Shown in pieces: positions 1-64,000 of a stretch of 64,000 nucleotides of DNA. The translations under genes were made by a program, and so were the position numbers. How positions within the stretch are numbered: the stretch's first letter is position 1; every line of letters begins with the position of its first letter. Under the pieces are notes generated by a model. It was not told the origin of the DNA, did no database searches, and was given only the letters and a program-made list of their open reading frames with translations. The stretch is from an uncultured Planctomycetia bacterium (lineage in GTDB: Bacteria > Omnitrophota > Gorgyraeia > 2-01-FULL-45-10 > JAHFGN01): assembly GCA_964354545.1 (NCBI GenBank), contig CAYHAE010000005.1, positions 12,414 to 76,413 of the forward strand, read 5' to 3'.

Positions 1-1
1 T

Positions 2-301
2 CCATACGTCCTCGTCATACCATCGAAATACAATAACCTATTCGGCGCATATATGCTTTTCTACATGTACGCATTCATGGTCATCGGAGGCATCAGGCTG
101 TTCTTCGCGCGTTTGGCGAGGGGTTCCGCGTATCTCTTGATCTTCTTATTTGTCTATTACCTTGCATCGCACCCCTTATTCTTCAAGATCATCATAGCGC
201 GGCATAGGGCGCCGCTGCACCCGTTCTTCATCATCCTGTTCGCGTTGGGTTTCTTTTACATATGGGATTGGATCAAAAAGAATTCTTACCAGGCACTATG
301 A
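2..301 (+). CDS. Partial CDS (5' end outside window): C-terminal part of a hydrophobic integral membrane protein
   Basis: The reading frame is open from base 2 with no upstream stop and continues into the listed 53..301 ORF. The translation is very hydrophobic (FYMYAFMVIGGIRLFF, LLIFLFVYYLA, FFIILFALGFFYIW). Function is not assignable. Confidence 0.35.
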   Translation, partial: PYVLVIPSKYNNLFGAYMLFYMYAFMVIGGIRLFFARLARGSAYLLIFLFVYYLASHPLFFKIIIARHRAPLHPFFIILFALGFFYIWDWIKKNSYQAL

Positions 302-1761
302 ACGATAGTAGAAAAAAAGCAGTCCTCATATATCCTCCCACCGGCCTCTACGACAGAAGCGACCGTTGTCAGTCGTATCTCGAGAGCGAAACGGGTCAGC
401 TCATCTCTCCTCCCATGGATCTCGCGTACATGGCTGCCGTGCTCGAAAAGGCAGGATACCATTGTTTCGTGAGAGACTACCCGGTTGAAAAGAAAGGGTG
501 GCCGGACCTCGAACGCGACCTCGAGAGGGAGCGGCCCTCCCTGCTCGCGGTAAGCACGACCCTGTCGACCCTGAGCGATGACCTGAGGGCATGCGACATC
601 GCGAAGAGGATCGACAGCGGCTGTCTTACGGTAGGGAAGGGTGGATATGTGGGAGATGAGAGCGAATCGATACTGAGGATGAACCCCCGCCTCGACATCT
701 TCATAAATTACGAGCCGGAATTCGTCATGGATGATATCGCCCGCTCCCGTCCTCTCGATTCCATCAAGGGGATAAGCTTCAGGAGAGGCGAGGAGATCGT
801 CAACAATCCCCCGAGGCCGTTCGACGGCGACCTCGACACCCTTCCGATGCCTGCGCGGCACCTCATAAAAAACGAGTTCTACAAGATGCCGGATACGAGG
901 GAGACTTTTACCACGATCTTCACAGGCAGGGGATGCCCGTTCCGTTGTATCTTTTGTCTCGCGGGAAAAGTGGGCGGGAAGGCCTTGAGGCTTCGTTCGC
1001 CCTCACACGTGATAGCGGAACTCGAAGAGTGCATACGTTCGTTCCGCATAAGGAATTTCTGGATAAGGGCGGATACGTTCACATTCAACAAAAAGTGGGT
1101 CCTCGAGATATGCCGTCTCATGATAGAGAAGAAGTTTTCCATACGGTGGATGACGAATAGCCGCGTCGATATGGTCGACGACGAGATGCTGGGGCTCATG
1201 AAGCGCTCCGGCTGCACGGTGATCGGATTCGGAGTGGAGAGCGGCAGCCAGGACCTCCTTGACAAGATGAAAAAGGGCATTACGCTCTCGCAGACCAAGG
1301 ATGCGGTCGCGATGTGCCGGAGGCACGGAATCAAGACGTACCTGAACTTCGTCATCGGGCTGCCGTGGGAAAGCGAGGATACTTTTCACGAGACGATCCG
1401 GTTCGCAAAGTCCTTGCCTGCCGATATGTATAATTTCAGCCTCTCCTACCCATTCCCGGGGACGGAGCTCTATGAGTACGCGAAGCAGAACGGGCTTTTG
1501 AGGTCTGACGACGCCCTCGCGCGCGTGTACGGGTTTTTCGAGCCCGTCGCGGACACCCTCTATATGAAAAAGGACAGGCTCGCCCAATTGAAGGCGATCG
1601 CATTCAGAAGCGTCATGCTCGATCCGCGGTTCATACTGAGGACCATTTCCGCGACGCGGTCCCCGGCGCTTTTGGTGTCGTATCTGCAGGAGGCGATCAG
1701 GCTCTTCAGGGTGACGCACGGGGTGAGCAGGATGCAGGAGGCCTCACGGGGTCGACGATGA
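298..1761 (+). CDS. Cobalamin (B12)-binding radical SAM enzyme (class B radical SAM)
   Basis: The N-terminus has a B12-binding-like Rossmann segment (KAVLIYPPTGLYD...DLAYMAAVLEKAGYHC). The radical SAM cysteine motif is GRGCPFRCIFC (CxxxCxxC). The ATG at 298 overlaps the upstream stop as ATGA. It is paralogous to four other ORFs in the window. Confidence 0.85.
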   Translation: MNDSRKKAVLIYPPTGLYDRSDRCQSYLESETGQLISPPMDLAYMAAVLEKAGYHCFVRDYPVEKKGWPDLERDLERERPSLLAVSTTLSTLSDDLRACDIAKRIDSGCLTVGKGGYVGDESESILRMNPRLDIFINYEPEFVMDDIARSRPLDSIKGISFRRGEEIVNNPPRPFDGDLDTLPMPARHLIKNEFYKMPDTRETFTTIFTGRGCPFRCIFCLAGKVGGKALRLRSPSHVIAELEECIRSFRIRNFWIRADTFTFNKKWVLEICRLMIEKKFSIRWMTNSRVDMVDDEMLGLMKRSGCTVIGFGVESGSQDLLDKMKKGITLSQTKDAVAMCRRHGIKTYLNFVIGLPWESEDTFHETIRFAKSLPADMYNFSLSYPFPGTELYEYAKQNGLLRSDDALARVYGFFEPVADTLYMKKDRLAQLKAIAFRSVMLDPRFILRTISATRSPALLVSYLQEAIRLFRVTHGVSRMQEASRGRR

Positions 1762-2528
1762 GCGCGCATGCAGTATCAGAGGTATGGGTCGATAAATTGG
1801 AGAGCGAGCACGAGTACTTCCCGCCCTACGTGTGCAGGGAGTTCTTCACCCGGCTGGTCTCCACGCGATGGATATCATCTCTCATAAAGGACCCCTCCGC
1901 GGCAGCTTTTCTGGAGGCGGGATGCGGCATAGGACGGTTTGGCATCGCCATTGCGACCGCAGGGCGGAAGGTTACCCTCATGGACTGCTCCGAGAAGAGC
2001 CTCCAGGCAGCACGCCGCCTCAAGGAACTCGCTGAGGGCTATTTTGGCCCTCTTGATGTGGAGTGCCTCAAGGGCGAGCTTGAGCGCACGCGGTTCAAAG
2101 ACGGGATATTCGACGCGACTTTCAATGAAGGCGTGTTGGAGCACTGGAGCGATCGCTGCGAGCGGATAGGCATGCTGTCGGAGATGGCAAGGGTCACGAA
2201 GGCCGGCGGGCTCGTATCGGTGAGGGTCGTGAATACAAGAAATGCGTTGTATAATTTTCTTTTCCTGGCGTCGCTGAAGAAGACGATACCATTTTGCCAC
2301 AGGTACGACCTCAAGGGTCTCAGGCGCGAAATGGAAGACGCGGGCCTCGATGTCGTGTACTGTGACGGCGAAGTCATCAACGACCCCGGCGTGTGGACGA
2401 GGCGCGGGTGGCTCATCGGGCTATTGAAGGCGGCGGGCTTCGTGATAAACCGCCTGCCAAAGCGTTTCAGAGAGGTCTTGTGCCCGTCCATCTTCTGCAT
2501 CGGCGTAGTGAAGAGGTCGCAGCGATGA
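1758..2528 (+). CDS. Class I SAM-dependent methyltransferase
   Basis: Motif I LEAGCGIGRFG is followed by a typical acidic-residue strand (VTLMDCSE). There is a 4-bp ATGA overlap with the upstream gene. Confidence 0.75.
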   Translation: MSAHAVSEVWVDKLESEHEYFPPYVCREFFTRLVSTRWISSLIKDPSAAAFLEAGCGIGRFGIAIATAGRKVTLMDCSEKSLQAARRLKELAEGYFGPLDVECLKGELERTRFKDGIFDATFNEGVLEHWSDRCERIGMLSEMARVTKAGGLVSVRVVNTRNALYNFLFLASLKKTIPFCHRYDLKGLRREMEDAGLDVVYCDGEVINDPGVWTRRGWLIGLLKAAGFVINRLPKRFREVLCPSIFCIGVVKRSQR

Positions 2529-3940
2529 AGGTCCTACTGGTCAATCCGTCTCAGGAGAAGGTATACGGGGTAAAGATGTCTCCGATATATCCTCCGCTCG
2601 GCGTGCTCTATATAGGCGCGGCTCTCAAGAAACGCGGCCATGACGTGAGGCTGCTCGATGTCGACGTCGACGGGGTCACGCCGCAGACGTTCAGAGGGAC
2701 GCTTGAGTCGTTCAACCCAAGGGCCGTCGGCATCACGAGCGTCACGCCGACGGTCAAAGACGGGCTCAGGTGGGCATCCGAGACAAAAAAATTCGATCCG
2801 TCTATCCGCGTCATTTTCGGAGGGATACACGCGACCATAGCCCCTTTGGAACTGATCCGCGAGACGTGCGTGGATTTCGTGGCCTTTGGCGAAGGCGAGA
2901 AGACCGTCGTAGAGCTCGCGGAAAGGATCGAGGACGGCACGGGGTCCTATTCCGACATACGCGGCATCCTCTATAAAGTGGGAAGCGACGTTATCCGGAA
3001 CAGCCCCCGGGAGCTCATCGAGGACCTCGACGAAATAGAGTTCCCCGACACCGGCCTTCTCAGATCCCTCGCATGCTATGCCCCGCCCGATGCCGTCCGC
3101 ACCCCCGTCGCCACCATCATGACGTCCCGCGGATGCCCGGGGGATTGCACCTTCTGCTGCAGCAAATACATGTTCACGCGGCGCGTCAGGCTGCGGAGCG
3201 TTGACAATATTGTCCGTGAGATAGACCGCCTCGTCGATTCGTACCATGCGAAAGAGATCCACATCGCGGACGATACGTTCACGGTCAACAAGAAAAGGGT
3301 CGTCGATTTCTGCGAACGGGTCCGGGAAAGGGGATACGATCTGCAGTTTGAATTCATGAACGGCCTCAGGGCCGATTTTGTCGACGAAGATATCTTGAGG
3401 GCGCTCAGATCAATACGCGTGAGGAACCTCGGGTTCGGAGTAGAGTCGGGGAGCGATGAGGTGCTGAGGCTCGCGAAGAAGAACATCGATCTAAAGAAGG
3501 TGAAGAGCGCATTCTCCCTCGCCAAGAAGTTCGGCTTTGAGACCTGGGCGTTCTTCATCATAGGCCTCCCGGGAGAGACGGCCAGGTCCGTAGAGCAGTC
3601 GATACGGCTCGCCATCGAGCTTGATCCGGACTTCGCCAAATTCCTCATCCTGAAGCCTTATCCGGGAAGCGAGGTATTTGACTACCTCTCCGAGCGCAAC
3701 CTCATCGACAGCTACGATTACGACAACTACGGTGTCTACACACAACCGGTCCACCATCTGCCTGAGATGTCCAAGGAGGATATGGTGAGATGGCAGAAGA
3801 GGGCATTCGTACAATTCTATTTGCGCCCTCGAAAATTGTTAGGGCATGCGCTTCGGATAAGGTCATTTACCCAGCTGAAACTTGCTCTGAGAGGCCTGCA
3901 ATTTATAGCATTCAATATTTTTAGAGGGCGCGAGAGATGA
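2525..3940 (+). CDS. Cobalamin (B12)-binding radical SAM enzyme
   Basis: The ORF-track start at 2393 was trimmed to the ATG at 2525 (MKVLLVNPS), which overlaps the upstream stop. The B12-binding N-domain is VLYIGAALKKRGHDV. The radical SAM motif is SRGCPGDCTFCCS. Confidence 0.85.
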   Translation: MKVLLVNPSQEKVYGVKMSPIYPPLGVLYIGAALKKRGHDVRLLDVDVDGVTPQTFRGTLESFNPRAVGITSVTPTVKDGLRWASETKKFDPSIRVIFGGIHATIAPLELIRETCVDFVAFGEGEKTVVELAERIEDGTGSYSDIRGILYKVGSDVIRNSPRELIEDLDEIEFPDTGLLRSLACYAPPDAVRTPVATIMTSRGCPGDCTFCCSKYMFTRRVRLRSVDNIVREIDRLVDSYHAKEIHIADDTFTVNKKRVVDFCERVRERGYDLQFEFMNGLRADFVDEDILRALRSIRVRNLGFGVESGSDEVLRLAKKNIDLKKVKSAFSLAKKFGFETWAFFIIGLPGETARSVEQSIRLAIELDPDFAKFLILKPYPGSEVFDYLSERNLIDSYDYDNYGVYTQPVHHLPEMSKEDMVRWQKRAFVQFYLRPRKLLGHALRIRSFTQLKLALRGLQFIAFNIFRGRER

Positions 3941-4000
3941 CATTTTCATTTTTTCATCAGATAGCGTCAAAAACTGTGCTGACTTTAATCTCTATTTTAA

Positions 4001-4076
4001 CGCAGATATTCGCAAATCAAACGCGGATTTACGCAGATATCTGCGACGATCTGCGTTCGATCTGCGCAGATCTGCG
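4001..4076. promoter_or_regulatory. Array of overlapping palindromes built from a CGCAGAT half-site
   Basis: CGCAGATATCTGCG (4032-4045) and GATCTGCGCAGATCTGCG (4059-4076) are perfect palindromes. Extra half-sites lie at 4001-4013 and 4048-4055. The array sits 50-120 bp upstream of the -35 element of the regulator/transporter promoter. Confidence 0.4.
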
Positions 4077-4123
4077 TTAAGAATGTCAACAGGGTTTATT
4101 GCGGCATCTTTCATCATATATGC

Positions 4124-4152
4124 TTGACAACGCATTATGAATAATATATAAT
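4124..4152 (+). promoter_or_regulatory. Sigma70-like promoter (TTGACA, 17 bp spacer, TATAAT)
   Basis: TTGACA lies at 4124-4129. An exact 17-bp spacer follows, then TATAAT at 4147-4152. This is about 40 bp upstream of the ATG at 4193, in an AT-rich intergenic region. Confidence 0.55.
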
Positions 4153-4153
4153 C

Positions 4154-4171
4154 GTTTAGAATGTTCTAAAC
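4154..4171. promoter_or_regulatory. Perfect 18-bp palindrome (operator-like) immediately after the -10 element
   Basis: GTTTAGAATGTTCTAAAC reads as GTTTAGAA-TG-TTCTAAAC and overlaps the predicted transcription start. This position is typical of an autoregulatory repressor operator. The adjacent gene encodes a winged-helix repressor-like protein. Confidence 0.5.
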
Positions 4172-4192
4172 GTAATAAAAGAAGGGAAAGCC

Positions 4193-4687
4193 ATGAATAC
4201 CAAATTAGAGAACGCCCAGCACAGGTTTATGGAAGGAATAGGCACGCTGTGTGACAGCTTCGGCCTGAACAAATTCATCGCCCAACTCTACGCCCTCCTC
4301 TACTTAAGCGAGAGACCCCTCTCCCTCGATGACATGGCGAGCAAGCTCAAGGTGAGCAAGGGCAACATAAGCCTCAATATACGGGAGCTCGAGAAGTGGG
4401 GGGCCGTACGGAACATATGGGTGAAGGGCTCCAGAAAAGACTACTATGAAGCGAACCTGGATGTGAAGAAGGTGATGGCAGGCAAGCTGAAATCCGGCGT
4501 TCAGAGGAGGATGGCCGAAGTCTCTGACATGATCTCGGAGTTCAAGCGCATTATCCAGTCCGCATCGTCTGAACTCACGGACGAGGAGAAGGGTATCGTG
4601 AAGATATACGAGGAGAGGTTGAAGAAGATAGAAGAGCTCGAGGCGCTCGTATCGAATGCGATGAGCCTCGCGGATAAGCTATTATAA
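4193..4687 (+). CDS. GbsR/MarR-family winged-helix transcriptional regulator
   Basis: The segment FIAQLYALLYLSERPLSLDDMASKLKVSKGNISLNIRELEKWGAVR matches the GbsR/OpcR subfamily pattern (LS.EPLSLDE.A..L.VSK..VS.N.R.LE..G.V). The RBS is GAAGGGAAAG. A C-terminal coiled-coil-like tail is present. Confidence 0.6.
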   Translation: MNTKLENAQHRFMEGIGTLCDSFGLNKFIAQLYALLYLSERPLSLDDMASKLKVSKGNISLNIRELEKWGAVRNIWVKGSRKDYYEANLDVKKVMAGKLKSGVQRRMAEVSDMISEFKRIIQSASSELTDEEKGIVKIYEERLKKIEELEALVSNAMSLADKLL

Positions 4688-4696
4688 GGGGTCCTC

Positions 4697-5737
4697 ATGA
4701 AATATAGTCCGATCATGCTTCGGATCATTACAGGGGCGCACTTCTTATTCTTACCCTTGGTGCCGGGTCCCGCCCATGCGGAAGAGAAGGTGATCAGGGT
4801 CGGATATTTCCCGAACATAACCCATTCGCAGGCGGTCATCGGCATCGCGAACGGCGCATTTCAGAAAGAATTGGGTAACGACGTTAAGATAGACGTCAAG
4901 ATATTCAACGCAGGCCCCTCGGCGATAGAAGCGATGTTCGCGGGAGAGCTCGACCTTACGTATATAGGGCCAAATCCCGCCATCAACGGATACGTTAAGT
5001 CCAAAGGGAGCGCCCTGAAGATCGTCGCAGGAGCCACGAGCGGGGGAGCAGGCCTCGTGGTCCGTGAGGATTCCGGAATTCAGAAGATAGGGGATTTCCA
5101 CAACAGGAAGATCGCATCGCCCCAGCTGGGCAATACCCAGGATGTCGCTCTCAGAGGATGGCTTAAAACGAATGGATTCACCCTGCGAGAAAGGGGCGGG
5201 GATGTTCAGGTCATCCCTATCGCCAATCCGGATCAGCTTACTCTTTTTCTCAAAAAGGAGATAGACGGAGCCTGGACGGTGGAGCCGTGGGTGAGCCGCT
5301 TGATCAAGGAAGGTCACGGGAGACTGTACCTGAATGAGCGGTCGATCTGGCCGAACGGAGAATTCGTGACCGCTCATATAATCGTGAGCCAAAAATTCAT
5401 GCGCGAGCACCGGGATCTCGTCAAAAAGTGGGTCGCATGCCACGTCGATCTCACGGGATGGATCAATCAGAATTTGCCCGAGGCGAAAGGTATCTTGAAT
5501 GAAGAGCTGAAGAGGATCACGGGGAAGGCTTTGCCCGCGGATGTCCTCGACGAGGCGTTCGCCCGCCTGAAGGTGACGTATGACCCTATCCAGAATTCGC
5601 TCTTCACATCCGCCCGGTGGGCCTTCGAGCAGGGATTCCTCGGTAAAGAATTTCCGGATCTTTCCGGGATCTACGATCTCACTGTGTTGAACGAAGTTTT
5701 GCGCGAGAAGGGCTTGGAGAATATCGAGAATAAATAG
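4697..5737 (+). CDS. ABC transporter periplasmic substrate-binding protein, NMT1/SsuA/TauA-like (sulfonate/nitrate/bicarbonate class)
   Basis: There is an N-terminal signal peptide (MKYSPIMLRIITGAHFLFLPLVPGPAHA). The NMT1-like fold signature is VGYFPNITHSQAVIGIANG. The gene is followed by the cognate ATPase and permease. Confidence 0.7.
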   Translation: MKYSPIMLRIITGAHFLFLPLVPGPAHAEEKVIRVGYFPNITHSQAVIGIANGAFQKELGNDVKIDVKIFNAGPSAIEAMFAGELDLTYIGPNPAINGYVKSKGSALKIVAGATSGGAGLVVREDSGIQKIGDFHNRKIASPQLGNTQDVALRGWLKTNGFTLRERGGDVQVIPIANPDQLTLFLKKEIDGAWTVEPWVSRLIKEGHGRLYLNERSIWPNGEFVTAHIIVSQKFMREHRDLVKKWVACHVDLTGWINQNLPEAKGILNEELKRITGKALPADVLDEAFARLKVTYDPIQNSLFTSARWAFEQGFLGKEFPDLSGIYDLTVLNEVLREKGLENIENK

Positions 5738-5739
5738 GC

Positions 5740-6531
5740 ATGGCAAAGCTGAAACTACACGATGTCTCAAAACGTTTTAGGACCCGGCATGGATTCCTGA
5801 CGGTATTGAAGGATATCGATCTGGAGGTTGAGGACGGAGAATTTCTTTGCATTGTCGGGCCATCGGGGTGCGGGAAGACAACGCTTCTGAATATTATTGC
5901 CGGGTTAGAAAATCCGTCAAAAGGCCAGGCGCTGTACAAGGGCACACCGATCTCCGGGCCCAGCCCGAACAGGTTGATCATCTTCCAGGAATTGGGGTTG
6001 TTTCCATGGTTGACGGCGCAGAAGAATGTGGAGTTTGGGCTAAAGATGAAGAGGATCCCGCAGCGCAAAAGACAAGAAATAGCCCTCGAGTATCTCGATA
6101 TGATGAATCTCATCAAGTTTAAGGATTCGTATATCCATGAGTTGTCCGGAGGCATGAAGCAACGGGTTGCCCTCGCGAGGGCATGGGCCATGGATCCGGA
6201 GATCCTGCTCATGGACGAGCCCTTTGCTTCGCTGGATGCTCAGACGAGAGATATGCTTCATGATGAACTCCAGAGAATTTGGGAGAGGACGAAAAAGACC
6301 GTTATTTTCGTCACGCACAATGTAAGAGAGGCAGTATGTCTTGGGGACAGGGTGATCGTCCTTTCTGCGCTCCCCGCGGAGATCAAGGCGTGCTTCCAGA
6401 TCGATTTGAAGCGTCCACGGCACATCGAAGACCTCGGCCTGATGGAGATCGTGAGGTCGGTTTTGACGGAGTTGCGAAGCGAGATCGAGAAAACCTTCAG
6501 AGAGGAATTAAGTGCGGCAGAAAATACTTAA
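5740..6531 (+). CDS. ABC transporter ATP-binding protein (SsuB/TauB/NrtD-like)
   Basis: Walker A is GPSGCGKTT. The ABC signature is LSGGMKQRVALARA. Walker B is ILLMDEPFASLD. Confidence 0.85.
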   Translation: MAKLKLHDVSKRFRTRHGFLTVLKDIDLEVEDGEFLCIVGPSGCGKTTLLNIIAGLENPSKGQALYKGTPISGPSPNRLIIFQELGLFPWLTAQKNVEFGLKMKRIPQRKRQEIALEYLDMMNLIKFKDSYIHELSGGMKQRVALARAWAMDPEILLMDEPFASLDAQTRDMLHDELQRIWERTKKTVIFVTHNVREAVCLGDRVIVLSALPAEIKACFQIDLKRPRHIEDLGLMEIVRSVLTELRSEIEKTFREELSAAENT

Positions 6532-7267
6532 GCAGATATCGTTCTATGTGGCGCTTATTTTGTTATGGGAGTTTTTGGTGCGGTTGAAACTGTGGCCGGA
6601 TTATCTTTTCCCTTCGCCCTTGGCCGTCCTCGGCACCCTGATAGAGGGTTTTCGAAACTCGACATTTTTAATTGCCATTGGAATCAGCCTCCGGCGTATC
6701 GCGTTAGGATACGGCATCTCGATAGTGTTCGGGGGGTGTCTCGGGCTTCTGATAAGCAAATTTAGGATTTTGGACGAGACTATCGGGGAACTCATATTAG
6801 GTTTGCAAACTCTGCCGAGCATCTGCTGGTTGCCGCTTGCCCTTCTCTGGTTCGGACTGAATGAGCGGGCGATACTTTTTGTGGTCATCATGGGGGCCCT
6901 GTTTTCCATTACGATCGCAACCGAGTCCGGGATCAAGAATGTCCCGCCTCTTTATCTCCGCGCGGGGAGGAGCATGGGGGCCAGAAGCTGGCGGCTCTTC
7001 TGGGAGGTGATAGTGCCCGCTGCGACACCGTCTTTTATCTCCGGTTTAAAACAAGGATGGTCTTTTGCATGGAGGTCGCTCATGGCAGGGGAACTGCTCT
7101 TCGTGAGCTTGGGGCTGGGCCACCTCCTGATGATGGGAAGAGAGCTCAATGATATGAGCCAGGTGATCGCAGTGATGTTCGTGATCGCTTTCATCAGCAT
7201 ACTCGTCGGCAAATTTGTGTTCGGAAAGATCGAGTCGGATATGAGGAGGAAGTGGGGGGTCGGCTAG
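6512..7267 (+). CDS. ABC transporter permease (SsuC/TauC-like, BPD_transp_1)
   Basis: The protein is polytopic and hydrophobic. An EAA-like loop (MGARSWRLFWEVIVPAATPSFISGL) is present. The start is GTG at 6512, overlapping the ATPase gene; an alternative GTG is at 6548. Confidence 0.75.
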   Translation: MRQKILKQISFYVALILLWEFLVRLKLWPDYLFPSPLAVLGTLIEGFRNSTFLIAIGISLRRIALGYGISIVFGGCLGLLISKFRILDETIGELILGLQTLPSICWLPLALLWFGLNERAILFVVIMGALFSITIATESGIKNVPPLYLRAGRSMGARSWRLFWEVIVPAATPSFISGLKQGWSFAWRSLMAGELLFVSLGLGHLLMMGRELNDMSQVIAVMFVIAFISILVGKFVFGKIESDMRRKWGVG

Positions 7268-7291
7268 GGCGCCTGACTGAAGTGCGGGGCT

Positions 7292-7470
7292 AATCCCCTC
7301 CGCAAAATCCCCGGCTTTTGGTTCGACGAGCTCACCATCCCTCGAACCATCCCGAGCCGTTCGACAGGCTCACGATGCCTCGAATGGTGCCGAGCAGAGT
7401 CGAGGCACGAAGTCGAGGGGCAAGCCGGGGATGGGAAGTTGCGGAATAGGATTTTGCTTCGGGGAGGGAG
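7292..7470. repeat. MITE/REP-like intergenic element, copy A (long variant) with terminal inverted repeats
   Basis: The 5' end is AATCCCCTCCGCAAAATCCCCGG. The 3' end is GGATTTTGCTTCGGGGAGGGAG, an imperfect reverse complement of the 5' end. The interior holds nested inverted repeats (GGTTCGA...TCGAACC, CCTCGA...TCGAGG). The same termini occur at 27258-27346 and 61629-61706. Confidence 0.5.
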
Positions 7471-7533
7471 TCTCGGCCCTGCCAGCGGAGCTGGCGAGGC
7501 CGAGGGGCTCCACAAAAGAGAAGGAGACGATCG

Positions 7534-8148
7534 GTGCAAAAAAATGTGGTGTGGCATGCGCATAAGGTAACGAGACCGGAGAGGGGCGCCATCAAGGGCC
7601 ACCGCCCGTGTGTCCTCTGGTTCACGGGGTTGCCGTCATCGGGTAAATCCACGATCGCGAATGAGCTTGAGTCCGTCCTCAATCAACGAGGGGTGCATAC
7701 CTATGTCCTCGACGGGGATAACGTACGGCATGGGCTGAATAGGAACCTCGGCTTCACGAAAGAGGACCGCAAGGAGAACATACGCAGGATCGGTGAAGTC
7801 GCGAAACTCTTCGTCGACGCAGGTGTCGTGACGATCGCGGCGTTCATCTCTCCCTTCGCGGAGGACCGTCGATGCGCGCGGGATCTTATGAAAGAGGGGG
7901 AGTTCATAGAGATATATGCGAAATGCCCCCTCGAGACGTGCATGGAACGCGACCCGAAGGGGCTCTATAAGAAGGCGATCGCAGGCGAGATAAAGGATTT
8001 TACCGGTATAAACCAACCCTATGAGGAACCGCTTAAGCCTGAGATCGTGCTCGATACGGGCAAGCTGTCGGTAGAGGAGGGGGTCAACACGATCGTCGAA
8101 TATCTTGTCCGCAATGAGACCATCGGCGAGAAAGGAAAGGAGTTATGA
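7534..8148 (+). CDS. cysC: Adenylyl-sulfate (APS) kinase
   Basis: The P-loop [20 protein letters not shown] sits in the canonical APS kinase context. The size is about 200 aa. The start is GTG at 7534, 7 nt after the AAGGAG RBS. Confidence 0.9.
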
Positions 8149-9317
8149 ACTGCCCTTACGGAAGAAAGGAGCTCGTCAATGCCGTCGCCGCGGCCGGCGA
8201 AAGGGAGAGGCTCCTTAAGAAGGCAAAGACGCTTCATACGATAACGCTCGCGGACAGATTCCTTTCCGATTGCGAGATGCTCGCGATCGGCGCCTTCACG
8301 CCGCTCGATGGCTTTATGGGCCGCGACGAAGTCGATTCCGTCGTAAAACATTCCCGTCTTCCGAACGGGCTCATGTGGGGGATACCGATCGTCTTATTGG
8401 TCCGAGCGGACGAGGCCTCTTCCGTCAAAGTGAACGACGATGTGGCGCTCTGTGACCAGGGCGGGAGGACGATCGCCGTCATGCGTGTCGCCGAAAAGTT
8501 CACATATCCGAAAGAATCCTTCTGTAAAGAGGTCTTCAAGACCGTTGATCCGAACCACCCGGGCGTCAAGACGATACTCGAGAGCCCCGATGTCTTCCTC
8601 GGCGGGCCCGTGACGCTTATCGAACGCCCCTTGAGGAATGAAGTGGCGCCCTCATACTATCTCGATCCGGGCCAGACGCGCGCGGAGTTCAAAAAACGCG
8701 GATGGTCAACGATCGTCGCGTTCCAGACACGCAACCCTATCCATCGCGCTCACGAATATCTCATCAAGTGCGCCCTCGAATCGGTTGACGGCGCGCTCAT
8801 CCATCCTCTCGTAGGTGAGACGAAACCTGACGATATCCCCGCCGGGGTGCGGATGACGTGTTACAAGGCATTGATCGAGAACTACTTTAACCGCGAGAGG
8901 GTCGTCCTCTCGGTCCTGCCGACCTTCATGCGCTACGCCGGCCCCCGGGAAGCGCTCAACCACGCGATCATGCGGAAGAACTACGGATGCACCCACTTCA
9001 TCATCGGCCGCGACCACGCGGGCGTCGGGAATTACTACGGCCCGTTCGAGGCGCAGGAGCTTCTCCTTTCGTGCGCGGATAAGATCGGTATCACGCCGGT
9101 AAAATTCGATAATGCGTATTTTTGTAAAAAATGCGGGAACATGGCGTCGTCAAAGACATGCGGCCATGACCCGTCACATCATCTCCAGCTAAGCGGCACG
9201 AAGGTGCGCTCGATGCTTAAAGAAGGGGTGCGGCCGCCGGAGGAGTTCTCAAGGGCGGATGTGGTGGATATCCTTATCGCGTGGATGGCGGGGCAGGAGA
9301 AGGAACTGGTCAAATGA
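8145..9317 (+). CDS. sat: Sulfate adenylyltransferase (homo-oligomeric ATP sulfurylase)
   Basis: The diagnostic ATP sulfurylase motifs [13 protein letters not shown] and GRDHAGVG are present. A PUA-like N-domain is present. An AAGGAG RBS precedes the start. Confidence 0.9.
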
Positions 9318-10156
9318 GGGAACGTGACGGCGCGATGCTGTTTCGGATCGTGATGATCGCCGCAGAGGCCGGGGACGCTATAGCGGATGTGTACAATTCT
9401 GACTTTACGAGCGAGGAGAAGGCCGACGGATCGCCCATAACGCGTGCGGACAAGAGGGCATCCGAGATCATTTCGTCGGGATTGTCGGCCTGGTGTCCGG
9501 ATGTCCCGGTCCTATCCGAAGAAGGGGCAGATATTCCCTACGCCGTAAGGAAAACGTGGCGCCGTTTCTGGATGGTCGACCCTCTCGACGGGACCAAGGA
9601 GTTCGTGAAGCGCAACGGCCAGTTTACCGTGAACATAGCCCTCATCGACTGCGGAAAGCCCGTCCTCGGCGTTATCTACGCCCCCTCTCTCGATCTCTTC
9701 TACTTTGCGCAGGAAGGCGCAGGCTCATATAGGATGAAGGGACGGAAGGCCCTGGCGGGCTTGAAGAGCGTCGATGACCTGCGGTCGCGTGCGGAGAAGA
9801 TGCCCTTGCCGCGCGCCGACAGGCCTTTCACCGTAGTCGCGAGCCGTTCGCATCTTTCGAAAGAGACGCAGGATTGCATAGATGAGATCCGCCGCACGCA
9901 TGCCGACCTCGCCTTGGTGAACGTGGGGAGTTCGCTCAAATTCTGCATGGTCGCCGAAGGCGTCGCCGAGTTCTATCCGCGTTTCGGCCCTACAATGGAA
10001 TGGGATATCGCGGCGGGGCAGGTCATCGCCCAGGAAGCAGGAGCGACGGTGGCGGGGGGCGATGGCATGCCGTTACGGTACAACAAGGAAGACCTGCATA
10101 ATCCATGGTTCATCGTTAAAGCCGAATATGAGAGGGCGTATGAAGTTAAAAAATAA
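9314..10156 (+). CDS. cysQ: 3'(2'),5'-bisphosphate nucleotidase (PAP phosphatase, inositol monophosphatase family)
   Basis: The IMPase-family metal-binding motif WMVDPLDGTKEFV is present, with SEE upstream. The ATGA overlap with sat and the position beside cysC/sat support a CysQ role. Confidence 0.75.
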   Translation: MRERDGAMLFRIVMIAAEAGDAIADVYNSDFTSEEKADGSPITRADKRASEIISSGLSAWCPDVPVLSEEGADIPYAVRKTWRRFWMVDPLDGTKEFVKRNGQFTVNIALIDCGKPVLGVIYAPSLDLFYFAQEGAGSYRMKGRKALAGLKSVDDLRSRAEKMPLPRADRPFTVVASRSHLSKETQDCIDEIRRTHADLALVNVGSSLKFCMVAEGVAEFYPRFGPTMEWDIAAGQVIAQEAGATVAGGDGMPLRYNKEDLHNPWFIVKAEYERAYEVKK

Positions 10157-11138
10157 GAAGGTTCTCGTGACGGGCGCCTGCGGATTCATAGGGAGTCATC
10201 TCGTTGAGCGCCTGCTCGACGAAGGGTGTGCGGTGCGGGCGTTCGTATTCTATAATTCTTTCAATTCATGGGGTTGGCTTGATACGTTTCCGAAAGATAA
10301 ACTAAAAGAGATCGATGTCTTCCCGGGGGATGTAAGGGATCCCCATGGCGTCGCAGCGGCTGCGCGTGGAGCTGATATCGTCTTCCACCTTGCCGCATTG
10401 ATCGGCATACCATATTCATACCACTCCCCCGATTCCTGTATTGAAACGAATATCAAAGGAACGCTCAATATCCTCACTGCATGCAGGGATCTTGACGTAG
10501 AAAGGGTCGTCATCACTTCGACGTCCGAAGTTTATGGGACCGCTCGGTATACACCGATAGACGAGCGGCACCCTCTGCAGGGGCAATCTCCTTATTCAGC
10601 GACGAAGATAGGAGCCGATGCCATCGCAGAGTCATTCTATCGCAGTTTCGGCATGCCTGTCACGGTCGCACGGCCGTTCAACACATACGGTCCGAGGCAA
10701 TCCGCACGAGCGGTCATACCGACCGTCATTACTCAGCTTCTCTCGGGTGCCTCATCGATAAAACTCGGTTCTCTCCATCCCACGAGAGACTTTGTCTTCG
10801 TGGAAGATACCGTTGAGGGATTTGTGAAGATTGCGAAAGCGGACGCCGCCGTCGGTGAAGTGGTGAACATTGCCTCGCAGTCCGAAATATCGATAGGCGC
10901 GCTGGCGAAAAAGATCATATCAAAATTGAATCCGGACGCTAAAGTGATTGCTGACCCGGGAAGGGTGAGGCCCGAAAAGAGCGAGGTCGAGCGCCTGCTC
11001 GGGAGCAATAAGAAGATACGAAAGATCACAGGTTGGCGGCCCAGATATTCTATTGATGAAGGCCTTGACGAGACGATCGCGTGGTTTAAGGCCAGAGAAA
11101 ATTCAAAGTCATATAAGAGCGATATATACAATGTATAA
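10140..11138 (+). CDS. NAD-dependent sugar nucleotide 4,6-dehydratase/epimerase (SDR family; LegB/PseB-like candidate)
   Basis: The N-terminal Rossmann motif is VLVTGACGFIGSHLVERLL. The catalytic YxxxK is SPYSATKIGAD. The ORF-track start at 10062 was trimmed to the ATG at 10140. Confidence 0.8.
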   Translation: MKLKNKKVLVTGACGFIGSHLVERLLDEGCAVRAFVFYNSFNSWGWLDTFPKDKLKEIDVFPGDVRDPHGVAAAARGADIVFHLAALIGIPYSYHSPDSCIETNIKGTLNILTACRDLDVERVVITSTSEVYGTARYTPIDERHPLQGQSPYSATKIGADAIAESFYRSFGMPVTVARPFNTYGPRQSARAVIPTVITQLLSGASSIKLGSLHPTRDFVFVEDTVEGFVKIAKADAAVGEVVNIASQSEISIGALAKKIISKLNPDAKVIADPGRVRPEKSEVERLLGSNKKIRKITGWRPRYSIDEGLDETIAWFKARENSKSYKSDIYNV

Positions 11139-12237
11139 AGAGATATACCTAGACGCCCCGAGCGTCGGCGACCTGGAAAAACGGTACCTCAATAAGGCGA
11201 TAGACATGGGATACGTCTCGACCATAGGCCCGTTCGTCCGGGAATTTGAAGAGAAGTTTGCCAGATACCTGAACATAAACAGCGCCGTTTCGACGCAGAG
11301 CGGAACGGCGGCGCTCCATATGGCTTTATATGAGCTCGGTATAGGGCCGGGCGACGAAGTTATCGTGCCGGCGCTTACCTTCGTGGCGACGGTCAATCCC
11401 GTCATGTACGTCGGCGCGAAGCCGGTTTTCGCGGATGTCGATCTACGGACCTGGAACATCGCGCCGGAAGAGATAGAGAAGACCTTCACCAAAAGGACCA
11501 GAGCGATAATCCCGGTCCATTTTTACGGTAATCCGTGCGCCATGGATGTGATCAAAAAGATCGCGCGCAGGCACGGCCTCTATGTCATAGAAGACGCCAC
11601 CGAGAGCATCGGGGCGACGTACAAAGGCAGGCTCACAGGCACATTCGGGGATCTCGGGTGTTTCAGCTTTAACGGGAACAAGGTCATCACCGCGGGCGGC
11701 GGAGGCATGGTGGTCGGTAATGACAGGAAAAGGATTTGCCATATAAAATTCCTGGTCAATCAGGCCAGGGTCGAATCGAAGGGGTATTTCCACCCCGAGA
11801 TCGGCTTCAATTACAGGATGACGAACATAGAAGCGGCTCTCGCTCTCGCACAGATGAAACGACTGGAAGCGTTCTTATCGAGAAAGCGCAGGTTCAGGAA
11901 GATATATGAGGACGCGATCCGAGGTCTCGGATCCATCGAATTTCAGGAAGCGTATGAGGGTGGGGCAAGCTCTTTTTGGTTTACGTGCATTACGACCGGT
12001 GCGAAGTCCCATGTCGCCCTCCTTCAGAAGAGAATGAAGGAGAAGGGGATGCCGTCAAGAAGGGTCTTTATGCCCGTGACGGAATTTCCGCCGTACAGGA
12101 TATATAAAGATGATGACTACAAAAATTCGTATCATATTTACGAACACGGCCTCTGCCTGCCGGGTTCTACCCTGAACTCCGACGATGATATATACAGGGT
12201 ATGCGATGTGCTGAGGAAGGCGCTGAAGAAGATATGA
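11131..12237 (+). CDS. DegT/DnrJ/EryC1/StrS-family PLP-dependent sugar aminotransferase
   Basis: The protein has the family architecture (GPFVREFEEKFA...HMALYELGIGPGDEVIVPALTFVATVNPV). The PLP-lysine region is FSFNGNKVITAGGGG. The start was trimmed to the ATG at 11131. Confidence 0.85.
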   Translation: MYKEIYLDAPSVGDLEKRYLNKAIDMGYVSTIGPFVREFEEKFARYLNINSAVSTQSGTAALHMALYELGIGPGDEVIVPALTFVATVNPVMYVGAKPVFADVDLRTWNIAPEEIEKTFTKRTRAIIPVHFYGNPCAMDVIKKIARRHGLYVIEDATESIGATYKGRLTGTFGDLGCFSFNGNKVITAGGGGMVVGNDRKRICHIKFLVNQARVESKGYFHPEIGFNYRMTNIEAALALAQMKRLEAFLSRKRRFRKIYEDAIRGLGSIEFQEAYEGGASSFWFTCITTGAKSHVALLQKRMKEKGMPSRRVFMPVTEFPPYRIYKDDDYKNSYHIYEHGLCLPGSTLNSDDDIYRVCDVLRKALKKI

Positions 12238-12878
12238 AAAAAAAGATTATTCTGGCGGGTGGCGGCGGCCACGCAAAGGTCGTCATAGATGCCATCAATA
12301 AAATGGGAACGTATACGATATGTGGTATCGTCGATATCCGTATGAAAAAAGGGGAACGCGTTTCGGGTGTTCCGGTGGTTGGGGATGACGATGCCTTCAA
12401 GACAATTTTTAAAAAGAAGGTACGTCACGCCTTTATTGGTATCGGCTCGATCGGTAATTGCGACGCGAGGAAGAAGGTATACGGTAATTTGAGGAGTATA
12501 GGTTTTCAGTTGCCCATCATTGCCCATCCGAGCGCGGTGGTCGCTCATGATGTCGAGATAGGTGAAGGGACGTTCATCGCCGCGGGCGCAGTGATAAACC
12601 CGGGCGCAAAAATAGGAAAGAATGCGATAATCAATACCTCGGCATCGATAGATCACGACTGCGTGATCGGGAACTTCGTCCATGTGGCCCCGGGCGCGGT
12701 ATTGAGCGGGGGTGTCACGGTCGGTGATGAAACTCATATCGGAACCGGTGCGAGCGTGATCCAGGGGACCAGCATAGGGAAAAAGTGTTTTATCTCAGCC
12801 GGCATGACCGTATGCGAAGATATGTCGGACGGCGCCAAGCTGTCTCGTCGTTTTAGGCAACCAGATGACAAAGAATAA
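12234..12878 (+). CDS. NeuD/PglD-family sugar N-acetyltransferase (left-handed beta-helix)
   Basis: The N-terminal Rossmann-like segment MKKKIILAGGGGHAKVVID precedes hexapeptide repeats (IGKNAIINTSASIDHDCVIGNFVHVAPGAVLSGGVTVGD). There is an ATGA overlap with the upstream gene. Confidence 0.75.
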   Translation: MKKKIILAGGGGHAKVVIDAINKMGTYTICGIVDIRMKKGERVSGVPVVGDDDAFKTIFKKKVRHAFIGIGSIGNCDARKKVYGNLRSIGFQLPIIAHPSAVVAHDVEIGEGTFIAAGAVINPGAKIGKNAIINTSASIDHDCVIGNFVHVAPGAVLSGGVTVGDETHIGTGASVIQGTSIGKKCFISAGMTVCEDMSDGAKLSRRFRQPDDKE

Positions 12879-13887
12879 AAGAATATTTATCATAGCCGAG
12901 GCGGGTGTCAACCACAACGGAAGCGTCGGCGTCGCCAAAAAGATGATCGATGTCGCGGCGAAGGCAGGGGCCGACGCGGTGAAATTCCAGGCCTTTAAGG
13001 CGGAGAAGCTCGTGACGAGGGCAGCGCCGAAAGCGCGATATCAGATAGAGAATACGGGCAAGGGCGAGTCGCAGCTTGAGATGCTGAAGCGGCTTGAGCT
13101 GTCTGAGGCAGATCACAGAGAGTTGATGCGGCATTGCAGGAAGCGCGGCATCGCCTTCATGTCGACGCCGTTCGATGCGGAGAGCGTCGACTTCCTGGAC
13201 TCACTCGGCATGGGCATCTTCAAGATACCGTCCGGCGAGCTCACCAATAAAGGCCTCGTCGAGCGTGTCGCCTCAAAACGCACACCGATCATCCTCTCTA
13301 CGGGGATGTCGTACCTCGATGAGGTGGCGAAGGCGATCGACTGGATCTACGGGGTATGGGGCAGGGCGCGTACGAGGATCGGGCTTACGCTCCTCCACTG
13401 CGTTGCGAACTACCCCGCGCGCATAGAGGACACGAACTTGAAGGCAATGGCGACGCTCAAAGCCGCGTTCGGCCTTCCCGCGGGGCTCTCTGACCACACG
13501 GTGGGGATAGAGATACCGATCGCCGCAGCAGCGCTGGGGGCGACAGTGATCGAGAAACACTTCACGCTCGACAGGGCCATGGAAGGCCCGGACCATAAGG
13601 CCTCGCTCGAACCGCATGAGCTAACGGCGATGGTCCGAGCGGTCAGGAACATAGAAGCCGCCCTCGGGTCCGGGGTCAAGCGGCCATCGGCCTCCGAGCG
13701 CAAGAACATATGTGCGGTACGGAAGAGTATCGTCGCGGCGATGGCGATCAGGAGGGGACAGCGTTTCTCCGAAAGGAACATTACGACAAAGAGGCCGGGG
13801 AATGGCCTGAGCCCGATGCGATGGGATTCGGTCATCGGAGAGACGGCGAGGCGGGACTTTGCGAAGGATGAATTGATCGAGATATGA
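12865..13887 (+). CDS. neuB: NeuB-family nonulosonic acid synthase (N-acetylneuraminate/legionaminate/pseudaminate synthase-like)
   Basis: The NeuB TIM-barrel signature is IFIIAEAGVNHNGSVGVAKKMIDVAAKAGADAVKFQ. A C-terminal SAF/antifreeze-like domain is present. Sugar substrate specificity cannot be read from sequence. Confidence 0.9.
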   Translation: MTKNKRIFIIAEAGVNHNGSVGVAKKMIDVAAKAGADAVKFQAFKAEKLVTRAAPKARYQIENTGKGESQLEMLKRLELSEADHRELMRHCRKRGIAFMSTPFDAESVDFLDSLGMGIFKIPSGELTNKGLVERVASKRTPIILSTGMSYLDEVAKAIDWIYGVWGRARTRIGLTLLHCVANYPARIEDTNLKAMATLKAAFGLPAGLSDHTVGIEIPIAAAALGATVIEKHFTLDRAMEGPDHKASLEPHELTAMVRAVRNIEAALGSGVKRPSASERKNICAVRKSIVAAMAIRRGQRFSERNITTKRPGNGLSPMRWDSVIGETARRDFAKDELIEI

Positions 13888-15053
13888 AGAGAAAGATATG
13901 CGTCGTGACAGGCACGCGGGCCGAGTACGGGCTCCTCTACTGGATAATCAAGAGCATTCATGAGGACCCGAAGCTCGAACTGCAACTGGTCGTTACGGGA
14001 ATGCATCTCGTGCCCGAATTCGGTCTGACGGTCAGGGAGATCGAACGGGACGGTTTCCCGATCGCAGAACGCCTTGACCTTAGGCTCGTATCGGATACGC
14101 CTGCGGGGATCGCGACGTCGATGGGCGTCGGCGTGATGGGGTTCGCCAGAGCGTACAATCGCGTGAAGCCGGATATCCTGCTCGTGCTGGGGGATAGGTT
14201 CGAGATCCTGTCCGCCGCCGCAGCCGCCATACCGTTCAGGTTGCCGATCGCGCACATTCACGGCGGAGAAACGAGCGAAGGGGTAATTGACGAGGCGATC
14301 AGGCACGCGATTACTAAAATGAGCCACATCCATTTCACTTCTACCGAACTGTACAGGAAGCGGGTTGTGCAGATGGGCGAGGCGCCCGAGCGTGTTTTCT
14401 GCGTAGGCGCGCCCGGTCTTGATAATATTCATAAGTGCAGGATCCTGAGCAGAAAGAGATTATTTGAGGTGTTACATATTCCTCGATACACACGGATCGG
14501 CATCGCTACGTACCATCCGGTTACCCTTGATAGGAATAGTGCCGGGAGACATATTGGTATCGTGTTGGAGGCGATCAAGAGCACCTCGGGCCTATATTGG
14601 ATATTTTCCCTGCCGAACGCCGATACCGATAGAAAAGTTATCGCAGAAAAAATCAAAGATTTTTTTGCGCGATATCCGCAAAAAGGCAAGGTGGTCGCTT
14701 CGCTCGGACGAATTGCTTACCCGTCTATGCTGAGATATGCCGAGGTAATGATCGGCAATTCCTCTAGCGGCTTGATCGAGGCCCCGTCCTTCGGTCTTCC
14801 TGTCGTAAATATAGGAGATAGGCAAGCAGGCCGTCTACGCGCCGAAAACGTTATCGATGTCTCATCTTACAGTAGAGACCTGATCGCGCGTGCGTTACGA
14901 AAAGCGCTTTCCGGGAGATTCCGAAGTTCGTTACATGGAATGAAAAATCCATACGAAGGAAAGGATACGGATACGAGCAAAAGGATCGTCCACGTGTTGA
15001 AGACGATCCGCCTGGGGGAATCGTTAATCAAGAAAAGATTTTACGATCTTTAG
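13884..15053 (+). CDS. neuC: UDP-N-acetylglucosamine 2-epimerase, hydrolysing type (NeuC/LegG family)
   Basis: The N-terminus KICVVTGTRAEYGLLYWIIK and the motifs HIHGGETSEGVIDEAIRHAITKMSHIHF are typical of hydrolysing 2-epimerases. Confidence 0.85.
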   Translation: MKRKICVVTGTRAEYGLLYWIIKSIHEDPKLELQLVVTGMHLVPEFGLTVREIERDGFPIAERLDLRLVSDTPAGIATSMGVGVMGFARAYNRVKPDILLVLGDRFEILSAAAAAIPFRLPIAHIHGGETSEGVIDEAIRHAITKMSHIHFTSTELYRKRVVQMGEAPERVFCVGAPGLDNIHKCRILSRKRLFEVLHIPRYTRIGIATYHPVTLDRNSAGRHIGIVLEAIKSTSGLYWIFSLPNADTDRKVIAEKIKDFFARYPQKGKVVASLGRIAYPSMLRYAEVMIGNSSSGLIEAPSFGLPVVNIGDRQAGRLRAENVIDVSSYSRDLIARALRKALSGRFRSSLHGMKNPYEGKDTDTSKRIVHVLKTIRLGESLIKKRFYDL

Positions 15054-15060
15054 GCACAAT

Positions 15061-15150
15061 CGCTGTCTATAGGACAGAACAGCGTTTCGATAAAATCAGG
15101 CTCTTTTTCAAAGACGAAAACGAGCAGCTGCTTTTTCAAAGGCGAAAAAG
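15061..15150. promoter_or_regulatory. Intergenic hairpin plus duplicated internally palindromic motif TTTTTCAAAGRCGAAAA
   Basis: A hairpin CGCTGTC-TATAG-GACAG..ACAGCG lies at 15061-15084, right after the neuC stop. Two copies of CTTTTTCAAAG(A/G)CGAAAA lie at 15103-15120 and 15131-15150. This is the 200-bp gap before the amidotransferase gene. Confidence 0.3.
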
Positions 15151-15251
15151 CTGATCAATTCAAGGAAGAAGATCGTTGCCGGCAGCACGCTTCGACAGGA
15201 GAGGAAGATCTCGAATGACACGCAGGTGTACATCAACAAAGGAAGGCTAAG

Positions 15252-16388
15252 ATGAGATACTGCAAGAAATGTGTAATGCCCGATACACGGCCCGGCATCA
15301 AATTTGATGAGCAAGGGGTGTGTTATCCGTGTCGCGTAGCGGAACAAAAGAAGAAGGTCGATTGGGATAAGCGTTTTCACGAACTGGAAAAACTATGTGA
15401 TAAATACCGAGGGAAGAAAGGCGACTATTATGATTGCATAGTTACCGTGAGCGGCGGAAAGGATAGCCATTTCCAGGTACATGTGATGAAGGAGCTTATG
15501 AAAATGAACCCGCTCCTCATCAATGTTTCTAATTTCAGCTGGACCGACACGGGTCGCCATAATTTCAACAACTTAAGCGACGTATTTGGGTGCGACATAA
15601 TCTCGGTCAACCTGAACAGAAAGCTTGCAAGGAAGCTTCTGTGGAAGGCCCTCGTAAAGTTAGGATCTCCGACATGGTACTGGGACAAAGCAGTGTATGC
15701 CTTTCCGCTGAGGATGGGGATCGATCTCAAAATCCCGCTCATCGTCTACGGCGAGAATGTCTCATACGAGTACGGCGGTTACCAGATCGAAGAGACTTAC
15801 AGCGCGAAGGACCAGATACATAATGATGTGGTAAAGAAAGTCGACTGGGACTTCTGGCTCGATGAGGACATAACGATGAAGGGCCTCAATGCCGCGGTCT
15901 ATCCGGAAGCAGAAGAGATCGAGAGGGCAGGCCTCGATCCGATGTATCTGGGTTACTTTATGTCATGGGACGGCTACAAGAACATGCAGCTCGCCAAGAA
16001 ATACGGGTTCAAGTCCCTCAACGATACCGGTGAGTGGGATAGAGAAGGATATGTAGAGGACTATGACCAGATAGACTCGATGGGCTACCTTGTCCACCCA
16101 TGGCTGAAATATCCAAAATATGGCCATGCGCGCGCTACAGACGTTGCATGTTATTGGATCAGGACAGGCCGGCTTACGAGGGAAGAGGGTATCAGGCTCG
16201 TTAAAGCGCACGACCATAAGCTTGACAAAAAGGCACTGAAAGACTTCCTGGAGTTCGTTGGCCACAGCGAAAAAGAATTCTGGAAGGTCGTGGATAAGTG
16301 GTATAACAGGGATCTCTTTGAAAAGGTCGATGGTCAGTGGAAGCTGAAAGACCCTATCTATAAGGATCTCGAACAGATATGCGCGTAG
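15252..16388 (+). CDS. N-acetyl sugar amidotransferase (PtmG/WbpG/PseA-like; PP-loop ATPase with N-terminal zinc ribbon)
   Basis: A CxxC...CxxC zinc ribbon (CKKCVMPDTRPGIKFDEQGVCYPC) is present. The PP-loop is TVSGGKDS. The gene is adjacent to nonulosonic acid genes, as in acetamidino-sugar pathways. Confidence 0.8.
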   Translation: MRYCKKCVMPDTRPGIKFDEQGVCYPCRVAEQKKKVDWDKRFHELEKLCDKYRGKKGDYYDCIVTVSGGKDSHFQVHVMKELMKMNPLLINVSNFSWTDTGRHNFNNLSDVFGCDIISVNLNRKLARKLLWKALVKLGSPTWYWDKAVYAFPLRMGIDLKIPLIVYGENVSYEYGGYQIEETYSAKDQIHNDVVKKVDWDFWLDEDITMKGLNAAVYPEAEEIERAGLDPMYLGYFMSWDGYKNMQLAKKYGFKSLNDTGEWDREGYVEDYDQIDSMGYLVHPWLKYPKYGHARATDVACYWIRTGRLTREEGIRLVKAHDHKLDKKALKDFLEFVGHSEKEFWKVVDKWYNRDLFEKVDGQWKLKDPIYKDLEQICA

Positions 16389-16479
16389 AAGTTGTGTATC
16401 GCGGCAGTGCGCGGAGCCGCCAGGACCCGAGAACGAGTATGGTTTCGTATGTGTACTTTTCAGTTCCGGGCGACCCTGA

Positions 16480-17550
16480 ATGGAAAAGATGAAAAAATAT
16501 AGAGTCGGGATCATCGGATGCGGCAGGATGGGCTGGCTATTCAACGAAGATAATCTAGCCGCGCAGCCTATAAGTCATATAGCCGCGTACATGGCCAATG
16601 AGCGATTCGAGGTCGTATCGGTCTGCGATATCGATAGCGCGCGGCTGCGCAGGGTATCGATGAAATACGCCATAAGAAGGGCCTACGCCGATTATACGGA
16701 GATGCTCGCGCGCGAATCGCTTGATATCGTGAGCATTTGTACGCCCACGGCGACCCATTCAACGATCTGTGCGGATGCCGCACGCTCCGGGCTGCGGCTG
16801 ATATTCTGTGAAAAACCGATATCCTCCTCGTTAGAAGAAGCGGATAAGATGATCTCCGTGTGCAAAAGAAATAATGTGCGGCTTGTTATCAACCACACGA
16901 GAAGATGGGATACGAGTTTTTGCGCGGCCAAGAAGCTTCTTGAAAAGGGTGTGATCGGAGCGCCGTCTTTTGCCGCTTCATTTTCACAAGTGGGCCTGCT
17001 TAACGGGGGCACGCATCTTTTCGACTTGCTGAGGAGTTACTTCGGCGATGTCGAGTCGGTTTCCGGCACGATAATCCCTGACGAAAGCACCGATCCGGGC
17101 GGCAGGGGACTTCTTGATTTTGCAGAAGGCCCCGCCTGCTTTGTAGATGCATGTTGGCGCGAGTATGTACTTTTCGGAGTTGATATCTATGGCGACAAGG
17201 GGGTTATACGGGTGGGAGGTCGCGTGAGAAGCCGTGATGTGGTCGGATTGTTTATAGGTAAAAAGAGTAAAAACGAAAGCGGTATAAAAGAATTGGAAGC
17301 AGTGAGCTGTAAAATGCCAAAATGGAAAACGCCGATCCTGTGCGCCGTCGACAATATAGCGGGTAGCCTGCGCCGCAATGAAAAGATCGCGTGTACCGGC
17401 GAGGACGGCAGGGCTGCGCTGGAGATTGCGATGGCTTTTCATGAGTCCTCGCGGCGCAATGGGATCAAAGTTGCGCTACCGTTGAAGCGCAAAAACGTGA
17501 GTATTATACCACGCTACACTTCTTTTACTAGGGATGGCATGCTGAAATGA
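16480..17550 (+). CDS. Gfo/Idh/MocA-family NAD(P)-dependent oxidoreductase
   Basis: The Rossmann motif is YRVGIIGCGRMG. The family motif CEKPISSSLEEADKMISVCKRNNVRLVINHTRRW is present. The likely start is the ATG at 16480 or 16489. Confidence 0.75.
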   Translation: MEKMKKYRVGIIGCGRMGWLFNEDNLAAQPISHIAAYMANERFEVVSVCDIDSARLRRVSMKYAIRRAYADYTEMLARESLDIVSICTPTATHSTICADAARSGLRLIFCEKPISSSLEEADKMISVCKRNNVRLVINHTRRWDTSFCAAKKLLEKGVIGAPSFAASFSQVGLLNGGTHLFDLLRSYFGDVESVSGTIIPDESTDPGGRGLLDFAEGPACFVDACWREYVLFGVDIYGDKGVIRVGGRVRSRDVVGLFIGKKSKNESGIKELEAVSCKMPKWKTPILCAVDNIAGSLRRNEKIACTGEDGRAALEIAMAFHESSRRNGIKVALPLKRKNVSIIPRYTSFTRDGMLK

Positions 17551-18803
17551 GAGAAAAGCTCTTCATTCATGGCGGGCGGAAGGTCCGGTACGAAAATTTC
17601 GATTACCGTGCTCCGATCGGACAGGCCGAGATAAGTTCGGTTACAAGGCTCCTGAGGAAGAAAACGCTTTCGGGATTTTACAAGGATTTCTTAGGCGGTG
17701 AAAATGTGCAGAAGTTCGAGAGTCTTTTTGCAGAATATATCGGAGTAAAAAACGCGATCGCGGTCAATTCGGGGACCTCGGCGCTTCACGTTGCCCTTGC
17801 CGCGGCAGGAGTGGGCCCGGGCGACGAAGTAATAGTGCCGCCGTTTACATTTACTGCGACGGCGTCAGCTGTCTTGATGAATAACGCGATCCCTATTTTT
17901 GTCGACATCGATCCCGATACGTGGTGTATCGATCCCCGCAAGATTAAGCGTGCGCTCAGTAAGAGGACAAAGGCGATAATCCCCGTGCATATCTACGGGA
18001 AGGTCGCCGGGATCGAGGCGATAAAAAGTATCATTGCGGGGCGAGAGATCTCAGTAATAGAAGATGCATGTCAGGCGCCCGGGTGTACTTACCGCGGAAA
18101 GAAGGTCGGATCCATAGGTGACGTCGGGTGCTTCAGTTTTGTTGAAACAAAGAATATGGTGATCGGTGAAGGCGGAATGATCACCACCGATAATGATGAG
18201 ATCGCCTGCAGGTGCCGGCTGATCAGAAACCACGGCGAGGTTTGGACGAAGGACGCGCCGAGAGAATACCTCGCAAATATCCTGGGGTATAACTTCAGGA
18301 TGACTGAGATCGAGGCCGTGATCGGGATCGCGCAGTTGAAGAAACTCGATCGTTTGAATTCCATACGTAAAAGAAACGCCTCTTACCTCGAGGAGGGATT
18401 GAGCGCGTTCGAGGGGATCAGCGCCATGCATTTCGGGAAGAATGAGATCTGTCACCTGTTCCCGCTTTTGTACGACGAGGGGGCGGTCGGCATTTCGAAA
18501 GAAAGATTCATGGAGGTTATGCGGCTTGAGGGAGTTCCTCTTTCGGCAGGCTATCCGCACCCGCTGTACAAAAATCCGATATTTCAAGAGAAGATCGCAT
18601 ACGGTAAGCAAGGCTGCCCCTATACGTGCCATTTTTATGATACTGCTATTGATTATAAAAGAGTAAGGTGCGATGTCGCTGAGGAGGTGTGCCGAAAGCT
18701 CATATGTATAAGGCAGATCCATTATCCATACAGCGTGAAGGATATGGCCGATATCGTGGCGGGGTTCAAAAAAGTGTTCCATAATAGGGGGATGTTCCAA
18801 TGA
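17547..18803 (+). CDS. DegT/DnrJ/EryC1/StrS-family PLP-dependent sugar aminotransferase (second copy)
   Basis: The family signature NSGTSALHVALAAAGVGPGDEVIVPPFTFTATASAV is present. The lysine region is FSFVETKNMVIGEGG. There is an ATGA overlap with the upstream gene. Confidence 0.85.
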   Translation: MREKLFIHGGRKVRYENFDYRAPIGQAEISSVTRLLRKKTLSGFYKDFLGGENVQKFESLFAEYIGVKNAIAVNSGTSALHVALAAAGVGPGDEVIVPPFTFTATASAVLMNNAIPIFVDIDPDTWCIDPRKIKRALSKRTKAIIPVHIYGKVAGIEAIKSIIAGREISVIEDACQAPGCTYRGKKVGSIGDVGCFSFVETKNMVIGEGGMITTDNDEIACRCRLIRNHGEVWTKDAPREYLANILGYNFRMTEIEAVIGIAQLKKLDRLNSIRKRNASYLEEGLSAFEGISAMHFGKNEICHLFPLLYDEGAVGISKERFMEVMRLEGVPLSAGYPHPLYKNPIFQEKIAYGKQGCPYTCHFYDTAIDYKRVRCDVAEEVCRKLICIRQIHYPYSVKDMADIVAGFKKVFHNRGMFQ

Positions 18804-19567
18804 TCCGTTCATTGAATGTTGTTGCAGTGATCCCGGCACGCGGCGGGTCCAAAGGCCTGCCGGGAAAGAACGTGATCGATCTATGCGGTAAGCCCCTGAT
18901 CGCATATACGATAGAGGCGGCGCTCCAAAGCAAGTACATAGACAGGGTGGTCGTATCCACCGATGCGCCTCACATCGCGAAGATCGCCAGGAGATATGGC
19001 GCTGAGGTCCCGTTCTTGAGACCGCGCTCGCTCGCTCTCGATACCGCACATACGCCGCCTGTGATCATTCACGCGATCCGATTCCTTGAAAAACATTCTT
19101 ACGGCGTAGACATCGTCGTTACCTTACAGCCGACCTCTCCCTTAAGAGAATCGAGACAGATCGATCAGGCGATCGAAAGGTTAGTCACGTCAAGGTGCGG
19201 CTCTGTCGCAAGCGCAAAGCCTGCGGAATATCCTCCGTATTGGCTCGTGAAGATCAGGGGCCATAAGGCGATCCCGTTTGTAAACGACGGGGTTAATTAT
19301 TTCAATAAAGAACGTCAACAGTTGCCCAAGACCTATCAGCTTAATGGCGCAATCTATGTTACAAGAAAGAATCGCCTTCTCGAAAGCGGGAATATTATAA
19401 CCGAGCGTTGCGGGATCGTGCTCATGGATGACATAACATCATCGGATATCGACACCTATAGTGATCTTGAAAAGATAGCGGGTATCGTAAAGAAAAGGAG
19501 AAGCCGATATCGCGGGTGTCTGTCCAGAAGATCGGGAACCGGAGGGAAAAGCGCATGGGGAAAATAA
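18800..19567 (+). CDS. neuA: Acylneuraminate cytidylyltransferase-family CMP-nonulosonic acid synthetase (NeuA/LegF-like)
   Basis: The CTP_transf_3 signature VAVIPARGGSKGLPGKNV is present, along with QPTSPLR and YQLNGAIYV motifs. Confidence 0.8.
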   Translation: MIRSLNVVAVIPARGGSKGLPGKNVIDLCGKPLIAYTIEAALQSKYIDRVVVSTDAPHIAKIARRYGAEVPFLRPRSLALDTAHTPPVIIHAIRFLEKHSYGVDIVVTLQPTSPLRESRQIDQAIERLVTSRCGSVASAKPAEYPPYWLVKIRGHKAIPFVNDGVNYFNKERQQLPKTYQLNGAIYVTRKNRLLESGNIITERCGIVLMDDITSSDIDTYSDLEKIAGIVKKRRSRYRGCLSRRSGTGGKSAWGK

Positions 19568-20130
19568 GGAATCCAGGGTACTGCTATTTTTACACCGGAA
19601 AACGTGTCTGTCTGCGCGGCATTGAAAGAGAGGACTACACCGAACGTATGTACAGATGGGCGAACGATCCCGATTTTAATCGTTATCTGAGCTATGGCTC
19701 AAGGCCCCAGACCGCGAGAACGATGGAAAAGCTTTTTGACGACCTTGTGAACAAAGAAAATACGATCTTCGCGATCGACGATAAAAGAACAAGGAAGACA
19801 ATAGGGTTGGTGGGCCTTCATCAGATCAATTGGCCGGCCCGATCAGCAGAATATACGATCCATCTTGGAGAGAAGAGATTCTGGGGGAAAGGCGCGGCCG
19901 CAGAGGCAACCGACCGCATACTTTACTATGCCTTCCACACGCTTAATCTCCATAAGGTCTGGCTAGGTGTCAATGAGGCAAATCGAAGGGCGGTCGCGTT
20001 CTATAAGAAAAAAGGATTCGTGACCGAAGGAAAACTGCGGGATGAGATCTTTCGGGAAAATAGCTACTTTGACTCCATACGGATGAGCATGCTCAAAAAT
20101 GAATATGAGATGCGATACATGAGAAAGTAA
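19555..20130 (+). CDS. GNAT-family N-acetyltransferase (RimL/PseH-like)
   Basis: The GNAT core is LVGLHQINWPARSAEYTIHLGEKRFWGKGAAAEATDRILYYAFHTLNLHKVWLGVNEANRRAVAFYKKKGF. The start was trimmed to the ATG at 19555, after a GGAGGG RBS. Confidence 0.7.
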   Translation: MGKIRNPGYCYFYTGKRVCLRGIEREDYTERMYRWANDPDFNRYLSYGSRPQTARTMEKLFDDLVNKENTIFAIDDKRTRKTIGLVGLHQINWPARSAEYTIHLGEKRFWGKGAAAEATDRILYYAFHTLNLHKVWLGVNEANRRAVAFYKKKGFVTEGKLRDEIFRENSYFDSIRMSMLKNEYEMRYMRK

Positions 20131-20148
20131 CTGCCGGGGGTTTATCCG

Positions 20149-21252
20149 ATGCAAAAAGAGCTCTTGTCACAGATACAGATCCAGCCTACGTTCTCGATAA
20201 AAGAGGCGTTGAAAAGGATTGACGCAACGGGCTTGCGGATATTATTTGTATGCGATAAGGATGGATGCCTAATCGGTTCTCTGAGCGATGGAGATATACG
20301 CCGACGGGTCTTGAAAAAAGGCAGTATGCGTGAAAAAGTCATAAGCTGTTTCAACAGGGACCCTGTCTGCGTCGCGAAGGGCCCCCAGATCCGCGAGGCC
20401 GCTCGAAAAATAATGCTCGAAAAGACCATCGATGTGATCCCGGTCGTGGATACCGGTAAAAGGATCGCGGATGTCATATTATGGCAAGATGTGTTTCAGG
20501 AAGAATGCCGGCATACGAATGAACTCAATGTGCCCGTGGTCATTATGGCGGGCGGGAAGGGCGAGAGGCTCGATCCGTTCACAAGGATCCTGCCAAAACC
20601 CCTCATCCCGGTAGGCGAAAGGCCTATCATAGAAATAATAATCGATAAATTCAGGCAAAAAGGCGTAAACGTTTTCTATATCACGTTAAATTACAAAGGC
20701 AAGATGGTCAAGACGTATTTCGACAGTATAGGAAAGCCTTATATAGTGCGCTACCTCTGGGAAAAGGAGTTTTTGGGGACTGCGGGAAGCCTGAAGCTAT
20801 TGCCGTCGAGTATCGGAGACCCGTTCATCGTCTCCAACTGTGATATTATCGTGAGCGCGGATTATATGGATCTAGTGCGTTTTCATCAAAAACAGAATAA
20901 TATGCTGACCGTCGTAGGCTCTCTTCAGCACTACAAGATACCTTATGGCCTCGTTTATTTTGAAAGGAATGGAAGAATGAGAAGGATCAGAGAAAAACCG
21001 GAATTTGATTTTACGGTAAATACCGGCATGTACGTGGTTTCCAGCAAGGCCTTAGCGTATATCCCCAAGAACAGAAAGTTCGATATGACGGACTTTATAC
21101 AGGACCTCTTGCGCCATAAGCAGAACGTGGGGGTCTACCCCGTGAGCCAGAAATCGTACATCGATGTCGGGCAGTGGGAAGAGTACAGGAATAATACGGG
21201 AGATTGCTTAAAAAATTCCGGCAATGACAACTTCGTCTACAGAACGGGTTAA
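20149..21252 (+). CDS. CBS-domain pair fused to a sugar-phosphate nucleotidyltransferase (PtmE-like GlcN-1-P guanylyltransferase candidate)
   Basis: The N-terminal CBS pair is LFVCDKDGCLIGSLSDGDIRR...DVIPVVD. The NTP_transferase motif is VVIMAGGKGERLDPFTRILPKPLIPVGERPIIE. This architecture matches PtmE of the legionaminic acid pathway. Confidence 0.75.
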   Translation: MQKELLSQIQIQPTFSIKEALKRIDATGLRILFVCDKDGCLIGSLSDGDIRRRVLKKGSMREKVISCFNRDPVCVAKGPQIREAARKIMLEKTIDVIPVVDTGKRIADVILWQDVFQEECRHTNELNVPVVIMAGGKGERLDPFTRILPKPLIPVGERPIIEIIIDKFRQKGVNVFYITLNYKGKMVKTYFDSIGKPYIVRYLWEKEFLGTAGSLKLLPSSIGDPFIVSNCDIIVSADYMDLVRFHQKQNNMLTVVGSLQHYKIPYGLVYFERNGRMRRIREKPEFDFTVNTGMYVVSSKALAYIPKNRKFDMTDFIQDLLRHKQNVGVYPVSQKSYIDVGQWEEYRNNTGDCLKNSGNDNFVYRTG

Positions 21253-21262
21253 AGGGGAGGAT

Positions 21263-22219
21263 ATGGCTAAAACGTGGAATAAGCTGCACCAGATAGTCTG
21301 CTCACGCGATATCGCGGAGGATGCGCGCTATAAGGAATACAGGAAAGCGTGGAGCCACTACTCAGCTGCCCCGGAACTGAGCCCGCGTCCTCTCCACGTG
21401 GATATAGAAATTACCAATGCGTGCAATCTGCGCTGCATCATGTGCGAGAGAAACATCATGAAGCGCGAAGTGGGCTACATGGAGCGCGATCTGTTTTGTT
21501 CGATCATCGACCAATGTGCGCACTATGGTATCTATTCCGTTAAGCTTGGCCTCTGGGGAGAGTCGCTTCTCCACAAGGACTTTTTTGATATGATAAAGTA
21601 CGCAAAAAGCAGGAATATCCATACTCAATTCAATACAAACGCCACTCTCATTACACGTGAAGTCGTCGAGCGGCTCATTGAATCCGGTTTGGATAGAATA
21701 ACCGTTTCCATCGAAAGCGCCTTAAAGGATTCCTACGAAGGCATACGGTGCGGCGCTGAGTTTGATGCGGTCATGAACAATATCAGCGACTTCATTCGCA
21801 TGAAGCCCCTTGGCCGCAAGCCTCTTCTTACGGTCCAGTTCATCAAAATGAAGAAGAATATGGCGCGCATACCCGAATTCGTTGAGATGTTCAAAGACAA
21901 GGTGGATTTCGTATCGGTCACGAATGTAAGCTCTACGTGCGGCGATCCCAAAATATTGAAAGAGTCAACGATTGACTACTCGACTCTCGAAAAGATTCCG
22001 TGCAGCGAAATACGGCTTCGCCTATCCGTTCTGTGGAATGGCGATGTGACGGTCTGCTGCAATGATTTCGATGGTTTTTTGAAGATCGGGAACGTAAAGA
22101 CCGAATCGCTGATGGACTTATGGCATGGCGAAAAGGCGAATGCGATCAGAGAAAAACACACAAGGCGCGATTTCAGCGGGTTGATATGCGATGTCTGCTC
22201 AATAAACCGTAAATTTTAG
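21263..22219 (+). CDS. Radical SAM enzyme with C-terminal Cys-rich SPASM/twitch-like domain
   Basis: The CxxxCxxC motif is ITNACNLRCIMCERN. A C-terminal cysteine cluster (CSEIRL...VCCNDFDG...CDVCS) is present. The start was trimmed to the ATG at 21263, after a GGGGAGG RBS. Confidence 0.7.
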   Translation: MAKTWNKLHQIVCSRDIAEDARYKEYRKAWSHYSAAPELSPRPLHVDIEITNACNLRCIMCERNIMKREVGYMERDLFCSIIDQCAHYGIYSVKLGLWGESLLHKDFFDMIKYAKSRNIHTQFNTNATLITREVVERLIESGLDRITVSIESALKDSYEGIRCGAEFDAVMNNISDFIRMKPLGRKPLLTVQFIKMKKNMARIPEFVEMFKDKVDFVSVTNVSSTCGDPKILKESTIDYSTLEKIPCSEIRLRLSVLWNGDVTVCCNDFDGFLKIGNVKTESLMDLWHGEKANAIREKHTRRDFSGLICDVCSINRKF

Positions 22220-22239
22220 CAAAAGAAAGTCGAAAAAAG

Positions 22240-23298
22240 GTGCTACCTATCACTATGAGAGAATATAATTTCACGCGCGTCGATAATGCCTATAAAGAGT
22301 CGCGCAAGTACAACAAGCCCGGGGCCGTAGCGCCATTCCCGCCTTACTGTACCATACAATTACTGAATACGTGTAATTTCAACTGCGTTATGTGCCACGT
22401 TCCGTATTTCAGAAACGATAAGAAAGAACTGGATTTCGAGCTCTTCAAAAAATGCATCGATGAAATAGCGCGACATGGAAGCCTGGTGCGATTGATCGGA
22501 TACTGCGAACCCCTGCTTTACTCGAGAATAAAAGATGCGGTCCGATATATAAAAAGGAAAAACCTTTTATTGCAGGTCACTACTAACGGCGTTCTTTTAG
22601 ATAGTAAAATGGCGGAAGCGTTTGTCGAGGCGGAAGTCGACAGCGTCATTTTTTCGTTCCAGGGCTTATCGATGGAAGAATACTGTTTTATGAGAAAAGT
22701 TCCCGAGCGCGTCTATGCCAAAGTGCTCGGTAATATCCGGTCTTTGTATAAAAATCGGAAAAAACGCAAGCCTCATATTAAAATAACAACCACTATCACG
22801 AACAGGGACGAACCTTCAGATTCAAAAAAAGATGCGTTTTCAAAAGCGCATAAGGAACATGCGGATGAGATTCAGGTTACCGGCGTCACGAATTTTGCAT
22901 TTCTTGAACAATTGCCCGGCGGAAACAGGATAAGCCGCCGGCTGGGGATCTCGCAGCCAAGAAAGAGAGAAGGGGCGCGGTGCTTTCTTCCTAATTACGA
23001 AATGATCATTAGGCACGAGGGCGATGTATATAGTTGCTGCGGAGCCATTACACGCGACCTCTTATTAGGGAACGCGGCAGAAGAGACCCTGTTAAATCTA
23101 TGGAATAATGAAAAGGCGGCAAGGATAAGAAGAGCTGTTTCGGGCGGCGTACTCGACAACTTTGAAGACTGCAAGGTATGCGCCGTTCGGTATGAAGACG
23201 AGAACATCTCCAGCACGGCGGATATATCCAAATATGATAGGATCTTCTTAAGGGACAGGTCGCTATGCAGGGCATACTGCCAGACGACGAAGGTCTAA
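22240..23298 (+). CDS. Radical SAM enzyme with C-terminal Cys-rich SPASM/twitch-like domain (paralog of 21263..22219)
   Basis: The CxxxCxxC motif is LLNTCNFNCVMCHV. A C-terminal cysteine cluster (CFLPNYEM...YSCCGAITRD...CKVCA) is present. The start is GTG at 22240, or the ATG at 22255. Confidence 0.7.
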   Translation: MLPITMREYNFTRVDNAYKESRKYNKPGAVAPFPPYCTIQLLNTCNFNCVMCHVPYFRNDKKELDFELFKKCIDEIARHGSLVRLIGYCEPLLYSRIKDAVRYIKRKNLLLQVTTNGVLLDSKMAEAFVEAEVDSVIFSFQGLSMEEYCFMRKVPERVYAKVLGNIRSLYKNRKKRKPHIKITTTITNRDEPSDSKKDAFSKAHKEHADEIQVTGVTNFAFLEQLPGGNRISRRLGISQPRKREGARCFLPNYEMIIRHEGDVYSCCGAITRDLLLGNAAEETLLNLWNNEKAARIRRAVSGGVLDNFEDCKVCAVRYEDENISSTADISKYDRIFLRDRSLCRAYCQTTKV

Positions 23299-23308
23299 AG
23301 GGGGACCG

Positions 23309-23845
23309 ATGTTCATCAAGGTGATCCGACGGATTCGTTTCTGGGCCCTGGCCGACAGGATAGGACCCGATATCCCGTGGACCCACTGGAGGCTCCATTT
23401 TAAATCGACGATGCTCGATCTATGCGCATCGAAGTTCAAGCAATTCGATGCGACCGCTGAATTCAGACCGGGCGCCTACGCGATCTTCTGTTCTAAGATC
23501 AGTATCGGGAAGCGTGTGGTCATACGGCCGGGTACTATGCTTTTCGCGGATGATCACGGGGACATTACCGTAGAAGATGACGTCATGATCGGGAGCGCGG
23601 TGCATATGTACACGACGAATCACCGCTTTGACAACGTCAGCATCCCGATCATAGACCAGGGCCATTATGAAGCCGAACCGATAGTTCTCAAGAAAGGGTG
23701 CTGGGTGGGGGCGTGCTGTGTTATTCTGCCGGGCGTAACGGTGGGGGAGAATGCGGTGGTCGGTGCCGGAAGCGTTGTCACGAAAGATGTGCCGCCACGG
23801 GTCCTTGCGGCGGGAAACCCTGCGCGGGTGATACGGAATTTGTGA
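23309..23845 (+). CDS. Hexapeptide-repeat (LbH) acetyltransferase, WbbJ/MAT-like
   Basis: Hexapeptide repeats (ILPGVTVGENAVVGAGSVVTKDVPPRVLAAGNPARVI) and a catalytic His region (HMYTTNHRFD) are present. Confidence 0.75.
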   Translation: MFIKVIRRIRFWALADRIGPDIPWTHWRLHFKSTMLDLCASKFKQFDATAEFRPGAYAIFCSKISIGKRVVIRPGTMLFADDHGDITVEDDVMIGSAVHMYTTNHRFDNVSIPIIDQGHYEAEPIVLKKGCWVGACCVILPGVTVGENAVVGAGSVVTKDVPPRVLAAGNPARVIRNL

Positions 23846-23859
23846 TCTTTAGGAGGGAC

Positions 23860-25716
23860 ATGCTCAGTTTCGATCTGTCGGAAATGAGGCGAGCGGACGG
23901 CTCGGTCTTGTATTGGGAAGCCGAGGCCGAAGCATCCCGGCACGCCCTGAAGGTGGCGGATCGGGTTGCCGTGACGGCGCCGTTCAGGGAGCTGTTGAGG
24001 AGGCTCCCGAGCAAGCGCCTGCTCCTCTATTGTCAGTATGCGGTCAAAGAGGAGATCTACCCATTCGTGCGCCAGGCATGCGTCATCCGCTGGTACCGCG
24101 ATAACGGCAGGGCGATCCCTTCAGGCGATGATGTGGTCCCTGTCCCGCGAAAGGGCTTGTGCGCCGCTCTTGAGGACTGCTGGGAGTTCGATGGCATCCC
24201 GCTCAGGAAGATGAGCCCCTTCGAGTTCGTCTTTAGGCGGGAGGCGCGTTCGCCCGGGCAGGCGATACGTCAGGCCTTGAAACCTCCCGTCAAGGCGTTC
24301 CTGCGGTTTATCCAAGAACTGCGCAGAGACCAGGTTCCGGGGGAGGCGCAGGGGCACAGCGGAACGATCGCATGTCATTACGTCGAAGGTGTCGACCCCT
24401 CCCGTCGGAACGATCTCAGTTGGTTTGCGGGTAGCGGTCTCGAGCCCGAGCAGGTTCTCATCTATTTCGACAGCCGTGACAACAAGACCGGCCGCCCCAT
24501 ACCACGAAAAATCATTCGTGATATAGAGGAACGCGGGTTTCGCTGGGTCGCGCTGCTTCCAGGGGTTGTCGAGGAGCAAGGCATGCGATATTGGAACGCT
24601 CCCCGGGTGCCCGCACACGAGTTCCTCTCGAAACGACTCGCCGGGAGCGATGTGGAGCGGTGGGCCGTTGAGATGGGAAACCATGCGATCGAACAGGTAT
24701 TCTATTGGCGATCATTCCACAGGGCGTTTGGCGTGAAGGTGCACTATATCCCCGAAGAAGGGTTTGCGAAGAACATTGCCCAGGCCATCGCGTTCGATGC
24801 GGAGGGCACCCGCGCGGGGGTCCTTGTCGGAAGACAGAGGTCGGAGATCTCGGCTCCTCTTGGATGCTGCATCGGCTTCCAACCGAAGCATGTCTACTTC
24901 GTCTGGAGCAGGAGGTATGATCTCAAACTCCTACACGACGACCACGACCGGATCGAGGCGCTCGTCGTCTCAGGGTATCCGTATTGCACCTCGCTTTCAT
25001 ACGAGGACAGGGTCGGCGCATTGCGTCGCAAAGGGGTTACATTTGTGGTCGCGCTCTTCGATGAGGGGCATGGTCCGCACACCTTTTCATCCTCGAAGAA
25101 TATCGAGCGGCTCTACCGGGCGTTCCTTCAGTGGGTCGTTGATGATCCGGAGGTCGGGCTCATTATCAAATCTAAGAAACCTTCGGTGATCAAGGGGCTA
25201 CCCGCGCTACATCCGCTTCTCGATCGCGCGGTCGCGACCGGCCGCTGCGTGAGGCCTGCCAGAGAATGGGGGATGTTTCCCGCCGAGGCATCGAAAGGTG
25301 CCGACATGGCGGTCGGCGTCGATATTGCGACCGCAGTGGTAGAAGCGGTCCTCAATGGCTGCCGGGGGGTCTGCTTCGATGCGGCAGCCGCGCCCGATCA
25401 TCAGTTTTATCAGTGGGGCCGGGTCATATATGCCTCGCTTGAGGAGATGGTCGCGGCGATGAAACGTTTCAAGGCGGACACCTCGAGCGAGCCCTCGCTC
25501 GGTGATTGGTCGGCGCATCTCAATGAGCTCGACCCGTTCCGCGATGGACAGGGAGGGGCGCGGATGGGAAGCTACATGCGATGGCTGCTCGAGTCGTTCA
25601 ATGACGGGAAATCACGCGAAGAAGCTATCCGTTTCGCGAACGGATCGTACGCCGCGCAGTGGGGCGCGGATAAGGTGATCATGATGGATGATGAATGCGT
25701 GCGCAATGCGCTTTAG
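23860..25716 (+). CDS. Large hypothetical protein (618 aa), no confident family assignment
   Basis: The long ORF was trimmed from 23698 to the ATG at 23860, which is preceded by AGGAGG and separated from the upstream stop by 14 bp. There are no motifs I can assign. It may be distantly related to the other two large unknowns (35946, 46166). Confidence 0.5.
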   Translation: MLSFDLSEMRRADGSVLYWEAEAEASRHALKVADRVAVTAPFRELLRRLPSKRLLLYCQYAVKEEIYPFVRQACVIRWYRDNGRAIPSGDDVVPVPRKGLCAALEDCWEFDGIPLRKMSPFEFVFRREARSPGQAIRQALKPPVKAFLRFIQELRRDQVPGEAQGHSGTIACHYVEGVDPSRRNDLSWFAGSGLEPEQVLIYFDSRDNKTGRPIPRKIIRDIEERGFRWVALLPGVVEEQGMRYWNAPRVPAHEFLSKRLAGSDVERWAVEMGNHAIEQVFYWRSFHRAFGVKVHYIPEEGFAKNIAQAIAFDAEGTRAGVLVGRQRSEISAPLGCCIGFQPKHVYFVWSRRYDLKLLHDDHDRIEALVVSGYPYCTSLSYEDRVGALRRKGVTFVVALFDEGHGPHTFSSSKNIERLYRAFLQWVVDDPEVGLIIKSKKPSVIKGLPALHPLLDRAVATGRCVRPAREWGMFPAEASKGADMAVGVDIATAVVEAVLNGCRGVCFDAAAAPDHQFYQWGRVIYASLEEMVAAMKRFKADTSSEPSLGDWSAHLNELDPFRDGQGGARMGSYMRWLLESFNDGKSREEAIRFANGSYAAQWGADKVIMMDDECVRNAL

Positions 25717-25795
25717 AAGCGCACTTGTGCAGTGAGCATAGCGTTTAGGGGATGCCAGGCACCGGCGGACCCCGCGATATGAGGGATAGGACGAA

Positions 25796-27220
25796 ATGAA
25801 ACAGTATGACAGCAAGAAGTTTACGGTCTTTTGTCTGATGATATTCGGCCGGTCAGGCTCGAAGTTCTTTCAGGGGATCCTGGATTGGCATCCTCAGATA
25901 ATATCGTTTCCCAGGAACCTCCACTTCAATAGTTTCTGGCAGAAGGTGGAGAGGCGCAAAGACGATGTCGCCTACGTGGTCGACACCTTTATCGAAGATC
26001 ATCCGCGCGCATTTTCAGGCGCGCTCTGGTATCTCTTCAATAAATATGACAGGGCAGATGAGCTTGGCACCAAGAGAGACGAGACCTTTTCGGTCGACAT
26101 GAACGCGTTCCGGCGGAATGCGCTCGAACTCCTGCAGGGTAAAGAGATGAACAGGAGAGAGGCGTTCGTCGGGCTTCACCTTGCGTACCATGCGGCGAGC
26201 GGAAGGGAACTCGCCGATAACTCGATCATCTTCTGCCACATCCACGCGATCCGGCATATAGACGAATTGAGAGCGGTCGCAGAGGATTTTCCCGACACGA
26301 GGGTCTTGATACGGACGCGGCATCCGATCGAACGCCTAAAATCCTGCGCGGCGTGGATGAAGATGCAGAACGTCTATTCCTGCGGCCAGCCGTACGAAGA
26401 GGAGATCGAAGACCTCGAGGGGACCGAGCCGATCAGGGTCCTCTTTCCCGCGCTTGATATGCGCGTCCTCACCTTTGAGCAGCTCCACTGGCATCATCGG
26501 GAGGCGATGGAGGCGTTCGTGCGCTGGGTGGGTATAGAGTGGAACGAGAGCTTGATGGTGAGCACGATCCACGGAAAGCTCTGGTGGGGGGATAGCAAAG
26601 TGTTGCGCCACGGGTCCAATCCAAAGTGGAGGCTCTATAAGCCGAAAGGATTTCTGGAGAAGAAGGATTGGCGCGTCCTCCTTGCCCTTAACGGCGAGCG
26701 GCTGAAGCAGTATGGTTATGCGAGCGCGGAAGAGGTGCGCATGGCGAGGCTGGGGCGGCTCACGCTCCTCGGGGCCCTGCTTCTTCCCACGAAATATGAA
26801 TGGACGACGCTGAAGACGATGTTCAGTCTGAGCCATTGGTGGACGGCAGTCCGCACCATCATCGACGATACCACCTCCGAGAGGAGAAGAGGTTTTGACT
26901 TTTATACCAAGAAACGGGTGAAACATCGCGATGAGGTGCTTTTGGGTATACCGGTATCGGGGATCGCGGCCGGCTATCGCGTAGCGCGGCAATTAGTGCG
27001 GCACATCTGGCTGCTCAATCCTCTCAAATGGGTCTGGTTCTGTATGAAGCGCGTCGTCATGTATTGGCAGTACGCCGAAGGGCATAGGAAGAGAAGAGAG
27101 ATCTTGCTGCCTCTGCTTCTGGAGAAGACCGCTCCTCCGGCGGCGGGCAGCGCTCCCTGCGAGAACCGGACGGGAGATCTCACAAGAGATGTTCAGCGTC
27201 TCTTAAGCGGTCGAACGTGA
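25796..27220 (+). CDS. Candidate PAPS-dependent sulfotransferase (Sulfotransfer_3-like N-domain) with C-terminal extension
   Basis: A 5'-PSB-like P-loop (FTVFCLMIFGRSGSKFFQGILDWHPQIISFP) is present. A 3'-PB-like R-x(n)-S motif (LIRTRHPIERLKS) is present. The gene sits about 16 kb downstream of cysC-sat-cysQ in the same cluster. Confidence 0.6.
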   Translation: MKQYDSKKFTVFCLMIFGRSGSKFFQGILDWHPQIISFPRNLHFNSFWQKVERRKDDVAYVVDTFIEDHPRAFSGALWYLFNKYDRADELGTKRDETFSVDMNAFRRNALELLQGKEMNRREAFVGLHLAYHAASGRELADNSIIFCHIHAIRHIDELRAVAEDFPDTRVLIRTRHPIERLKSCAAWMKMQNVYSCGQPYEEEIEDLEGTEPIRVLFPALDMRVLTFEQLHWHHREAMEAFVRWVGIEWNESLMVSTIHGKLWWGDSKVLRHGSNPKWRLYKPKGFLEKKDWRVLLALNGERLKQYGYASAEEVRMARLGRLTLLGALLLPTKYEWTTLKTMFSLSHWWTAVRTIIDDTTSERRRGFDFYTKKRVKHRDEVLLGIPVSGIAAGYRVARQLVRHIWLLNPLKWVWFCMKRVVMYWQYAEGHRKRREILLPLLLEKTAPPAAGSAPCENRTGDLTRDVQRLLSGRT

Positions 27221-27257
27221 TACGTAAAATCAAGAAGGATATCGCCGGCCACGAGCT

Positions 27258-27346
27258 TAGTCCCCTCCGCAGAAACCATCGGGCTTTAGCCCGAGGATTG
27301 GATTCCGTTATAACGGAATCCATGCGTTTCTGCTTCGGGGAGGGAG
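27258..27346. repeat. MITE/REP-like intergenic element, copy B
   Basis: TAGTCCCCTCCGCAGAAA is followed by the hairpin ATCGGGCTTTAGCCCGAGGAT and an internal palindrome GGATTCCGTTATAACGGAATCC. The element ends in the inverted terminus TTTCTGCTTCGGGGAGGGAG. The termini are shared with copies at 7292 and 61629. Confidence 0.5.
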
Positions 27347-27524
27347 CCTTAATGAAAAGCTCGCATGCTGATGGGGATATTTCCCCAAAGAAAAAAGGTG
27401 CCCCGGCCTTTAGGCCGGGGGGCTCCACAGATAGTGATTATTATTCAAATGCTCCTTTTCTATCGGTATTCGAGTGAGGAGCATCGCGGGGTTAAGACCG
27501 TACGGTTATGAACGAGGTATACCA

Positions 27525-28739
27525 ATGGCACACAGGACCACACGACGTCGGAAGCAGGCGCCCTTAAACATCCTCGTCATCGGCATGGGGATGTACGTAT
27601 GCGGCAGAGGAACGGAAACCCATGGAACGATCATGCCGGCCATTTACGAGTGGAGGAAGAAGAATGAGTTGGGAGAAGTATATGTTGCCGGGACGGGCCC
27701 TGAGGGAATAAGTATTGCGAAAGCAAAAATAGACGAGATTGAGCGCAATACGGGAGTTCATGTTCCGCTCACGTTTTATCCCGAAGGGGAGCTCTACGAT
27801 CTTCAGTGTTATAGAAGGGCTATCCGCACGATACCGAAACCGGCGTGCGCGATCGTCGTGGTGCCCGATAATTACCACAGAGAGGTAGCAGGTGAAGCGA
27901 TTGAGGGCGGGCTCCACACGCTTGTGGTGAAGCCTCTTGCGCCGACCCTCAAAGAGGTGTACGAATTGATCGAGTTGCAGCGAAAGAAGCGCGTATACTG
28001 CGCGGTTGAATTTCACAAACGTTTCGACCACGCGAATCTGAAGCTCAAGGATTCTCTGCGTGAGGGGGTTATCGGAGATCCCCTCTACTTTCTCGTGGAG
28101 TTCAGTCAGCGGAAGAGTGTCCCCGCTGAACGTTTCAGAAAATGGGTCGAGGCAACAAATATCTTTCAGTATCTCGGAATTCACTATGTCGATATTATCT
28201 ATTTTGCAACAGGTGCGAGGCCGGTCCGCGCAATGGCATTGGGGCAACGGGGGTGGCTCTATTCAAGGGGCATCGATACCTATGATTCGATAGAGGCCAT
28301 CATTGAATGGGAGATGCCCGGCGGTCAAAGATTCACTTCTTCGATCCTTACTAACTGGATCGATCCGGAGTCAACTTCTGCGATGTCCGATCAGAAGATA
28401 AAGGTAATAGGGACGAAAGGGAGGTTTGAGTCCGACCAGAAGCGGCGCGGGGTCATGATCGTGAGCGACGAGAGGGGGATAAAAGAGCCAAATCCGTATT
28501 TTTCGGCTTCATACGGCACTCCCCCTATGGTTTCATATCATGGGTATGGGATCGAAAGCATACACCAGTTCCTGAAAGACGTTATCGATATCGAGTCGGG
28601 GATTGTGACGATAGATGCGCTCGAAGATAAAAGGCCTACGTTTGCGCAGTCGATCGTGCCCACCGCAGTTATCGAGAGCGTCAATAAGAGTCTCAAGGAC
28701 GGAGGGCAATGGATAGCCATTCAAGAAGTGGAAAAGTGA
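27525..28739 (+). CDS. Gfo/Idh/MocA-like oxidoreductase (predicted dehydrogenase)
   Basis: The N-terminal dinucleotide-binding-like segment is NILVIGMGMYVCGRG. The family motif EGGLHTLVVKPLAPTLKEVYELIELQRKKRVYCAVEFHKRFD is present. The start was trimmed to the ATG at 27525, after a GAGG RBS. Confidence 0.55.
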   Translation: MAHRTTRRRKQAPLNILVIGMGMYVCGRGTETHGTIMPAIYEWRKKNELGEVYVAGTGPEGISIAKAKIDEIERNTGVHVPLTFYPEGELYDLQCYRRAIRTIPKPACAIVVVPDNYHREVAGEAIEGGLHTLVVKPLAPTLKEVYELIELQRKKRVYCAVEFHKRFDHANLKLKDSLREGVIGDPLYFLVEFSQRKSVPAERFRKWVEATNIFQYLGIHYVDIIYFATGARPVRAMALGQRGWLYSRGIDTYDSIEAIIEWEMPGGQRFTSSILTNWIDPESTSAMSDQKIKVIGTKGRFESDQKRRGVMIVSDERGIKEPNPYFSASYGTPPMVSYHGYGIESIHQFLKDVIDIESGIVTIDALEDKRPTFAQSIVPTAVIESVNKSLKDGGQWIAIQEVEK

Positions 28740-29935
28740 CGGCGAAGGAGCTTCGCGTAGAGGCCGGGGTCCTCGAGCGCTTCATAACGCGCGTGCTGCG
28801 AAAAGAGGGCGTTCGTGCTGACGTCGCGAGATATGTCGAAGAAGGGCTCGTGCAGACTTCGTTGAGAGGCGTCGATTCGCACGGCGTGCGTCTTTTTCCC
28901 CATTATATTGCCGAACTCAAGGGCGGACGGGTCAACCCTGATCCGGAATATAGGTTCCGTAAAACATCATATTCAACCGGAATACTTGATGCTGATCATA
29001 CCTTTGGGCATGCGGCAGGCATGGAGGCCGCGAAGCGCGCGATCGGCCTCGCACGTAAGGCAGGGACAGGTCACGTTGCGGTATGCAACTCAAATCACTT
29101 TGGCGCAGCTGCCTGCTATGCGCTGGAGATCGCGCGGCATGACATGATCGGCATGAGTTTCACGAACACCGATGCCCTGGTAAAGACCTACGCGGGGAAA
29201 AGGCCGTTTATGGGGAATAACCCGATATGTTTCGCCGCACCCTGCAAAGGCGAGGAACCTTTTTGTCTCGATATGGCAACGAGCGTCACCACCTTCAACA
29301 GGATCAGGCAGCTGAGGGATGAGAGACGGCCTGCGCCGGAAGGGGTCGGGGCAAATCGGGAAGGCATTGAAACAACCAACCCGGATGATATCACCATGCT
29401 TTTGCCGATCGGAGGCTATAAGGGGTACGGCCTCAGCATGGCCGTTGAGGTCCTGTGCAGTCTTCTCACCGGGATGCCCTATGGACCGCATATCCCCAAG
29501 ATGTTCGAGGCGCCCATGAGCGCACATAGATTTCTCGGGCATTTCGTCATTGCGATGAGGATCGACCGGTTCCACGATAAAGAGGCGTTCAAGGAGCGGC
29601 TTTCGCAGATGGTGCATGAATTGAGGAGTGAGCCGCGCCTGGATAAGAGGACACCCGTACAGGTAGCGGGTGATCCTGAAAAGAGGAGCGCTGTCGAGAG
29701 GAAGAAAAAAGGGATCCCTTTTACCCTGCGGGAGTTCAAGGCATTCAAGGAGTTGAGCCGTGAATACGGAGTCGGATTTGACCTGCGCCCCGGACCCGCG
29801 TTGCGTTCCGCTTCACGGGATGGCGTGGGTTCCCTGCCTGGACGCCGGGGGAGGCGCTCTATGGAGCCCGAAGAGGGAAATCGCGGCCGTAAGATCACGG
29901 AGCTTCATCTTATGCGCGCGAGAGGTAATCGATGA
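28709..29935 (+). CDS. Ldh_2-family (malate/L-lactate/sulfolactate dehydrogenase family 2) NAD(P)H-dependent oxidoreductase
   Basis: The Ldh_2 signature is RGVDSHGVRLFPHYIAELKGGRVNP...HFGAAACYA. A GGAGGG RBS precedes the ATG at 28709; an alternative GTG is at 28736. The C-terminal 50 aa are an Arg/Gly-rich low-complexity tail. Confidence 0.65.
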   Translation: MDSHSRSGKVTAKELRVEAGVLERFITRVLRKEGVRADVARYVEEGLVQTSLRGVDSHGVRLFPHYIAELKGGRVNPDPEYRFRKTSYSTGILDADHTFGHAAGMEAAKRAIGLARKAGTGHVAVCNSNHFGAAACYALEIARHDMIGMSFTNTDALVKTYAGKRPFMGNNPICFAAPCKGEEPFCLDMATSVTTFNRIRQLRDERRPAPEGVGANREGIETTNPDDITMLLPIGGYKGYGLSMAVEVLCSLLTGMPYGPHIPKMFEAPMSAHRFLGHFVIAMRIDRFHDKEAFKERLSQMVHELRSEPRLDKRTPVQVAGDPEKRSAVERKKKGIPFTLREFKAFKELSREYGVGFDLRPGPALRSASRDGVGSLPGRRGRRSMEPEEGNRGRKITELHLMRARGNR

Positions 29936-31635
29936 AGGATGATGGGCGCACCGACATACTGATAATCATTCCGCCGGCAGGGACGACAAATACCGTCTTT
30001 CCTCCCTATGGCGCGATGTATGTAGCGAGCGCCCTGCGGGAAAAGGGTTATTGCCCGAAAATATTGAATGTCGATACCGGGCGGATCGCTGATCACGAGG
30101 TGATCGAGCGGATCAGGAGGGAAAATCCCCGCTACATCGGTTTCAGCGGTATAGTCGCCCCCTCCTATAGGTACATCAAAGAGCTGAGCCTGGAGCTGAA
30201 GGATGCCTTTCCCGATCGGATCCAGATCCTTGGCGGCGGTCTCTCAAGTGCTGCGGAAACGGTGCTTGCGAATACGGCTGTCGATATTGTCGTATACGGC
30301 GAAGGCGACCTGACCGCCGGAGAGCTCATGGATTGCCTGGAACGCAAGGGGGACTTGAGCAGCGTCCCCGGAATATATTACAGGTCCGGCACCGATATCT
30401 GTTACACCGGCGAGAGGGAATTAGTGCGGGACCTCGATGCCCTGCCGTATCCGGCGTTCGACCTTGTCGATATGGACCGGTATCTCCCCAACGGCGTGGA
30501 GTTGATCCACCGCCACACCAGGAACGTCAACGACAGGCGGATATACGATAGAAGACGGAAGCGAAAGATGATGACGCTCCTCGCGGGCAGGGGGTGTTTC
30601 GGAAGATGCAGTTTTTGCTTCAGGGCATATCCCGGGATACGCTTTCACTCGATGCGGTATGTCTTCGACCTCATCGAATACTGCGCGGATAGATTCGACG
30701 CCGGATTCTTCTCGTTCGGAGATGAGTGTTTCACGGCGAATAAGGCGCGCCATTGGGAGTTCATCAATGAGTACAGGCGCCGGAAGATGGACTTTGTCTT
30801 TCGGATCCAGGGCGCACGGGTCGACACGTTCGACAGGGATATTCTGCGCGCGTACAAGGAGATCGGGTGCTGGATGATAGAGTACGGGTTCGAATCGGGA
30901 AGCCAAAAGATGCTTAACATCATTGATAAGCGCGTTACGGTCGAACAAAATCGGCGCGTTGCCCTCTGGACACGCGAGGCGGGCATTCATACGTCGCCGA
31001 CGCTGGTGCTCGCGATGCCCGGCGAGGACGATAAGACGATACAGGAGTCGATAGAGTTCCTGAAGTCCCTCGATTTCTGTTTCAAGCAGTACCAGTGGAC
31101 GTTTGCGCTCCCCATAGCAGGATCGCCGCTCTACGAATACGCGCGCCTGGTCGGGGCGATCATCGATGAGGATGAATACCTTTCGTCGATCGCGGGCGAG
31201 GTCGGTGCCGCCGGCGTATTTCACGTGAACCTGACCTCGTGCTCGGATGAGGCGGTGGTTTCGTGGCCCGAGAGGATAACGCGCGAAGTCGACGCGCATT
31301 ATTTTCGCACACACTATCGTCACGCGTGGCATGCGCGATGCGCGAAGATCGCAGCGCTTATCGACATTCATATAAAGCGACGGGATCTCCTCACGGTCCT
31401 CGCGAAGAAGGCGGGTTCGCTCCTCGCTCGCGCAGGCGCATCGTCTCCAAAGACGCGTGTCGTCCGGTATAGGGCGCGGGACGAATATAGGACCGGGGAA
31501 CTCTTCAAGCCTCACTGCTCGGCATCGGTTGACCCTGCGGGGGCGCTTGCCCTCGTCAATAAGCGCCTCCGGGAAGGATCGCTCGTTCGCGTTTCCGGTC
31601 ATCCGTACGGCGGGCCCGCCGGAAAGGATATATGA
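29932..31635 (+). CDS. Cobalamin (B12)-binding radical SAM enzyme
   Basis: The B12-binding N-domain is ILIIIPPAGTTNTVFPPYGAMYVASALREKGY. The radical SAM motif is LLAGRGCFGRCSFCFR. There is an ATGA overlap with the upstream gene. Confidence 0.85.
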   Translation: MKDDGRTDILIIIPPAGTTNTVFPPYGAMYVASALREKGYCPKILNVDTGRIADHEVIERIRRENPRYIGFSGIVAPSYRYIKELSLELKDAFPDRIQILGGGLSSAAETVLANTAVDIVVYGEGDLTAGELMDCLERKGDLSSVPGIYYRSGTDICYTGERELVRDLDALPYPAFDLVDMDRYLPNGVELIHRHTRNVNDRRIYDRRRKRKMMTLLAGRGCFGRCSFCFRAYPGIRFHSMRYVFDLIEYCADRFDAGFFSFGDECFTANKARHWEFINEYRRRKMDFVFRIQGARVDTFDRDILRAYKEIGCWMIEYGFESGSQKMLNIIDKRVTVEQNRRVALWTREAGIHTSPTLVLAMPGEDDKTIQESIEFLKSLDFCFKQYQWTFALPIAGSPLYEYARLVGAIIDEDEYLSSIAGEVGAAGVFHVNLTSCSDEAVVSWPERITREVDAHYFRTHYRHAWHARCAKIAALIDIHIKRRDLLTVLAKKAGSLLARAGASSPKTRVVRYRARDEYRTGELFKPHCSASVDPAGALALVNKRLREGSLVRVSGHPYGGPAGKDI

Positions 31636-32771
31636 TAGCATGGATCGTGCTCATACTCATCGTGCTCTGCGCGGTCATTGAATCGCTCTCATATGCGATC
31701 TACCGTACGAACAGGAATGTGCGGGAGATCGCGAGGGATATGCTTGGCAAAAAGAGGCCCCCCAGCAGCGACATCGAGACCTTCATGCTCAGATACGCGG
31801 AACATCCTTTTCTCGGCTATGCGCTTAACCCCGAATTCAGGAATTCGTTCGGAGAGGCGATCCACAACACATGCGGGTTCCGGTTCGAAGGGGATCTCTA
31901 CAACCTTGACGGAACGGTGGTCTATTGCGCCGGAGACAGTTCGACCTATTGCAACGGGATCGAGAGAAATAAGGATACGTGGCCGGCACTTCTCCAGAAC
32001 GCCCTGCGTACCCACCCTTCTTACAAAGAAGCGGTGGTGGTAAACGGCGGATGCGGGGCATGGACGAGTTTTCAGAGCCTCATTCGTTTCTTGACATGGG
32101 TCGATGTCATCAGGCCCCAGCTCGTCATCGTGTATCATGGAAAGACCGATTTCATACCATTCATGGCGGGCGATGCATCTGTCCGGAAGATATTCCCCGA
32201 CTACAGCAATATCATGTGTTCGCTGAGGATGGGTGCCCTCGCGCGCGCGTGGGGGGCGCTGGCGAGGTTCTCATATGCCGGGAAGATCGCCTACGGTGCC
32301 TACGTGAACACTGCGTACGAGAACATCCATTGGAAAGTGCTTCGGCAGAAGAAGGCAAAGCTTCCCAATGAGATCCGCAAGGGGTTGCGGCGCGTGACGC
32401 CGGAAGCGTTTGATTTTATCTTCTCGAGGTACCGTTCGTTCGTGGATGCATGCGTTGCGCGGAAGATACCCATCCTGCTGGTCACTCAAAGAGTGGCGAG
32501 CGTCCTCTATCGGCCCTATATGAGCGAGCTCAATGACCGGATCAGGTCGCTTGCCTGTGCACCGGAAGGGGTCTACGTGTACGATTTCGACCGCGAGGCC
32601 TCGGGCGCAGATAGGTTCCTTTTCGACAGTGTCCACTTCACGCACGAAGGTGTGCGTTTCTTCAGCGAACGGCTGAGGGATTTCATATGTTCTCAGATCA
32701 TCCCTCCCTTACGCGGAAAGGCGCGAGAGACATCCGAGGTGCTCGCGCAGGGGAGAGGAGGGACGGTGTGA
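31632..32771 (+). CDS. Membrane-anchored SGNH/GDSL-family hydrolase (candidate glycan O-acyl esterase/transferase)
   Basis: An N-terminal transmembrane helix (MIAWIVLILIVLCAVIESL) is present. SGNH block I is VVYCAGDSSTY. Block V is the DxxH in FDSVHFTHEG. Confidence 0.5.
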   Translation: MIAWIVLILIVLCAVIESLSYAIYRTNRNVREIARDMLGKKRPPSSDIETFMLRYAEHPFLGYALNPEFRNSFGEAIHNTCGFRFEGDLYNLDGTVVYCAGDSSTYCNGIERNKDTWPALLQNALRTHPSYKEAVVVNGGCGAWTSFQSLIRFLTWVDVIRPQLVIVYHGKTDFIPFMAGDASVRKIFPDYSNIMCSLRMGALARAWGALARFSYAGKIAYGAYVNTAYENIHWKVLRQKKAKLPNEIRKGLRRVTPEAFDFIFSRYRSFVDACVARKIPILLVTQRVASVLYRPYMSELNDRIRSLACAPEGVYVYDFDREASGADRFLFDSVHFTHEGVRFFSERLRDFICSQIIPPLRGKARETSEVLAQGRGGTV

Positions 32772-33577
32772 TGAGCAGGCTGCGGCGCGCATGGCGCATG
32801 ATCGCAATGGTACCCGCGCGTATGGGGTCGACAAGGCTTACGATAAAGAACCTCGCCCTCCTCAACGGGAAGCCGCTCATCTATTACGCGATAAAGGCAT
32901 CGAAGGATTCGGGCGTATTCGAACGCATCGTGATCAATTCGGAGCATCCGCTCTTCGCAAAGATCGCGAGGCGTTACGGGGTCGAGTTCTACAGGAGGCC
33001 GGACGAGTGGGCGACGTCGGACGCGAAGTCGGATTCCGTCGTATACGATTTTCTCACGAAGAACCCTTGCGATATCGTCGCGTGGGTGAACCCGACCTCG
33101 CCCCTCCAGACAGGCGAAGAGGTGAGGCGCGTCGTGGAGTACTTCCGGGAGGAAAAACTCGATTCTCTCATCACGGTGAAGGACGAACAGGTCCACTGCA
33201 TGTATAGGGGGAGGCCCGTGAACTTCCGCATGGATGAGGAGTTCGCGAAGACCCAGGACCTGAGCCCCGTCCACCCGTTCGTCTACTCGGTGATGATGTG
33301 GCGGTCCCGGCCCTTCATGCGGGAATTCGAGAAGAAGGGCCGCGCGCTCTTCTGCGGGAAGTTCGGCGTATACTCTGTGAGCAGGCTCACGGGCATCATC
33401 ATCAAGCGCGAAGAGGACCTTATGCTGGCGGATTATATCATGCGGGCCGCGGCGCGGGGAAAGAGATATAAGGTGCGCTATGACAGGCTCGTGAAAGACT
33501 ATAGACCACAGACTATAGACCATAGACCGAAGACCATAGACCAGAGACAAACGGCTGGCGCGAAGGGACAGCGATGA
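32771..33577 (+). CDS. Acylneuraminate cytidylyltransferase-family protein (second CMP-sugar synthetase-like gene)
   Basis: The CTP_transf_3 signature MIAMVPARMGSTRLTIKNLALLNGKPLIYYAI is present. The ATG at 32771 overlaps the upstream TGA, after a GGAGG RBS. The C-terminus is encoded by a short tandem DNA repeat. Confidence 0.7.
   Translation: MSRLRRAWRMIAMVPARMGSTRLTIKNLALLNGKPLIYYAIKASKDSGVFERIVINSEHPLFAKIARRYGVEFYRRPDEWATSDAKSDSVVYDFLTKNPCDIVAWVNPTSPLQTGEEVRRVVEYFREEKLDSLITVKDEQVHCMYRGRPVNFRMDEEFAKTQDLSPVHPFVYSVMMWRSRPFMREFEKKGRALFCGKFGVYSVSRLTGIIIKREEDLMLADYIMRAAARGKRYKVRYDRLVKDYRPQTIDHRPKTIDQRQTAGAKGQR
33495..33550. repeat. Short tandem repeat (ATAGACC[A] x4-5) inside the 3' end of a CDS and upstream of the next start
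   Basis: The sequence GACTATAGACCACAGACTATAGACCATAGACCGAAGACCATAGACCAGAGAC encodes a DYRPQTIDHRPKTIDQRQT tail. It lies 25-80 bp upstream of the ATG at 33574. Confidence 0.5.
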
Positions 33578-34941
33578 AAGATCTTGTATCGATTATCATC
33601 CGCACCAAGAACGAAGAGCGATGGATCGCCCAGTGCCTCCAGAGCGTCCTCGGCCAGGAGTATAAGAAGTTCGAGGTGATCATCGTCGATAATCAATCGA
33701 CGGACAAGACCGTTGAGAAGGCGAAGACGTTCCCTATCTCGAAGGTCGTGACGTGCGGCGAGTACTTGCCCGGGAAGGCGCTCAATATGGGGATAAGGGA
33801 GTCGAGAGGGGACTACATCGCGATACTCTCGGGCCACTGTATCCCTGTCAATAAGCTGTGGCTCACCAATCTGCTCAGGAACTTCAATGGGGGCAGCGTT
33901 GCAGGGGTCTATGGCCGACAGGAGCCGATGGAATTCACCTCAGACGCAGACAAGCGGGACCTCGCGCTCGTCTTCAGCCTTGACAGGAAGGTCCAGCTGA
34001 AGGACAGTTTTTTTCACAATGCCAACAGCATGATCCGCAGGGACATTTGGCAGGAGACACCGTTCAATGAGACTGTCACGAACATCGAGGACAGGGTGTG
34101 GGCCAAAGAGGTGCTCGAGAAAGGGGCCCAGATCGTCTATGAACCCGAGGCGAGCGTTTACCACTACCACGGCATACACCAGAACGGCGATGAGGAGAGG
34201 TGCAGGAACGTGGTGAGGATCCTCGAGAGCCTCCACGCCGACTATCAATATAAGACCATCGACGCCGAAAAATTGAATACGGTCGCCTTCATTCCTGTAA
34301 AGGGGCCTATCAGGTACCTGAACGAGAAGCCGCTCGTCGCGTACACGATCGAGACCGCCCGCGAGTCGAAGTACATCAAGAAGATAATCGTCTCGACCGA
34401 CAACGCGGAACTCGCCGCGCTCGCGAGAGAGCTCGGGGCAGAGGCCCCGTTCATCCGGGAGCCCGCTCTTTCCAGTGAGAAGGTAAATCTCGCTCAGGTG
34501 CTCCAGTACTCGCTTCATAGGATCGAGGAGCTCAAGGTGTTCCCGGACCTCGTCGTATCGCTTGAGGTCACGTTCCCGTTCAGGCCGAAGGGGCTTTTGG
34601 ACAGGATGATCGCGCACCTCGCGGAAGGAGGCTTCGACAGCGTCGTCGCGGCGCGGTTGGAGAACAGGGCCATATGGAAAGAGAGGGAAGGGGCTATCGT
34701 CCAGATCGACGAAGGCCTCACGCCTCGCCAGTTCAAAGAGCCGACCTACATCGAGCTGAAAGGGGTCGGTTGCGTGACACATCCCGAATTCCTCCGGCAG
34801 GGGACGCTCCTCGGGGAGAAGATAGGGCTCTACGAGGTGGACGATCCCTATTCGCACCTCGAGGTGAGGAGCAAAGAGGATTTTTCGATGGCGTCGTTTT
34901 TGATGAAGGAGTGGGCACAAGAGCGATGGATGTCTTTATAG
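33574..34941 (+). CDS. Bifunctional fusion: GT2 glycosyltransferase N-domain plus acylneuraminate cytidylyltransferase-like C-domain
   Basis: The N-terminal GT2 signature is VSIIIRTKNEERWIAQCLQSVLGQEYKKFEVIIVDNQSTDKT. A DxD-like region is present. The C-terminal CTP_transf_3 region is VAFIPVKGPIRYLNEKPLVAYTIETARESKYIKKIIVSTDNAE. Confidence 0.7.
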   Translation: MKDLVSIIIRTKNEERWIAQCLQSVLGQEYKKFEVIIVDNQSTDKTVEKAKTFPISKVVTCGEYLPGKALNMGIRESRGDYIAILSGHCIPVNKLWLTNLLRNFNGGSVAGVYGRQEPMEFTSDADKRDLALVFSLDRKVQLKDSFFHNANSMIRRDIWQETPFNETVTNIEDRVWAKEVLEKGAQIVYEPEASVYHYHGIHQNGDEERCRNVVRILESLHADYQYKTIDAEKLNTVAFIPVKGPIRYLNEKPLVAYTIETARESKYIKKIIVSTDNAELAALARELGAEAPFIREPALSSEKVNLAQVLQYSLHRIEELKVFPDLVVSLEVTFPFRPKGLLDRMIAHLAEGGFDSVVAARLENRAIWKEREGAIVQIDEGLTPRQFKEPTYIELKGVGCVTHPEFLRQGTLLGEKIGLYEVDDPYSHLEVRSKEDFSMASFLMKEWAQERWMSL

Positions 34942-35927
34942 GCCGAGAGTTTTCACGCTATTACGAGAAAGCGCCTCTTACGCTCGTCGACATAGGGGCG
35001 CGAGGCGGCATAGAGAAGAATTGGAGGAGGGCGCGGCAGAACCTCTGCGTGATAGGTTTTGAGCCCGACACGCAGGAGTGTGAGAAGCTTGCTCTCGCAG
35101 CCGGCAGAGGCGCGAGGCGCTATCTGAACTCAGCGCTCTATAAAAGTAAGGGGACCGTCGAATTTCACCATACGAGAGCCGGCGGCGCCTCATCGATATT
35201 CAGGCCGAACAGGGATTTTGTCGATCGATTTCCCGAGTCGAGCCGCCTCGATATTGTCGGGACGGTCGCCGTCGAGGCCGATACGTTGGACAACCAGCTT
35301 CGCTCTCACGGCATCAGGGACGTCGATTTCGTCAAAGTAGATACCCAGGGCAGCGAGCTGTACGTACTGCAGGGCGGGCGCGATATCATATGCGGCTCCG
35401 TATTCGGAATGGAGATCGAGGTCGAATTTGCCCCTGTCTACGAAGGGCAGCCTTTATTCTCTGACGTCGATGCCCTCGTGAGGGGGTGCGGGTTTTCGCT
35501 CTTTGACCTCAAACCATATTATTGGAAGAGAGGCGCGGGGCAGTCGTACGGCAGGCCTAAAGGGCAGATCATCTTCGCGGACGCCCTCTATCTGAGGGAT
35601 ACGGACAGCCTGCACCGCATGCTCGGCCCTCTCCAGGGAGACAGTTCGAAAAAAGCGAAGATCGCAAGGGCGATCTCGATATGCGCTATCTATGGGTATC
35701 TGGATTATGCGCTCGAGATCTTTACGTCGGAGAAAGACCTTTTTACCCGCGAAGAGCAGAGTTCGTTCATGAAGGCGCTCGAGAAGGACGTTTCGCTCTC
35801 GCGGAAGATCCCGGATTTTCGCGGAAGAGGGCATATCGCGAACTGCATCCATTCATTGTACAGGCTCATACATCCCTCCGGGAGGAGCTGGCATTCGAGC
35901 GGAAGGGCTCTCGGTAATGTGGAATAG
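34926..35927 (+). CDS. FkbM-family SAM-dependent methyltransferase
   Basis: The FkbM motif LVDIGARGGIEKNW is present. The ORF-track start at 34674, in a frame overlapping the upstream gene, was trimmed to the ATG at 34926. Confidence 0.7.
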   Translation: MDVFIGREFSRYYEKAPLTLVDIGARGGIEKNWRRARQNLCVIGFEPDTQECEKLALAAGRGARRYLNSALYKSKGTVEFHHTRAGGASSIFRPNRDFVDRFPESSRLDIVGTVAVEADTLDNQLRSHGIRDVDFVKVDTQGSELYVLQGGRDIICGSVFGMEIEVEFAPVYEGQPLFSDVDALVRGCGFSLFDLKPYYWKRGAGQSYGRPKGQIIFADALYLRDTDSLHRMLGPLQGDSSKKAKIARAISICAIYGYLDYALEIFTSEKDLFTREEQSSFMKALEKDVSLSRKIPDFRGRGHIANCIHSLYRLIHPSGRSWHSSGRALGNVE

Positions 35928-35945
35928 GGCCCAAGGGATACCGGT

Positions 35946-37850
35946 ATGAAGGTAAATAAGATAGTCTTTTTCAACACGATACAGGATGCGGACGCATACC
36001 TCATGAAGGTAGGCTCTCGTGTTCCTGAGGACTGCCTCCTCGTTGCGTTGACGCCATCTGTACGGGCGCACCTGAAGAAGAAGGGAATCGCTGCGCAGGA
36101 CACCGCGTCTTATTTCACGAATGACTCGCACAAGGAGCTTTTGGAAAAGACGAAGAACGCGGTGGACTGGATGAGGACCAAGGCCGCGTTCGCCGACCTT
36201 GGCCTCGGTGTCCGGCGCGCGTATGGCGATGCGTTCGTCTATTGCACGCGGCGCGTCATTACCTATTGCCTGTGGGTGACGGAGGTCGTTTCACACGCGG
36301 TCGCGGCGCACCGCGCCGACGTGCTCGTCGCGGCCCGTTCCGGCGCGAGGCCCGTCGCGAGCCTCTACGTGGAGCCTGACGAGCGCTATGTGGGCGAGAT
36401 CGTGTACGAGATCGCGCTCGCAAAGGGTCTCGGATTTGAGGAGATCTCCGAAGGAGGCGGCCGACGCGCAATGCGGCCGTGGACAAGGGCTCTCGGCCGG
36501 CTCCGGTTCCGTTCGTGCGCGTCATTCATTGTACGGTATGTGAGATTCCGGCTGTGGGCGCTTGGGATACAGGCGCAGAGCGCATTCACGCGAAAGAGGC
36601 CCGCGTTCTATACCACACGTCTCTACCAGATGGACAGGCTCGCAGGAAGGATCCAGGGTGAATATGAGGGGGGACGGCTGCGCCTTTTGAGAAGTTCCGC
36701 CATACCCTCTTTTCCGATCCCCCACGGCCTGTTGCGGGCCCTGTTTCCAAAGTTTGCGGAGGCGATCATCTCGCAGAAAAAAGTCCTCGAACTCATCGAA
36801 CGTGAGATGTGCGGGAATGCGGAGCTCTTCTCCCACAAGGGCATTTCTTACGGGCGCCTCGTCTCACAGAAGATACGCAATAACCTTGCGGACCACGTGA
36901 TCGGGATGAATGTGTGGACGATCGCACTCGGCCGTTTCATCGATGCGATACGTCCGCGCTCTATCCTCTCGAACGGGACGAGGGACGACGACGTCATCAT
37001 CGCCGAGCTCTGCCGCGAGAAGAAGATCCCCGCCGTCCTCATCAGCCACGGGTCTCATATCCGGCCGAAGAACGAATATGAGACGATAGAGTGGGGTGAG
37101 CACGGGAGGCTGCTCCTGAGAGGCCCCTTTTCGCACTTTGTATTGCAGACCCCCGTTTCAGAAGGGTATCTCGAGACATTTCCCACGTCCGGTTCAATTG
37201 TAAAGACCGGCCCTCTCATTTGGGGTAAACCCATCAACCGGGAAAGGAGCAAGGCGCTCTTTACGACGATGTTCGGCACTTACAAAGAAGTGAAGATCAT
37301 CGTTCACGCAGGCACGCCGAAACCGAATAACGCTCTCCGTTTCTATGTCTACGAGACGTCGGACGAGTATATCCGCGCGGTGTGTGACCTCGCCGATGTC
37401 GCTGCGAAGGTCCCTAACACCATTCTTATAGTCAAATTCAGGCCAACGGCCGACATCTCCGTAGAGGGAATGCAGGCGCTCGTTCCTTTTCGAGACAACG
37501 TGAGGCTGAGCGTGGGAGAGCCGTTCCTCGACGTCCTTGGGATGGCAGACCTGCTCGTGAGCTTCTCATCAACGACGATCGAGGAGGCGCTCCAAAACCG
37601 GATCCCCGTATTGCTCTATGGCGGAGACGGGAGGTATCAACACATATCTGCTCAGGTGATCGAACCTGGAAGCGATGTGCGGCCGTCTGCGGTGTACCAG
37701 AGCAGAAAGAAAGAAGATCTCGAGTATGCGCTGCGCAGTATCGTGCAGTTGAATATCGACGGCAGGAACAGGGATAGACACCTCTTCGAGCCGTATATCT
37801 ACCCCGAGAGCGCGCGCAGGCCGTTGGCAGACGCTTTGACCCGCGCGTGA
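35946..37850 (+). CDS. Large hypothetical protein (634 aa); C-terminal motif reminiscent of TagB/TagF-type (CDP-alcohol) glycero/glycosylphosphotransferases
   Basis: The C-terminal segment is VLGMADLLVSFSSTTIEEALQNRIPVLLYG (compare LITDYSS in TagF-like enzymes). No other family is assignable. The start has an AAGGGA RBS. Confidence 0.45.
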   Translation: MKVNKIVFFNTIQDADAYLMKVGSRVPEDCLLVALTPSVRAHLKKKGIAAQDTASYFTNDSHKELLEKTKNAVDWMRTKAAFADLGLGVRRAYGDAFVYCTRRVITYCLWVTEVVSHAVAAHRADVLVAARSGARPVASLYVEPDERYVGEIVYEIALAKGLGFEEISEGGGRRAMRPWTRALGRLRFRSCASFIVRYVRFRLWALGIQAQSAFTRKRPAFYTTRLYQMDRLAGRIQGEYEGGRLRLLRSSAIPSFPIPHGLLRALFPKFAEAIISQKKVLELIEREMCGNAELFSHKGISYGRLVSQKIRNNLADHVIGMNVWTIALGRFIDAIRPRSILSNGTRDDDVIIAELCREKKIPAVLISHGSHIRPKNEYETIEWGEHGRLLLRGPFSHFVLQTPVSEGYLETFPTSGSIVKTGPLIWGKPINRERSKALFTTMFGTYKEVKIIVHAGTPKPNNALRFYVYETSDEYIRAVCDLADVAAKVPNTILIVKFRPTADISVEGMQALVPFRDNVRLSVGEPFLDVLGMADLLVSFSSTTIEEALQNRIPVLLYGGDGRYQHISAQVIEPGSDVRPSAVYQSRKKEDLEYALRSIVQLNIDGRNRDRHLFEPYIYPESARRPLADALTRA

Positions 37851-37869
37851 ACAGGAAAGAGCGGATACT

Positions 37870-39687
37870 ATGAAAAAAAATACGACATTTCCCACAGTGT
37901 GGTTCTTCCTGAAACAGTACCGGGCCATGTACGCCATCATCCTCTTCGTACTGCTCGCAGACGCGCTCTTTGAGAACATGACCATCGCGGTGCTCCTGCC
38001 GCTCCTGCAGTCGTTCCTCGGCCAGACGAGCGGTCTCACGCGGGGAGGCCTCTTCGCGTTTATCGCGAACCTCATCGGGCGCCTCCCCTTCGGCGACCCC
38101 GTCATCAGCACATGTATCCTCGCCCTCGTGCTCGTGGCCGCGAAGGAGGCGCTCGCGTTCATCCGCGAGGTCCTCGTGTCCGGGTACAGCGTGGCGAAGG
38201 TGATGAGCGATGCGAAATTGAAGGTCTTCGAGAAGTATGCCCGTTCCGATTACCAGTTCTTCCTCGACAGTAAACAGGGCGCGCTTGTCTACAATGCGCT
38301 CGTCGCGACCGCGCGGCTCGGGAACTGCCTGCTCTACATACCGCAGCTGGCGACCGCGCTATTGCTGATACTGTCGATCGGCATCGTGCTCATGGCCATA
38401 TCGGTGCGTCTCACGCTCATGCTGCTTGTCGTGGGACTTGTCTATAGCGTGGCCACCCACGTGCTTGCGAAGAAGGTGTCATACGGCATGGGCAAAGAGA
38501 AGACAGAGGCGAGCACTGACTCGCAGGTGATCACCAACGAGTTTATCGACGGGATCAAGCAGATCAGGACCTCCGGGACATCGAATTTCTGGCTTGCCCG
38601 TTTCAGAGGGCCTGTCAAGAGGTTAGAGAGGGTCTTTATCAGGAATGCGGCCTTGGTGGCCGCTCCCGGAAGGGTGATGGAGCTCATGCCGGTCGTATTC
38701 CTGGTGGGCATCACGCTCGTCCTGAGATACTGGAGCAAGGTATCCTCCGAAGGGATCCTGTCCAATCTCGCGGTCATCGGCGTGTACGCATTCGCCCTCT
38801 ACAGGCTCGTGCCGCACCTTACCTCCCTCGGACGGTTGAGGATGCAGATTATGGAGACCTTGCCTGACGTCGAGCTCCTCCATGTCCTTCTTCAGAAGAA
38901 GACCGCCAGTATCGCATACGGCGAAAGAGAGCTGCGTAACCTTGAAAGGGAGATACGATTCGAAGGCGTGACCTTCGGTTATAAGGGGAAGAAGGATGTC
39001 TTAAAAGACGTGAGTTTCGCGATCGAAAAAGGTGCCACCGCAGCGCTCGTGGGAGAGTCCGGGGTCGGGAAATCCACGATCGTGAACCTCCTTATGAGAT
39101 TGTTTGACCCTGACAGCGGGAGGATCACCATCGACGGCACAGACTTAAAGGACCTCACGTACGACACGCTCACGAGGATGATCGCGGTCGTGAGCCAGGA
39201 GACGTTCATATTCAACGGTACCGTCAGGGAGAACATCGCCTTCGGGGCGCACGACGTGCCGCCAGGCGACGTCGTTGCCGCGGCCACGCTCGCGTACGCG
39301 GATGAGTTCATAAGGCTCCTTCCTCAAGGGTACGAAACGATCGTTGGCGACAAGGGGTTGAAGCTTTCCGGAGGCCAGAGGCAGCGCATCGCGATCGCCC
39401 GTGCAATACTTCGCGATCCGCAGGTGCTCATCCTCGACGAGGCGACGAGCTCCCTGGACCACAACTCGGAACTCATCGTCCAGAGCGCGATCAACAATAT
39501 ATCGAGAGACAGGACGACGCTCGTGATCGCCCACAGGCTTTCGACAGTGATGAGCGCCGACAAGATCGTCGTGCTCCACGGCGGCCGGATCGTCGAAGAA
39601 GGGACGCACGGTGAACTGATGGGAAAGAGCAGTGTCTATAAGGGCCTCTACGAAGATCAGACGGTCGGGGCGGGGAGAGAGGGTTAA
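37870..39687 (+). CDS. ABC exporter, fused transmembrane and ATP-binding domains (MsbA-like lipid/glycan exporter type)
   Basis: A six-helix N-terminal transmembrane domain is present. Walker A is GESGVGKST. The signature is LSGGQRQRIAIARAIL. Walker B is ILILDEATSSLD. Confidence 0.85.
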   Translation: MKKNTTFPTVWFFLKQYRAMYAIILFVLLADALFENMTIAVLLPLLQSFLGQTSGLTRGGLFAFIANLIGRLPFGDPVISTCILALVLVAAKEALAFIREVLVSGYSVAKVMSDAKLKVFEKYARSDYQFFLDSKQGALVYNALVATARLGNCLLYIPQLATALLLILSIGIVLMAISVRLTLMLLVVGLVYSVATHVLAKKVSYGMGKEKTEASTDSQVITNEFIDGIKQIRTSGTSNFWLARFRGPVKRLERVFIRNAALVAAPGRVMELMPVVFLVGITLVLRYWSKVSSEGILSNLAVIGVYAFALYRLVPHLTSLGRLRMQIMETLPDVELLHVLLQKKTASIAYGERELRNLEREIRFEGVTFGYKGKKDVLKDVSFAIEKGATAALVGESGVGKSTIVNLLMRLFDPDSGRITIDGTDLKDLTYDTLTRMIAVVSQETFIFNGTVRENIAFGAHDVPPGDVVAAATLAYADEFIRLLPQGYETIVGDKGLKLSGGQRQRIAIARAILRDPQVLILDEATSSLDHNSELIVQSAINNISRDRTTLVIAHRLSTVMSADKIVVLHGGRIVEEGTHGELMGKSSVYKGLYEDQTVGAGREG

Positions 39688-39786
39688 GGTAGGGTTATGG
39701 AAGGTTATGGGAGGTTACGAGTCCGGCATGCGCACTGCAACCTTACGTAACCTTAAGTAACATTCCGTAACCTTATGTAACCTCAG
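39682..39786. repeat. Palindromic array of tandem 10-bp repeats (4x RRGGTTAYGR, spacer, 5x GTAACCTTAN)
   Basis: The left arm at 39682-39720 is GGGTTAAGGT AGGGTTATGG AAGGTTATGG GAGGTTACGA. The right arm at 39738-39786 is CAACCTTAC GTAACCTTAA GTAACATTCC GTAACCTTAT GTAACCTCAG. The arms are reverse complements, have a 10-bp period, and lie immediately upstream of the RBS of the 39806 gene. Confidence 0.55.
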
Positions 39787-39805
39787 ATAGAGGAGACTGG
39801 ACAAG

Positions 39806-40573
39806 ATGGATCTAAAGACAAGGCTCAAGGCAGGCGGGGTGACGATAGGTTCCTGGGTCACGCTTTACCATACATCCATCGCGGAGATAATGGCAAAGGC
39901 AGGATTTGATTGGCTCACGGTGGATATGGAGCACTCCTCGATAACGCTCGATCAGGCCCAGCATCTCATACAGGTGATAGAGCTTTCAGGCATCGCGCCC
40001 CTGGTGCGCGTTGGCGAGAATGACGCCGCGCTCATAAAGAGGGTGATGGACTCGGGCGCACACGGCGTCATCGTCCCTATGGTGAATACGAAGGACGATG
40101 CCCTGAGGGCCGTCTCTTCGGTGAGGTACCCTCCGCGGGGCACGCGGGGGGTAGGGCTTGCGAGGGCCCAGGGCTATGGGTTCGAGTTCCAGAAGTACAA
40201 GACATGGGCGAATAAGGGAACCATCCTCATCGTCCAAATAGAACACATCAACGCGGTGGAGAACCTCGATGAAATACTGGCGGTTGACGGCGTCGATGGC
40301 TTTATCGTGGGACCCTACGACCTCTCGGGTTCCATGGGAGTCCCGGGAGAGCTGGGGCACCCAAAAGTAAGGAGCGCTCTCAAAAGGATAATGACGGTCG
40401 CGAGACGCCATAAGGCGGTGCCGGGATTTCACATCGTCCCTCCCGATCCCGCACTCGCGGCGGAGAAGATAAGGGAAGGTTACCGTTTCCTCGGGCTTAG
40501 CTTCGACGCGTACTTTTTGGGAACGATGTGCAGGGAAGGGCTCTCCATGATAAGGAAGAAGGTGAGGAGATGA
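39806..40573 (+). CDS. HpcH/HpaI-family class II pyruvate aldolase
   Basis: The family N-terminus LKAGGVTIGSWVTLYHTSIAEIMAKAGFDWLTVDMEHS is present, with the catalytic Arg context RYPPRGTRGVG. An AGGAGA RBS precedes the start. Confidence 0.8.
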   Translation: MDLKTRLKAGGVTIGSWVTLYHTSIAEIMAKAGFDWLTVDMEHSSITLDQAQHLIQVIELSGIAPLVRVGENDAALIKRVMDSGAHGVIVPMVNTKDDALRAVSSVRYPPRGTRGVGLARAQGYGFEFQKYKTWANKGTILIVQIEHINAVENLDEILAVDGVDGFIVGPYDLSGSMGVPGELGHPKVRSALKRIMTVARRHKAVPGFHIVPPDPALAAEKIREGYRFLGLSFDAYFLGTMCREGLSMIRKKVRR

Positions 40574-41355
40574 GGACCGTAGGGATCATACCGGCGCGCA
40601 TGGCATCGACTCGCTTTCCCGGAAAGCCGCTCGCGAGGATATGCGGCATCCCCATGATAGGCCATGTCTACGCGAGGAGCGCGATGTCACGGAACCTCGA
40701 CGCGGCCTACATTGCGACGTGCGACAAGGAGATCGCGGACTACGCCTCTTCAATAGGCTGCACGCCGATCATGACAGCCGTGACGCACGAACGGGCATCC
40801 GACAGGGCAGCGGAGGCCATGCTCGCCATAGAGCGCATGACGGGGACGAGGGTGGACATCGCGGTGATGGTCCAGGGCGATGAACCCCTGCTCTATCCCG
40901 AGATGATCGACGAAGCGATAAGGCCGATGCGGGAGGATCGTTCGGTCCGGGTGGTGAACCTGATGTCTGCGCTGCGGTCGAAAGAGGAGCAAGGCGACCC
41001 CAACATCGTGAAGGTAGTCGCCGACCTCAAGGGCGATGCGCTCTATTTTTCGAGAGAGCCCATCCCTTCTGGAAAGAAGGTGAAGGGCGAGGCCGGGTGC
41101 GCATATAAACAAGTGGCCATCATACCGTTCAGGCGCGATTCTCTTTTAAGTTTCTATGAGCTGGAGCCCACGCCGCTCGAGGCCGTCGAATCCGTCGATA
41201 TGCTGCGGTTCTTAGAGCACGGACATAGGGTAAGGATGGTGGTGACGAAATTCGAGACCTGCGGCGTCGATACGCCGGAGGACCTGAAGAAGGTAGAGAA
41301 GTTGATGGAGCGCGATCCGCTCTTTTTGAAGTACAGGGAGACCGTGTTGAAATGA
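40570..41355 (+). CDS. KdsB-family cytidylyltransferase (CMP-3-deoxy-ulosonate synthetase-like)
   Basis: The CTP_transf_3/KdsB signature is [33 protein letters not shown], with ...VQGDEPL. The start was trimmed to the ATG at 40570, which overlaps the upstream TGA. Confidence 0.8.
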
Positions 41356-41963
41356 GAAGCCGAATCCGCACGATCATAAAGATCCTCATAGGGGAGATCG
41401 AAGAATGGTGGGTGCACCTCTTTATTCAGAATATACCGGGGAGAGCGGGCCTTGTGATAAGGAGGTTCTGGTGGCGCGGCAGACTACGCGAATCTTCCGT
41501 ATTCTCCCTGTATCCGGAGTGCGTGATCACGGGCGCCGAGAGGATCTCCATGGGGAAGGACGTGATCGTATCCCGCCGCACGTGTCTCTATGCGCACGAT
41601 GACGGCGTGATCGCGATCGGGAACAGGGCCAGTTTCAATAGCGGCGTTATCGTGAGCGCGGCAGACGGCGGCCGGGTCACCATCGGCAGCAACGTCCTTG
41701 TCGGGCCCAATGTCGTGATGCGTTCGCGCAATCACGTCCACTCGAGAAAGGACATCCCCATTCGCGACCAGGGGCACATGGGAGGCCCGATCGTAATAGG
41801 CGACGATGTGTGGATCGGCGCGAACGCCGTCATACTGCCTGACGTGACTATAGGCAGCGGCGCCGTGATAGGAGCAGGGGCGGTGGTGACGAAAGACGTG
41901 CCGGGGTATGCGCTCGCGGGCGGAGTGCCCGCGAAGGTCATACGTGAGGATTGTAGAAAGTAA
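41352..41963 (+). CDS. Hexapeptide-repeat (LbH) acetyltransferase
   Basis: Hexapeptide repeats ([43 protein letters not shown]) are present. There is an ATGA overlap with the upstream gene. Confidence 0.75.
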
Positions 41964-41979
41964 ACGATCGAGGTCATGT

Positions 41980-43047
41980 ATGAAGAAAGAGATCTATAAT
42001 GTGGGGATTGCCGGGTACGGTGTTGTGGGGAAGAGGCGGAGGGAGTTCATAGACAGGCATCCGAACCTGAAGACGACAGCCGTCTGTGACCAGTATTTCA
42101 AGACGTCCGGTGTCCTGCCCGACGGCGTGCGCTTTCATCCGCACTATAGCTCGCTCCTCAAAGAAGACATCGACGTATTGTTCGTGAGCCTCCCGAACTA
42201 TCTTGCCAGCGAGGTGACGATCGCCGGCCTCGAACGAGGAATACACGTATTCTGTGAAAAGCCGCCGGGACGAGATCTCCGGGATATCGAGCAGGTCATC
42301 GAGGCGGAGAAGCGCCATCCGGGTATCCTTCTCAAGTATGGATTCAATCACCGATATCACGATTCCGTGCGCGAGGCGCTTCGTATCGTGAGGTCCGGCG
42401 AACTCGGCGAGATCGTGAATTTGCGTGGCGTGTACGGCAAGAGCAAGATCATCCCGTTCTCGGGAGGCTGGCGCGCGGAGAGGAAGTACTCAGGAGGCGG
42501 GATCCTCCTCGACCAGGGTATCCACATGGTGGACCTCATGCGCCTCTTCTGCGGGGATTTTGTGGAGGTGAAGAGCTATGTCTCCAACAACTATTGGAAG
42601 CACGATGTCGAAGACAACGCCTATGCGCTCATGAAAGACGCGAAGGGCAGGATCGCATTCCTCCATTCAAGCGCCACGCAGTGGCAGCACCGTTTTGCCC
42701 TGGAGATCGCGTTCACCGAAGGTTATGTGGAATTACAGGGCATCCTGTCGGGCTCCAAGAGTTATGGCGAGGAGAAGCTGGTCAAGGGGAGACGGGATGA
42801 GTCAGAAACGGGCACTGCCAAGGAAGAGGCGATTACGTACCTCGAGGACAACTCATGGCGCGACGAGATAAACGAATTTGCCGACGCGATCGTGAGCGGC
42901 ACCCCGATCGAGTTCGGCACGAGCCGGGAGGCGCTCGACACGATGAGGCTCGTCTACACGATCTACTGGTCAGATCCTGAATGGCGCAAGAAGTTCGCCA
43001 TCGAAAACCCCGGCCGCGCCATGGTCGGGGACACAGCGAGGGTATAG
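41980..43047 (+). CDS. Gfo/Idh/MocA-family oxidoreductase
   Basis: The Rossmann motif is YNVGIAGYGVVGKRRREF. The family motif CEKPPGRDLRDIEQVIEAEKRHPGILLKYGFNHRYH is present. The start was trimmed to the ATG at 41980, after a GAGG RBS. Confidence 0.75.
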   Translation: MKKEIYNVGIAGYGVVGKRRREFIDRHPNLKTTAVCDQYFKTSGVLPDGVRFHPHYSSLLKEDIDVLFVSLPNYLASEVTIAGLERGIHVFCEKPPGRDLRDIEQVIEAEKRHPGILLKYGFNHRYHDSVREALRIVRSGELGEIVNLRGVYGKSKIIPFSGGWRAERKYSGGGILLDQGIHMVDLMRLFCGDFVEVKSYVSNNYWKHDVEDNAYALMKDAKGRIAFLHSSATQWQHRFALEIAFTEGYVELQGILSGSKSYGEEKLVKGRRDESETGTAKEEAITYLEDNSWRDEINEFADAIVSGTPIEFGTSREALDTMRLVYTIYWSDPEWRKKFAIENPGRAMVGDTARV

Positions 43048-43048
43048 A

Positions 43049-43717
43049 ATGGAGAAGAGACTGCTTTCGAATAAACTCACGGCCCTTTTTAACGAGAACA
43101 AGGACCGGAACGGGTACCTCAAGGGCTACTGCCGCTATCTTTCGGATTTGCTGGAAAAGATCGATTACGCATCGATCGAAGCGGTGATGGACTGCCTTGA
43201 AGATGCGCGCACGCGCTCCTCGATCATATTCTTCGCGGGCAACGGCGGCAGCGCTGCGACCGCGTCGCACTTTGCGCAGGACCTGGCGGAAGTAGGGAGG
43301 AAGACCGGGAAGGCCTGTTTCAAGACGATGAGCCTGGCCGACGGCGTCCCTGCCATGACCGCGATTGCGAACGATTACGGATACGACGCCGTCTTCACGG
43401 GGCAGATGTCGGGGCTCTTCAAGGAGCGCGATGTCCTCGTTGCGATCTCGGCGAGCGGGAACAGTCCCAACGTGGTCAAGGCGGTAGAGTATGCGAAGAC
43501 CCTGGGAGGGATCACGATAGGTATGGTGGGGTTCGACGGCGGAAAGCTCGCGCGGATGTGCGACCACGTGATCCACGTCAAGACCCAGTGGGGCGAATAC
43601 GGTCCCGTCGAGGACATCCACCTCGTCTTGGATCATATGATCACGTCCTATTTCGTATTGCAGGGATCCCGCCGGGGCAAGGAGAAGAAGCCGGCCGGCA
43701 CTACGGGGGTCAGATGA
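43049..43717 (+). CDS. SIS-domain sugar-phosphate isomerase, GmhA-like (sedoheptulose-7-phosphate isomerase family)
   Basis: The GmhA-type motif FFAGNGGSAATASHFAQDL is present. It is a single SIS domain of about 220 aa, with SASGNSPNV. Confidence 0.75.
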   Translation: MEKRLLSNKLTALFNENKDRNGYLKGYCRYLSDLLEKIDYASIEAVMDCLEDARTRSSIIFFAGNGGSAATASHFAQDLAEVGRKTGKACFKTMSLADGVPAMTAIANDYGYDAVFTGQMSGLFKERDVLVAISASGNSPNVVKAVEYAKTLGGITIGMVGFDGGKLARMCDHVIHVKTQWGEYGPVEDIHLVLDHMITSYFVLQGSRRGKEKKPAGTTGVR

Positions 43718-44478
43718 ACCAAAATGAGCGGCGCTACTTCAGCGAGAAAGAACTCGAGCTCTATGATGCCACGTCGCTGCCGCTTTCGTATCTTGTGAAG
43801 TCACTGTGGGTCAAGATGCGCAGGCAGACATGGGGCCGGTTCACCGATCGGGGCGCGAGGTTCGTGTGGACTGCAAGCGCGGTGAGCGATGCGACAGGGC
43901 CGGCCGATAATGTCAGGAATTACGTCGAGCGGGAGAATGTCCGCTCGATGCTAAAAAAGGTTGTCCGGAACTATCCCGTTAATTCCGCATGCGAAGTGGG
44001 ATGCGGATACGGCCGGCTCACCATGGTCTTGAAAGAGTTTACGCAAAAGGTTGCAGGTTTTGAGCGAGAAAAGATCTTGGTTGATATTGCCAAACCCCTC
44101 TTGCCCGCGATAGAGTTTTACCACGTCGAGTCTCTCGACAAGATCTCCGAGCTTGGTATGCAGCCCTTTGATTTTGTGATGATGTGCACGGTCCTGCAGC
44201 ACCTTACTGACGATTTTTGTCAGAAGGTCATCGAGGATATTAAACGGCTTGCCCCCATGGGGCACGTCTTATTAATTGAAAAGACCGAGCCGATCGCAAT
44301 TACAGCAAATACAAAGGACGACACGTCGTTCATCAGCCGGGACCGTTCCGTCGAGACATATACCATGTTGATGAACCCGTTTAAATTAGCCGCGACGGCA
44401 AAACGCATGGCGGAACCAACGTATTTCAATCCCCATCCCGGAACATGTATGTTGTTTAAGAGCCCTTTATTAAAATGA
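43714..44478 (+). CDS. Class I SAM-dependent methyltransferase
   Basis: Motif I is EVGCGYGRLTMVLKEF. The start was trimmed to the ATG at 43714 (ATGA overlap). Confidence 0.65.
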   Translation: MNQNERRYFSEKELELYDATSLPLSYLVKSLWVKMRRQTWGRFTDRGARFVWTASAVSDATGPADNVRNYVERENVRSMLKKVVRNYPVNSACEVGCGYGRLTMVLKEFTQKVAGFEREKILVDIAKPLLPAIEFYHVESLDKISELGMQPFDFVMMCTVLQHLTDDFCQKVIEDIKRLAPMGHVLLIEKTEPIAITANTKDDTSFISRDRSVETYTMLMNPFKLAATAKRMAEPTYFNPHPGTCMLFKSPLLK

Positions 44479-45398
44479 AGATCATGGACGGGAAAAAGAT
44501 AGTGATAGGGCCGTCTACCTTCGGCGAGACGGACCGTAGGCCTCTCGAGAGATTATGCGATGCGGGTTATGATGTCGTCGAAAATCCGTTTAAACGGAAG
44601 TTGACAAAAGAAGAATTGATCGGCCTGCTCAGCGATAAAGTGGTCGGGCTGATAGCCGGGCTGGAGACCGTTGACCGGGAGGTGATGGAAAAATCAAAAT
44701 TGAAGGTTGTCTCCCGCTGCGGTTCAGGCATGTCCAATGTTGATGCACAGGCGGCGAGGGAGCTGGGCATCAGAGTTTATTCCACGCCCGATTCCCCCAC
44801 CGCGGCCGTCGCAGAGCTCACGATGTGCGCGCTCCTCTCGCTCGTGCGTTCATTCCCTCACATGAACTACTCAATGCATCAACGTAAGTGGGGGAAACGT
44901 ATAGGTGTTCAGCTAAGCGGCAAAAACATCGCGATCATAGGATTCGGCAGAATAGGCCGAAAGGTGGCCCAGCTCGTGAGGGCATTCGGTGCGCATGTAG
45001 TCGCTGTTGACCCCGCGCTTTCAGGCACAATAGACGGTGTAACGGTTGTCGATTGTGACACTGCCCTGAAGAAAGCCGATATCGTTGCCCTCCACGCAAG
45101 CGGAGACCGGCCCCTGCTCGGTGAACGCGAATTTAAACTATTGAAAAAGGGAGCGTATGTGCTCAATGCGGCACGAGGCGGGTTGATCGACGAGAAGGAG
45201 CTCGCGAAGGCTATTGACAGGGGACAGGTGGCCGGTGCATGGCTGGATACGTTTGCCGAAGAACCCTATACGGGGCCTCTGTGCGACTACGAGAACGTTA
45301 TTCTGACCCCACATGTCGGTTCTTATACTCTGGAGTGCAGGCGGCAGATGGAATTGGAATCGGTGAAAAATCTCCTCGCGGGGCTTCACAATGAATAA
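44475..45398 (+). CDS. D-isomer-specific 2-hydroxyacid dehydrogenase (PGDH-like)
   Basis: The NAD-binding motif is IAIIGFGRIGRKVAQLVRAFGAHVVAVDP. The catalytic RGGLIDE...H region is present. Confidence 0.8.
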   Translation: MKIMDGKKIVIGPSTFGETDRRPLERLCDAGYDVVENPFKRKLTKEELIGLLSDKVVGLIAGLETVDREVMEKSKLKVVSRCGSGMSNVDAQAARELGIRVYSTPDSPTAAVAELTMCALLSLVRSFPHMNYSMHQRKWGKRIGVQLSGKNIAIIGFGRIGRKVAQLVRAFGAHVVAVDPALSGTIDGVTVVDCDTALKKADIVALHASGDRPLLGEREFKLLKKGAYVLNAARGGLIDEKELAKAIDRGQVAGAWLDTFAEEPYTGPLCDYENVILTPHVGSYTLECRRQMELESVKNLLAGLHNE

Positions 45399-46176
45399 AA
45401 GACAGATATCTCCACGAGGGCTTGAGGATCTTCTGGGCCTGGCACAAAAGACGGCAAAGGAGGCGTTTAGAGCGATCGCGGGCGATCTCGCTATGACGAG
45501 GGCGATCGAGAGCGAAGCGAGGCGCGATATTAAAGTCGTGGCGGATAAGAAGCTCGAGGGGCTTATTATTCAAAGACTGAGAAAGGCGTCCGGCTTTTCT
45601 ATTTTTTCAGAGGAAAGCGGTGCGTTTTCCGGCGCGTCAGGCTGCGGGGATTTCAGGTGGATCATCGACCCTCTGGACGGGAGTTTCAATTTTTCCCGAG
45701 GCATCCCCATGTGCTGTATTTCCATCGCCCTCTGGCGCGGCATGCACCCATTTCTCGGCGTGGTCTATGATTTCAATCGAGATGAAACCTTCGCCGGTAT
45801 AGACGGTAAAGGCGCGTGGCTCAACGGCAGGCCGATCAGGGTAAGCGACGTCGCCAAGACATCGAAGGCTGTCGTATGCACAGGCTTTCCGATAAGTACG
45901 GATTTCTCCAAAGAAGGCCTCGAGCATTTTGTCCGGACTGTAAAAAGATTCAAGAAAATCCGTATGCTCGGCTCCGCGGCCCTTTCACTGGCATACGTCT
46001 CCTGCGGCAAGGCGGATTGTTACCAGGAAGATGATATAAGGATATGGGACGTTGCCGCCGGCATAGTTTTGGTAAAGGCGGCAGGCGGTACGATTAAGAT
46101 GAGGCCTTCCGGCAAGGAAAACGCATTTCATGTAAGGGCGGCGGGCAACCGCTCCCTCTTTACTGATGGTGAATAA
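45391..46176 (+). CDS. Inositol monophosphatase-family phosphatase (second IMPase/CysQ-like gene)
   Basis: The metal-binding motif IIDPLDGSFNFSRGIPMCCISIAL is present, with SEE upstream. Confidence 0.75.
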   Translation: MNKRQISPRGLEDLLGLAQKTAKEAFRAIAGDLAMTRAIESEARRDIKVVADKKLEGLIIQRLRKASGFSIFSEESGAFSGASGCGDFRWIIDPLDGSFNFSRGIPMCCISIALWRGMHPFLGVVYDFNRDETFAGIDGKGAWLNGRPIRVSDVAKTSKAVVCTGFPISTDFSKEGLEHFVRTVKRFKKIRMLGSAALSLAYVSCGKADCYQEDDIRIWDVAAGIVLVKAAGGTIKMRPSGKENAFHVRAAGNRSLFTDGE

Positions 46177-48163
46177 TATGAAATCGAACTCACATACAGA
46201 AAGGCCTCGCGCAGATAACGCCCTATGGGTGTGCTGGGAAGAACCGACACCGTTGCCGGATGAGAACGCGACCATAGTAAGCTTTTTGCGGCCGGGCAGG
46301 GAAGACGCGTTGAGGAAGAATTTCAAGGGAACTTTGATCTCGGCACGCGAGAATGCGCCTCGCGTGAAAGAAAAGGCTCGCGCGATCTACATAAACCTCA
46401 TCGCCAGGATCGGCGCGACTGCCCTTGGAGACGGGGGTACATTACGAAAGGTGCTTGAAAACGATGACGGTGTCAGCCTCTGGTGGTTTCACAAGGTCTC
46501 CGAGAGGGATTGCGAGAGCGACGCGACCTTCAGGCTGATCACGGAGATATTGATCATACGCTCTGTGGCTGATTCGATGAAGTGCAAAGACATGTTTTTG
46601 TGCGGCGGCTGCAAAGAGGTAGCGCAGGTCCTAGGCGATCTCTATCTCATAAAGGAGATCCACTGTAAGCGGATGTATCCATCCGGCTGCTATATCGCGA
46701 AAGGAGCGCTGTCGAGAATAAAGTATTTTTGGCAGTTCCTATCAAAGTGGATGGCCGTGAAGCGCGCGGTCAAAAGCCTGCCCAGGAACCATTTCGACGC
46801 GGTATTTTCCGGATTCTGGGATTGGAGCGTGAGGGAGGAAAAAGAGACGGGCAGGCTGAATGACCGCTTTTTTAAATCGTTGCCGCAGAAACTGGCCGAA
46901 AAGGGTCTTGTGACAGGGTGGTTTCTATGGTTTGACCCTCACCGCGAGCCCGGCTCCGCGACCCGGAGCATGCGCGATGTTTTGATGCCGGTCGGCCGCC
47001 ACGACACTATGGTCATACTGCAGCGATTTATCACGTTCACCGATGTGGTGCAGGCGCTCATTAACCTTAAGGGCCTGTGCGTATTTTTACGTTTTTTGAG
47101 AGATAAGAATTTCCGCGGCGCTTTTCGTGAGGAGGGAATAAATTTTTTGCCCATCTTAAAAGTTCCTCTCGTGCACGGCTTTCTCAATTCAAGCATACCG
47201 CACCAGGAGCTGGTTTACCGCGCGTCTAAAAGGGCTTTTATGGCGTACAGGCCGGAGGTATCGATAAGCTTTTTGGAGCTGTTTTTACATTCGAGGGCGT
47301 TCTATTGCGGAGGGAGGAAGGGGTCTGCCGGCACGGTGCATTGCGCCGTTCAACATGCGAGCTACAGCCGCGAGAAGACATTTGCGGTGCTTCATCCCGA
47401 TAGCGAATACAGGGGGGAGCCGGATAGCTGCCCGGTGCCCGCCCCGGATTATGTATTTGCGATGGGGGACCTGGGCAGGGAGATCTTTATCGAAAGCGGT
47501 TTTCCGAAAGAGAAGGTTTTTCTCACGGGCTCACCGCGGTACGAGCACATTACGCAGGCCGGGAGATACCACCGCGACAAATGGGGAGATGTAAAAAACA
47601 TCCTCATGGTGACCACCCTCAATGTCGATCTAGAGATGGAGATGGTCGATGCCGTGTACGCTGCGACGGAGGGACTTTCCGGTGTAAAGCTATTTCTCAG
47701 GAGCCACCCCTTTGCGAGGATGGATGAGCATCCGGGCTTCCGCATCTATAAGGACAGGGTCCGCCACACTCAGGGGACGCTCGATGAAAACCTGAAAGAC
47801 GCCGACCTCATCATATTTTCTTACTCAACGGTTGCCGAGGAGGCCATAATAGCGGGCCTCCCTGCGTGGCAATGGTGTTCGACCTCCTACAACGGTTCCG
47901 TCTTCCGCGATATCAAGGTCGTCCCCTCGTTCTGCTCGGTTCGCGATCTGAGGGAATCGCTGAAGAAGTTCATCGAAGAACCGCGTTCGTTTATGCCCGA
48001 TATGGAAACAGGACAGGGTGTGGCGCGAAAATGTTTTTACGCAGCCGACGGAAAGGCGAGCGATAGGATCGCGGATATTGTGCACGGTTCAATGGGGCTA
48101 TTTTTCAATTCTCACACGGCCTCCGTCCGGGCTGGCAGCAAAGAAGAGGTGTATAGCCCGTGA
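46166..48163 (+). CDS. Large hypothetical protein (665 aa) with TagB/TagF-like C-terminal motif
   Basis: The C-terminal segment is LKDADLIIFSYSTVAEEAIIAGLPAWQW, similar to the 35946 protein. The start is the ATG at 46166, or at 46178. Confidence 0.45.
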   Translation: MVNNMKSNSHTERPRADNALWVCWEEPTPLPDENATIVSFLRPGREDALRKNFKGTLISARENAPRVKEKARAIYINLIARIGATALGDGGTLRKVLENDDGVSLWWFHKVSERDCESDATFRLITEILIIRSVADSMKCKDMFLCGGCKEVAQVLGDLYLIKEIHCKRMYPSGCYIAKGALSRIKYFWQFLSKWMAVKRAVKSLPRNHFDAVFSGFWDWSVREEKETGRLNDRFFKSLPQKLAEKGLVTGWFLWFDPHREPGSATRSMRDVLMPVGRHDTMVILQRFITFTDVVQALINLKGLCVFLRFLRDKNFRGAFREEGINFLPILKVPLVHGFLNSSIPHQELVYRASKRAFMAYRPEVSISFLELFLHSRAFYCGGRKGSAGTVHCAVQHASYSREKTFAVLHPDSEYRGEPDSCPVPAPDYVFAMGDLGREIFIESGFPKEKVFLTGSPRYEHITQAGRYHRDKWGDVKNILMVTTLNVDLEMEMVDAVYAATEGLSGVKLFLRSHPFARMDEHPGFRIYKDRVRHTQGTLDENLKDADLIIFSYSTVAEEAIIAGLPAWQWCSTSYNGSVFRDIKVVPSFCSVRDLRESLKKFIEEPRSFMPDMETGQGVARKCFYAADGKASDRIADIVHGSMGLFFNSHTASVRAGSKEEVYSP

Positions 48164-48197
48164 ACTTTTCCGATCGAACGGCCTTAAGGACACACGA

Positions 48198-49706
48198 ATG
48201 AGAGTGCTTTTCATAAATTTCAACCTTGGCTCTACCGCGGGGATAAACAATGGTATCGCGATCCTATCCGCGGTGTTAAAAGCAAAAGGACATCGGGTAG
48301 GGCTTCTTTTTCTGTGCGAAGAGCTCGGGTACAACTTTGATCTCTCCCGTATGCAGGGGGACGTAGAGGATTTCAAGCCGGATATCATAGGGATTTCTCT
48401 CATGGAGCCTCAGAGCAAATATATGGAGGAGTTCTGCAAGGATGCACGGCGTTATTATAAGGGATTCATAGTATGCGGCGGCCCGTATCCCACAATGGCG
48501 CCGGACGATGTCCTTTCTGTCAAAGACGTTGACGCCGTATGTGTCGGTGAAGGGGAGGGGGCTCTCGTCGATCTCGCCGAGGCGCTGGAGAGAGGCGAGG
48601 ACTATCGCCATATCAGGAATATATGGTCGAGGTCTGCCGAGGGCACGATCGTCAAGAACAGGCTCCGTCCCTTTGTCGATCTCGCGACATTGCCGCCTGA
48701 GGATAAAGAGCTCTTCGATATCGAAACGATCGTACGTGTGAAGAATTACCAGCTTGAGATGATGCTCGGCAGGGGTTGTATTTATCAATGCGCATACTGC
48801 ATCAACAAATCATATATCACGCGGTATCAAGACCTATGCGAAAGGCCCGTGGGACTCCGCGATTACGTGCGGGTAAAGGACGTTGATACGGTGATACAGG
48901 AGATCAAGGGAACAACGCGGCGCCATCCGACGATCAGGAAACTCGCTTTTATCGACGATAACTTCCTGATGTACGAGGGATTTCTCGAGGATTTCTGTCT
49001 TCACTACAAGGAAGAGGTGCGAGTGCCTTTCATGTGCAATGTGAATCCCATGTCGTTCACACAAAAGAAGGGTGCGCTTCTCAAGGAGGCGGGATGCGAT
49101 GACATACGTTTTGGGGTCGAAAGCGGGAGCGCGAGGATCAAGCGGGATATCATGAAACGGCACATTACAAACAGGAGCGTGGTGGAGGCGTTCAAGGCAG
49201 CCCGGGACCTCGGCCTCATGACGAGCTCTTTTAACATGATCGGCCTCCCCGGGGAGACGAAGGACGAGGTCTTCGAAACCATCCGGCTGAATGCAGCGAT
49301 CTTGCCTGACACGGTGAAGGTGATGACCTTCTATCCGTTCAAGAACACCCCCCTCTACGACAGGTGCGAGGAGCTCGGGCTGATAGATTACGAAAAGAAA
49401 CACGGGCTCGATAACTATGACACGGTAACGTGTTTGAAATTTCCTCCCGCACACCGGCTTTTTTTGAAGAAGATCCAGATCGTATTTAACGTATACCTTA
49501 ATCTGTTTCTCGGCGGCGAAACGGCGTCAGAATACGCGCCGCATGCACGAGAGATCGAGGAGATGGACGAGGAAAGGTGGGGTTCGTACGATTTCGATTC
49601 AGTCGACCGGGCACTCTCCGAAAAACTACGCAGGCGCGGGGTGGTGCATTATTCAAAATTCATGAACAGGAGCCTCGCGGTAAAATTTCCAAGCAAGCAC
49701 GTGTAG
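48198..49706 (+). CDS. Cobalamin (B12)-binding radical SAM enzyme
   Basis: The start was trimmed to the ATG at 48198 (MRVLFINFNLGSTAGINNGIAILSAVLKAKGH). The radical SAM motif is MLGRGCIYQCAYCIN. Confidence 0.85.
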   Translation: MRVLFINFNLGSTAGINNGIAILSAVLKAKGHRVGLLFLCEELGYNFDLSRMQGDVEDFKPDIIGISLMEPQSKYMEEFCKDARRYYKGFIVCGGPYPTMAPDDVLSVKDVDAVCVGEGEGALVDLAEALERGEDYRHIRNIWSRSAEGTIVKNRLRPFVDLATLPPEDKELFDIETIVRVKNYQLEMMLGRGCIYQCAYCINKSYITRYQDLCERPVGLRDYVRVKDVDTVIQEIKGTTRRHPTIRKLAFIDDNFLMYEGFLEDFCLHYKEEVRVPFMCNVNPMSFTQKKGALLKEAGCDDIRFGVESGSARIKRDIMKRHITNRSVVEAFKAARDLGLMTSSFNMIGLPGETKDEVFETIRLNAAILPDTVKVMTFYPFKNTPLYDRCEELGLIDYEKKHGLDNYDTVTCLKFPPAHRLFLKKIQIVFNVYLNLFLGGETASEYAPHAREIEEMDEERWGSYDFDSVDRALSEKLRRRGVVHYSKFMNRSLAVKFPSKHV

Positions 49707-49722
49707 GCGCCCGAGGTGAAAT

Positions 49723-50673
49723 ATGCCGAATAAGGGTCCGAATATTTCTGTGGTCTTTCCCGTGTACAATGAAGAAGGAAACCTGCACGTTCTCTACCAG
49801 AGGGTAAAGGAGGCGTGCGCCAAGTCAGGCGTGGATTATGAGATGGTATTTGTTGATAATGGAAGTACCGATCGTTCTTTGGACGTGATCAAGGGATTAA
49901 GGAATCACGATAGCAAGGTGCGGTTCATGTCCCTCTCCCGCAATTTCGGCCACCAGAATGCCCTTTTTGCGGGCATGTCGCACGCTACCGGCGACGCGGT
50001 CATCACCATGGACGCCGACCTGCAGCATCCGCCGTCCCTGATACCTGCGATGGTCGATGCGTGGAAGAAGGGCGCCGAGGTCGTATATACGATAAAAGAG
50101 GATTACCGCCTCGCGCTCAAGAAGCACTTCCTGATCAAGTCTTTCTACTGGCTCATGTCGAGGATATCGGGCGTACAGTTGTCGTTCGGTCAGTCCGACT
50201 TCAGGCTTCTCGATAGACGAGCGCTTGAGGCCGTTATCAGGATACCGGAATATCATAAGTTCCTGCGGGGGCAGGTGAGCTGGATCGGTTTTCGGCAGCA
50301 GGGTATATCGTATAACGTAGAGAAGCGCTTGAGCGGAGAATCGAAATTTTCGTACAGGAACCTCTTTTCATTTGCCCTGGACGGGATATTCGCATTCTCC
50401 AGATATCCGCTTCACCTGATAATGCTCGCGGGGCTCGTCATATCCTCGGTTTCCGCTCTTTATATAATGTGTGTACTGCTTGTATGGGCCCTCAAGGCCC
50501 TCGGTATCGAAATGAGCGTGCCGCTGCCGCCGGGGTGGGTCGCGCTCGTGGTCTCGATTTATTTCCTCGGAAGCATTCAGCTTATCGCGATCGGCATTTT
50601 AGGCGAATATATCGGGCGCATCTACGACCAGACCAAGGGGCGCCCGGTCTTCATCGTGAGGGAGATGTCGTAG
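49723..50673 (+). CDS. GT2 polyprenol-phosphate glycosyltransferase (ArnC/GtrB/DPM1-like)
   Basis: The GT2 signature is ISVVFPVYNEEGNL...VDNGSTDRS...TMDADLQHPP. Two C-terminal transmembrane helices are present, typical of undecaprenyl-phosphate sugar synthases. Confidence 0.8.
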   Translation: MPNKGPNISVVFPVYNEEGNLHVLYQRVKEACAKSGVDYEMVFVDNGSTDRSLDVIKGLRNHDSKVRFMSLSRNFGHQNALFAGMSHATGDAVITMDADLQHPPSLIPAMVDAWKKGAEVVYTIKEDYRLALKKHFLIKSFYWLMSRISGVQLSFGQSDFRLLDRRALEAVIRIPEYHKFLRGQVSWIGFRQQGISYNVEKRLSGESKFSYRNLFSFALDGIFAFSRYPLHLIMLAGLVISSVSALYIMCVLLVWALKALGIEMSVPLPPGWVALVVSIYFLGSIQLIAIGILGEYIGRIYDQTKGRPVFIVREMS

Positions 50674-50687
50674 AAAGAGGAGTGCGC

Positions 50688-51395
50688 ATGGTAAAAGTCG
50701 TTATCCTGTGCGGAGGCCGCGGCCATCGGCTCAAGCCGCTGACGTCAAAGGTGCCGAAACCGCTCGTGACATTGAACGGCAAACCTGTCATCCGGCATAT
50801 CATAGAGTTTTATATACGCAAGGGCTTTCGCCATTTCGTCCTCTGCGTGGGATACCGCGCCGATGCCATCAGGCGGTTCGTCGCCGCCCATTCGTTCGAT
50901 GCCGAGATCGAGATCTCCGACGCAGGTCCGGATGCGGGCATACTCAAGCGCCTGTACCTCGCGCGCCATCTTATCGCCGGGAAGGCCATCGTAACATACG
51001 GAGATACCTTCATCGATATCGCCCCGCATCGCATGCTACGAGAGCATGAGAAGGCAGGGTCCCTCGCGACCATCACCATTGCGGACATACGAAGCCCGTT
51101 CGGGCTCGTGCAGTGCAGAGGCAAGAGCGGCGTGACCTCATTTGAAGAGAAACCCCTGCTCCAATACTATATAGGCCATATGATACTGGAGGCCGCGGCG
51201 CTCGATAGCCTCGACCGTGACCTCATATCGATGCCGGACGGCGAAGGGCTCGTGCAGCTCTTCAAGCGATTGATCAAGAAGAAGAGGCTGAATGCGTATA
51301 AGCACTCGGGGCTCAGGATCACGTTCAACACGCCGCTTGAACATCAGAAGGCGGAGGAAGAGTTCGTACAATTCTTTACAGAACAGGAAGGGTGA
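50688..51395 (+). CDS. Sugar-1-phosphate nucleotidyltransferase (RfbF/RmlA-like)
   Basis: The NTP_transferase motif is KVVILCGGRGHRLKPLTSKVPKPLVTLNGKPVI. The start was trimmed to the ATG at 50688, after an AAGAGGAG RBS. Confidence 0.7.
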   Translation: MVKVVILCGGRGHRLKPLTSKVPKPLVTLNGKPVIRHIIEFYIRKGFRHFVLCVGYRADAIRRFVAAHSFDAEIEISDAGPDAGILKRLYLARHLIAGKAIVTYGDTFIDIAPHRMLREHEKAGSLATITIADIRSPFGLVQCRGKSGVTSFEEKPLLQYYIGHMILEAAALDSLDRDLISMPDGEGLVQLFKRLIKKKRLNAYKHSGLRITFNTPLEHQKAEEEFVQFFTEQEG

Positions 51396-51397
51396 CG

Positions 51398-52384
51398 ATG
51401 GAGAATCTTAAAGGAAAGAAGGTCCTTGTGACAGGCGGGAGCGGTTTCATCGCCTCACACCTCTCGAGACGGCTGGTGCAGGAGGGCGCGCACGTGTTTG
51501 TCCTCACCCGCTATAACAGTATCATAGACAATGTGCGCCTCACCGACATATGGGATGAGATAGTCCCGGTCGAGGCAGACCTGCGCAACCTCGACGCACT
51601 CGAGAAGATACGGTCCTTCGCGCCGGAGATCGTCTACCATTTTGCGGCCTATAACCATGTAGGAGACAGCTTTTCGAATGTCTCTGAGGCGATCGACGTA
51701 AATTGCAAAGGCACCGTGAATCTCCTGGATGCCTATGAAGATTATAAAAAGTTCGTATACATCTCTTCTTCGGAGATCTACGGATTCCAGAATGCTGTCC
51801 CGTTTGCCGAGGATGCAGCCCCATTTCCGATCTCGCCTTATGCGGTCGGGAAGTATGCCGGCGAGCTCTATGCGCGGATGAAGTGGAAGGTCTTCAACAA
51901 ACCCATCGCGGTCCTGAGGCCGTTCAACGCCTTCGGGCCTTTCCAGAGCCCCCGCGCCGTTATCGCGGAGCTCATCATCAAATGTCTCAACGGTGAGGAC
52001 GTGGTCACGACCAAGGGCGTACAGACGAGGGATTTTAATTATATCGAAAACCTGGTCGACGGTTTTATCCGGGCCGGCACGAATGACGATGCCGTAGGCG
52101 AGATCATCAATATAGGGTCAGGCGTGGAGATATCCATCGCAGATCTTGTAAAGAAGATCCATCTGCTCACGGATTCGAAGTCGAGGTTGCGGATAGGAGA
52201 ATTGCAGTATCGGCCTACTGAGATCTGGCGCATGGCAGCCGACAACAGGAAGGCGTCGAAGATCTTCGGGTGGTCGCCGCGAATCGACCTGGAGAAGGGA
52301 TTGATAAAGACGATCGAGTGGTACCGGAAATTTAACGCTCTCTTCGCCGATGCCGCCTCGACGCTCTACGAGTTGTGCGAATGA
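51398..52384 (+). CDS. NAD-dependent sugar nucleotide epimerase/dehydratase (SDR)
   Basis: The Rossmann motif is KVLVTGGSGFIASHLSRRL. The YxxxK is SPYAVGKYAGE. The start is the ATG at 51398. Confidence 0.8.
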   Translation: MENLKGKKVLVTGGSGFIASHLSRRLVQEGAHVFVLTRYNSIIDNVRLTDIWDEIVPVEADLRNLDALEKIRSFAPEIVYHFAAYNHVGDSFSNVSEAIDVNCKGTVNLLDAYEDYKKFVYISSSEIYGFQNAVPFAEDAAPFPISPYAVGKYAGELYARMKWKVFNKPIAVLRPFNAFGPFQSPRAVIAELIIKCLNGEDVVTTKGVQTRDFNYIENLVDGFIRAGTNDDAVGEIINIGSGVEISIADLVKKIHLLTDSKSRLRIGELQYRPTEIWRMAADNRKASKIFGWSPRIDLEKGLIKTIEWYRKFNALFADAASTLYELCE

Positions 52385-53253
52385 GGAAGGCAGCGGCGCT
52401 TTGCAATAAAACCGTCTTGGTAACCGGAGGTAAGGGCTTTCTCGGCACACATCTGGCGAGCGCTCTCGTGCCGCTCTGCAGGAAGCTCGATTGTTACGGC
52501 GGCGACGTGAGGGATATCTGGCGTTTCGCCAGGCCCTACGATATCGTGTGCCACCTCGCCGCGCTCAATAAGGCGGGCCCCGGTGGCAGTACCGATGCGC
52601 TCTTCGACGTGAATGTGAACGGCACCCTGGCTGTGATGCGCTATTGCGCCACGTCAGGCGCCCGGTGTGTATTCGCGTCTTCATCCGCAGTATACGCCCC
52701 GAGCCCCGTTCGCAGGCCCCTTGGCGAGGGCGCGCGCATTGCGCCCGCATCACCTTACGGGATGAGCAAGATGCTCGCGGAAGATGTGTGCCGGCATTAT
52801 GCTCACGATCATGGCGTTCGGGTAGCGGTGCTCCGTATTTTCAATATCTACGGTAACGGCCAAGAGGAGCCGTTCCTTGTTCCGTATGCGATGCGGCAGT
52901 TATCGCAGGGCAAACCGGTCGTCCTGAAGACACCGGAGGCAGTGAGGGACTTTATACACGTCAGGGACGTGGCGAGGGCATACATTGCCGCATGCCGGCA
53001 TGAGCATAAAGGGTTCAGGGTGTTCAATGTGGGGACCGGCCGCGGCATGCGTGTGGCGGATATGGTCGAACAGATCGCCCTCGCGCTGAGCGCGAACCCC
53101 CGGAAGGCAATAAGGCGCGAGCGGCACGATAAAAAGGAGGATTTTGTGATCGCAGAGCCGCGTCTCATCCGGAAGGTCCTGCGCTGGCACCCCACGCTGT
53201 CAATAGACGATGGCGTTGCGCTTGTGTGCGGCGGAGGGGAAGGGCTCGGATGA
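52381..53253 (+). CDS. NAD-dependent epimerase/reductase (SDR; GDP-fucose synthase/4-reductase-like)
   Basis: The Rossmann motif is KTVLVTGGKGFLGTHLASAL. The YxxxK is SPYGMSKMLAE. There is an ATGA overlap with the upstream gene. Confidence 0.7.
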   Translation: MRKAAALCNKTVLVTGGKGFLGTHLASALVPLCRKLDCYGGDVRDIWRFARPYDIVCHLAALNKAGPGGSTDALFDVNVNGTLAVMRYCATSGARCVFASSSAVYAPSPVRRPLGEGARIAPASPYGMSKMLAEDVCRHYAHDHGVRVAVLRIFNIYGNGQEEPFLVPYAMRQLSQGKPVVLKTPEAVRDFIHVRDVARAYIAACRHEHKGFRVFNVGTGRGMRVADMVEQIALALSANPRKAIRRERHDKKEDFVIAEPRLIRKVLRWHPTLSIDDGVALVCGGGEGLG

Positions 53254-53283
53254 GGATGAGCGCTCACGCATCTTAAGAGCGAA

Positions 53284-53550
53284 TTGAAGAAACAGATAGA
53301 AGATGCCGTTGGACGGTATAATTCGCTCACCCGCAGCCCCTCGTTCCAATACTGCCTCAGGCGCCGAAAGGACTGCCTCGAGGGGTTATCTCGGGGTATC
53401 GGCGAGGAGAAGACCATGCTGGATCTCGCTGCAGGCACGGGTAGCTATTCCGCAATCCTCGCGAAGCATGGCGACGTGGTAAACATGGATCCATCGTTCA
53501 ATGCCGTAAACCTATGCATGCCGATCCGAATTCTTCAAAAATCACAGTAA
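53284..53550 (+). pseudogene. Truncated methyltransferase fragment at a GC-content junction
   Basis: The 88-aa ORF carries only a motif-I-like segment (MLDLAAGTGSYSAILAKHG). It ends where composition drops to low GC, and it overlaps the next gene start. Confidence 0.3.
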
Positions 53551-54584
53551 TTGTTCCTGTCCATAACGCCGCGGGCACATTGCGACAATGTGTGCACGCA
53601 TTGAAGGAGCAAACGGATTCAAACTATGAAGTGATAGTTGTGGATGATCATAGTAATGATGATTCTCCCCACATCTGTAAGGAATCGGGTTTTAAAGTAT
53701 TAAGGCTTGCCGTGAATAAGGGACAGGCGGTGGCCAGGAACGCAGGAGTCAAGGAGGCAACCGGACAGATCATTGCATTTGTTGATTCCGATGTAGTGGT
53801 CCCTCCCGATTGGCTTGCACGGTACAGGCAGCTGCTTAATAAATATCAAGATGCGGATATGATCTGCAGCGGTTATAGCGAAAATGTCGGTAATGATAAA
53901 CCGGCGATGTTCGCGTTTTATGAATCCGTATACCGACGGATGAAAATTCCTATGTATATATCTTCAAGCACCTCTTCAAATTGTATCATCTATAAGGAGG
54001 CATTTGACGAGGTTGGCGGTTATCCGGAATATTATATCAAGCCTAAGAAAAATGTGGCTGAACAAAAAGCGGTAGCTACCACAGAAGATTCAGAATTAGG
54101 ATTTTTACTTAGCGTCAAAGGAAAGAAAATAGTATGGAGTCACGACAATCCTGTGCGGCATTATTTTCGAAAAACATGGGGAGGATATATAAAGCAACAA
54201 GCAGGGTTTTCGAGATATGCAGTATTAAGTCTTTTTAAATTTCCCAAGAAAATTTACAGCATACCCATTTATGGCGGGGAAAAGATAACTCCTAATTTGG
54301 CCATTGCATCTGTGATGGTATCGGCATTATTTATCCCATTTTTTGGCGTATCAGCTATATCGGTAGCGTGTTCTGTTATTATAGAGATAGTGTGCATTCT
54401 CTCGGTCTATATTCTGAATAGGGGATTTATCGGTTATCTCAAGGTGAATATGAAAGATTGCTCGTATCCCCAACTGCTTTTTTGGATAGCAGTTTCTCGT
54501 ATAGCCTGGCTCTACGGCGTGATATTAGGCGTAAAGGACGGTTGTGTGATGTGGTGGTATAACCGCACCAAGGGAATAGCGTGA
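53514..54584 (+). CDS. GT2 glycosyltransferase with C-terminal transmembrane region
   Basis: The GT2 signature is ITVIVPVHNAAGTLRQCVHALKEQTDSNYEVIVVDDHSNDDS...DSDVVV. A hydrophobic C-terminus is present. GC content is markedly lower than in flanking genes. Confidence 0.7.
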   Translation: MHADPNSSKITVIVPVHNAAGTLRQCVHALKEQTDSNYEVIVVDDHSNDDSPHICKESGFKVLRLAVNKGQAVARNAGVKEATGQIIAFVDSDVVVPPDWLARYRQLLNKYQDADMICSGYSENVGNDKPAMFAFYESVYRRMKIPMYISSSTSSNCIIYKEAFDEVGGYPEYYIKPKKNVAEQKAVATTEDSELGFLLSVKGKKIVWSHDNPVRHYFRKTWGGYIKQQAGFSRYAVLSLFKFPKKIYSIPIYGGEKITPNLAIASVMVSALFIPFFGVSAISVACSVIIEIVCILSVYILNRGFIGYLKVNMKDCSYPQLLFWIAVSRIAWLYGVILGVKDGCVMWWYNRTKGIA

Positions 54585-54592
54585 GATAAAAG

Positions 54593-56011
54593 ATGAAGAT
54601 TTTATTGACAACCCCGCCCCAACCGGCATATTCTATTTTACCACATAGATATATGGAGCTGCACAAGTTTCTAAAATGGCTGGGCGGGAATAGGCCAATT
54701 TTAGGCATTCAACCGCCCTATGGCCTTATGTATCTATCGGCATATTTAAAGCGGAGTGGTCACCAGGTATTTGTTGTAGACGGCTTATTGTCTTCGCAGC
54801 AATATATTCTGGAGATGATCAAGAAGGAAAAGATCGATATGGTAGGCATTTCCAGCGTCTCATGGAATTGGAGCGAATCAAAAAAACTGGCGCATGTGCT
54901 GCGCAAGGAATACCCCTATCTGAAATTGGCAGTCGGCGGCGCGCACGTTAACAGCGAGCAAGGAAAGGTCTTGGAAGAATGCCGTTATTTCGACTACGCA
55001 TTTTATGGAGACGGGGAAGAGGTCTTAAGCAGGGTTGTATCGGCGCTATCATCGGGCAAGAAACCAGAGCTTAGCGATGGATTTGCGTTGAGAGAGGGAG
55101 ACAGGGTCATAGTTTCGGAGAAGAAAGCCTTTATCGAAGACATAAGCGGGATGTTACTGCCGGATAGAGAATCGCTGGGTTTTGATAATTATCGGCCTTC
55201 GCCTCTTTCTTATAGGCGAATTCCAGCGACAGCGATGTTTGGTTCGCGAGGCTGCCCCTATACATGCACTTTTTGTCATACCGAAAAGCGTGTGCGTATG
55301 AGAAAGGCCGAGAACCTTATCGAAGAGATCGAGCTGCTTCAAAAGAAATATGGGATTAAAGAGATACTATTTTTTGATGACACATTTACCCTTGACAAGA
55401 AACGCATTTTCGAATTCTGCGAGCTGATAGTCAAGAAGGGGATCGATCTGAGCTGGTGTGCCAGTGTTCGTTCCGATACCGTTGACCCAGAGATGCTCAA
55501 GGCGATGAAAAGGGCGGGGTGCTGGCGACTGCTTATGGGTATTGAAAGTGGCTCGCAGCGCATATTGGATCTGATGAAAAAAAGGACAACGTTGCAGCAG
55601 ATAGAGTGCGCCGTTGATATGATCAATGCCGCAGGAATTCAAGTTTATGGTATGTTTATATTCGGCTTTCCTACGGAAACCTTCGAAGAAGGGCTGGAGA
55701 CCATCAGGTTTATGAAGAAGCTTAAACTTGACTACGCCAGCGTATGCGGGTTGACGCCTTTTCCCGGGACGGAAATATACACGCAAGTAGCTCACGAGCC
55801 CGGCTTCAAGGGTTTTGATTATATGAACATGTTTGATATATCTTATGTGCCTACGACAATGAGAGAGGAGCAGGTGAGGGATCTATTAAAGCGAAGTCTT
55901 CGCGAGTTCTATCTTCGTCCTTCTTATATAGCGCGGCAGATACGCACTATACGTTCCATGGAGGACCTCATGAGGTATGTAAGGGGTTTTATATTGATTT
56001 TTCTTAGGTAA
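54593..56011 (+). CDS. Cobalamin (B12)-binding radical SAM enzyme (low-GC copy)
   Basis: The B12-domain is LGIQPPYGLMYLSAYLKRSGHQV. The radical SAM motif is MFGSRGCPYTCTFCHT. Confidence 0.85.
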   Translation: MKILLTTPPQPAYSILPHRYMELHKFLKWLGGNRPILGIQPPYGLMYLSAYLKRSGHQVFVVDGLLSSQQYILEMIKKEKIDMVGISSVSWNWSESKKLAHVLRKEYPYLKLAVGGAHVNSEQGKVLEECRYFDYAFYGDGEEVLSRVVSALSSGKKPELSDGFALREGDRVIVSEKKAFIEDISGMLLPDRESLGFDNYRPSPLSYRRIPATAMFGSRGCPYTCTFCHTEKRVRMRKAENLIEEIELLQKKYGIKEILFFDDTFTLDKKRIFEFCELIVKKGIDLSWCASVRSDTVDPEMLKAMKRAGCWRLLMGIESGSQRILDLMKKRTTLQQIECAVDMINAAGIQVYGMFIFGFPTETFEEGLETIRFMKKLKLDYASVCGLTPFPGTEIYTQVAHEPGFKGFDYMNMFDISYVPTTMREEQVRDLLKRSLREFYLRPSYIARQIRTIRSMEDLMRYVRGFILIFLR

Positions 56012-56066
56012 ATCTTTGCGAGGTATGTGCTCGTGCTCGAGAAATAGCGCAACCGCAGGCATTGTT

Positions 56067-57938
56067 ATGGAACAGAGTATTCACGTCAAACCGATATCGC
56101 TCCTCGTGCTCCTCGGCATGTGTATCGTAAGCGTCTCGTGGCTGCTGCCGACGATAGGCAACAACACGGACGATCCGAACATGATCATCTATTTTAACGG
56201 GGATGAGGGCGGACAGATGGACCTCCTCTGGCATTATTTCAGCGGCGAGAAGAGGGCCAGCTTCCAATGGGATTTCGATTACGGGCTCGAATTGCGCTAT
56301 GCGGCGGATATCATCCGGATCGTGTGCGCGCCCTTTTTCCATTTCACTCCGGGAACGCTCGTCCTCGTGATGAGGTGGTTCCACCTGATCGCCTGGGTCG
56401 GCGCTTTGATCGCGGTGTGGTGTTTTATGGCGTATCACTTCAGGGATCTCTGGCTTGCCGCACTCGCGGTCCTCCTGGTGGGCACGAGGCCCGCATTTTC
56501 CTATTTTGCGGTCAATCTGAAGCCGGAGCCGCTTGTGTTATTGTGTATGATCGCGGGGTTGCATTGTACGTTGCTGATCCTGGAGAAGCCTTCTGTCTTA
56601 AGGGTAGCCGGCGCAGTTGCCATGGCGAGCCTCGCGTTTATCGTGAAATTTGCCGGCGTATTCCTCCTGCCGGCCATTGTCGCCGCCATGTACTTTGCTC
56701 TGCATCCTGTCGCGCATCGCGGAGGCAGGAGCGCTCAGGAAAACTTCCCGCGCGTTAAGAGCGCGTGGGCCCTCCCGTCCGCATGCGGCTCACTACTTAT
56801 CGGGCTTCTCTGCGTGGTCATCATCTTCTATGTGCGCAAATCGACCGGCCATACATGGTATGAGCAGTATGGGTTCTGGGGAAGCCTTGCCAAAAGCGCG
56901 TCTATGCGCTCCTTGTTCCTGGCCGGCCTCGCGCTCGTATGCCTGTCAGGCGCGCTATGGGCCCTGAATAGGCGGGCGAGGGGATCTTTAAGGACGATCG
57001 CGGATTTTGTGGACGCCGTTAATTCATATGCATGCATCGTGTGCGCATTATTTGCGCTCTCGACATTGGCCTTCGGCTTTAGGTGGCTGATCTCTCCGAA
57101 GGATTTCATACTCACGTATTCCCAGATCGCGCCCAATGCTTCAGGGACGCAGGCGTTACAATTGGCGAAGGCCGGCAGCGTCGCGAGCGCGGTCTTACAT
57201 TATATCGTCTCACGCGTTATGGCATGTGACCCGCTCATCCTCGGCCTCTTTTTCTTTTATGCGGTTGTTGAACTGCGCGCATTTGATAAGAATAGGGACA
57301 AGGATCCGGTGCCTCTATTCAAAAGGCTGACGCTCCTCGTTTTTCTTCTACCGTACGCGCTGTTTATGTTTTCCGGATTGCGGCTGGAGCAGCACCATAT
57401 GCTTCCGTTCTTCGTTGCGATGTCCGCGCTCGGCCTGGGAGGCATCAGGATGTGGTTGGACGAATTTCGCGGCCAGGCGGGAATGAGGCGTATCACGGTC
57501 GCATGTGCGGCGCTGGTCCTCAGCCTTGATATAGTCGGCAATGGGACTAGATTGGTACAGGCGAGGGCGCATCAGTTCGAACAGCGGGAGGATGTTGCAT
57601 TTGAGTTTTCGAGATGGTGGCACAAAAATATCCCGCGCGATGCCGTAGTCGTCGCCGATCATTATACCAGGGTCTACATCCCGCCGGAATACAGGAACGT
57701 GACGGCATTTAAGGGGTATCAGGCTGACAGGGCAGAACAGCTGCGCGCGCTTGTCCGCACGCTCAAACCCCGGTTTATCTATTATAACGCGGGCCCTGCG
57801 GGTTCGGAGCCCATGCCTCACGTCGACTGGATGTTGCCGGGGGTGCGGCTGGAACTGGTCAAGGTTTTCCCGAGCGAAGGCCGCCGTTACCAGAGGATAA
57901 CAGGTGACAGGCTTGTCATCTATAAGGTGCTGTATTAA
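56067..57938 (+). CDS. Polytopic integral membrane protein, GT-C/ArnT/PMT-like glycosyltransferase candidate
   Basis: At least ten predicted transmembrane helices occupy the N-terminal two-thirds. A soluble C-terminal domain follows. The gene is near a polyprenol-phosphate GT2. The start was trimmed to the ATG at 56067. Confidence 0.5.
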   Translation: MEQSIHVKPISLLVLLGMCIVSVSWLLPTIGNNTDDPNMIIYFNGDEGGQMDLLWHYFSGEKRASFQWDFDYGLELRYAADIIRIVCAPFFHFTPGTLVLVMRWFHLIAWVGALIAVWCFMAYHFRDLWLAALAVLLVGTRPAFSYFAVNLKPEPLVLLCMIAGLHCTLLILEKPSVLRVAGAVAMASLAFIVKFAGVFLLPAIVAAMYFALHPVAHRGGRSAQENFPRVKSAWALPSACGSLLIGLLCVVIIFYVRKSTGHTWYEQYGFWGSLAKSASMRSLFLAGLALVCLSGALWALNRRARGSLRTIADFVDAVNSYACIVCALFALSTLAFGFRWLISPKDFILTYSQIAPNASGTQALQLAKAGSVASAVLHYIVSRVMACDPLILGLFFFYAVVELRAFDKNRDKDPVPLFKRLTLLVFLLPYALFMFSGLRLEQHHMLPFFVAMSALGLGGIRMWLDEFRGQAGMRRITVACAALVLSLDIVGNGTRLVQARAHQFEQREDVAFEFSRWWHKNIPRDAVVVADHYTRVYIPPEYRNVTAFKGYQADRAEQLRALVRTLKPRFIYYNAGPAGSEPMPHVDWMLPGVRLELVKVFPSEGRRYQRITGDRLVIYKVLY

Positions 57939-57956
57939 AAAAGAGGGTATCCGACA

Positions 57957-58772
57957 ATGAAACATGCACATGAAAAGAAAGTCAGTATAATGGATGTGGT
58001 GATCCTGTGCGGGGGGATGGGGACACGCCTCAGGGAAGAGACTGAGATAAAACCGAAACCGATGGTCGAGATCGGGGGGAAGCCCATCCTGTGGCACATC
58101 ATGAAATTCTACTCGCACTACGGCTTTAACAAGTTTATCCTTGCCCTCGGATACAAGGGCGAATATATAAAGAAGTATTTTTACGATTACGGGTACCTCT
58201 CGAGCGACCTCACGATCATCCTAGATCCGAAGATACCCCCGAAGGTCCACTCGCTCTCTCGCGAGAACCATTGGGAGATCACCTGTGTTGACACGGGGCT
58301 CGCCACGTTAAAGGGAGGGAGGATCAAGCGGCTCGAGGGATACATAAAGAGCGACACTTTCCACCTCACGTACGGCGATGGCTTGAGCGACGTGGACCTG
58401 ACGAGGCTCATCGCCTTCCACCGGAAGTCGAAGGGGATAGGAACGGTGACCGCGGTCCGGCCGCCTTCACGTTTCGGGGAGATCCTCATCAAGGGCGATC
58501 TCGTGAAGGAGTTCGAGGAGAAACCCCAGCTCACGACCGGGTACATCAACGGAGGTTTCTTTGTGTTCACGAGGAAGCTCCTCGATTACCTTACGCCCGA
58601 CGAGAATTGCGACCTTGAATTCGGCGCACTCCAGCGGCTGTCTCGCGAAGGGCAGCTCTCGGCGTACAGGCATGAGGGCTACTGGCAGTGCATGGATACG
58701 GTGAGGGACACGCAGTACCTCAACAAGCTCTGGGAATCGGGAAATCCGCCCTGGAAGGTGTGGGAGAAATGA
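57957..58772 (+). CDS. rfbF: Glucose-1-phosphate cytidylyltransferase
   Basis: The canonical RfbF N-terminus MDVVILCGGMGTRLREETEIKPKPMVEIGGKPILWHIMKFYSHYGFNKFILALGYKG is present. An AAGAGGG RBS precedes the start. Confidence 0.8.
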   Translation: MKHAHEKKVSIMDVVILCGGMGTRLREETEIKPKPMVEIGGKPILWHIMKFYSHYGFNKFILALGYKGEYIKKYFYDYGYLSSDLTIILDPKIPPKVHSLSRENHWEITCVDTGLATLKGGRIKRLEGYIKSDTFHLTYGDGLSDVDLTRLIAFHRKSKGIGTVTAVRPPSRFGEILIKGDLVKEFEEKPQLTTGYINGGFFVFTRKLLDYLTPDENCDLEFGALQRLSREGQLSAYRHEGYWQCMDTVRDTQYLNKLWESGNPPWKVWEK

Positions 58773-59899
58773 AAGGACACAGGACAAAGGACACAAAGTC
58801 ACTAGGTCACCAAGTCACCACGTCACCAGGAGACAGGACACGACGAACATCCACCGTCCTCCTCACCGGCAACACGGGCTATATAGGGACCGTGATGACG
58901 GGGTGCTTACGGGAAGCGGGGTATAAGGTCGTGGGCCTCGACAGCGACTGGTTCAAAAGGAATACCCTTTTTCCGGTCCCTGAGGACTCGCGGCCAGATA
59001 CACAGATCGTATGCGATATCCGCGACGTGCGTGCCGAAGACCTCGATGGGATCGATTCCGTGATCCATCTCGCAGGGCTCTCCAATGACCCCCTCGGCGA
59101 GATCAACCCGCGGCTCACCGATGATATCAACCACAAGGCGACCATGAGGCTCGCGGAACTGTGCAGGGCACAAGGCATCGGGCGATTTTTGTTTGCGTCG
59201 TCATGCAGCATCTACGGAATAGCGCCTAAGGACGCACCGATAGACGAGAGCGGTGCGGTTAACCCTCTCACGGCATATGCGAAGGCGAAGGTCGACGCGG
59301 AGCGTGGTCTCGCACAGATGGCAGATGACGGTTTTCATCCCGTATTCATGCGTAACGCCACCGTCTATGGGCTCTCTCCGAGGCTCAGGCTCGACCTCGT
59401 CGTCAACAACCTCCTCGCGTGGGCGTACCTCATGGGCGAGATCGCGATCATGAGCGACGGCACGCCCTGGCGTCCGATCATCCACATTCAGGACTTCTGC
59501 GCGGCATTTATCGCGGCACTCGGGGCGCCGGTGGAGAAGGTCCAGGGCCAGGCATTCAACGTAGGCGTTGACGGCGAGAACTATCGGGTGAGGGAGATTG
59601 CCGAAGAGGTGAACAGGGCCCTGCCTCAGTCGACGATAAAGATATTGAATAAGACAGGGCCGGACGAAAGGACGTACAGGGTCGATTTCTCAAAGATCAA
59701 GACCGCGTTGCCCGGGTTCACACCACAGTGGGATCTCAAGAAGGGTATTGCTGAGCTCCTCGAGGCGTATCGACGGTATGGACTCACGCGCGAAGACTTC
59801 GAATCGGACAAGTACTTCCGCATCAAGGCGGTGAAGGCGCTGCGTGCGTCAGGAGAGCTGGATGAGGAGCTGGCGTGGACACACAAGGACACAAGGTAG
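58769..59899 (+). CDS. NAD-dependent sugar nucleotide epimerase/dehydratase with repeat-encoded low-complexity N-terminus
   Basis: The Rossmann motif is VLLTGNTGYIGTVMTGCL. The YxxxK is TAYAKAKVDAE. The first 30 codons are built from GGACACA/GTCACCA heptad-like DNA repeats. There is an ATGA overlap with rfbF. Confidence 0.75.
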   Translation: MKGHRTKDTKSLGHQVTTSPGDRTRRTSTVLLTGNTGYIGTVMTGCLREAGYKVVGLDSDWFKRNTLFPVPEDSRPDTQIVCDIRDVRAEDLDGIDSVIHLAGLSNDPLGEINPRLTDDINHKATMRLAELCRAQGIGRFLFASSCSIYGIAPKDAPIDESGAVNPLTAYAKAKVDAERGLAQMADDGFHPVFMRNATVYGLSPRLRLDLVVNNLLAWAYLMGEIAIMSDGTPWRPIIHIQDFCAAFIAALGAPVEKVQGQAFNVGVDGENYRVREIAEEVNRALPQSTIKILNKTGPDERTYRVDFSKIKTALPGFTPQWDLKKGIAELLEAYRRYGLTREDFESDKYFRIKAVKALRASGELDEELAWTHKDTR

Positions 59900-59989
59900 A
59901 TCCTTCGCCCGCTAAAATGCTTCCATAAGGTCGCATTTTTTAACGCGGGCGCAGGATCACATTTGCTTCGCAAATGTGAGGAGGTTCAC

Positions 59990-60439
59990 ATGATAGACGG
60001 CGTAAAGGTGATACCGCTCAAAAAGATCTGCGACGAACGGGGGATGATCATGCATATGCTCAAGAGCTCCGACCCCCACTTCGAACAGTTCGGGGAGGTC
60101 TATTTTGCTACCGCCTATCCAGGCGTCGTGAAGGCGTGGCATGAGCACACGAAACAGGTCCAATTCTACGCGTGCATCGACGGCATGATCAAACTGGTCC
60201 TTTACGATGCCCGTGGCCACTCGCCGACAAAGGGTGAGCTTATGGAGCTCTTCATCGGCGATGACAATTACCAACTCGTCCGGATACCCACGGGGGTCAT
60301 CAATGGGTGGAAGAATATAGGGACGGAGACCGCGATCCTCGCGAACTGTACGACGCAACCTCATGATCCCGACGAGATGCAAAGATGTGACCCTCACAGC
60401 GATAAGGTGCCCTACGACTGGGCGAGGGTGGATAGATAA
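59990..60439 (+). CDS. RmlC-like cupin sugar-nucleotide 3,5-epimerase/ketoisomerase
   Basis: The cupin signature is FGEVYFATAYPGVVKAWHEHTKQVQFYACIDGMIKLVLYDAR...LVRIPTGVINGW. The start was trimmed to the ATG at 59990, 6 nt after a GAGGAGG RBS. Confidence 0.6.
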   Translation: MIDGVKVIPLKKICDERGMIMHMLKSSDPHFEQFGEVYFATAYPGVVKAWHEHTKQVQFYACIDGMIKLVLYDARGHSPTKGELMELFIGDDNYQLVRIPTGVINGWKNIGTETAILANCTTQPHDPDEMQRCDPHSDKVPYDWARVDR

Positions 60440-60469
60440 TAAAATTCGTCCGCGAAGCGGATCCGCCTT

Positions 60470-60600
60470 CGACGGAAAATCCGAATATCGAAATCCGAAT
60501 ATTGAAACCTCAGAAATCGTTGCTACAAAAGCGCGGTTTCGAATTTAGGATTTCGAATTTAGGATTTGTTTAGGATTTCGGATTTCGAGTTTAGAATTTA
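60470..60600. repeat. Palindromic tandem-repeat array (AATCCGAATATYGAAA x2 ... TTCGAATTTAGGATT x2, GGATTTCGGATTTCGAG)
   Basis: The forward half-array lies at 60477-60507 and the reverse-complement-type half-array at 60536-60598. The array ends 10 bp before the RBS of the 60618 gene. Confidence 0.5.
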
Positions 60601-60617
60601 TATTTAAAGGAGGCTCT

Positions 60618-61529
60618 GTGGCTCAAAATTCTACGAACGATGTGCTGGTGATTGGCGCGCAGGGCCTTATAGGCCGGCAGGTCGCGAATATCCTCACCGA
60701 ACACGGCGTGAGCTGGAAGGGCACGTTCTTCACGAGGCCCGCGGAAGGGCTCCTGAAATTGGATATCACCGATCCTGCCTCCGTGACGAAGGTCTTTACG
60801 GAAGTCCGGCCGAGGGCGGTGTTCCACTGCGCAAACCTTGCAGGTGGCGTCGATTTCTGCGAGACGAACCCGAAGAGGGCCACCGCATTCCACCTGAGCG
60901 CGACGAAGGAGATAGGGGCATGGTGCGTAAAGATTGGAGCGCCGCTCGTGTTCCTGTCGACCGATTACATATTTGACGGCATGCGGGGTCCCTATAAGGA
61001 AGACGACGCGACGAATCCCCTCAATTCGTACGGGGTCCTGAAATTCGAGGCCGAGAGGTTGATCCAGGCCAGCCTTACGTCGTTCATCATTGTGCGGACC
61101 ACGAACGTGTACGGATGGGACCCCGATACGAAGACGCCGAACTACATCATGGCGCTCTACAGGGCCCTCAAAGAAGGTAAACCCTTCAACGCCCCCTCGT
61201 ACCTGTGGGGGAATCCTACATACGTCGACGACCTCGCTCGCGCCGTTGTCGAGCTGTGGGAAGGCGGAGCGAACGGGATCTTTCATGTCGTGGGAGGCAG
61301 CTTCGTGAACAGGCACGAATGGGTGCTCGAGGCGTGCAGGGTTCTGGGGTTAGACGCCTCCCTCGCGAAAGAGATAAAATTCCCCTCGCCTAATATGGTC
61401 CAGCGGCCGATGAGGTCCTGGCTCAACCCCGAAAAATTCACATCGTCGTACAGGACCGTGCTGCATTCCATGGCCGAGGGCCTGGAACTCATGAAGGCGG
61501 ACATGCAAAACTCACAATATCCGGTTTGA
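60618..61529 (+). CDS. rfbD: dTDP-4-dehydrorhamnose reductase-like (RmlD family)
   Basis: The N-terminal motif is VLVIGAQGLIGRQVANIL. The RmlD motifs LSTDYIFDG and NSYGVLKFEAE are present. The start is GTG at 60618, after an AAAGGAGG RBS. Confidence 0.7.
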   Translation: MAQNSTNDVLVIGAQGLIGRQVANILTEHGVSWKGTFFTRPAEGLLKLDITDPASVTKVFTEVRPRAVFHCANLAGGVDFCETNPKRATAFHLSATKEIGAWCVKIGAPLVFLSTDYIFDGMRGPYKEDDATNPLNSYGVLKFEAERLIQASLTSFIIVRTTNVYGWDPDTKTPNYIMALYRALKEGKPFNAPSYLWGNPTYVDDLARAVVELWEGGANGIFHVVGGSFVNRHEWVLEACRVLGLDASLAKEIKFPSPNMVQRPMRSWLNPEKFTSSYRTVLHSMAEGLELMKADMQNSQYPV

Positions 61530-61536
61530 TTATATG

Positions 61537-61625
61537 TTAAATCCGAAATCCGAATATCGAATTTGTATCGAGTTTCGGATTTAGAATTTCGGATTTGTTT
61601 CGTATTTCGGATTTCGTGTTTCGAA
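61537..61625. repeat. Second copy of the AATCCGAA/TTCGGATT palindromic tandem-repeat array
   Basis: TAAATCCGAAATCCGAATATCGAA is followed by TCGAGTTTCGGATTTAGAATTTCGGATTTGTTTCGTATTTCGGATTTCGTGTTTCGAATTT. The array has the same unit family and architecture as 60470-60600. It abuts MITE-like copy C. Confidence 0.5.
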
Positions 61626-61628
61626 TTT

Positions 61629-61706
61629 AATCCCCTCCGCAGAAATCCCCGGGCTTTAAACCGGGGATGAATGCGAGCGATAATATTTCTTCTTCGGGGA
61701 GGGAGC
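61629..61706. repeat. MITE/REP-like intergenic element, copy C
   Basis: AATCCCCTCCGCAGAAA is followed by the perfect hairpin ATCCCCGGGCTTTAAACCGGGGAT. The element ends in the inverted terminus TTTCTTCTTCGGGGAGGGAG. The termini are shared with copies A and B. Confidence 0.5.
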
Positions 61707-61738
61707 TCTCGGGCCTAAAGGTCGGAGGGGCTCCACAT

Positions 61739-62641
61739 ATGAATATGCCGCTATTTACCGTTATAATCTCGACCTATAACCGCCGGGACCTCCTCCCCCG
61801 CGCGATACGGAGCGTGCTCGGCCAGACGCTCGGGGACTTTGAGCTCCTCGTGATCGACAATGGGTCGACGGACGATACGCGCTCGGTCGTAGAGGATATC
61901 AAAGACCCGCGGATAAAGTACGTCCTCAGCCCGCACCCCACAGAATCGTGCGATGGGCCCAGGAACCTCGGCATCCAGACGGCGAGAGGGGCCTTCGTCG
62001 CGTTTCTCGATGACGATGATATCTGGTATCCGGAGAGGCTCGCGAAGGTCAAGAAGGCGTTCGACGAACATCCTGATGCGTCGTGCGTGTGCCACAACGA
62101 GATGAAGAACGTGAACGGCCGCATAGACGGCGTATTCCGGTACGGCCCCTGGACGGACGATCTCTACGACCGGCTGCTCTACGAGGGGAACTGCCTCTCT
62201 TCGTGCGGAACGACTATCAAGACCGACGTAGTGAGGCGGTTTGGCGGATTCGATACGAGGCGCGACTATACTGAGGTGGCAGATTTTGACCTCTGGATAC
62301 GTATGGCGGAGAAGGGCGTGAAGACCTTTTTTCTCGATGAGCCGCTTGGTGAATTTTTCCTCACAGAGAGGAATTGGAGCGTCGTGAGCCCCCGTTTCTG
62401 GGCAAAGCAGGCTCTCATGGTCCGGACGCACATCCTTCGCAGCGAGAAGAAGCCTTTTTTCATGGTCTCGAAGAAGGGCATGAGGAAGCTGTTCCAGCTC
62501 TATTTTATCACCGCGAGAGCATACATGCGCTCGAAACAGTATCTGGATGCCTTCCTGTGGTTTCTCAAGGCATCTCTCTTTCTCGTGAGGCGGCCGAGCC
62601 TCATCTTTAGTCCGCGTCCGAGGCCACGATATCATGCATAA
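61739..62641 (+). CDS. GT2 glycosyltransferase
   Basis: The GT2 signature is FTVIISTYNRRDLLPRAIRSVLGQTLGDFELLVIDNGSTDDT...LDDDD. The start was trimmed to the ATG at 61739, 8 nt after a GGAGGGG RBS. Confidence 0.8.
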   Translation: MNMPLFTVIISTYNRRDLLPRAIRSVLGQTLGDFELLVIDNGSTDDTRSVVEDIKDPRIKYVLSPHPTESCDGPRNLGIQTARGAFVAFLDDDDIWYPERLAKVKKAFDEHPDASCVCHNEMKNVNGRIDGVFRYGPWTDDLYDRLLYEGNCLSSCGTTIKTDVVRRFGGFDTRRDYTEVADFDLWIRMAEKGVKTFFLDEPLGEFFLTERNWSVVSPRFWAKQALMVRTHILRSEKKPFFMVSKKGMRKLFQLYFITARAYMRSKQYLDAFLWFLKASLFLVRRPSLIFSPRPRPRYHA

Positions 62642-63797
62642 GAACTACCTCCCTATATACGATGACGGGCGATGTGTCCTCTTTGCCCTCGGCAGGAACG
62701 CGATGTATGCCGCCTGCCTCATGATGAAGCTCGGACAGGGCGACGAGGTCCTCACGCCCGCCTTCGATTGCGACGGCGCGTTACAGCCTTTCAGGGTCCT
62801 CGGCTGCGAGCTCCGCTTTTACCGCTCAGATCCGCATACCTTTTCTGTCGATATCGGGGATATCAAGAGGCGGATCACGCCGAGGACGAAACTGCTCCAC
62901 ATCGTCAACCACTTCGGGATGCCCCAGCCGTGGAATGACCTCGCGTGCCTGCGGAGGGAGACCGGCATCCCGATCCTGGAGGACAACGCATACTCTCTCT
63001 TTTCAAGGTTCCAAGACAAGGCGTTCGGGACGTTCGGGGACATGTCGATATTCTCGATTCGGAAGAATCTCCCCGTCATAGACGGCGGGCTCTTGCGCAT
63101 CAATAATCCCCGCTACGCGAACGAGGTACCGCGGAAGGACCCGAAGTGGATCTATCCGACGGAATGGGGTGCCGCCTTGAGAAGCGTGAAGTCGGTGTTC
63201 GGGGAGGGCTCCTTCGCGGCGCTGCTCAAGCGCGCAGCGCGGAGGTGTGACCCCGCGAGCGCGCCCCCGCCGCCGCTCTATTCTGACTCAAAGGACGGAT
63301 ATCCTGTCTGGCCTGCGCGCGACCGTGTCGGCAGGGACTTCTCGTGCGATTACGTGAGGCCCATGTCGAGATGGGCGAGGATGCAGCTGGAAAAGTTCTC
63401 GGAGAGCGATTACAGCGAAATAGCGGAGAAGAAGAGATGCTACTACGCGTTCTTCTCGAACCGGCTTAAAGATATAAAAGGGATACGTATCCTGTGGCCT
63501 GAACTCCCGGACGGCATCGTACCTTTTTGCCTGTCATGCATGGTCTCCCGCAAGAGGGACGTCCTGCTCGAGCAGCTCCGCCTGAGGTATGATGTCATGG
63601 CCTGGCCCACGCTCTCGAAACTTGTGCTCGACAGGCGTGAGGAGTTCCCCGAGGTAGGGCTTCTGGGGCGCACGCTCCTGCAGATCAATCTGCCCGTTGA
63701 CAGGGTCCGGTCGCCTGAGTTTGCGCGCCATGCGGGGCGCCTCGTCAGCGATATATATGCGTTCTCGGAGAAGCACCTTTCCCACTCATCCTCATGA
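62634..63797 (+). CDS. DegT/DnrJ/EryC1-like PLP-dependent enzyme (aminotransferase/dehydratase family, divergent)
   Basis: The family-like core is LFALGRNAMYAACLMMKLGQGDEVLTPAFDC...ILEDNAYSL...SIFSIRKNLPVIDGGLL, with a Lys in the expected region. The ATG at 62634 overlaps the upstream stop. Confidence 0.6.
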   Translation: MHKNYLPIYDDGRCVLFALGRNAMYAACLMMKLGQGDEVLTPAFDCDGALQPFRVLGCELRFYRSDPHTFSVDIGDIKRRITPRTKLLHIVNHFGMPQPWNDLACLRRETGIPILEDNAYSLFSRFQDKAFGTFGDMSIFSIRKNLPVIDGGLLRINNPRYANEVPRKDPKWIYPTEWGAALRSVKSVFGEGSFAALLKRAARRCDPASAPPPPLYSDSKDGYPVWPARDRVGRDFSCDYVRPMSRWARMQLEKFSESDYSEIAEKKRCYYAFFSNRLKDIKGIRILWPELPDGIVPFCLSCMVSRKRDVLLEQLRLRYDVMAWPTLSKLVLDRREEFPEVGLLGRTLLQINLPVDRVRSPEFARHAGRLVSDIYAFSEKHLSHSSS

Positions 63798-63810
63798 GGG
63801 GCATACGCTC

Positions 63811-63999
63811 ATGGAATCACGTTGGATAGAAGAGATCCGGTCCTTTAAGGATATCGCGCGCGAATGGGACGAGGCGGTCTTCCGCGCATGGGACGAAAAC
63901 CCTTTTTTGCTCTCGGATTTTATCATTACGTGGTGGGGCCGTTTTTACGAGAAGGCCGAACTGCGGATACTGGTCGTCTATGATGAAGGGAAGATCGCG
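63811..63999 (+). CDS. Partial CDS (3' end outside window): FemAB/CelD-like GNAT acetyltransferase N-terminus
   Basis: The N-terminal pattern MESRWIEEIRSFKDIAREWDEAVFRAWDENPFLLSDFIITWWGRF resembles the Acetyltransf_6 (BioF2/CelD-like) N-terminus (WDALV...SPF.S..W...WW.HF). Confidence 0.4.
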   Translation, partial: MESRWIEEIRSFKDIAREWDEAVFRAWDENPFLLSDFIITWWGRFYEKAELRILVVYDEGKIA

Positions 64000-64000
64000 G

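What the first reader, a model, noticed from the sequence alone, without database searches (positions are those of the whole stretch)
298..63999. Unidirectional 64-kb supercluster combining nonulosonic-acid synthesis, PAPS sulfation and seven radical SAM enzymes
Three normally separate toolkits sit in one co-oriented, translationally coupled gene array:
- A legionaminic/pseudaminic-type CMP-nonulosonic-acid pathway (PtmE-like, dehydratase, two DegT, NeuD-like, NeuB, NeuC, NeuA, PtmG-like amidotransferase).
- A complete sulfate-activation module (sat, cysC, cysQ) with a Sulfotransfer_3-like enzyme.
- Five B12-binding radical SAM plus two SPASM radical SAM enzymes.

Established knowledge links NeuB/NeuC/NeuA/Ptm genes to Leg/Pse-type sugars on flagellin, capsule or LPS, and class B radical SAMs to C-/O-methylation of sugars in antibiotic pathways. 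A locus that would make a sulfated, radical-SAM-tailored nonulosonic-acid glycan is not a described pathway to my knowledge. The lack of Wzx/Wzy and the presence of an MsbA-like exporter suggest ABC-dependent export.
Basis: partly seen in the sequence, partly recalled or inferred. Interest (0 to 1): 0.85.

Follow-up and report, generated by a model that had tools for sequence, protein, structure and literature searches.

The report
Sulfating, radical-SAM-rich legionaminic-acid glycan island
A 64-kb, one-directional block of 58 genes from an uncultured bacterium builds a sialic-acid-like (legionaminic acid) cell-surface sugar coat with its own sulfate-activation genes and seven radical-SAM enzymes; the gene calls are right and the core recurs in other uncultured phyla, but nobody has described its product.

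Summary
All 58 supported genes lie on the + strand.
- five B12-binding and two SPASM radical SAM enzymes
- Sat, CysC, CysQ and a sulfotransferase
- a legionaminic-acid pathway: LegB, LegC-like, NeuD/PglD, NeuB, NeuC, a WbuX-type amidotransferase, a NeuA-like enzyme and a PtmE-like enzyme

The array is not one coupled operon. Eight intergenic gaps of 118-266 bp split it into about nine units.

The main new result is a conserved, unannotated cassette at 27.5-35 kb: GFO oxidoreductase, Ldh_2 dehydrogenase, B12-rSAM, a NeuA-like enzyme, and a GT2 fused to a NeuA-like domain. Large GT-B-type proteins and an MsbA-type ABC exporter usually accompany it. It recurs at 54-74% identity in MAGs named Omnitrophota, Brocadiaceae/Planctomycetes and Saganbacteria.

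Sulfation is an accessory to this cassette. It appears in three lineages, once through a different sulfotransferase family. A GtrB-like GT2, B12-rSAM and GT-C module and a Kdo-like pyruvate-aldolase/KdsB module are also present.

The best reading is a surface-glycan island that makes a legionaminic-acid-bearing, sulfated, radical-SAM-tailored glycan. Which sugar is sulfated or radical-modified is not shown. I rate it a new variant of a known kind, of moderate to high interest.

The parts
262..1761 (+). B12-binding radical SAM enzyme 'B12a'
   Evidence: Pfam Radical_SAM 90.9 bits and B12-binding 33.2 bits (marginal, gathering score 32.1). CPFRCIFC at residue 225. No NCBIfam equivalog; best hit is HpnJ, 214 bits against a cut-off of 578.
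1758..2528 (+). Class I SAM methyltransferase
   Evidence: Pfam Methyltransf_11/25. Overlaps the preceding stop by 4 nt.
2525..3940 (+). B12-binding radical SAM enzyme 'B12b'
   Evidence: Pfam B12-binding 85.5 bits and Radical_SAM 94.8 bits. CPGDCTFC motif. Best NCBIfam hit is BchE, 229 bits against 481.
4124..4152 (+). Promoter-like site, perfect sigma-70 consensus (TTGACA, 17 nt, TATAAT), 40 nt upstream of the regulator gene
   Evidence: 12 of 12 matches, the only perfect site in the 60 kb scanned (60001-64000 not scanned). It lies in the 252-bp gap 3941-4192.
4193..4687 (+). Winged-helix regulator (MarR_2/CudC-like), head of the sulfation unit
   Evidence: Pfam MarR_2 25.2 bits, below the gathering score. 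NCBIfam CudC 69.8 bits against 218. A 51%-identical homologue sits directly upstream of the sulfotransferase in the Omnitrophota loci L002 and L007.
4697..7267 (+). SsuA-family ABC importer: binding protein 4697-5737, ATPase 5740-6531, permease 6548-7267
   Evidence: NCBIfam SsuA_fam 214 bits against 163.5. Pfam NMT1_2, ABC_tran and BPD_transp_1.
7534..8148 (+). APS kinase CysC
   Evidence: Pfam APS_kinase 235 bits.
8145..9317 (+). ATP sulfurylase Sat (PUA_2 plus ATP-sulfurylase domains)
   Evidence: Pfam 321.7 and 164.6 bits. 4-nt overlap with cysC.
9314..10156 (+). 3'(2'),5'-bisphosphate nucleotidase CysQ (recycles PAP)
   Evidence: NCBIfam TIGR01331 288 bits against 229.
10167..11138 (+). 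LegB-type NAD-dependent 4,6-dehydratase
   Evidence: TIGR04180 494.8 bits against 475.
11131..12237 (+). LegC-family aminotransferase (DegT)
   Evidence: TIGR04181 401 bits against 420, just below cut-off. Pfam DegT 356 bits.
12234..12878 (+). NeuD/PglD-family N-acetyltransferase (LegH role)
   Evidence: TIGR03570 208 bits against 161. Pfam PglD_N plus Hexapep.
12865..13887 (+). Nonulosonic acid synthase NeuB/LegI
   Evidence: TIGR03569 487.5 bits against 400. The PseI model scores only 300 bits against 340.
13884..15053 (+). Hydrolysing 2-epimerase NeuC/LegG
   Evidence: TIGR03568 451.6 bits against 236.
15252..16388 (+). WbuX-type N-acetyl sugar amidotransferase (PP-loop SGGKDS); predicted to form an acetamidino group
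   Evidence: TIGR03573 357 bits against 203. No Pfam hit.
16480..20130 (+). GFO/MocA oxidoreductase (16480-17550), second DegT aminotransferase (17547-18803), NeuA/PseF-like cytidylyltransferase (18800-19567), GNAT acetyltransferase (19555-20130)
   Evidence: Pfam. PseF model 177 bits against 206. UDP-GlcNAc 3-dehydrogenase model 108 bits against 450. PseH model 56 bits against 93.
20149..21252 (+). PtmE-like CBS plus sugar-1-phosphate nucleotidyltransferase
   Evidence: Pfam CBS plus NTP_transferase. Homologues sit next to PglD and NeuC in L002, L019 and L049.
21263..23298 (+). Two radical SAM/SPASM enzymes (21263-22219, 22240-23298)
   Evidence: Pfam Radical_SAM plus SPASM. CxxxCxxC and C-terminal Cys clusters. 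No equivalog; best hit is TIGR04317, 133 and 109 bits against 380.
23309..23845 (+). Hexapeptide O-acetyltransferase
   Evidence: Pfam Hexapep. NCBIfam hits to LacA, Maa and WcaF types, all below cut-off.
23842..25716 (+). 'X672': conserved protein of about 625 aa with unknown fold family
   Evidence: No hit in Pfam, NCBIfam or PDB. Homologues at 24-43% identity sit beside the cassette in L006, L009, L012-L014, L019, L020 and L088.
25796..27220 (+). PAPS-type sulfotransferase with no signal peptide
   Evidence: Pfam Sulfotransfer_3 33.7 bits against 27. The model's top 50 PDB matches are all sulfotransferases. Residues R19, G21, S22, K23, P177 and S183 of the two PAPS-loop motifs are invariant. 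The profile finds about 22 close representatives and 245 at E<1e-30.
27474..28739 (+). Cassette gene 1: GFO/IDH/MocA oxidoreductase
   Evidence: Pfam. 54-70% identical in 12 other loci.
28736..29935 (+). Cassette gene 2: Ldh_2-family 2-hydroxyacid/2-oxoacid dehydrogenase
   Evidence: Pfam Ldh_2 347 bits. No equivalog reached. 49-74% identical in other loci.
29932..31635 (+). Cassette gene 3: B12-binding radical SAM enzyme 'B12c'
   Evidence: Pfam. About 100 orthologues at 50-66% identity. CxxxCxxC plus three further invariant Cys (C251, C266, C313) in 32 orthologues.
31632..32771 (+). Membrane-anchored SGNH/GDSL hydrolase
   Evidence: Pfam Lipase_GDSL_2 46.8 bits. N-terminal hydrophobic helix. 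47% identical homologue in the cassette of L088.
32768..33577 (+). Cassette gene 4: NeuA-like cytidylyltransferase
   Evidence: Pfam CTP_transf_3. Best PDB relatives are CMP-Neu5Ac synthetases. 61-69% identical in other loci.
33574..34941 (+). Cassette gene 5: GT2 glycosyltransferase fused to a NeuA-like cytidylyltransferase domain
   Evidence: Pfam Glycos_transf_2 (residues 6-159) plus CTP_transf_3 (residues 245-358). PDB NeuA hit. 60-73% identical in other loci.
35049..35927 (+). FkbM-family methyltransferase (start uncertain; the ORF opens at 34674)
   Evidence: Pfam Methyltransf_21. TIGR01444 64.9 bits against 37.7.
35946..37850 (+). 'X634': GT-B-fold protein, candidate CMP-sugar (nonulosonic acid) transferase
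37870..39687 (+). ABCB-type half-transporter (MsbA/Sav1866 class)
   Evidence: Pfam ABC_membrane plus ABC_tran. PDB Sav1866 263 bits, MsbA 247 bits. Six TM-like segments.
39806..41355 (+). HpcH/HpaI class II pyruvate aldolase (39806-40573) and KdsB-like cytidylyltransferase (40570-41355)
   Evidence: Pfam HpcH_HpaI 141 bits. NF009905 292 bits against 255. The pair recurs at 56-63% identity in L008, L013 and L046; L009 shows the aldolase alone.
41352..46176 (+). Rest of the second sugar-acid module: hexapeptide acetyltransferase, GFO oxidoreductase, GmhA-like SIS isomerase, methyltransferase, D-2-hydroxyacid dehydrogenase, IMPase-family phosphatase
   Evidence: Pfam. gmhA model 110 bits against 209, PGDH model 211 bits against 454. 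IMPase family.
46166..48163 (+). 'X665': surface-carbohydrate protein distantly related to the LIC13510 family
   Evidence: TIGR04326 89.5 bits against 250. No Pfam or PDB hit. The C-terminal segment aligns weakly with the X634 profile.
48198..50673 (+). B12-binding radical SAM enzyme 'B12d' (48198-49706) with a GtrB/ArnC-type polyprenyl-phosphate glycosyltransferase (49723-50673)
   Evidence: Pfam. The GT2 matches GtrB (5ekp) full-length at 251 bits and ArnC at 156 bits, with C-terminal TM helices. Both genes are 64% identical and adjacent in Omnitrophota L090.
50682..53253 (+). NDP-sugar pathway: nucleotidyltransferase and two SDR dehydratase/epimerase-reductases
   Evidence: Pfam NTP_transferase, GDP_Man_Dehyd and Epimerase.
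53514..57938 (+). Membrane GT2 (53514-54584), B12-binding radical SAM enzyme 'B12e' (54593-56011), and GT-C-type membrane glycosyltransferase (56016-57938)
   Evidence: Pfam. PMT_2 27.5 bits against 26.1. 11 TM-like segments. GT-C homologue 45% identical in L090. GC3 is 0.42 and 0.52 for the first two genes against about 0.70 elsewhere.
57957..61529 (+). Second deoxyhexose-type pathway: nucleotidyltransferase, SDR, RmlC-like cupin epimerase, RmlD-like reductase
   Evidence: Pfam NTP_transferase, Epimerase, dTDP_sugar_isom and RmlD_sub_bind (179 bits).
61667..63797 (+). GT2 glycosyltransferase (61667-62641) and a DegT-related protein that matches only half of the DegT model (62634-63797); the array continues past the window end
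   Evidence: Pfam. An open ORF runs from 63697 to the window end.

Best explanation
The window is most of a surface-glycan biosynthesis island from an uncultivated, probably anaerobic, Gram-negative-type bacterium. Its phylum is not established. The relatives of its signature proteins are mostly Omnitrophota MAGs.

Inferred working model:
1. A regulated unit imports a sulfur source (SsuA-type ABC importer), makes PAPS (Sat, then CysC) and removes the inhibitory by-product PAP (CysQ).
2. A GDP-sugar-route legionaminic acid pathway (PtmE-like, LegB, LegC-like, NeuD/PglD, NeuC, NeuB, NeuA-like) makes a CMP-activated 5,7-diamino nonulosonic acid. A WbuX-type amidotransferase converts one N-acetyl group to an acetamidino group.
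3. A conserved, undescribed cassette further processes a CMP-ulosonic acid in the cytoplasm. Its genes are a GFO oxidoreductase, an Ldh_2 dehydrogenase, a B12-radical SAM enzyme, a NeuA-like enzyme and a GT2::NeuA-like fusion, helped by methyltransferases, acetyltransferases and two SPASM radical SAM enzymes. The proposed chemistry is redox or epimerisation steps plus radical C-methylation or deoxygenation.
4. Large GT-B-type proteins (X634, possibly X665 and X672) add the product to a lipid-linked glycan.
5. The cytoplasmic sulfotransferase O-sulfates one residue of that glycan from PAPS.
6. A second module (pyruvate aldolase, SIS isomerase, phosphatase, KdsB-like enzyme) supplies a CMP-activated Kdo-like 3-deoxy-ulosonic acid.
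7. The MsbA-type ABC half-transporter flips the lipid-linked product.
8. GtrB-like GT2 enzymes, each beside a B12-radical SAM enzyme, make polyprenyl-phosphate sugars. A GT-C enzyme transfers these onto the glycan or protein outside the cytoplasm.

Shown: gene families, gene order, conservation of the cassette and of several gene pairs, the fold of X634, and the fold and motifs of the sulfotransferase.

Inferred: every substrate, the order of steps, the acceptor of the sulfate, and the chemistry of each radical SAM enzyme.
For: - Family support for all modules.
- All 58 genes are co-oriented and 26 junctions overlap.
- The cassette GFO/Ldh_2/B12-rSAM/NeuA-like/GT2::NeuA-like is present in 8 of 9 metagenome loci of at least 8 kb that carry an orthologue of the B12 enzyme. 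It also occurs in L006, L088 and L089 at 54-74% identity.
- An Omnitrophota locus (L088/L090) keeps 15 of the window's genes in nearly the same order: WbuX, X672, GFO, Ldh_2, GDSL, B12c, NeuA-like, GT2::NeuA-like, B12, X634, SPASM, ABC exporter, B12d, GtrB-like GT2, GT-C.
- Sulfation joins the cassette in three lineages, twice through Sulfotransfer_3 (window, L006) and once through Sulfotransfer_1 at the same position (L088). PAPS genes lie beside the sulfotransferase in L006 and L002.
- No PAPS reductase or sulfite reductase is present in the window, so the PAPS genes are not an assimilation operon.
- The sulfotransferase fold and PAPS-binding motifs are supported.
- X634 has a GT-B fold.
- Both NeuA-like cassette domains are closest to CMP-sialic acid synthetases.
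- The GT2 at 49723 matches GtrB and ArnC full-length.
- Distant paralogues of the cassette's B12-rSAM lie within 10 kb of NeuB in 10 of 41 loci of at least 8 kb.
Against: - No initiating phosphoglycosyltransferase, oligosaccharyltransferase, ligase or acceptor protein is in the window, so the final carrier (LPS, capsule, S-layer or other protein) is unknown.
- Eight gaps of 118-266 bp mean co-transcription is not implied.
- Sulfation genes are absent from all 13 cassette loci found in the metagenome scan, so sulfation is not intrinsic to the cassette.
- None of the seven radical SAM enzymes reaches any curated equivalog, so methylation is only the commonest precedent.
- X672 and X665 have no fold evidence, and profile comparison with X634 is not significant.
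- GC3 varies from 0.42 to 0.80 between genes, which suggests a mosaic assembled from parts that need not act on one product.
Confidence: 0.55

Rival explanations
1. This is a composite island. Several independent glycan pathways lie side by side because surface-carbohydrate genes tend to cluster. They would include a legionaminic-acid glycoconjugate, a separate sulfated polysaccharide, a Kdo-like capsule or LPS component, and a GtrB/GT-C decoration system. On this reading, sulfate and radical-SAM chemistry do not touch the nonulosonic-acid glycan.
For: - Eight sizeable intergenic gaps and a perfect promoter consensus ahead of the sulfation unit.
- Mosaic GC3.
- Sulfation genes are absent from most cassette loci.
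- Two B12-rSAMs sit beside GT2 genes (one GtrB-like) rather than nonulosonic-acid genes.
- There are three separate NDP-sugar pathways, five GT2s, one modelled GT-B protein plus two large proteins of unknown fold, and one GT-C.
- Sludge polymers contain both nonulosonic acids and sulfate without evidence that they sit on one molecule.
Against: - The sulfotransferase sits inside the cassette neighbourhood, between X672 and the GFO gene, in the window and in L006. A non-homologous sulfotransferase occupies the equivalent place in L088.
- Long-range gene order from WbuX to GT-C is kept between genomes of 54% and 38% GC, which argues for selection on the ensemble.
- The window holds a single exporter.
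Confidence: 0.3
2. Sat, CysC and CysQ are housekeeping sulfate-assimilation genes that merely neighbour a glycan locus, and the 'sulfotransferase' has another role.
For: Sat and CysC are common assimilation genes. The Pfam score of the sulfotransferase is low, 33.7 bits. An SsuA-type importer and a regulator are typical of sulfur-scavenging operons.
Against: - No PAPS/APS reductase or sulfite reductase is in the window.
- CysQ is only needed where PAP is produced, that is, by sulfotransfer or PAPS reduction.
- In L002 and L006, APS kinase or Sat fusions flank sulfotransferases inside glycan loci.
- The sulfotransferase fold and PAPS-binding motifs are conserved.
- The regulator homologue travels with the sulfotransferase in Omnitrophota.
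Confidence: 0.07
3. This is a secondary-metabolite cluster for an aminoglycoside- or nucleoside-like small molecule exported by the ABC pump, not a cell-surface glycan locus.
For: B12-rSAMs, GFO oxidoreductases, DegT aminotransferases, methyltransferases, a MarR-like regulator and an ABCB-type exporter are the usual kit of aminoglycoside clusters. This comparison rests on my own knowledge of the gentamicin GenD1/GenK/GenD2/GenS2 and apramycin AprD4 systems. The AprD4 model hits B12a at 121 bits, below its cut-off of 500.
Against: - NeuB, NeuC and four CMP-ulosonate synthetase-like domains are present.
- A GtrB-like polyprenyl-phosphate GT2 and a GT-C with 11 TM-like segments are present.
- No aminocyclitol synthase or other scaffold enzyme is among the 58 products.
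- The cassette occurs in MAGs of small-genome lineages such as Omnitrophota, Saganbacteria and Nomurabacteria.
Confidence: 0.05

Closest known systems
Campylobacter jejuni CMP-legionaminic acid pathway (PtmE/PtmF/PtmA, LegB, LegC, LegH, LegG, LegI, LegF, PtmG) in the flagellin glycosylation island. Cited from my own knowledge (Schoenhofen et al. 2009).
   Same: The enzyme set and architectures match: CBS plus nucleotidyltransferase PtmE-like, LegB above its equivalog cut-off, LegC-like, NeuD/PglD, NeuC, NeuB, a NeuA-like enzyme, and a WbuX/PtmG-type amidotransferase for an acetamidino derivative.
   Different: No Maf (PF01973) transferase and no flagellin in the window. The window adds PAPS genes, seven radical SAM enzymes, a second sugar-acid module, GT-B proteins of unknown family, an ABC exporter and a GT-C.
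Legionella pneumophila O-antigen locus (homopolymer of 5-acetamidino-7-acetamido-8-O-acetyl-legionaminic acid, exported by an ABC transporter). Cited from my own knowledge.
   Same: A legionaminic acid pathway with an amidotransferase, O-acetyltransferases, rhamnose-type genes and no Wzx/Wzy.
   Different: Legionella uses a Wzm/Wzt ABC-2 transporter. Here the exporter is an MsbA/Sav1866-type half-transporter. Legionella has no sulfation or radical SAM genes.
Tannerella forsythia general protein O-glycosylation with terminal Pse5Am7Gra or a legionaminic acid derivative, and its TagB-like GT-B transferases Tanf_01245/BFO_1060 (PMC5420450).
   Same: A heavily tailored nonulosonic acid (amidino plus acyl variants) is added by a GT-B/TagB-like enzyme encoded next to the CMP-sugar genes, with a methyltransferase nearby. 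X634 has a GT-B fold with TarL and TagF among its structural matches and a weak BFO_1060 hit.
   Different: X634 is about 190 residues longer and scores 18.8 bits against a family cut-off of 200, so it is not a member. Tannerella has no sulfation or radical SAM enzymes in that locus.
Halorubrum sp. PV6 / HRPV-1 N-linked glycan: sulfated hexuronic acid plus terminal 5-N-formyl-legionaminic acid. PMC6137143 was returned but not read; the glycan composition is from my own knowledge (Kandiba et al. 2012).
   Same: It is a natural glycan that carries both sulfate and a legionaminic acid, so the combination is chemically precedented.
   Different: It is archaeal, N-linked through AglB, and the sulfate is on a different sugar. 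No linked PAPS or radical SAM gene set is described there.
Cobalamin-dependent radical SAM sugar tailoring in aminoglycoside pathways: GenD1 and GenK C-methyltransferases working with the GFO-type GenD2 and the aminotransferase GenS2, and the AprD4/AprD3 radical dehydratase-reductase pair. Cited from my own knowledge; reviews PMC9204698 and PMC12931638 were listed.
   Same: A B12-domain radical SAM enzyme is encoded beside GFO-type and other NAD(P) oxidoreductases and aminotransferases acting on one sugar ring. This gives two precedented chemistries for the cassette enzyme: C-methylation, or deoxygenation followed by reduction.
   Different: Those act on small-molecule pseudo-oligosaccharides in actinomycetes. 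None is known for nonulosonic acids or for polyprenyl-linked sugars. All five enzymes here score far below every curated model.
GtrB/GtrA/Gtr(type) O-antigen glucosylation and ArnC/ArnD/ArnT lipid A modification. Structures 5ekp and 9bhc; pathway details from my own knowledge.
   Same: A GT2 with C-terminal membrane helices makes a polyprenyl-phosphate sugar, and a GT-C enzyme transfers it outside the cytoplasm. In the Arn system the lipid-linked sugar is modified (by ArnD) before flipping, which is the role proposed here for the adjacent B12-rSAM.
   Different: No GtrA or ArnE/F-type small flippase was identified. A radical SAM enzyme as the middle component is not described.
S-layer O-glycan of the anammox bacterium Ca. 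Kuenenia stuttgartiensis (bioRxiv 10.1101/2020.12.03.409086).
   Same: An uncultured-type anaerobe from a lineage whose MAGs carry the cassette (Brocadiaceae/Planctomycetes). Its glycan holds 'yet-undescribed' CMP-activated nonulosonic acid derivatives whose fragment ions (261, 275, 289) differ by 14 Da, together with methylated HexNAc and dimethyl-deoxyhexose.
   Different: No genes were assigned to those modifications and no sulfate was reported. Whether Kuenenia itself has the cassette was not tested here.
Vertebrate sialate O-sulfotransferases (PMC9304399, listed; the gene names Wscd1/Wscd2 are from my own knowledge, as the paper was not read).
   Same: PAPS-dependent sulfation of a nonulosonic acid is a known reaction.
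   Different: Eukaryotic Golgi enzymes. The Foldseek search placed the window's enzyme near TPST, CurM and Stf-type sulfotransferases. No prokaryotic sulfated nonulosonic acid was found in the literature search.

Membership tests
CMP-legionaminic acid pathway (GDP-GlcNAc route) | LegB NAD-dependent 4,6-dehydratase | tested here: met
   TIGR04180 494.8 bits against a cut-off of 475.
CMP-legionaminic acid pathway (GDP-GlcNAc route) | LegC aminotransferase | tested here: inconclusive
   TIGR04181 401 bits against 420. It is still the best model, well ahead of PseC at 254 bits.
CMP-legionaminic acid pathway (GDP-GlcNAc route) | N-acetyltransferase (LegH/PglD type), hydrolysing 2-epimerase (LegG/NeuC), and PEP-dependent synthase (LegI/NeuB) | tested here: met
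   TIGR03570 208 bits against 161, TIGR03568 452 against 236, TIGR03569 487 against 400. The PseI model is below its cut-off. The NeuB model does not separate Neu5Ac synthases from legionaminic acid synthases.
CMP-legionaminic acid pathway (GDP-GlcNAc route) | CMP-nonulosonate synthetase | tested here: inconclusive
   Pfam CTP_transf_3 93.6 bits. The only curated model hit is PseF, 177 bits against 206.
CMP-legionaminic acid pathway (GDP-GlcNAc route) | The product is a legionaminic (D-glycero-D-galacto) rather than another 5,7-diamino isomer | not testable with these tools
   Needs NMR or MS of the sugar, or enzymology.
PAPS-dependent sulfation system | ATP sulfurylase, APS kinase and PAP phosphatase | tested here: met
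   Pfam 322 and 235 bits. CysQ TIGR01331 288 bits against 229.
PAPS-dependent sulfation system | Sulfotransferase fold with 5'-PSB and 3'-PB PAPS-binding loops | tested here: met
   Pfam 33.7 bits against 27. All top 50 Foldseek PDB matches are sulfotransferases, with modest TM-scores of 0.19-0.55. Key residues of FGRSGSKFF and RTRHPIERLKS (R19, G21, S22, K23, P177, S183) are invariant in the family.
PAPS-dependent sulfation system | Identity of the acceptor (nonulosonic acid or another residue) | not testable with these tools
   Only gene position is available: the gene lies between X672 and the cassette.
Class B (cobalamin-dependent) radical SAM methyltransferases | N-terminal B12-binding domain plus a radical SAM core with CxxxCxxC | tested here: met
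   All five proteins. B12a is marginal for the B12 domain, 33.2 bits against 32.1.
Class B (cobalamin-dependent) radical SAM methyltransferases | Membership of a characterised methylase family (GenK, Fom3, PhpK, HpnP/R, TsrM and others) | tested here: not met
   Every curated model scores far below its cut-off. Best hits are HpnJ and BchE, which from my own knowledge is not a methylase (BchE; HpnJ is uncharacterised).
Class B (cobalamin-dependent) radical SAM methyltransferases | Methyl transfer to an unactivated carbon | not testable with these tools
   Needs an anaerobic enzyme assay.
Radical SAM/SPASM enzymes | Radical SAM core plus a C-terminal SPASM Cys-rich domain | tested here: met
   Pfam, both proteins. 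Cys patterns. No equivalog was reached, and no sulfatase-maturase model appears among the 25 best of 53 and 49 matching models shown.
ABC-transporter-dependent polysaccharide export (Wzm/Wzt or KpsM/KpsT) | ABC-2 type permease with a separate ATPase | tested here: not met
   The only exporter is a fused ABC_membrane plus ABC_tran half-transporter of the MsbA/Sav1866 class.
Wzx/Wzy-dependent glycan assembly | Wzx flippase and Wzy polymerase | tested here: not met
   No such Pfam family is among the 58 products. One Polysacc_synt_C hit on the soluble RmlC-like cupin is spurious. The rest of the contig was not seen.
Flagellin nonulosonic-acid glycosylation island | Maf-type transferase (PF01973) and flagellin genes nearby | tested here: not met
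   Absent from the window. The flanks were not available.
BFO_1060/TagB-like nonulosonic acid transferases | GT-B fold | tested here: met
BFO_1060/TagB-like nonulosonic acid transferases | Sequence membership (NF046086) | tested here: not met
   18.8 bits against a cut-off of 200, over 67 residues only.
GtrB/ArnC plus GT-C periplasmic glycosylation | Polyprenyl-phosphate GT2 with C-terminal membrane helices | tested here: met
   The GT2 at 49723-50673 matches GtrB 5ekp full-length at 251 bits and ArnC at 156 bits. TM-like segments at residues 222-290.
GtrB/ArnC plus GT-C periplasmic glycosylation | GT-C transferase | tested here: inconclusive
   PMT_2 27.5 bits against 26.1. 11 TM-like segments. 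No PDB or NCBIfam match.
GtrB/ArnC plus GT-C periplasmic glycosylation | Small flippase (GtrA or ArnE/F) | not tested
   ORFs under 90 aa were not examined.

The most novel reading that the evidence does not exclude
The conserved cassette (GFO, Ldh_2, B12-radical SAM, NeuA-like, GT2::NeuA-like, with X634/X672) is a previously unrecognised tailoring and transfer pathway for CMP-activated nonulosonic or Kdo-like acids. It is widespread in Omnitrophota, Planctomycetes/Brocadiaceae, Saganbacteria and other uncultured lineages.

[quoted passage not shown] In some lineages, including this one, a dedicated PAPS sulfotransferase would O-sulfate it. That would give the first prokaryotic C-modified and sulfated nonulosonic acids. 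It might also explain the undescribed nonulosonic acid variants, whose fragment ions differ by 14 Da, seen on the Kuenenia S-layer.

A second novel element is a three-part module in which a B12-radical SAM enzyme modifies a polyprenyl-phosphate-linked sugar between a GtrB-like synthase and a GT-C transferase.
Probability: 0.25. Interest if true: 0.8.

Novelty: new variant of a known kind. Interest (0 to 1): 0.6.

Why it matters
Nonulosonic acids are the outermost, charge-bearing sugars of many microbial surfaces. They are targets of phages, lectins and immune receptors.

Environmental biofilm polymers are known to be both 'sialylated' and sulfated, but the genes for bacterial glycan sulfation are largely unknown (PMC10483923). 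This locus gives a concrete genetic link between PAPS supply, a sulfotransferase clade and a legionaminic-acid glycan.

It also exposes a conserved five-gene cassette, with about a hundred orthologues and no annotation. The cassette places cobalamin-dependent radical SAM chemistry inside sugar-acid biosynthesis in phyla that have no cultured representatives.

If the chemistry is as proposed, it would add new classes of sialic-acid-like sugars and new radical SAM reactions. The genes are compact enough for heterologous reconstitution.

Tried and rejected
- **Flanks of the source contig.** Exact-sequence look-ups of window proteins failed, or returned only a 1.46-kb Logan contig. The 30 kb outside the window and the organism's name remain unknown.
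- **Genome-collection scan.** A scan with the sulfotransferase profile found a single Omnitrophota MAG at 42% identity and not the source.
- **Sequence searches for the large proteins.** PDB searches with X634, X665, X672 and the GT-C found nothing usable. A relaxed Pfam search added nothing.
- **Homology among the three large proteins.** Profile comparisons of X634 with X665 and X672 were not significant (probability below 4%). I do not claim that the three are homologous.
- **Riboswitches and tRNA genes.** Rfam at gathering thresholds and ARAGORN found none.
- **SPASM enzymes as sulfatase maturases.** I considered this because of the sulfur context. I rejected it because no such model appears among the NCBIfam hits shown (25 of 53 and 49 listed) and no sulfatase is present.
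- **B12 enzymes as hopanoid or ladderane lipid enzymes.** I considered this because of HpnJ and 'ladder' model hits. I rejected it because the scores are a fraction of the cut-offs and the neighbours are all sugar enzymes.
- **A Wzx remnant.** The Polysacc_synt_C hit on the product of 59963-60439 is spurious; the protein is a soluble cupin.
- **Joining L002 to L088.** I could not show directly that the PAPS/legionaminic acid region and the cassette of the Omnitrophota relative are contiguous. The two loci do not overlap, and the 158-kb contig's coordinates for the cassette were not returned. The only support is that three proteins list the same longest contig of 158,459 bp.

Full report
**1. 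What is in the window**

The window holds 58 ORFs with family or conservation support, all on the + strand, covering about 96% of the sequence. The long minus-strand ORFs are shadows inside supported + strand genes. There are no tRNA genes and no Rfam matches.

With starts chosen as the first start codon near the preceding stop, 26 of 57 junctions overlap by 4-13 nt, mostly the ATGA/GTGA type. Many others are 1-20 nt apart.

Eight gaps of 118-266 bp begin at 3941, 7268, 15054, 27221, 39688, 53254, 60440 and 61530. They divide the array into about nine probable units. The gap before the sulfation unit contains the only perfect sigma-70 consensus in the 60 kb scanned, at 4124-4152.

The array is therefore strictly unidirectional and dense, but it is not a single coupled operon.

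**2.

All of them hold.

- Radical SAM: five proteins combine a B12-binding domain with a radical SAM core, and two combine a radical SAM core with a SPASM domain. All seven have CxxxCxxC.
- Sulfate activation: CysC, Sat and CysQ are unambiguous. CysQ is above its NCBIfam cut-off.
- Sulfotransferase: this is the weakest call by sequence, Pfam 33.7 bits against 27. Its AlphaFold model (pLDDT 78) matches only PAPS sulfotransferases among its 50 best PDB hits. The loops FGRSGSKFF and RTRHPIERLKS match, from my own knowledge, the 5'-PSB and 3'-PB motifs; six of their residues are invariant in its relatives.
- Nonulosonic acid block: it is of the legionaminic type. LegB is above its equivalog cut-off and LegC just below. 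NeuD/PglD, NeuC and NeuB are above theirs, and the pseudaminic models score clearly lower. A WbuX-type amidotransferase is above its cut-off, and the CBS plus nucleotidyltransferase protein has the PtmE architecture.

**3.

(a) Three large proteins have no Pfam family: 23842-25716 (X672), 35946-37850 (X634) and 46166-48163 (X665).
- X634 has a faint hit to the BFO_1060 family. These are the Tannerella enzymes shown genetically to add pseudaminic or legionaminic acid derivatives.
- X665 is a distant relative of the LIC13510 surface-carbohydrate family.
- X672 remains unassigned.
- X634 and X665 each follow a block ending in a CMP-sugar synthetase gene (X672 follows the legionaminic block after the SPASM and acetyltransferase genes), so I treat them as candidate sugar-acid transferases. 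This is an inference.

(b) A second sugar-acid module lies at 39.8-46.2 kb. It holds an HpcH-type pyruvate aldolase and a KdsB-like cytidylyltransferase (above its NCBIfam cut-off). It also holds a GmhA-like SIS isomerase, an IMPase-type phosphatase, a 2-hydroxyacid dehydrogenase, a GFO oxidoreductase, an acetyltransferase and a methyltransferase. Functionally it parallels KdsD/KdsA/KdsC/KdsB, with a pyruvate aldolase in place of the PEP-dependent synthase. This is also an inference.

(c) There is a periplasmic-decoration module.
- The GT2 at 49723-50673 matches GtrB full-length at 251 bits and ArnC at 156 bits, and has C-terminal membrane helices.
- A second membrane GT2 (53514-54584) is followed by a B12-rSAM and a GT-C-type protein with 11 membrane segments.

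(d) The exporter is an MsbA/Sav1866-class half-transporter, the class that, from my own knowledge, also contains the PglK flippase.

**4. Related loci**

The source is an NCBI contig of 94,237 bp whose flanks I could not fetch.

Sulfotransferase relatives. The sulfotransferase has only about ten close relatives in the word-indexed search. A full profile search gives about 22 close representatives, within 245 at E<1e-30. Their contexts are informative.
- L006 carries X672-like, a PK::APS-kinase fusion, the sulfotransferase, GFO, Ldh_2, B12-rSAM, a methyltransferase, NeuA-like, GT2::NeuA-like and X634-like, at up to 73% identity to the window.
- The Omnitrophota locus L002/L007 carries the regulator homologue, the sulfotransferase, a nucleotidyltransferase, an MFS transporter, APS kinase and a PK::Sat fusion. 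These are followed by a Sulfotransfer_1 enzyme and then legionaminic-type genes.

Cassette relatives. The B12-rSAM at 29932-31635 has about 100 orthologues at 50-66% identity. They come from MAGs named Omnitrophota, Saganbacteria, Brocadiaceae/Planctomycetes, Deltaproteobacteria and Nitrospinae.
- Among 80 metagenome loci fetched with its profile, 8 of the 9 orthologue-bearing loci of at least 8 kb carry GFO, Ldh_2, NeuA-like and GT2::NeuA-like next to it.
- An X634 or X672 homologue usually accompanies them, and often an ABC exporter. The HpcH/KdsB pair lies downstream in L008 and L013 (and the aldolase in L009).
- None of the cassette proteins reaches a curated NCBIfam model.
- X634 homologues are all annotated 'hypothetical'.

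**5. The Omnitrophota relative**

L088/L090 has 38% GC, against 54% in the window. It keeps 15 of the window's genes in nearly the same order:
- WbuX (31% identity)
- X672 (24%)
- GFO (65%)
- Ldh_2 (66%)
- GDSL (47%)
- B12c (53%)
- NeuA-like (63%)
- GT2::NeuA-like (64%)
- a B12-rSAM
- X634 (42%)
- a SPASM rSAM
- the ABC exporter (32%)
- B12d (64%)
- the GtrB-like GT2 (64%)
- GT-C (45%, partial)

A sulfotransferase of a different Pfam family (Sulfotransfer_1) sits just upstream of its X672 homologue. Independent recruitment of two sulfotransferase families to the same neighbourhood is the strongest argument that sulfation acts on a product of this gene set.

Against that, no sulfation gene lies within 10 kb in any of the 13 cassette loci from the metagenome scan. 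Sulfation is therefore an accessory and not part of the core.

**6. Radical SAM enzymes and sugar-acid genes more widely**

Distant paralogues of the cassette enzyme (27-33% identity) lie within 10 kb of NeuB in 10 of 41 loci of at least 8 kb. Some sit inside legionaminic operons. L049, for example, reads LegC, PglD, NeuB, NeuC, PtmE, NeuA, B12-rSAM, WbuX.

As a rough yardstick, one NeuB per 3-Mb genome would put NeuB within 10 kb (a 20-kb span) of under 1% of random genes. That yardstick is my own estimate and not a computed control.

SPASM enzymes also recur beside NeuB, in L038 and L044.

The pairing of a B12-rSAM with a GtrB-like GT2 is conserved at 64% identity in L090, and similar pairs occur in L016, L020, L065 and L089.

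**7. Mechanism**

The model in the best explanation follows from these anatomies. It comprises:
- a dedicated PAPS supply
- CMP-legionaminic acid synthesis with amidination
- cytoplasmic tailoring of CMP-sugar acids by the cassette
- transfer by GT-B proteins
- sulfation by a cytoplasmic sulfotransferase
- flipping by the MsbA-type transporter
- external decoration through polyprenyl-phosphate sugars and a GT-C

For the cassette's radical SAM enzyme, two precedented chemistries fit the presence of two adjacent NAD(P) oxidoreductases. One is C-methylation, as in GenD1 and GenK. The other is radical dehydration followed by reduction, as in AprD4/AprD3. Both comparisons are from my own knowledge.

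The cassette enzyme also has three further invariant cysteines beyond CxxxCxxC. This leaves room for an auxiliary cluster and so for non-methylase chemistry.

None of the substrates is shown.

**8. Comparison with what is known, and novelty**

The parts are known kinds: the Campylobacter and Legionella legionaminic acid pathways, PAPS sulfation, the GtrB/ArnC plus GT-C system, and MsbA-type flippases.

A glycan with both sulfate and legionaminic acid exists in Halorubrum (PMC6137143, returned; composition from my own knowledge). Sialic acid sulfation is known in vertebrates.

The open literature library has no paper that holds both 'radical SAM' and 'nonulosonic'. It has none linking Omnitrophota to these sugars. 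It has no prokaryotic gene-level description of nonulosonic acid biosynthesis combined with sulfation. The sludge study reports only chemical co-occurrence and notes that the sulfotransferase genes are unknown.

The anammox S-layer study reports undescribed CMP-activated nonulosonic acid variants whose fragment ions are 14 Da apart, and methylated deoxyhexoses, in a lineage whose MAGs carry the cassette. This is a lead and not a link.

I therefore rate the locus a new variant of a known kind. It is an ordinary type of system, a surface-glycan island, with an undescribed and widely conserved tailoring core and an unusual sulfation accessory.

**9. Limits**

- The carrier of the glycan is unknown.
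- The 3' end of the island lies outside the window.
- Start codons are heuristic.
- Synteny counts come from loci retrieved with one protein's profile and are not a random sample.
- Gene composition is mosaic. GC3 is 0.42-0.52 for the GT2/B12-rSAM pair at 53.5-56 kb against about 0.70 elsewhere. Parts of the island were therefore probably acquired separately.

Noticed in passing
window 4124-4152: A perfect sigma-70 consensus (TTGACA, 17 nt, TATAAT) lies 40 nt upstream of the winged-helix regulator gene. It is the only 12-of-12 site in the 60 kb scanned (1-60000) and suggests a strongly expressed or tightly regulated sulfation unit.
   Followed up: partly
window 53514-56011: The membrane GT2 and the following B12-rSAM have GC3 of 0.42 and 0.52, against about 0.70 for most genes. 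The region 19.5-23.3 kb (GNAT, PtmE-like, two SPASM enzymes) is also low, at 0.53-0.61. This looks like recently acquired patches in a mosaic island.
   Followed up: partly
window 27221-27473: The 253-bp gap between the sulfotransferase and the cassette holds a perfect 8-bp G+C palindrome (CCCCGGCC TAAA GGCCGGGG, 27401-27420) and a second hairpin (27279-27294). Both are scored as terminator-like on the minus strand, where there is no gene.
   Followed up: no
window 4193-4687; L002 9378-9923; L007 9414-9863: A small HTH protein is 51% identical between the window and an Omnitrophota MAG. In both it sits at the head of the sulfation genes, and in Omnitrophota it is directly upstream of the sulfotransferase. 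It is only weakly MarR/CudC-like.
   Followed up: partly
L002 14192-16372; L006 8488-9999: In related loci, ATP sulfurylase and APS kinase are each fused to a pyruvate-kinase-family (PF00224) domain. These are unusual architectures for PAPS synthesis enzymes.
   Followed up: no
window 4697-7267; L002 12344-13552: A transporter accompanies the PAPS genes in both lineages but belongs to unrelated families: an SsuA-type ABC importer here and an MFS protein in Omnitrophota. SsuA-type binding proteins normally bind sulfonates rather than sulfate, so the imported sulfur compound is unclear.
   Followed up: no
window 29932-31635 (alignment A2): The cassette B12-rSAM family has three invariant cysteines (C251, C266, C313) beyond the CxxxCxxC motif, plus a conserved C-terminal extension of about 150 residues. 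An auxiliary cluster is possible.
   Followed up: no
window 31632-32771: The GDSL/SGNH hydrolase conserved in the cassette has an N-terminal membrane anchor (MIAWIVLILIVLCAVIESL...). From my own knowledge, this differs from the cytoplasmic esterase domain of E. coli NeuA. It may handle O-acetyl groups at the membrane.
   Followed up: no
L089 8350-8778 and 12999-13166: In the Brocadiaceae-type locus, small DUF559/PDDEXK-like ORFs are inserted between cassette genes. They may be remnants of mobile or endonuclease elements.
   Followed up: no
L089 18423-21674: Downstream of the cassette, this lineage has an HMGL-like protein (with a faint radical SAM hit), a third CTP_transf_3 and a DHDPS/NanA-family aldolase where the window has HpcH plus a KdsB-like enzyme. 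Different C-C bond-forming enzymes are paired with a cytidylyltransferase at the same position.
   Followed up: no
L014 2899-4740: The X672 homologue in this locus contains an in-frame stop codon. It is either a pseudogene or an assembly error.
   Followed up: no
window 62634-63797: This 387-aa protein matches only positions 42-194 of the 360-position DegT model. It is either a divergent PLP enzyme or a degenerate copy.
   Followed up: no
L001 (Logan run ERR3804374): A 1.46-kb read-assembly contig from a public run carries an identical sat gene plus matching cysC (100%) and cysQ (96%) fragments. The same organism, or a very close strain, is present in that sample.
   Followed up: no

Follow-up and report, generated by a model that had tools for sequence, protein, structure and literature searches.

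Five class-B-type radical SAM subfamilies in conserved cassettes of a candidate surface-glycan locus from an uncultivated relative of Omnitrophota

By sequence comparison, the five class-B-type radical SAM genes (rSAM1-5) of the 64,000-nucleotide stretch of DNA analysed here (the window) are five separate subfamilies bound to different cassettes: rSAM1 and rSAM2 to cassette A, rSAM3 to B, rSAM4 to C and rSAM5 to D. We give an even chance to the reading that they are tailoring enzymes of separate cassettes that act on carrier-borne sugars, which rSAM2-5 would likely C-methylate; C-methylation is the leading guess and AprD4-like dehydration its main rival. The conserved cassettes beside enzymes that load sugars onto a lipid or nucleotide carrier point to an unstudied and apparently widespread form of surface-sugar tailoring in uncultivated anaerobes. 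The radical SAM genes of the window are as follows.

298..1761, + strand: rSAM1, class-B-type radical SAM, 487 aa, marginal B12 domain (PF04055 91 bits, PF02310 33.3 bits)
2525..3940, + strand: rSAM2, class-B radical SAM, 471 aa (PF02310 85.9, PF04055 95.1 bits)
29932..31635, + strand: rSAM3, class-B radical SAM, 567 aa, C-terminal extension (PF02310 57.5, PF04055 62.2 bits)
48198..49706, + strand: rSAM4, class-B radical SAM, 502 aa (PF02310 64.2, PF04055 82.5 bits)
54593..56011, + strand: rSAM5, class-B radical SAM, 472 aa, low GC (PF02310 72.8, PF04055 94.1 bits)
21224-22219 and 22240-23298, + strand: two radical SAM/SPASM genes (PF04055 and PF13186)

The initial annotation had described five ORFs at these + strand positions with a common architecture of B12-binding domain and radical SAM core, and its description was borne out: PF02310 and PF04055 both score above their Pfam gathering cut-offs in all five products, with rSAM1 barely clearing PF02310 because its 33.3 bits stand against a cut-off of 32.1. 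The products measure 471-567 aa (470-570 aa had been claimed), and the expected cysteine motif of the core is present as RGCxxxCxFC, which is invariant across rSAM1-5 in a motif alignment, as are GxESGS and a Gly-Gly loop. Pairwise alignment gives 23-31% identity among the five, which are therefore ancient paralogues and not recent duplicates. Of the iterative or position-specific tailoring first proposed, the link to sugar metabolism is supported and a single, iteratively duplicated enzyme is not. AlphaFold2 models of rSAM1 (pLDDT 86.9) and rSAM2 (pLDDT 90.8) were obtained, the former with an intact Rossmann N-domain. No sixth class-B copy was found in the window. SPASM genes like the pair at 21224..23298 recur next to class-B rSAMs in many related loci, and the pair, which the initial annotation had left out, is probably part of the same tailoring toolkit.

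Mechanically called ORFs extend beyond the starts at 298, 2525 and 48198, which are internal to longer ORFs. At 298 the start codon and the stop of the upstream ORF share the sequence ATGA, which favours this start; the start at 2525 yields a product identical to the 471-aa database protein P0001, and homologues of rSAM4 align from residue 1 of the product that begins at 48198.

The closest orthologues of each rSAM are 62-76% identical and lie mostly on Omnitrophota-like metagenome contigs. The rSAM1 orthologue in locus L001 is 69% identical and occupies the equivalent gene position, those of rSAM5 reach 76% identity, and rSAM4 is represented at 25 metagenome loci, where most full-length matches are 58-63% identical. 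The rSAM3 family is tight (about 555 aa, 55-62% identity) and occurs in Omnitrophota, Saganbacteria and Brocadiaceae. More than 4300 homologues of rSAM2 were found at E<1e-20, and in a GTDB scan at least 563 candidate stretches with its relatives were confirmed.

Cassette A has the order GT-C, rSAM1, SAM-methyltransferase, rSAM2, which is kept in L001-L003.

2..301, + strand: GT-C membrane glycosyltransferase of PMT_2 type that opens cassette A; only its C-terminal end lies within the window
1758..2528, + strand: class I SAM-dependent methyltransferase (Methyltransf_11, _25, _31), between rSAM1 and rSAM2
4193..4687, + strand: MarR/TrmB-like winged-helix protein (weak MarR_2 and HTH_11 matches), downstream of cassette A

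The GT-C fragment, whose stop overlaps the rSAM1 ATG, aligns in tblastn at 55% identity with a PMT_2 protein of L001 (residues 506-596 of 604). The methyltransferase and the winged-helix protein also have L001 orthologues (53% and 71% identical, respectively), both in conserved relative position.

Cassette B runs from GFO and Ldh_2 through rSAM3 and GDSL to CMP-transferases and an ABC exporter, and is kept in L085-L087.

27474-28739, + strand: GFO/IDH/MocA oxidoreductase (Pfam), upstream of rSAM3
28709-29935, + strand: Ldh_2 dehydrogenase (Pfam), upstream of rSAM3
31632..39687, + strand: rest of cassette B, comprising a GDSL hydrolase, a CTP_transf_3 cytidylyltransferase and a GT2::CTP_transf_3 fusion (Pfam), an FkbM methyltransferase, an unknown 634-aa protein and an ABC exporter

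In L085 and L086, rSAM3 orthologues are likewise flanked by GFO and Ldh_2 genes (53-64% identity). L085 shares the gene order of 31632..39687, and L086 and L110 share part of it.

Cassette C consists of rSAM4, an ArnC/PgfS-like GT2 and NDP-sugar enzymes, and is kept in L095, L104 and L110.

46166..48163, + strand: TIGR04326-like surface carbohydrate biosynthesis protein, 665 aa, upstream of rSAM4
49723-50673, + strand: ArnC/PgfS-like GT2, 3 predicted TM segments
50469-51395, + strand: NTP-transferase (Pfam)
51392-53253, + strand: two SDR epimerase/dehydratases (Pfam)

The protein at 46166..48163 matches NCBIfam TIGR04326 with 89.5 bits, which falls short of the cut-off (250); in L097, L101 and L108 weak counterparts of it occur close to the rSAM4 orthologue. 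The GT2, NTP-transferase and SDR genes adjoin rSAM4 orthologues in L095, L104, L110 and L115.

Cassette D has the order GT2, rSAM5, GT-C and is kept in L088-L091.

53514-54584, + strand: GT2b, a low-GC GT2 with 3 predicted TM segments (Pfam Glycos_transf_2 121 bits)
56016..57938, + strand: GT-C/PMT_2 membrane glycosyltransferase, 640 aa, 11 predicted TM segments (PF13231 27.5 against a cut-off of 26.1 bits)

A GT2 lies directly upstream of the rSAM5 orthologue in L088-L091, with stop and start overlapping, and in L090 and L091 a 621-aa homologue of the GT-C (38% identity) follows it.

The glycan genes of the window include NeuB, a hydrolysing-type 2-epimerase, several CMP- and NDP-transferases, GT2s, a GT-C/PMT_2 and a sulfotransferase. 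To quantify the association, 80 loci of genomes that represent GTDB species were analysed, with the other genes of the same loci as control. On crude ORF calls and in related, non-independent loci, a GT2 lies within two genes of 42% of class-B rSAMs versus 17% of control genes (odds ratio 3.6, p 1.5e-8), and a protein with at least 7 TM segments within two genes of 43% versus 22%. Eight of ten sampled multi-TM neighbours match PMT_2, six of them above the gathering cut-off, and all ten sampled GT2 neighbours of 230-250 aa have polyprenyl- or dolichyl-phosphate sugar synthases among their best-scoring NCBIfam profiles, in most cases in first place; these GT2 and PMT_2 assignments in relatives lie far below equivalog cut-offs. 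Two to five class-B copies occur within 21 kb in 32 of the 80 loci. Direct fusions were also found: a B12-rSAM with two GT4 modules (L093, 1246 aa) or with a GT2 (L083, 710 aa), a methyltransferase with a class-B rSAM (P0240), a GT2 with an rSAM1-type enzyme (P0376, P0416), and SPASM with class-B modules (P0421, P0425 and P0481; four modules each in P0421 and P0425); up to four rSAM modules stand in tandem in one protein. A coincidental sugar context, which the initial annotation had allowed for, is thus contradicted by glycan neighbours kept in distant genomes and by the GT2, GT4 and methyltransferase fusions. A literature search found no papers that connect class-B rSAMs with modules for surface glycans or polyprenyl phosphate.

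Modules of the ArnC-ArnD-ArnT, GtrB-GtrA-GtrC and PgfS-PgfM type combine a GT2, which attaches a sugar to polyprenyl phosphate, with a GT-C, which passes the sugar on outside the membrane. The GT2 at 49723 matches PgfS (286.6 bits) and ArnC (170.4 bits) over its full length, and the PMT_2 proteins are of GT-C type; however, the scores in the window are all below equivalog cut-offs. A modifying enzyme placed between GT2 and GT-C is also the gene order of ArnC-ArnD-ArnT. To our knowledge, such modules have a deformylase or a flippase as their intermediate enzyme, if they have one at all, and no radical SAM enzyme is known in that place. Judged by these profile matches, three cassettes (A, C and D) are centred on a GT2 of polyprenyl-phosphate type, a GT-C (PMT_2) transferase or both, and not on CMP- or NDP-sugar synthesis alone.

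Each class-B subfamily may be viewed as the putative tailoring enzyme of its own exchangeable cassette, and the cassettes as parts of a single, very large locus for cell-surface glycans in an uncultivated anaerobe most closely related to Omnitrophota MAGs. Each enzyme combines an N-terminal Rossmann domain of cobalamin type with a [4Fe-4S]/SAM core. In cassettes A, C and D the rSAM would most likely modify a sugar on its carrier (polyprenyl phosphate or nucleotide) on the cytoplasmic side, and the modified unit would then be flipped and transferred by the GT-C, with the rSAM placed as ArnD is between ArnC and ArnT; modification of the polyprenyl-phosphate-bound form in particular is suggested by analogy with the Arn, Gtr and Pgf systems only. 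In cassette B, rSAM3, the GFO and Ldh_2 oxidoreductases and the cytidylyltransferases would act on a CMP-activated acidic sugar. Most likely, rSAM2-5 use methylcobalamin to methylate an unactivated sugar carbon, and SAM would serve as both radical initiator and methyl donor; rSAM1 may act without cobalamin.

None of rSAM1-5 reaches the cut-off of a curated family (BchE, HpnJ, HpnR, QCMT, AprD4, PhpK and others). Placement in a non-glycan clade such as BchE or HpnR had been considered at the outset; the best scores against equivalogs such as BchE, HpnR and HpnJ are 100-230 bits, versus cut-offs of 480-650. TIGR04295 (B12_rSAM_oligo), an uncharacterised B12-binding radical SAM family of NCBIfam that in rhizobia has been described from a gene cassette of oligosaccharide type, has the same domain architecture; rSAM1-5 are not members, because their scores of 45-83 bits do not approach its cut-off of 400. 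The models place the closest solved fold with AprD4, a cobalamin-independent sugar diol-dehydratase, as much as with the methylase QCMT. [quoted passage not shown] However, it methylates a protein side chain in a wholly unlike genomic context, identity is about 22-24%, and the TIGR04014 scores of 80-131 bits fall short of its cut-off of 360. CysS (PDB 9N1B), a class-B radical SAM enzyme that extends an O-methyl group from a conventional methyltransferase, was recovered in fold and profile searches. Its pathway of O-methylation followed by radical C-methylation resembles the methyltransferase/rSAM pairing of cassette A and the P0240 fusion, but CysS has 645 aa, a carrier-protein-bound benzoate substrate and remote similarity (27-28 bits, phmmer), and the analogy may serve as a lead only. 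GenK, GenD1/GntE and Fms7, class-B radical SAM C-methyltransferases of aminoglycoside sugars (PMC9204698), are set beside rSAM1-5 for their chemistry, as the established examples of cobalamin-dependent radical SAM enzymes that methylate unactivated sugar carbons; they differ in acting on free pseudo-oligosaccharide antibiotics of actinomycetes and in having no known GT2/GT-C association.

The cobalamin-binding motifs described for OxsB, TsrM and TokK, GG in beta4 and a GEGE-type motif in alpha5 (PMC9204698), are present in rSAM2 and rSAM4 (GG and GEGE), rSAM3 (GG and GEGD) and rSAM5 (GG and GDGE). In rSAM1, YEPE stands where GEGE is expected, and both motifs are degenerate in its subfamily, which carries AKG[AGV] and an N-terminal PPTGxYxRxDRCQ motif. 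The initial description of all five as cobalamin-binding agrees with the motifs of rSAM2-5 and is doubtful for rSAM1, which may work without cobalamin. No cobalamin riboswitch, B12 transport gene or B12 synthesis gene was found in the window.

These features bear on whether the enzymes methylate at all. Non-methylating radical sugar chemistry, which we regard as unlikely but a serious contender, would be an AprD4-like 1,2-diol dehydration that yields deoxy sugars with a partner reductase, a role open to the many nearby SDR and GFO reductases; epimerisation, oxidation or OxsB/HpnJ-like ring contraction are further options, with the B12-like domain structural or an electron sink. AprD4 (PDB 6FD2; NF033070), the radical SAM 1,2-diol dehydratase of apramycin biosynthesis with the sugar substrate paromamine, belongs to an aminoglycoside antibiotic cluster and not a surface-glycan locus. 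It is in its sugar-bound form the top Foldseek match of the rSAM1 and rSAM2 models (TM 0.74-0.79) and, through the core region, the best PDB sequence match of rSAM1 and rSAM5. It binds no cobalamin although it is placed in class-B similarity networks (PMC12931638). The rSAM1 subfamily has degenerate cobalamin motifs, and HpnJ is the top NCBIfam profile, below cut-off, for rSAM1 and rSAM4. However, no NF033070 score exceeds 121 bits, where the cut-off is 500, and the match of AprD4 to the family profile is confined to the radical SAM core (N-domain 4 bits), whereas QCMT, TokK, OxsB, TsrM and CysS align through the N-domain, GG and GEGE included. Retention of both motifs in four of the five copies likewise speaks against this alternative, as does the fact that most characterised class-B members are methylases (PMC9204698, PMC12931638).

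The substrate might instead be something other than a sugar, namely a lipid carrier or membrane lipid (a polyprenyl or hopanoid-like tail) or a protein acceptor of the GT-C, with the glycan genes mere neighbours in an envelope island. PMT_2 enzymes can glycosylate proteins, and side chains of an acceptor protein could be methylated as by QCMT, one of the two closest solved relatives, or by RiPP methylases; there are also partial NCBIfam matches to HpnJ, HpnR and a ladderane lipid B12-rSAM. We consider this improbable: those scores and that of QCMT are far under their cut-offs, the direct fusions are with glycosyltransferase domains, nucleotide-sugar enzymes dominate the rSAM3 and rSAM4 cassettes, and no lipid-synthesis, hopanoid or precursor-peptide genes were found in the window. 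Incidental co-location, in which anaerobes rich in class-B genes happened to gather five in a long variable island without a common pathway, seems very improbable. Such genes are indeed very numerous (55,477 representatives at E<=1e-3) and the island is a mosaic in GC; but each copy keeps its neighbours in distant genomes, the GT2 and multi-TM enrichment holds against a within-locus control, and the clustering of copies in related loci and the multi-module and GT fusions also speak against chance.

The initial annotation had noted a different GC content for the copy at 54593 and proposed its separate acquisition, and both points hold: the GC content of rSAM5 is 0.46 (GC3 0.52) and that of GT2b 0.42 (GC3 0.415), versus 0.55-0.60 (GC3 about 0.70) for most of the locus, with steps at gene borders near 53.5 and 56.1 kb. 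Because of this low GC content and the absence of the GT2b-rSAM5 pair from the syntenic relative L110, the pair appears to have been acquired separately.

The five genes that the initial annotation had described as B12-binding radical SAM paralogues of a glycan locus are real, and each encodes PF02310 and, C-terminal to it, PF04055, with scores that pass the Pfam gathering thresholds of both domains. They are distributed over four gene cassettes (A to D) as follows.

298-1761, + strand: rSAM1, 487 aa, cassette A
2525-3940, + strand: rSAM2, 471 aa, cassette A
29932-31635, + strand: rSAM3, 567 aa, cassette B
48198-49706, + strand: rSAM4, 502 aa, cassette C
54593-56011, + strand: rSAM5, 472 aa, cassette D, between a GT2 gene (GT2b, 53514-54584) and a GT-C gene (56016-57938)

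These lengths agree with the 470-570 aa originally reported. PF04055 scores 62-95 bits in the five proteins (cut-off 29.5), and PF02310 exceeds its gathering cut-off of 32.1 in all of them, most weakly in rSAM1, where the match is marginal (33.3 bits). All five copies share, without variation, RGCxxxCxFC (with the CxxxCxxC pattern for [4Fe-4S] binding), GxESGS and a Gly-Gly loop. The window contains five distinct radical SAM subfamilies of the class-B type, that is, with a cobalamin-type N-terminal domain, and pairwise identities among them are 23-31%. Recent tandem duplication as the source of the copies is ruled out by identities of at most 31%, and an all-against-all comparison of the window proteins found no sixth class-B copy. 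In AlphaFold models of rSAM1 (pLDDT 86.9) and rSAM2 (pLDDT 90.8) the N-domain is a five-stranded Rossmann fold and the core a partial TIM-barrel.

None of the five proteins reaches an NCBIfam equivalog cut-off, and all matches are partial and sub-threshold. HpnJ or BchE gives the best of these (100-230 bits, where 480-580 would be required), and scores for PhpK and ApyD lie far below threshold.

Bit scores of rSAM1 to rSAM5, in that order, against NCBIfam models; no cut-off is reached
BchE (TIGR02026), whole protein: 156, 230, 136, 78, 183; cut-off 481.35
HpnJ (TIGR03471): 214, 178, 116, 100, 171; cut-off 577.6
HpnR (TIGR04367): at most 133 in each; cut-off 650
AprD4 family (NF033070), core only: 121, 95, 49, 34, 93; cut-off 500
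QCMT (TIGR04014): 127, 131, 89, 80, 118; cut-off 360
B12_rSAM_oligo (TIGR04295): 59, 83, 49, 45, 63; cut-off 400

Membership of the BchE or HpnR clades is ruled out by these scores, and no hopanoid genes appear in the annotation of the window. Because PF02310 is present in all five proteins and no curated cut-off is reached, neither of the two objections anticipated in the initial annotation, a missing B12-binding domain or a clean assignment to BchE or HpnR, applies here. The nearest PDB sequences are QCMT/MgmA (9CCB) and AprD4 (6FD2), followed by TokK, OxsB, CysS and TsrM. A review (PMC12931638) is the source for the identity of 9CCB and describes AprD4 as a dehydratase of sugar 1,2-diols that binds no cobalamin. 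Foldseek places AprD4 first for the rSAM1 and rSAM2 models (TM 0.74-0.79), QCMT next (0.63-0.77) and then all other solved class-B enzymes, with a probability of 1.0 for AprD4, QCMT, TsrM, CysS, TokK and OxsB alike. Since AprD4 and the solved class-B enzymes match the models with similar scores, fold does not discriminate a methylase from an enzyme of the AprD4 kind. We know of no sequence signature that tells methylases from non-methylating class-B members.

The cobalamin site divides the five copies. Base-off cobalamin is held in OxsB, TsrM and TokK by a Gly-Gly on beta4 and a Gly-Glu opening alpha5 (PMC9204698), and a Rossmann N-domain alone is insufficient for cobalamin binding, as AprD4 shows (PMC12931638). 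The B12-binding motifs that the initial annotation proposed to check are present in rSAM2, rSAM3, rSAM4 and rSAM5, which carry GG together with GEGE, GEGD, GEGE and GDGE, respectively, and degenerate in rSAM1. The N-domain of the family profile aligns with QCMT, TokK, OxsB, TsrM and CysS, with GEGE matched in QCMT and TokK and the Gly-Gly matched in TokK; AprD4 aligns with the profile from the radical SAM core onward only (core 180 bits, N-domain 4 bits). On the strength of these motifs and alignments, the N-domains of rSAM2 to rSAM5 are judged to be of the true cobalamin-binding kind. By the same reasoning cobalamin use by rSAM1 is doubtful, because it has YEPE where the others have GEGE, its orthologue in a related contig (L001, 69% identity) has NNEPE at this site, the wider subfamily has AKG[AGV] at the GG position, and the subfamily conserves an N-terminal motif of its own with a near-invariant Cys-Gln, which is not found in the other four copies.

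About 334-372, + strand: PPTGxYxR(E/D)DRCQ motif, rSAM1 residues 13-25, from the rSAM1 subfamily alignment

In the AF2 model of rSAM1 this motif falls in a low-confidence loop (residues 19-32, pLDDT <50).

The genomic setting of the five genes is a very large surface-glycan locus according to Pfam and NCBIfam annotation. About 58 genes make up the window, every one on the + strand, and their stop and start codons often overlap, many by 4 nt. Intergenic gaps longer than 100 nt number only about eight (3941-4192, 7268-7533, 27221-27473 and 53254-53513 among them). Several of these gaps lie at or near cassette boundaries. No cobalamin riboswitch, tRNA gene or member of any Rfam family was found within the window. 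The locus also includes four GT2 genes, an ABC exporter, NDP-sugar enzymes and two GT-C/PMT_2 membrane transferases, one of them truncated by the window start, together with the following features.

4697-10156 and 25796-27220, + strand: sulfate-activation block (NMT1-type ABC transporter, APS kinase, ATP sulfurylase, CysQ-like phosphatase) and a Sulfotransfer_3 protein
10062-21252, + strand: legionaminic-acid-like nonulosonic acid pathway, by annotation (4,6-dehydratase, DegT aminotransferase, PglD-like acetyltransferase, NeuB, hydrolysing-type 2-epimerase, cytidylyltransferase, CBS-nucleotidyltransferase)
15252-16388, + strand: WbuX N-acetyl sugar amidotransferase, 357 bits against a cut-off of 203
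33574-34941, + strand: GT2::CTP_transf_3 fusion, 455 aa
39806-46176, + strand: second ulosonic-acid-like (acidic-sugar) block, by annotation (HpcH/HpaI aldolase, KdsB-like cytidylyltransferase, hexapeptide acyltransferase, GFO, SIS isomerase, methyltransferase, 2-hydroxyacid dehydrogenase, IMPase-like phosphatase)
23698-25716, 35946-37850 and 46166-48163, + strand: three proteins of 630-670 aa without a Pfam domain

Judging from these genes the locus makes its own PAPS, and the glycan is therefore probably sulfated, while the WbuX match suggests an acetamidino-substituted sugar. The second acidic-sugar block, parts of which recur in L030, appears to lead to a CMP-activated 3-deoxy-ulosonic acid by way of an aldolase instead of NeuB. 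The three proteins of 630-670 aa are candidate transferases for CMP-activated sugars; weak similarity to TIGR04326 is seen in one of them and to the BFO_1060 glycosyltransferase in another. Counterparts of the 23698 and 35946 proteins adjoin cytidylyltransferase genes in five related loci (L030, L085, L086, L090 and L110), and weakly 46166-like proteins occur near rSAM4 orthologues in three others (L097, L101 and L108).

Each rSAM copy resides in a conserved, exchangeable glycan cassette. The cassette A block recurs in L001-L003, metagenome contigs whose protein is labelled Candidatus Omnitrophota by NCBI, with identities of 55% for GT-C, 69% for rSAM1, 53% for the SAM-methyltransferase and 69% for rSAM2; in these relatives it is followed by one extra gene, then by a MarR-like protein (71%) and a NeuB pathway. 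In cassette B, rSAM3 is a member of a tight family whose proteins are about 555 aa long, and its flanks in L085 are those of the window: a protein of about 650 aa without assignment, GFO, Ldh_2, GDSL, cytidylyltransferase, the GT2::cytidylyltransferase fusion, a second unassigned protein of about 620 aa and the ABC exporter. Most of these genes are found in L086 in a partly changed order and without GDSL, and L087 is a short fragment with part of the set only. The fusion itself is 54-70% identical in L085, L086 and L110 and always lies in the rSAM3 cassette. Orthologues of rSAM4 (58-63% identity) are found among NTP-transferases, SDR dehydratase/epimerases and an ArnC/PgfS-like GT2. Those of rSAM5 (56-76% identity) are immediately preceded by a GT2 whose stop codon overlaps their start, and in L090 and L091 a 621-aa PMT_2-like protein lies downstream of them.

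The rSAM2 family is very large and patchy, including among the matches listed Omnitrophota, Planctomycetes, Lentisphaerae, Desulfovibrionaceae, CPR bacteria, DPANN archaea, Anaerolineae and others. Adjacency was counted in 80 related, non-independent loci from GTDB species representatives using our own, crude ORF calls, with the other genes of the same loci as control. Two to five class-B copies lie within about 21 kb in 32 of the 80 loci. In this related set a GT2 gene lies no more than two genes away from 42% of class-B genes and 17% of others (odds ratio 3.6, p 1.5e-8), and a protein with at least seven TM segments from 43% versus 22% (odds ratio 2.6, p 9e-6); both kinds of neighbour lie next to one rSAM gene in 24 loci. 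Eight of ten sampled multi-TM neighbours match PMT_2, and six of these eight pass the gathering cut-off. For all ten sampled GT2 neighbours of 230-250 aa, the strongest NCBIfam matches include synthases of polyprenyl- or dolichyl-phosphate sugars (PgfS, ArnC, AglJ, PpgS), which rank first for most of the ten, though the scores are low.

Fusion proteins, known from automatic gene calls on metagenomes, join the same gene types in one chain. A 1246-aa protein of L093 (2245-5985), also present in L092 and L094, combines B12 and radical SAM domains with two GT4/GT1 modules; a 710-aa protein of L083 combines them with GT2; and L001 encodes an rSAM-GT4 protein of 901 aa. Among database proteins, a class I methyltransferase is fused with a class-B rSAM in P0240, and GT2 with an rSAM1-type enzyme in P0376 and P0416, two of the library representatives. 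Two class-B modules each occur in several proteins of about 1,000 aa, P0403 has four, P0481 joins a SPASM gene to class-B modules, and P0421 and P0425 (about 2,300 aa) consist of a SPASM radical SAM and four tandem class-B modules. As far as automatic metagenome gene calls can be followed, these fusions show that gene types separate in the window work together elsewhere. Class-B radical SAM enzymes are coupled both physically and positionally to GT2, GT-C and GT4 glycosyltransferases. A preprint on Omnitrophota describes radical SAM domains inside sugar-metabolism modules of giant proteins (bioRxiv 10.64898/2026.06.07.730766), which fits the fusions found here, and the very long predicted multi-module proteins may be kin to these giants. 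These long proteins (P0403, P0421, P0425, P0469, P0422, P0492 and that of L093) span 1,200-2,600 aa with two to four class-B modules, sometimes with SPASM, GT2 or GT4. A further group, on a related contig (L088/L089), comprises six class-B genes in about 17 kb; GT2 genes and a fusion of dehydratase and aminotransferase lie in its midst, and it directly adjoins a ribosomal-protein/trmD operon.

The arrangement suggests a role of the five enzymes in tailoring sugar units on their carriers. By analogy with ArnC-ArnD-ArnT, the carrier in cassettes A, C and D would be polyprenyl phosphate, with the radical enzyme acting between the GT2 and GT-C steps, whereas the substrate in cassette B would be a CMP-activated acidic sugar; the chemistry would be methylcobalamin-dependent C-methylation. 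Compared with Arn/Gtr/Pgf-type modules (GT2 and GT-C), the window GT2 starting at 49723, with three predicted TM segments, matches PgfS at 287 bits and ArnC at 170 bits over their full length, below the cut-offs of 500 and 529, and the GT-C protein starting at 56016, with 11 predicted TM segments, is just above the PMT_2 cut-off (27.5 versus 26.1 bits). A tentative possibility, less likely than not, is that a sugar on its lipid carrier is C-alkylated or rebuilt in some other way by radical chemistry before flipping and surface attachment, and that stacked or fused modules yield multiply C-methylated or branched surface sugars.

Radical chemistry without methylation, such as dehydration of the AprD4 type, is a serious rival, above all for rSAM1 with its degenerate cobalamin motifs; the N-domains of the other four copies are by sequence of the cobalamin type, with which that of AprD4 does not align. 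A lipid or protein substrate is less likely in view of the glycosyltransferase fusions. Coincidental co-location is effectively excluded by the conserved cassettes and the coupling to glycosyltransferases.

If a lipid-linked sugar is indeed rewritten in this way, several modules in series, or up to four class-B modules and a SPASM enzyme in one protein of about 2,300 aa, would provide the surface glycans of Omnitrophota, CPR bacteria, DPANN archaea, Planctomycetes and others with multiply C-methylated or branched sugars; to our knowledge, none of the proposed kind has been seen chemically so far. The class-B enzyme class itself is well known and among the largest enzyme groups of mostly unassigned function. 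The characterised members covered by two reviews (PMC12931638, PMC9204698) have antibiotics, cofactors, hopanoid lipids or peptides as substrates. A sizeable share of the uncharacterised members may instead take part in cell-surface glycan assembly, having fixed GT2/GT-C partners, sometimes fused, in almost wholly uncultivated lineages. No literature describing them as regular surface-glycan or polyprenyl-phosphate components was found, which is weak evidence because the coverage is incomplete and mostly lacks subscription journals. Confirmation would establish a new class of sugar modification for bacterial and archaeal envelopes, give a functional context to thousands of 'B12-binding radical SAM' annotations, and imply that organisms thought to depend on a host or partner need vitamin B12 to build their envelopes. 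Compact three-gene cassettes such as 53514-57938 would be open to direct heterologous testing.

The rSAM5 pair is of foreign origin. The different GC content and separate acquisition proposed for the copy at 54593 are borne out by its composition (GC 0.46, GC3 0.52) and that of GT2b just upstream (GC 0.42, GC3 0.415), the two forming a low-GC patch within a locus otherwise at 0.55-0.60 GC, with GC steps that coincide with gene borders. Separate acquisition is further supported by L110, on a 1.87-Mb contig, which keeps the window order from the GT2::cytidylyltransferase gene through the last NTP-transferase and has a single unrelated 235-aa ORF at the position of the pair. Direct or inverted repeats flanking this patch were sought as a mobile-element signature, and those found were all short and at chance level. 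Between 19.5 and 23.3 kb lies a second low-GC patch (GC 0.46-0.48), which holds two SPASM genes.

21224-22219 and 22240-23298, + strand: two radical SAM/SPASM genes, mutually 26% identical, adjoining GNAT and CBS-nucleotidyltransferase

Similar SPASM genes recur next to class-B radical SAM genes in many related loci.
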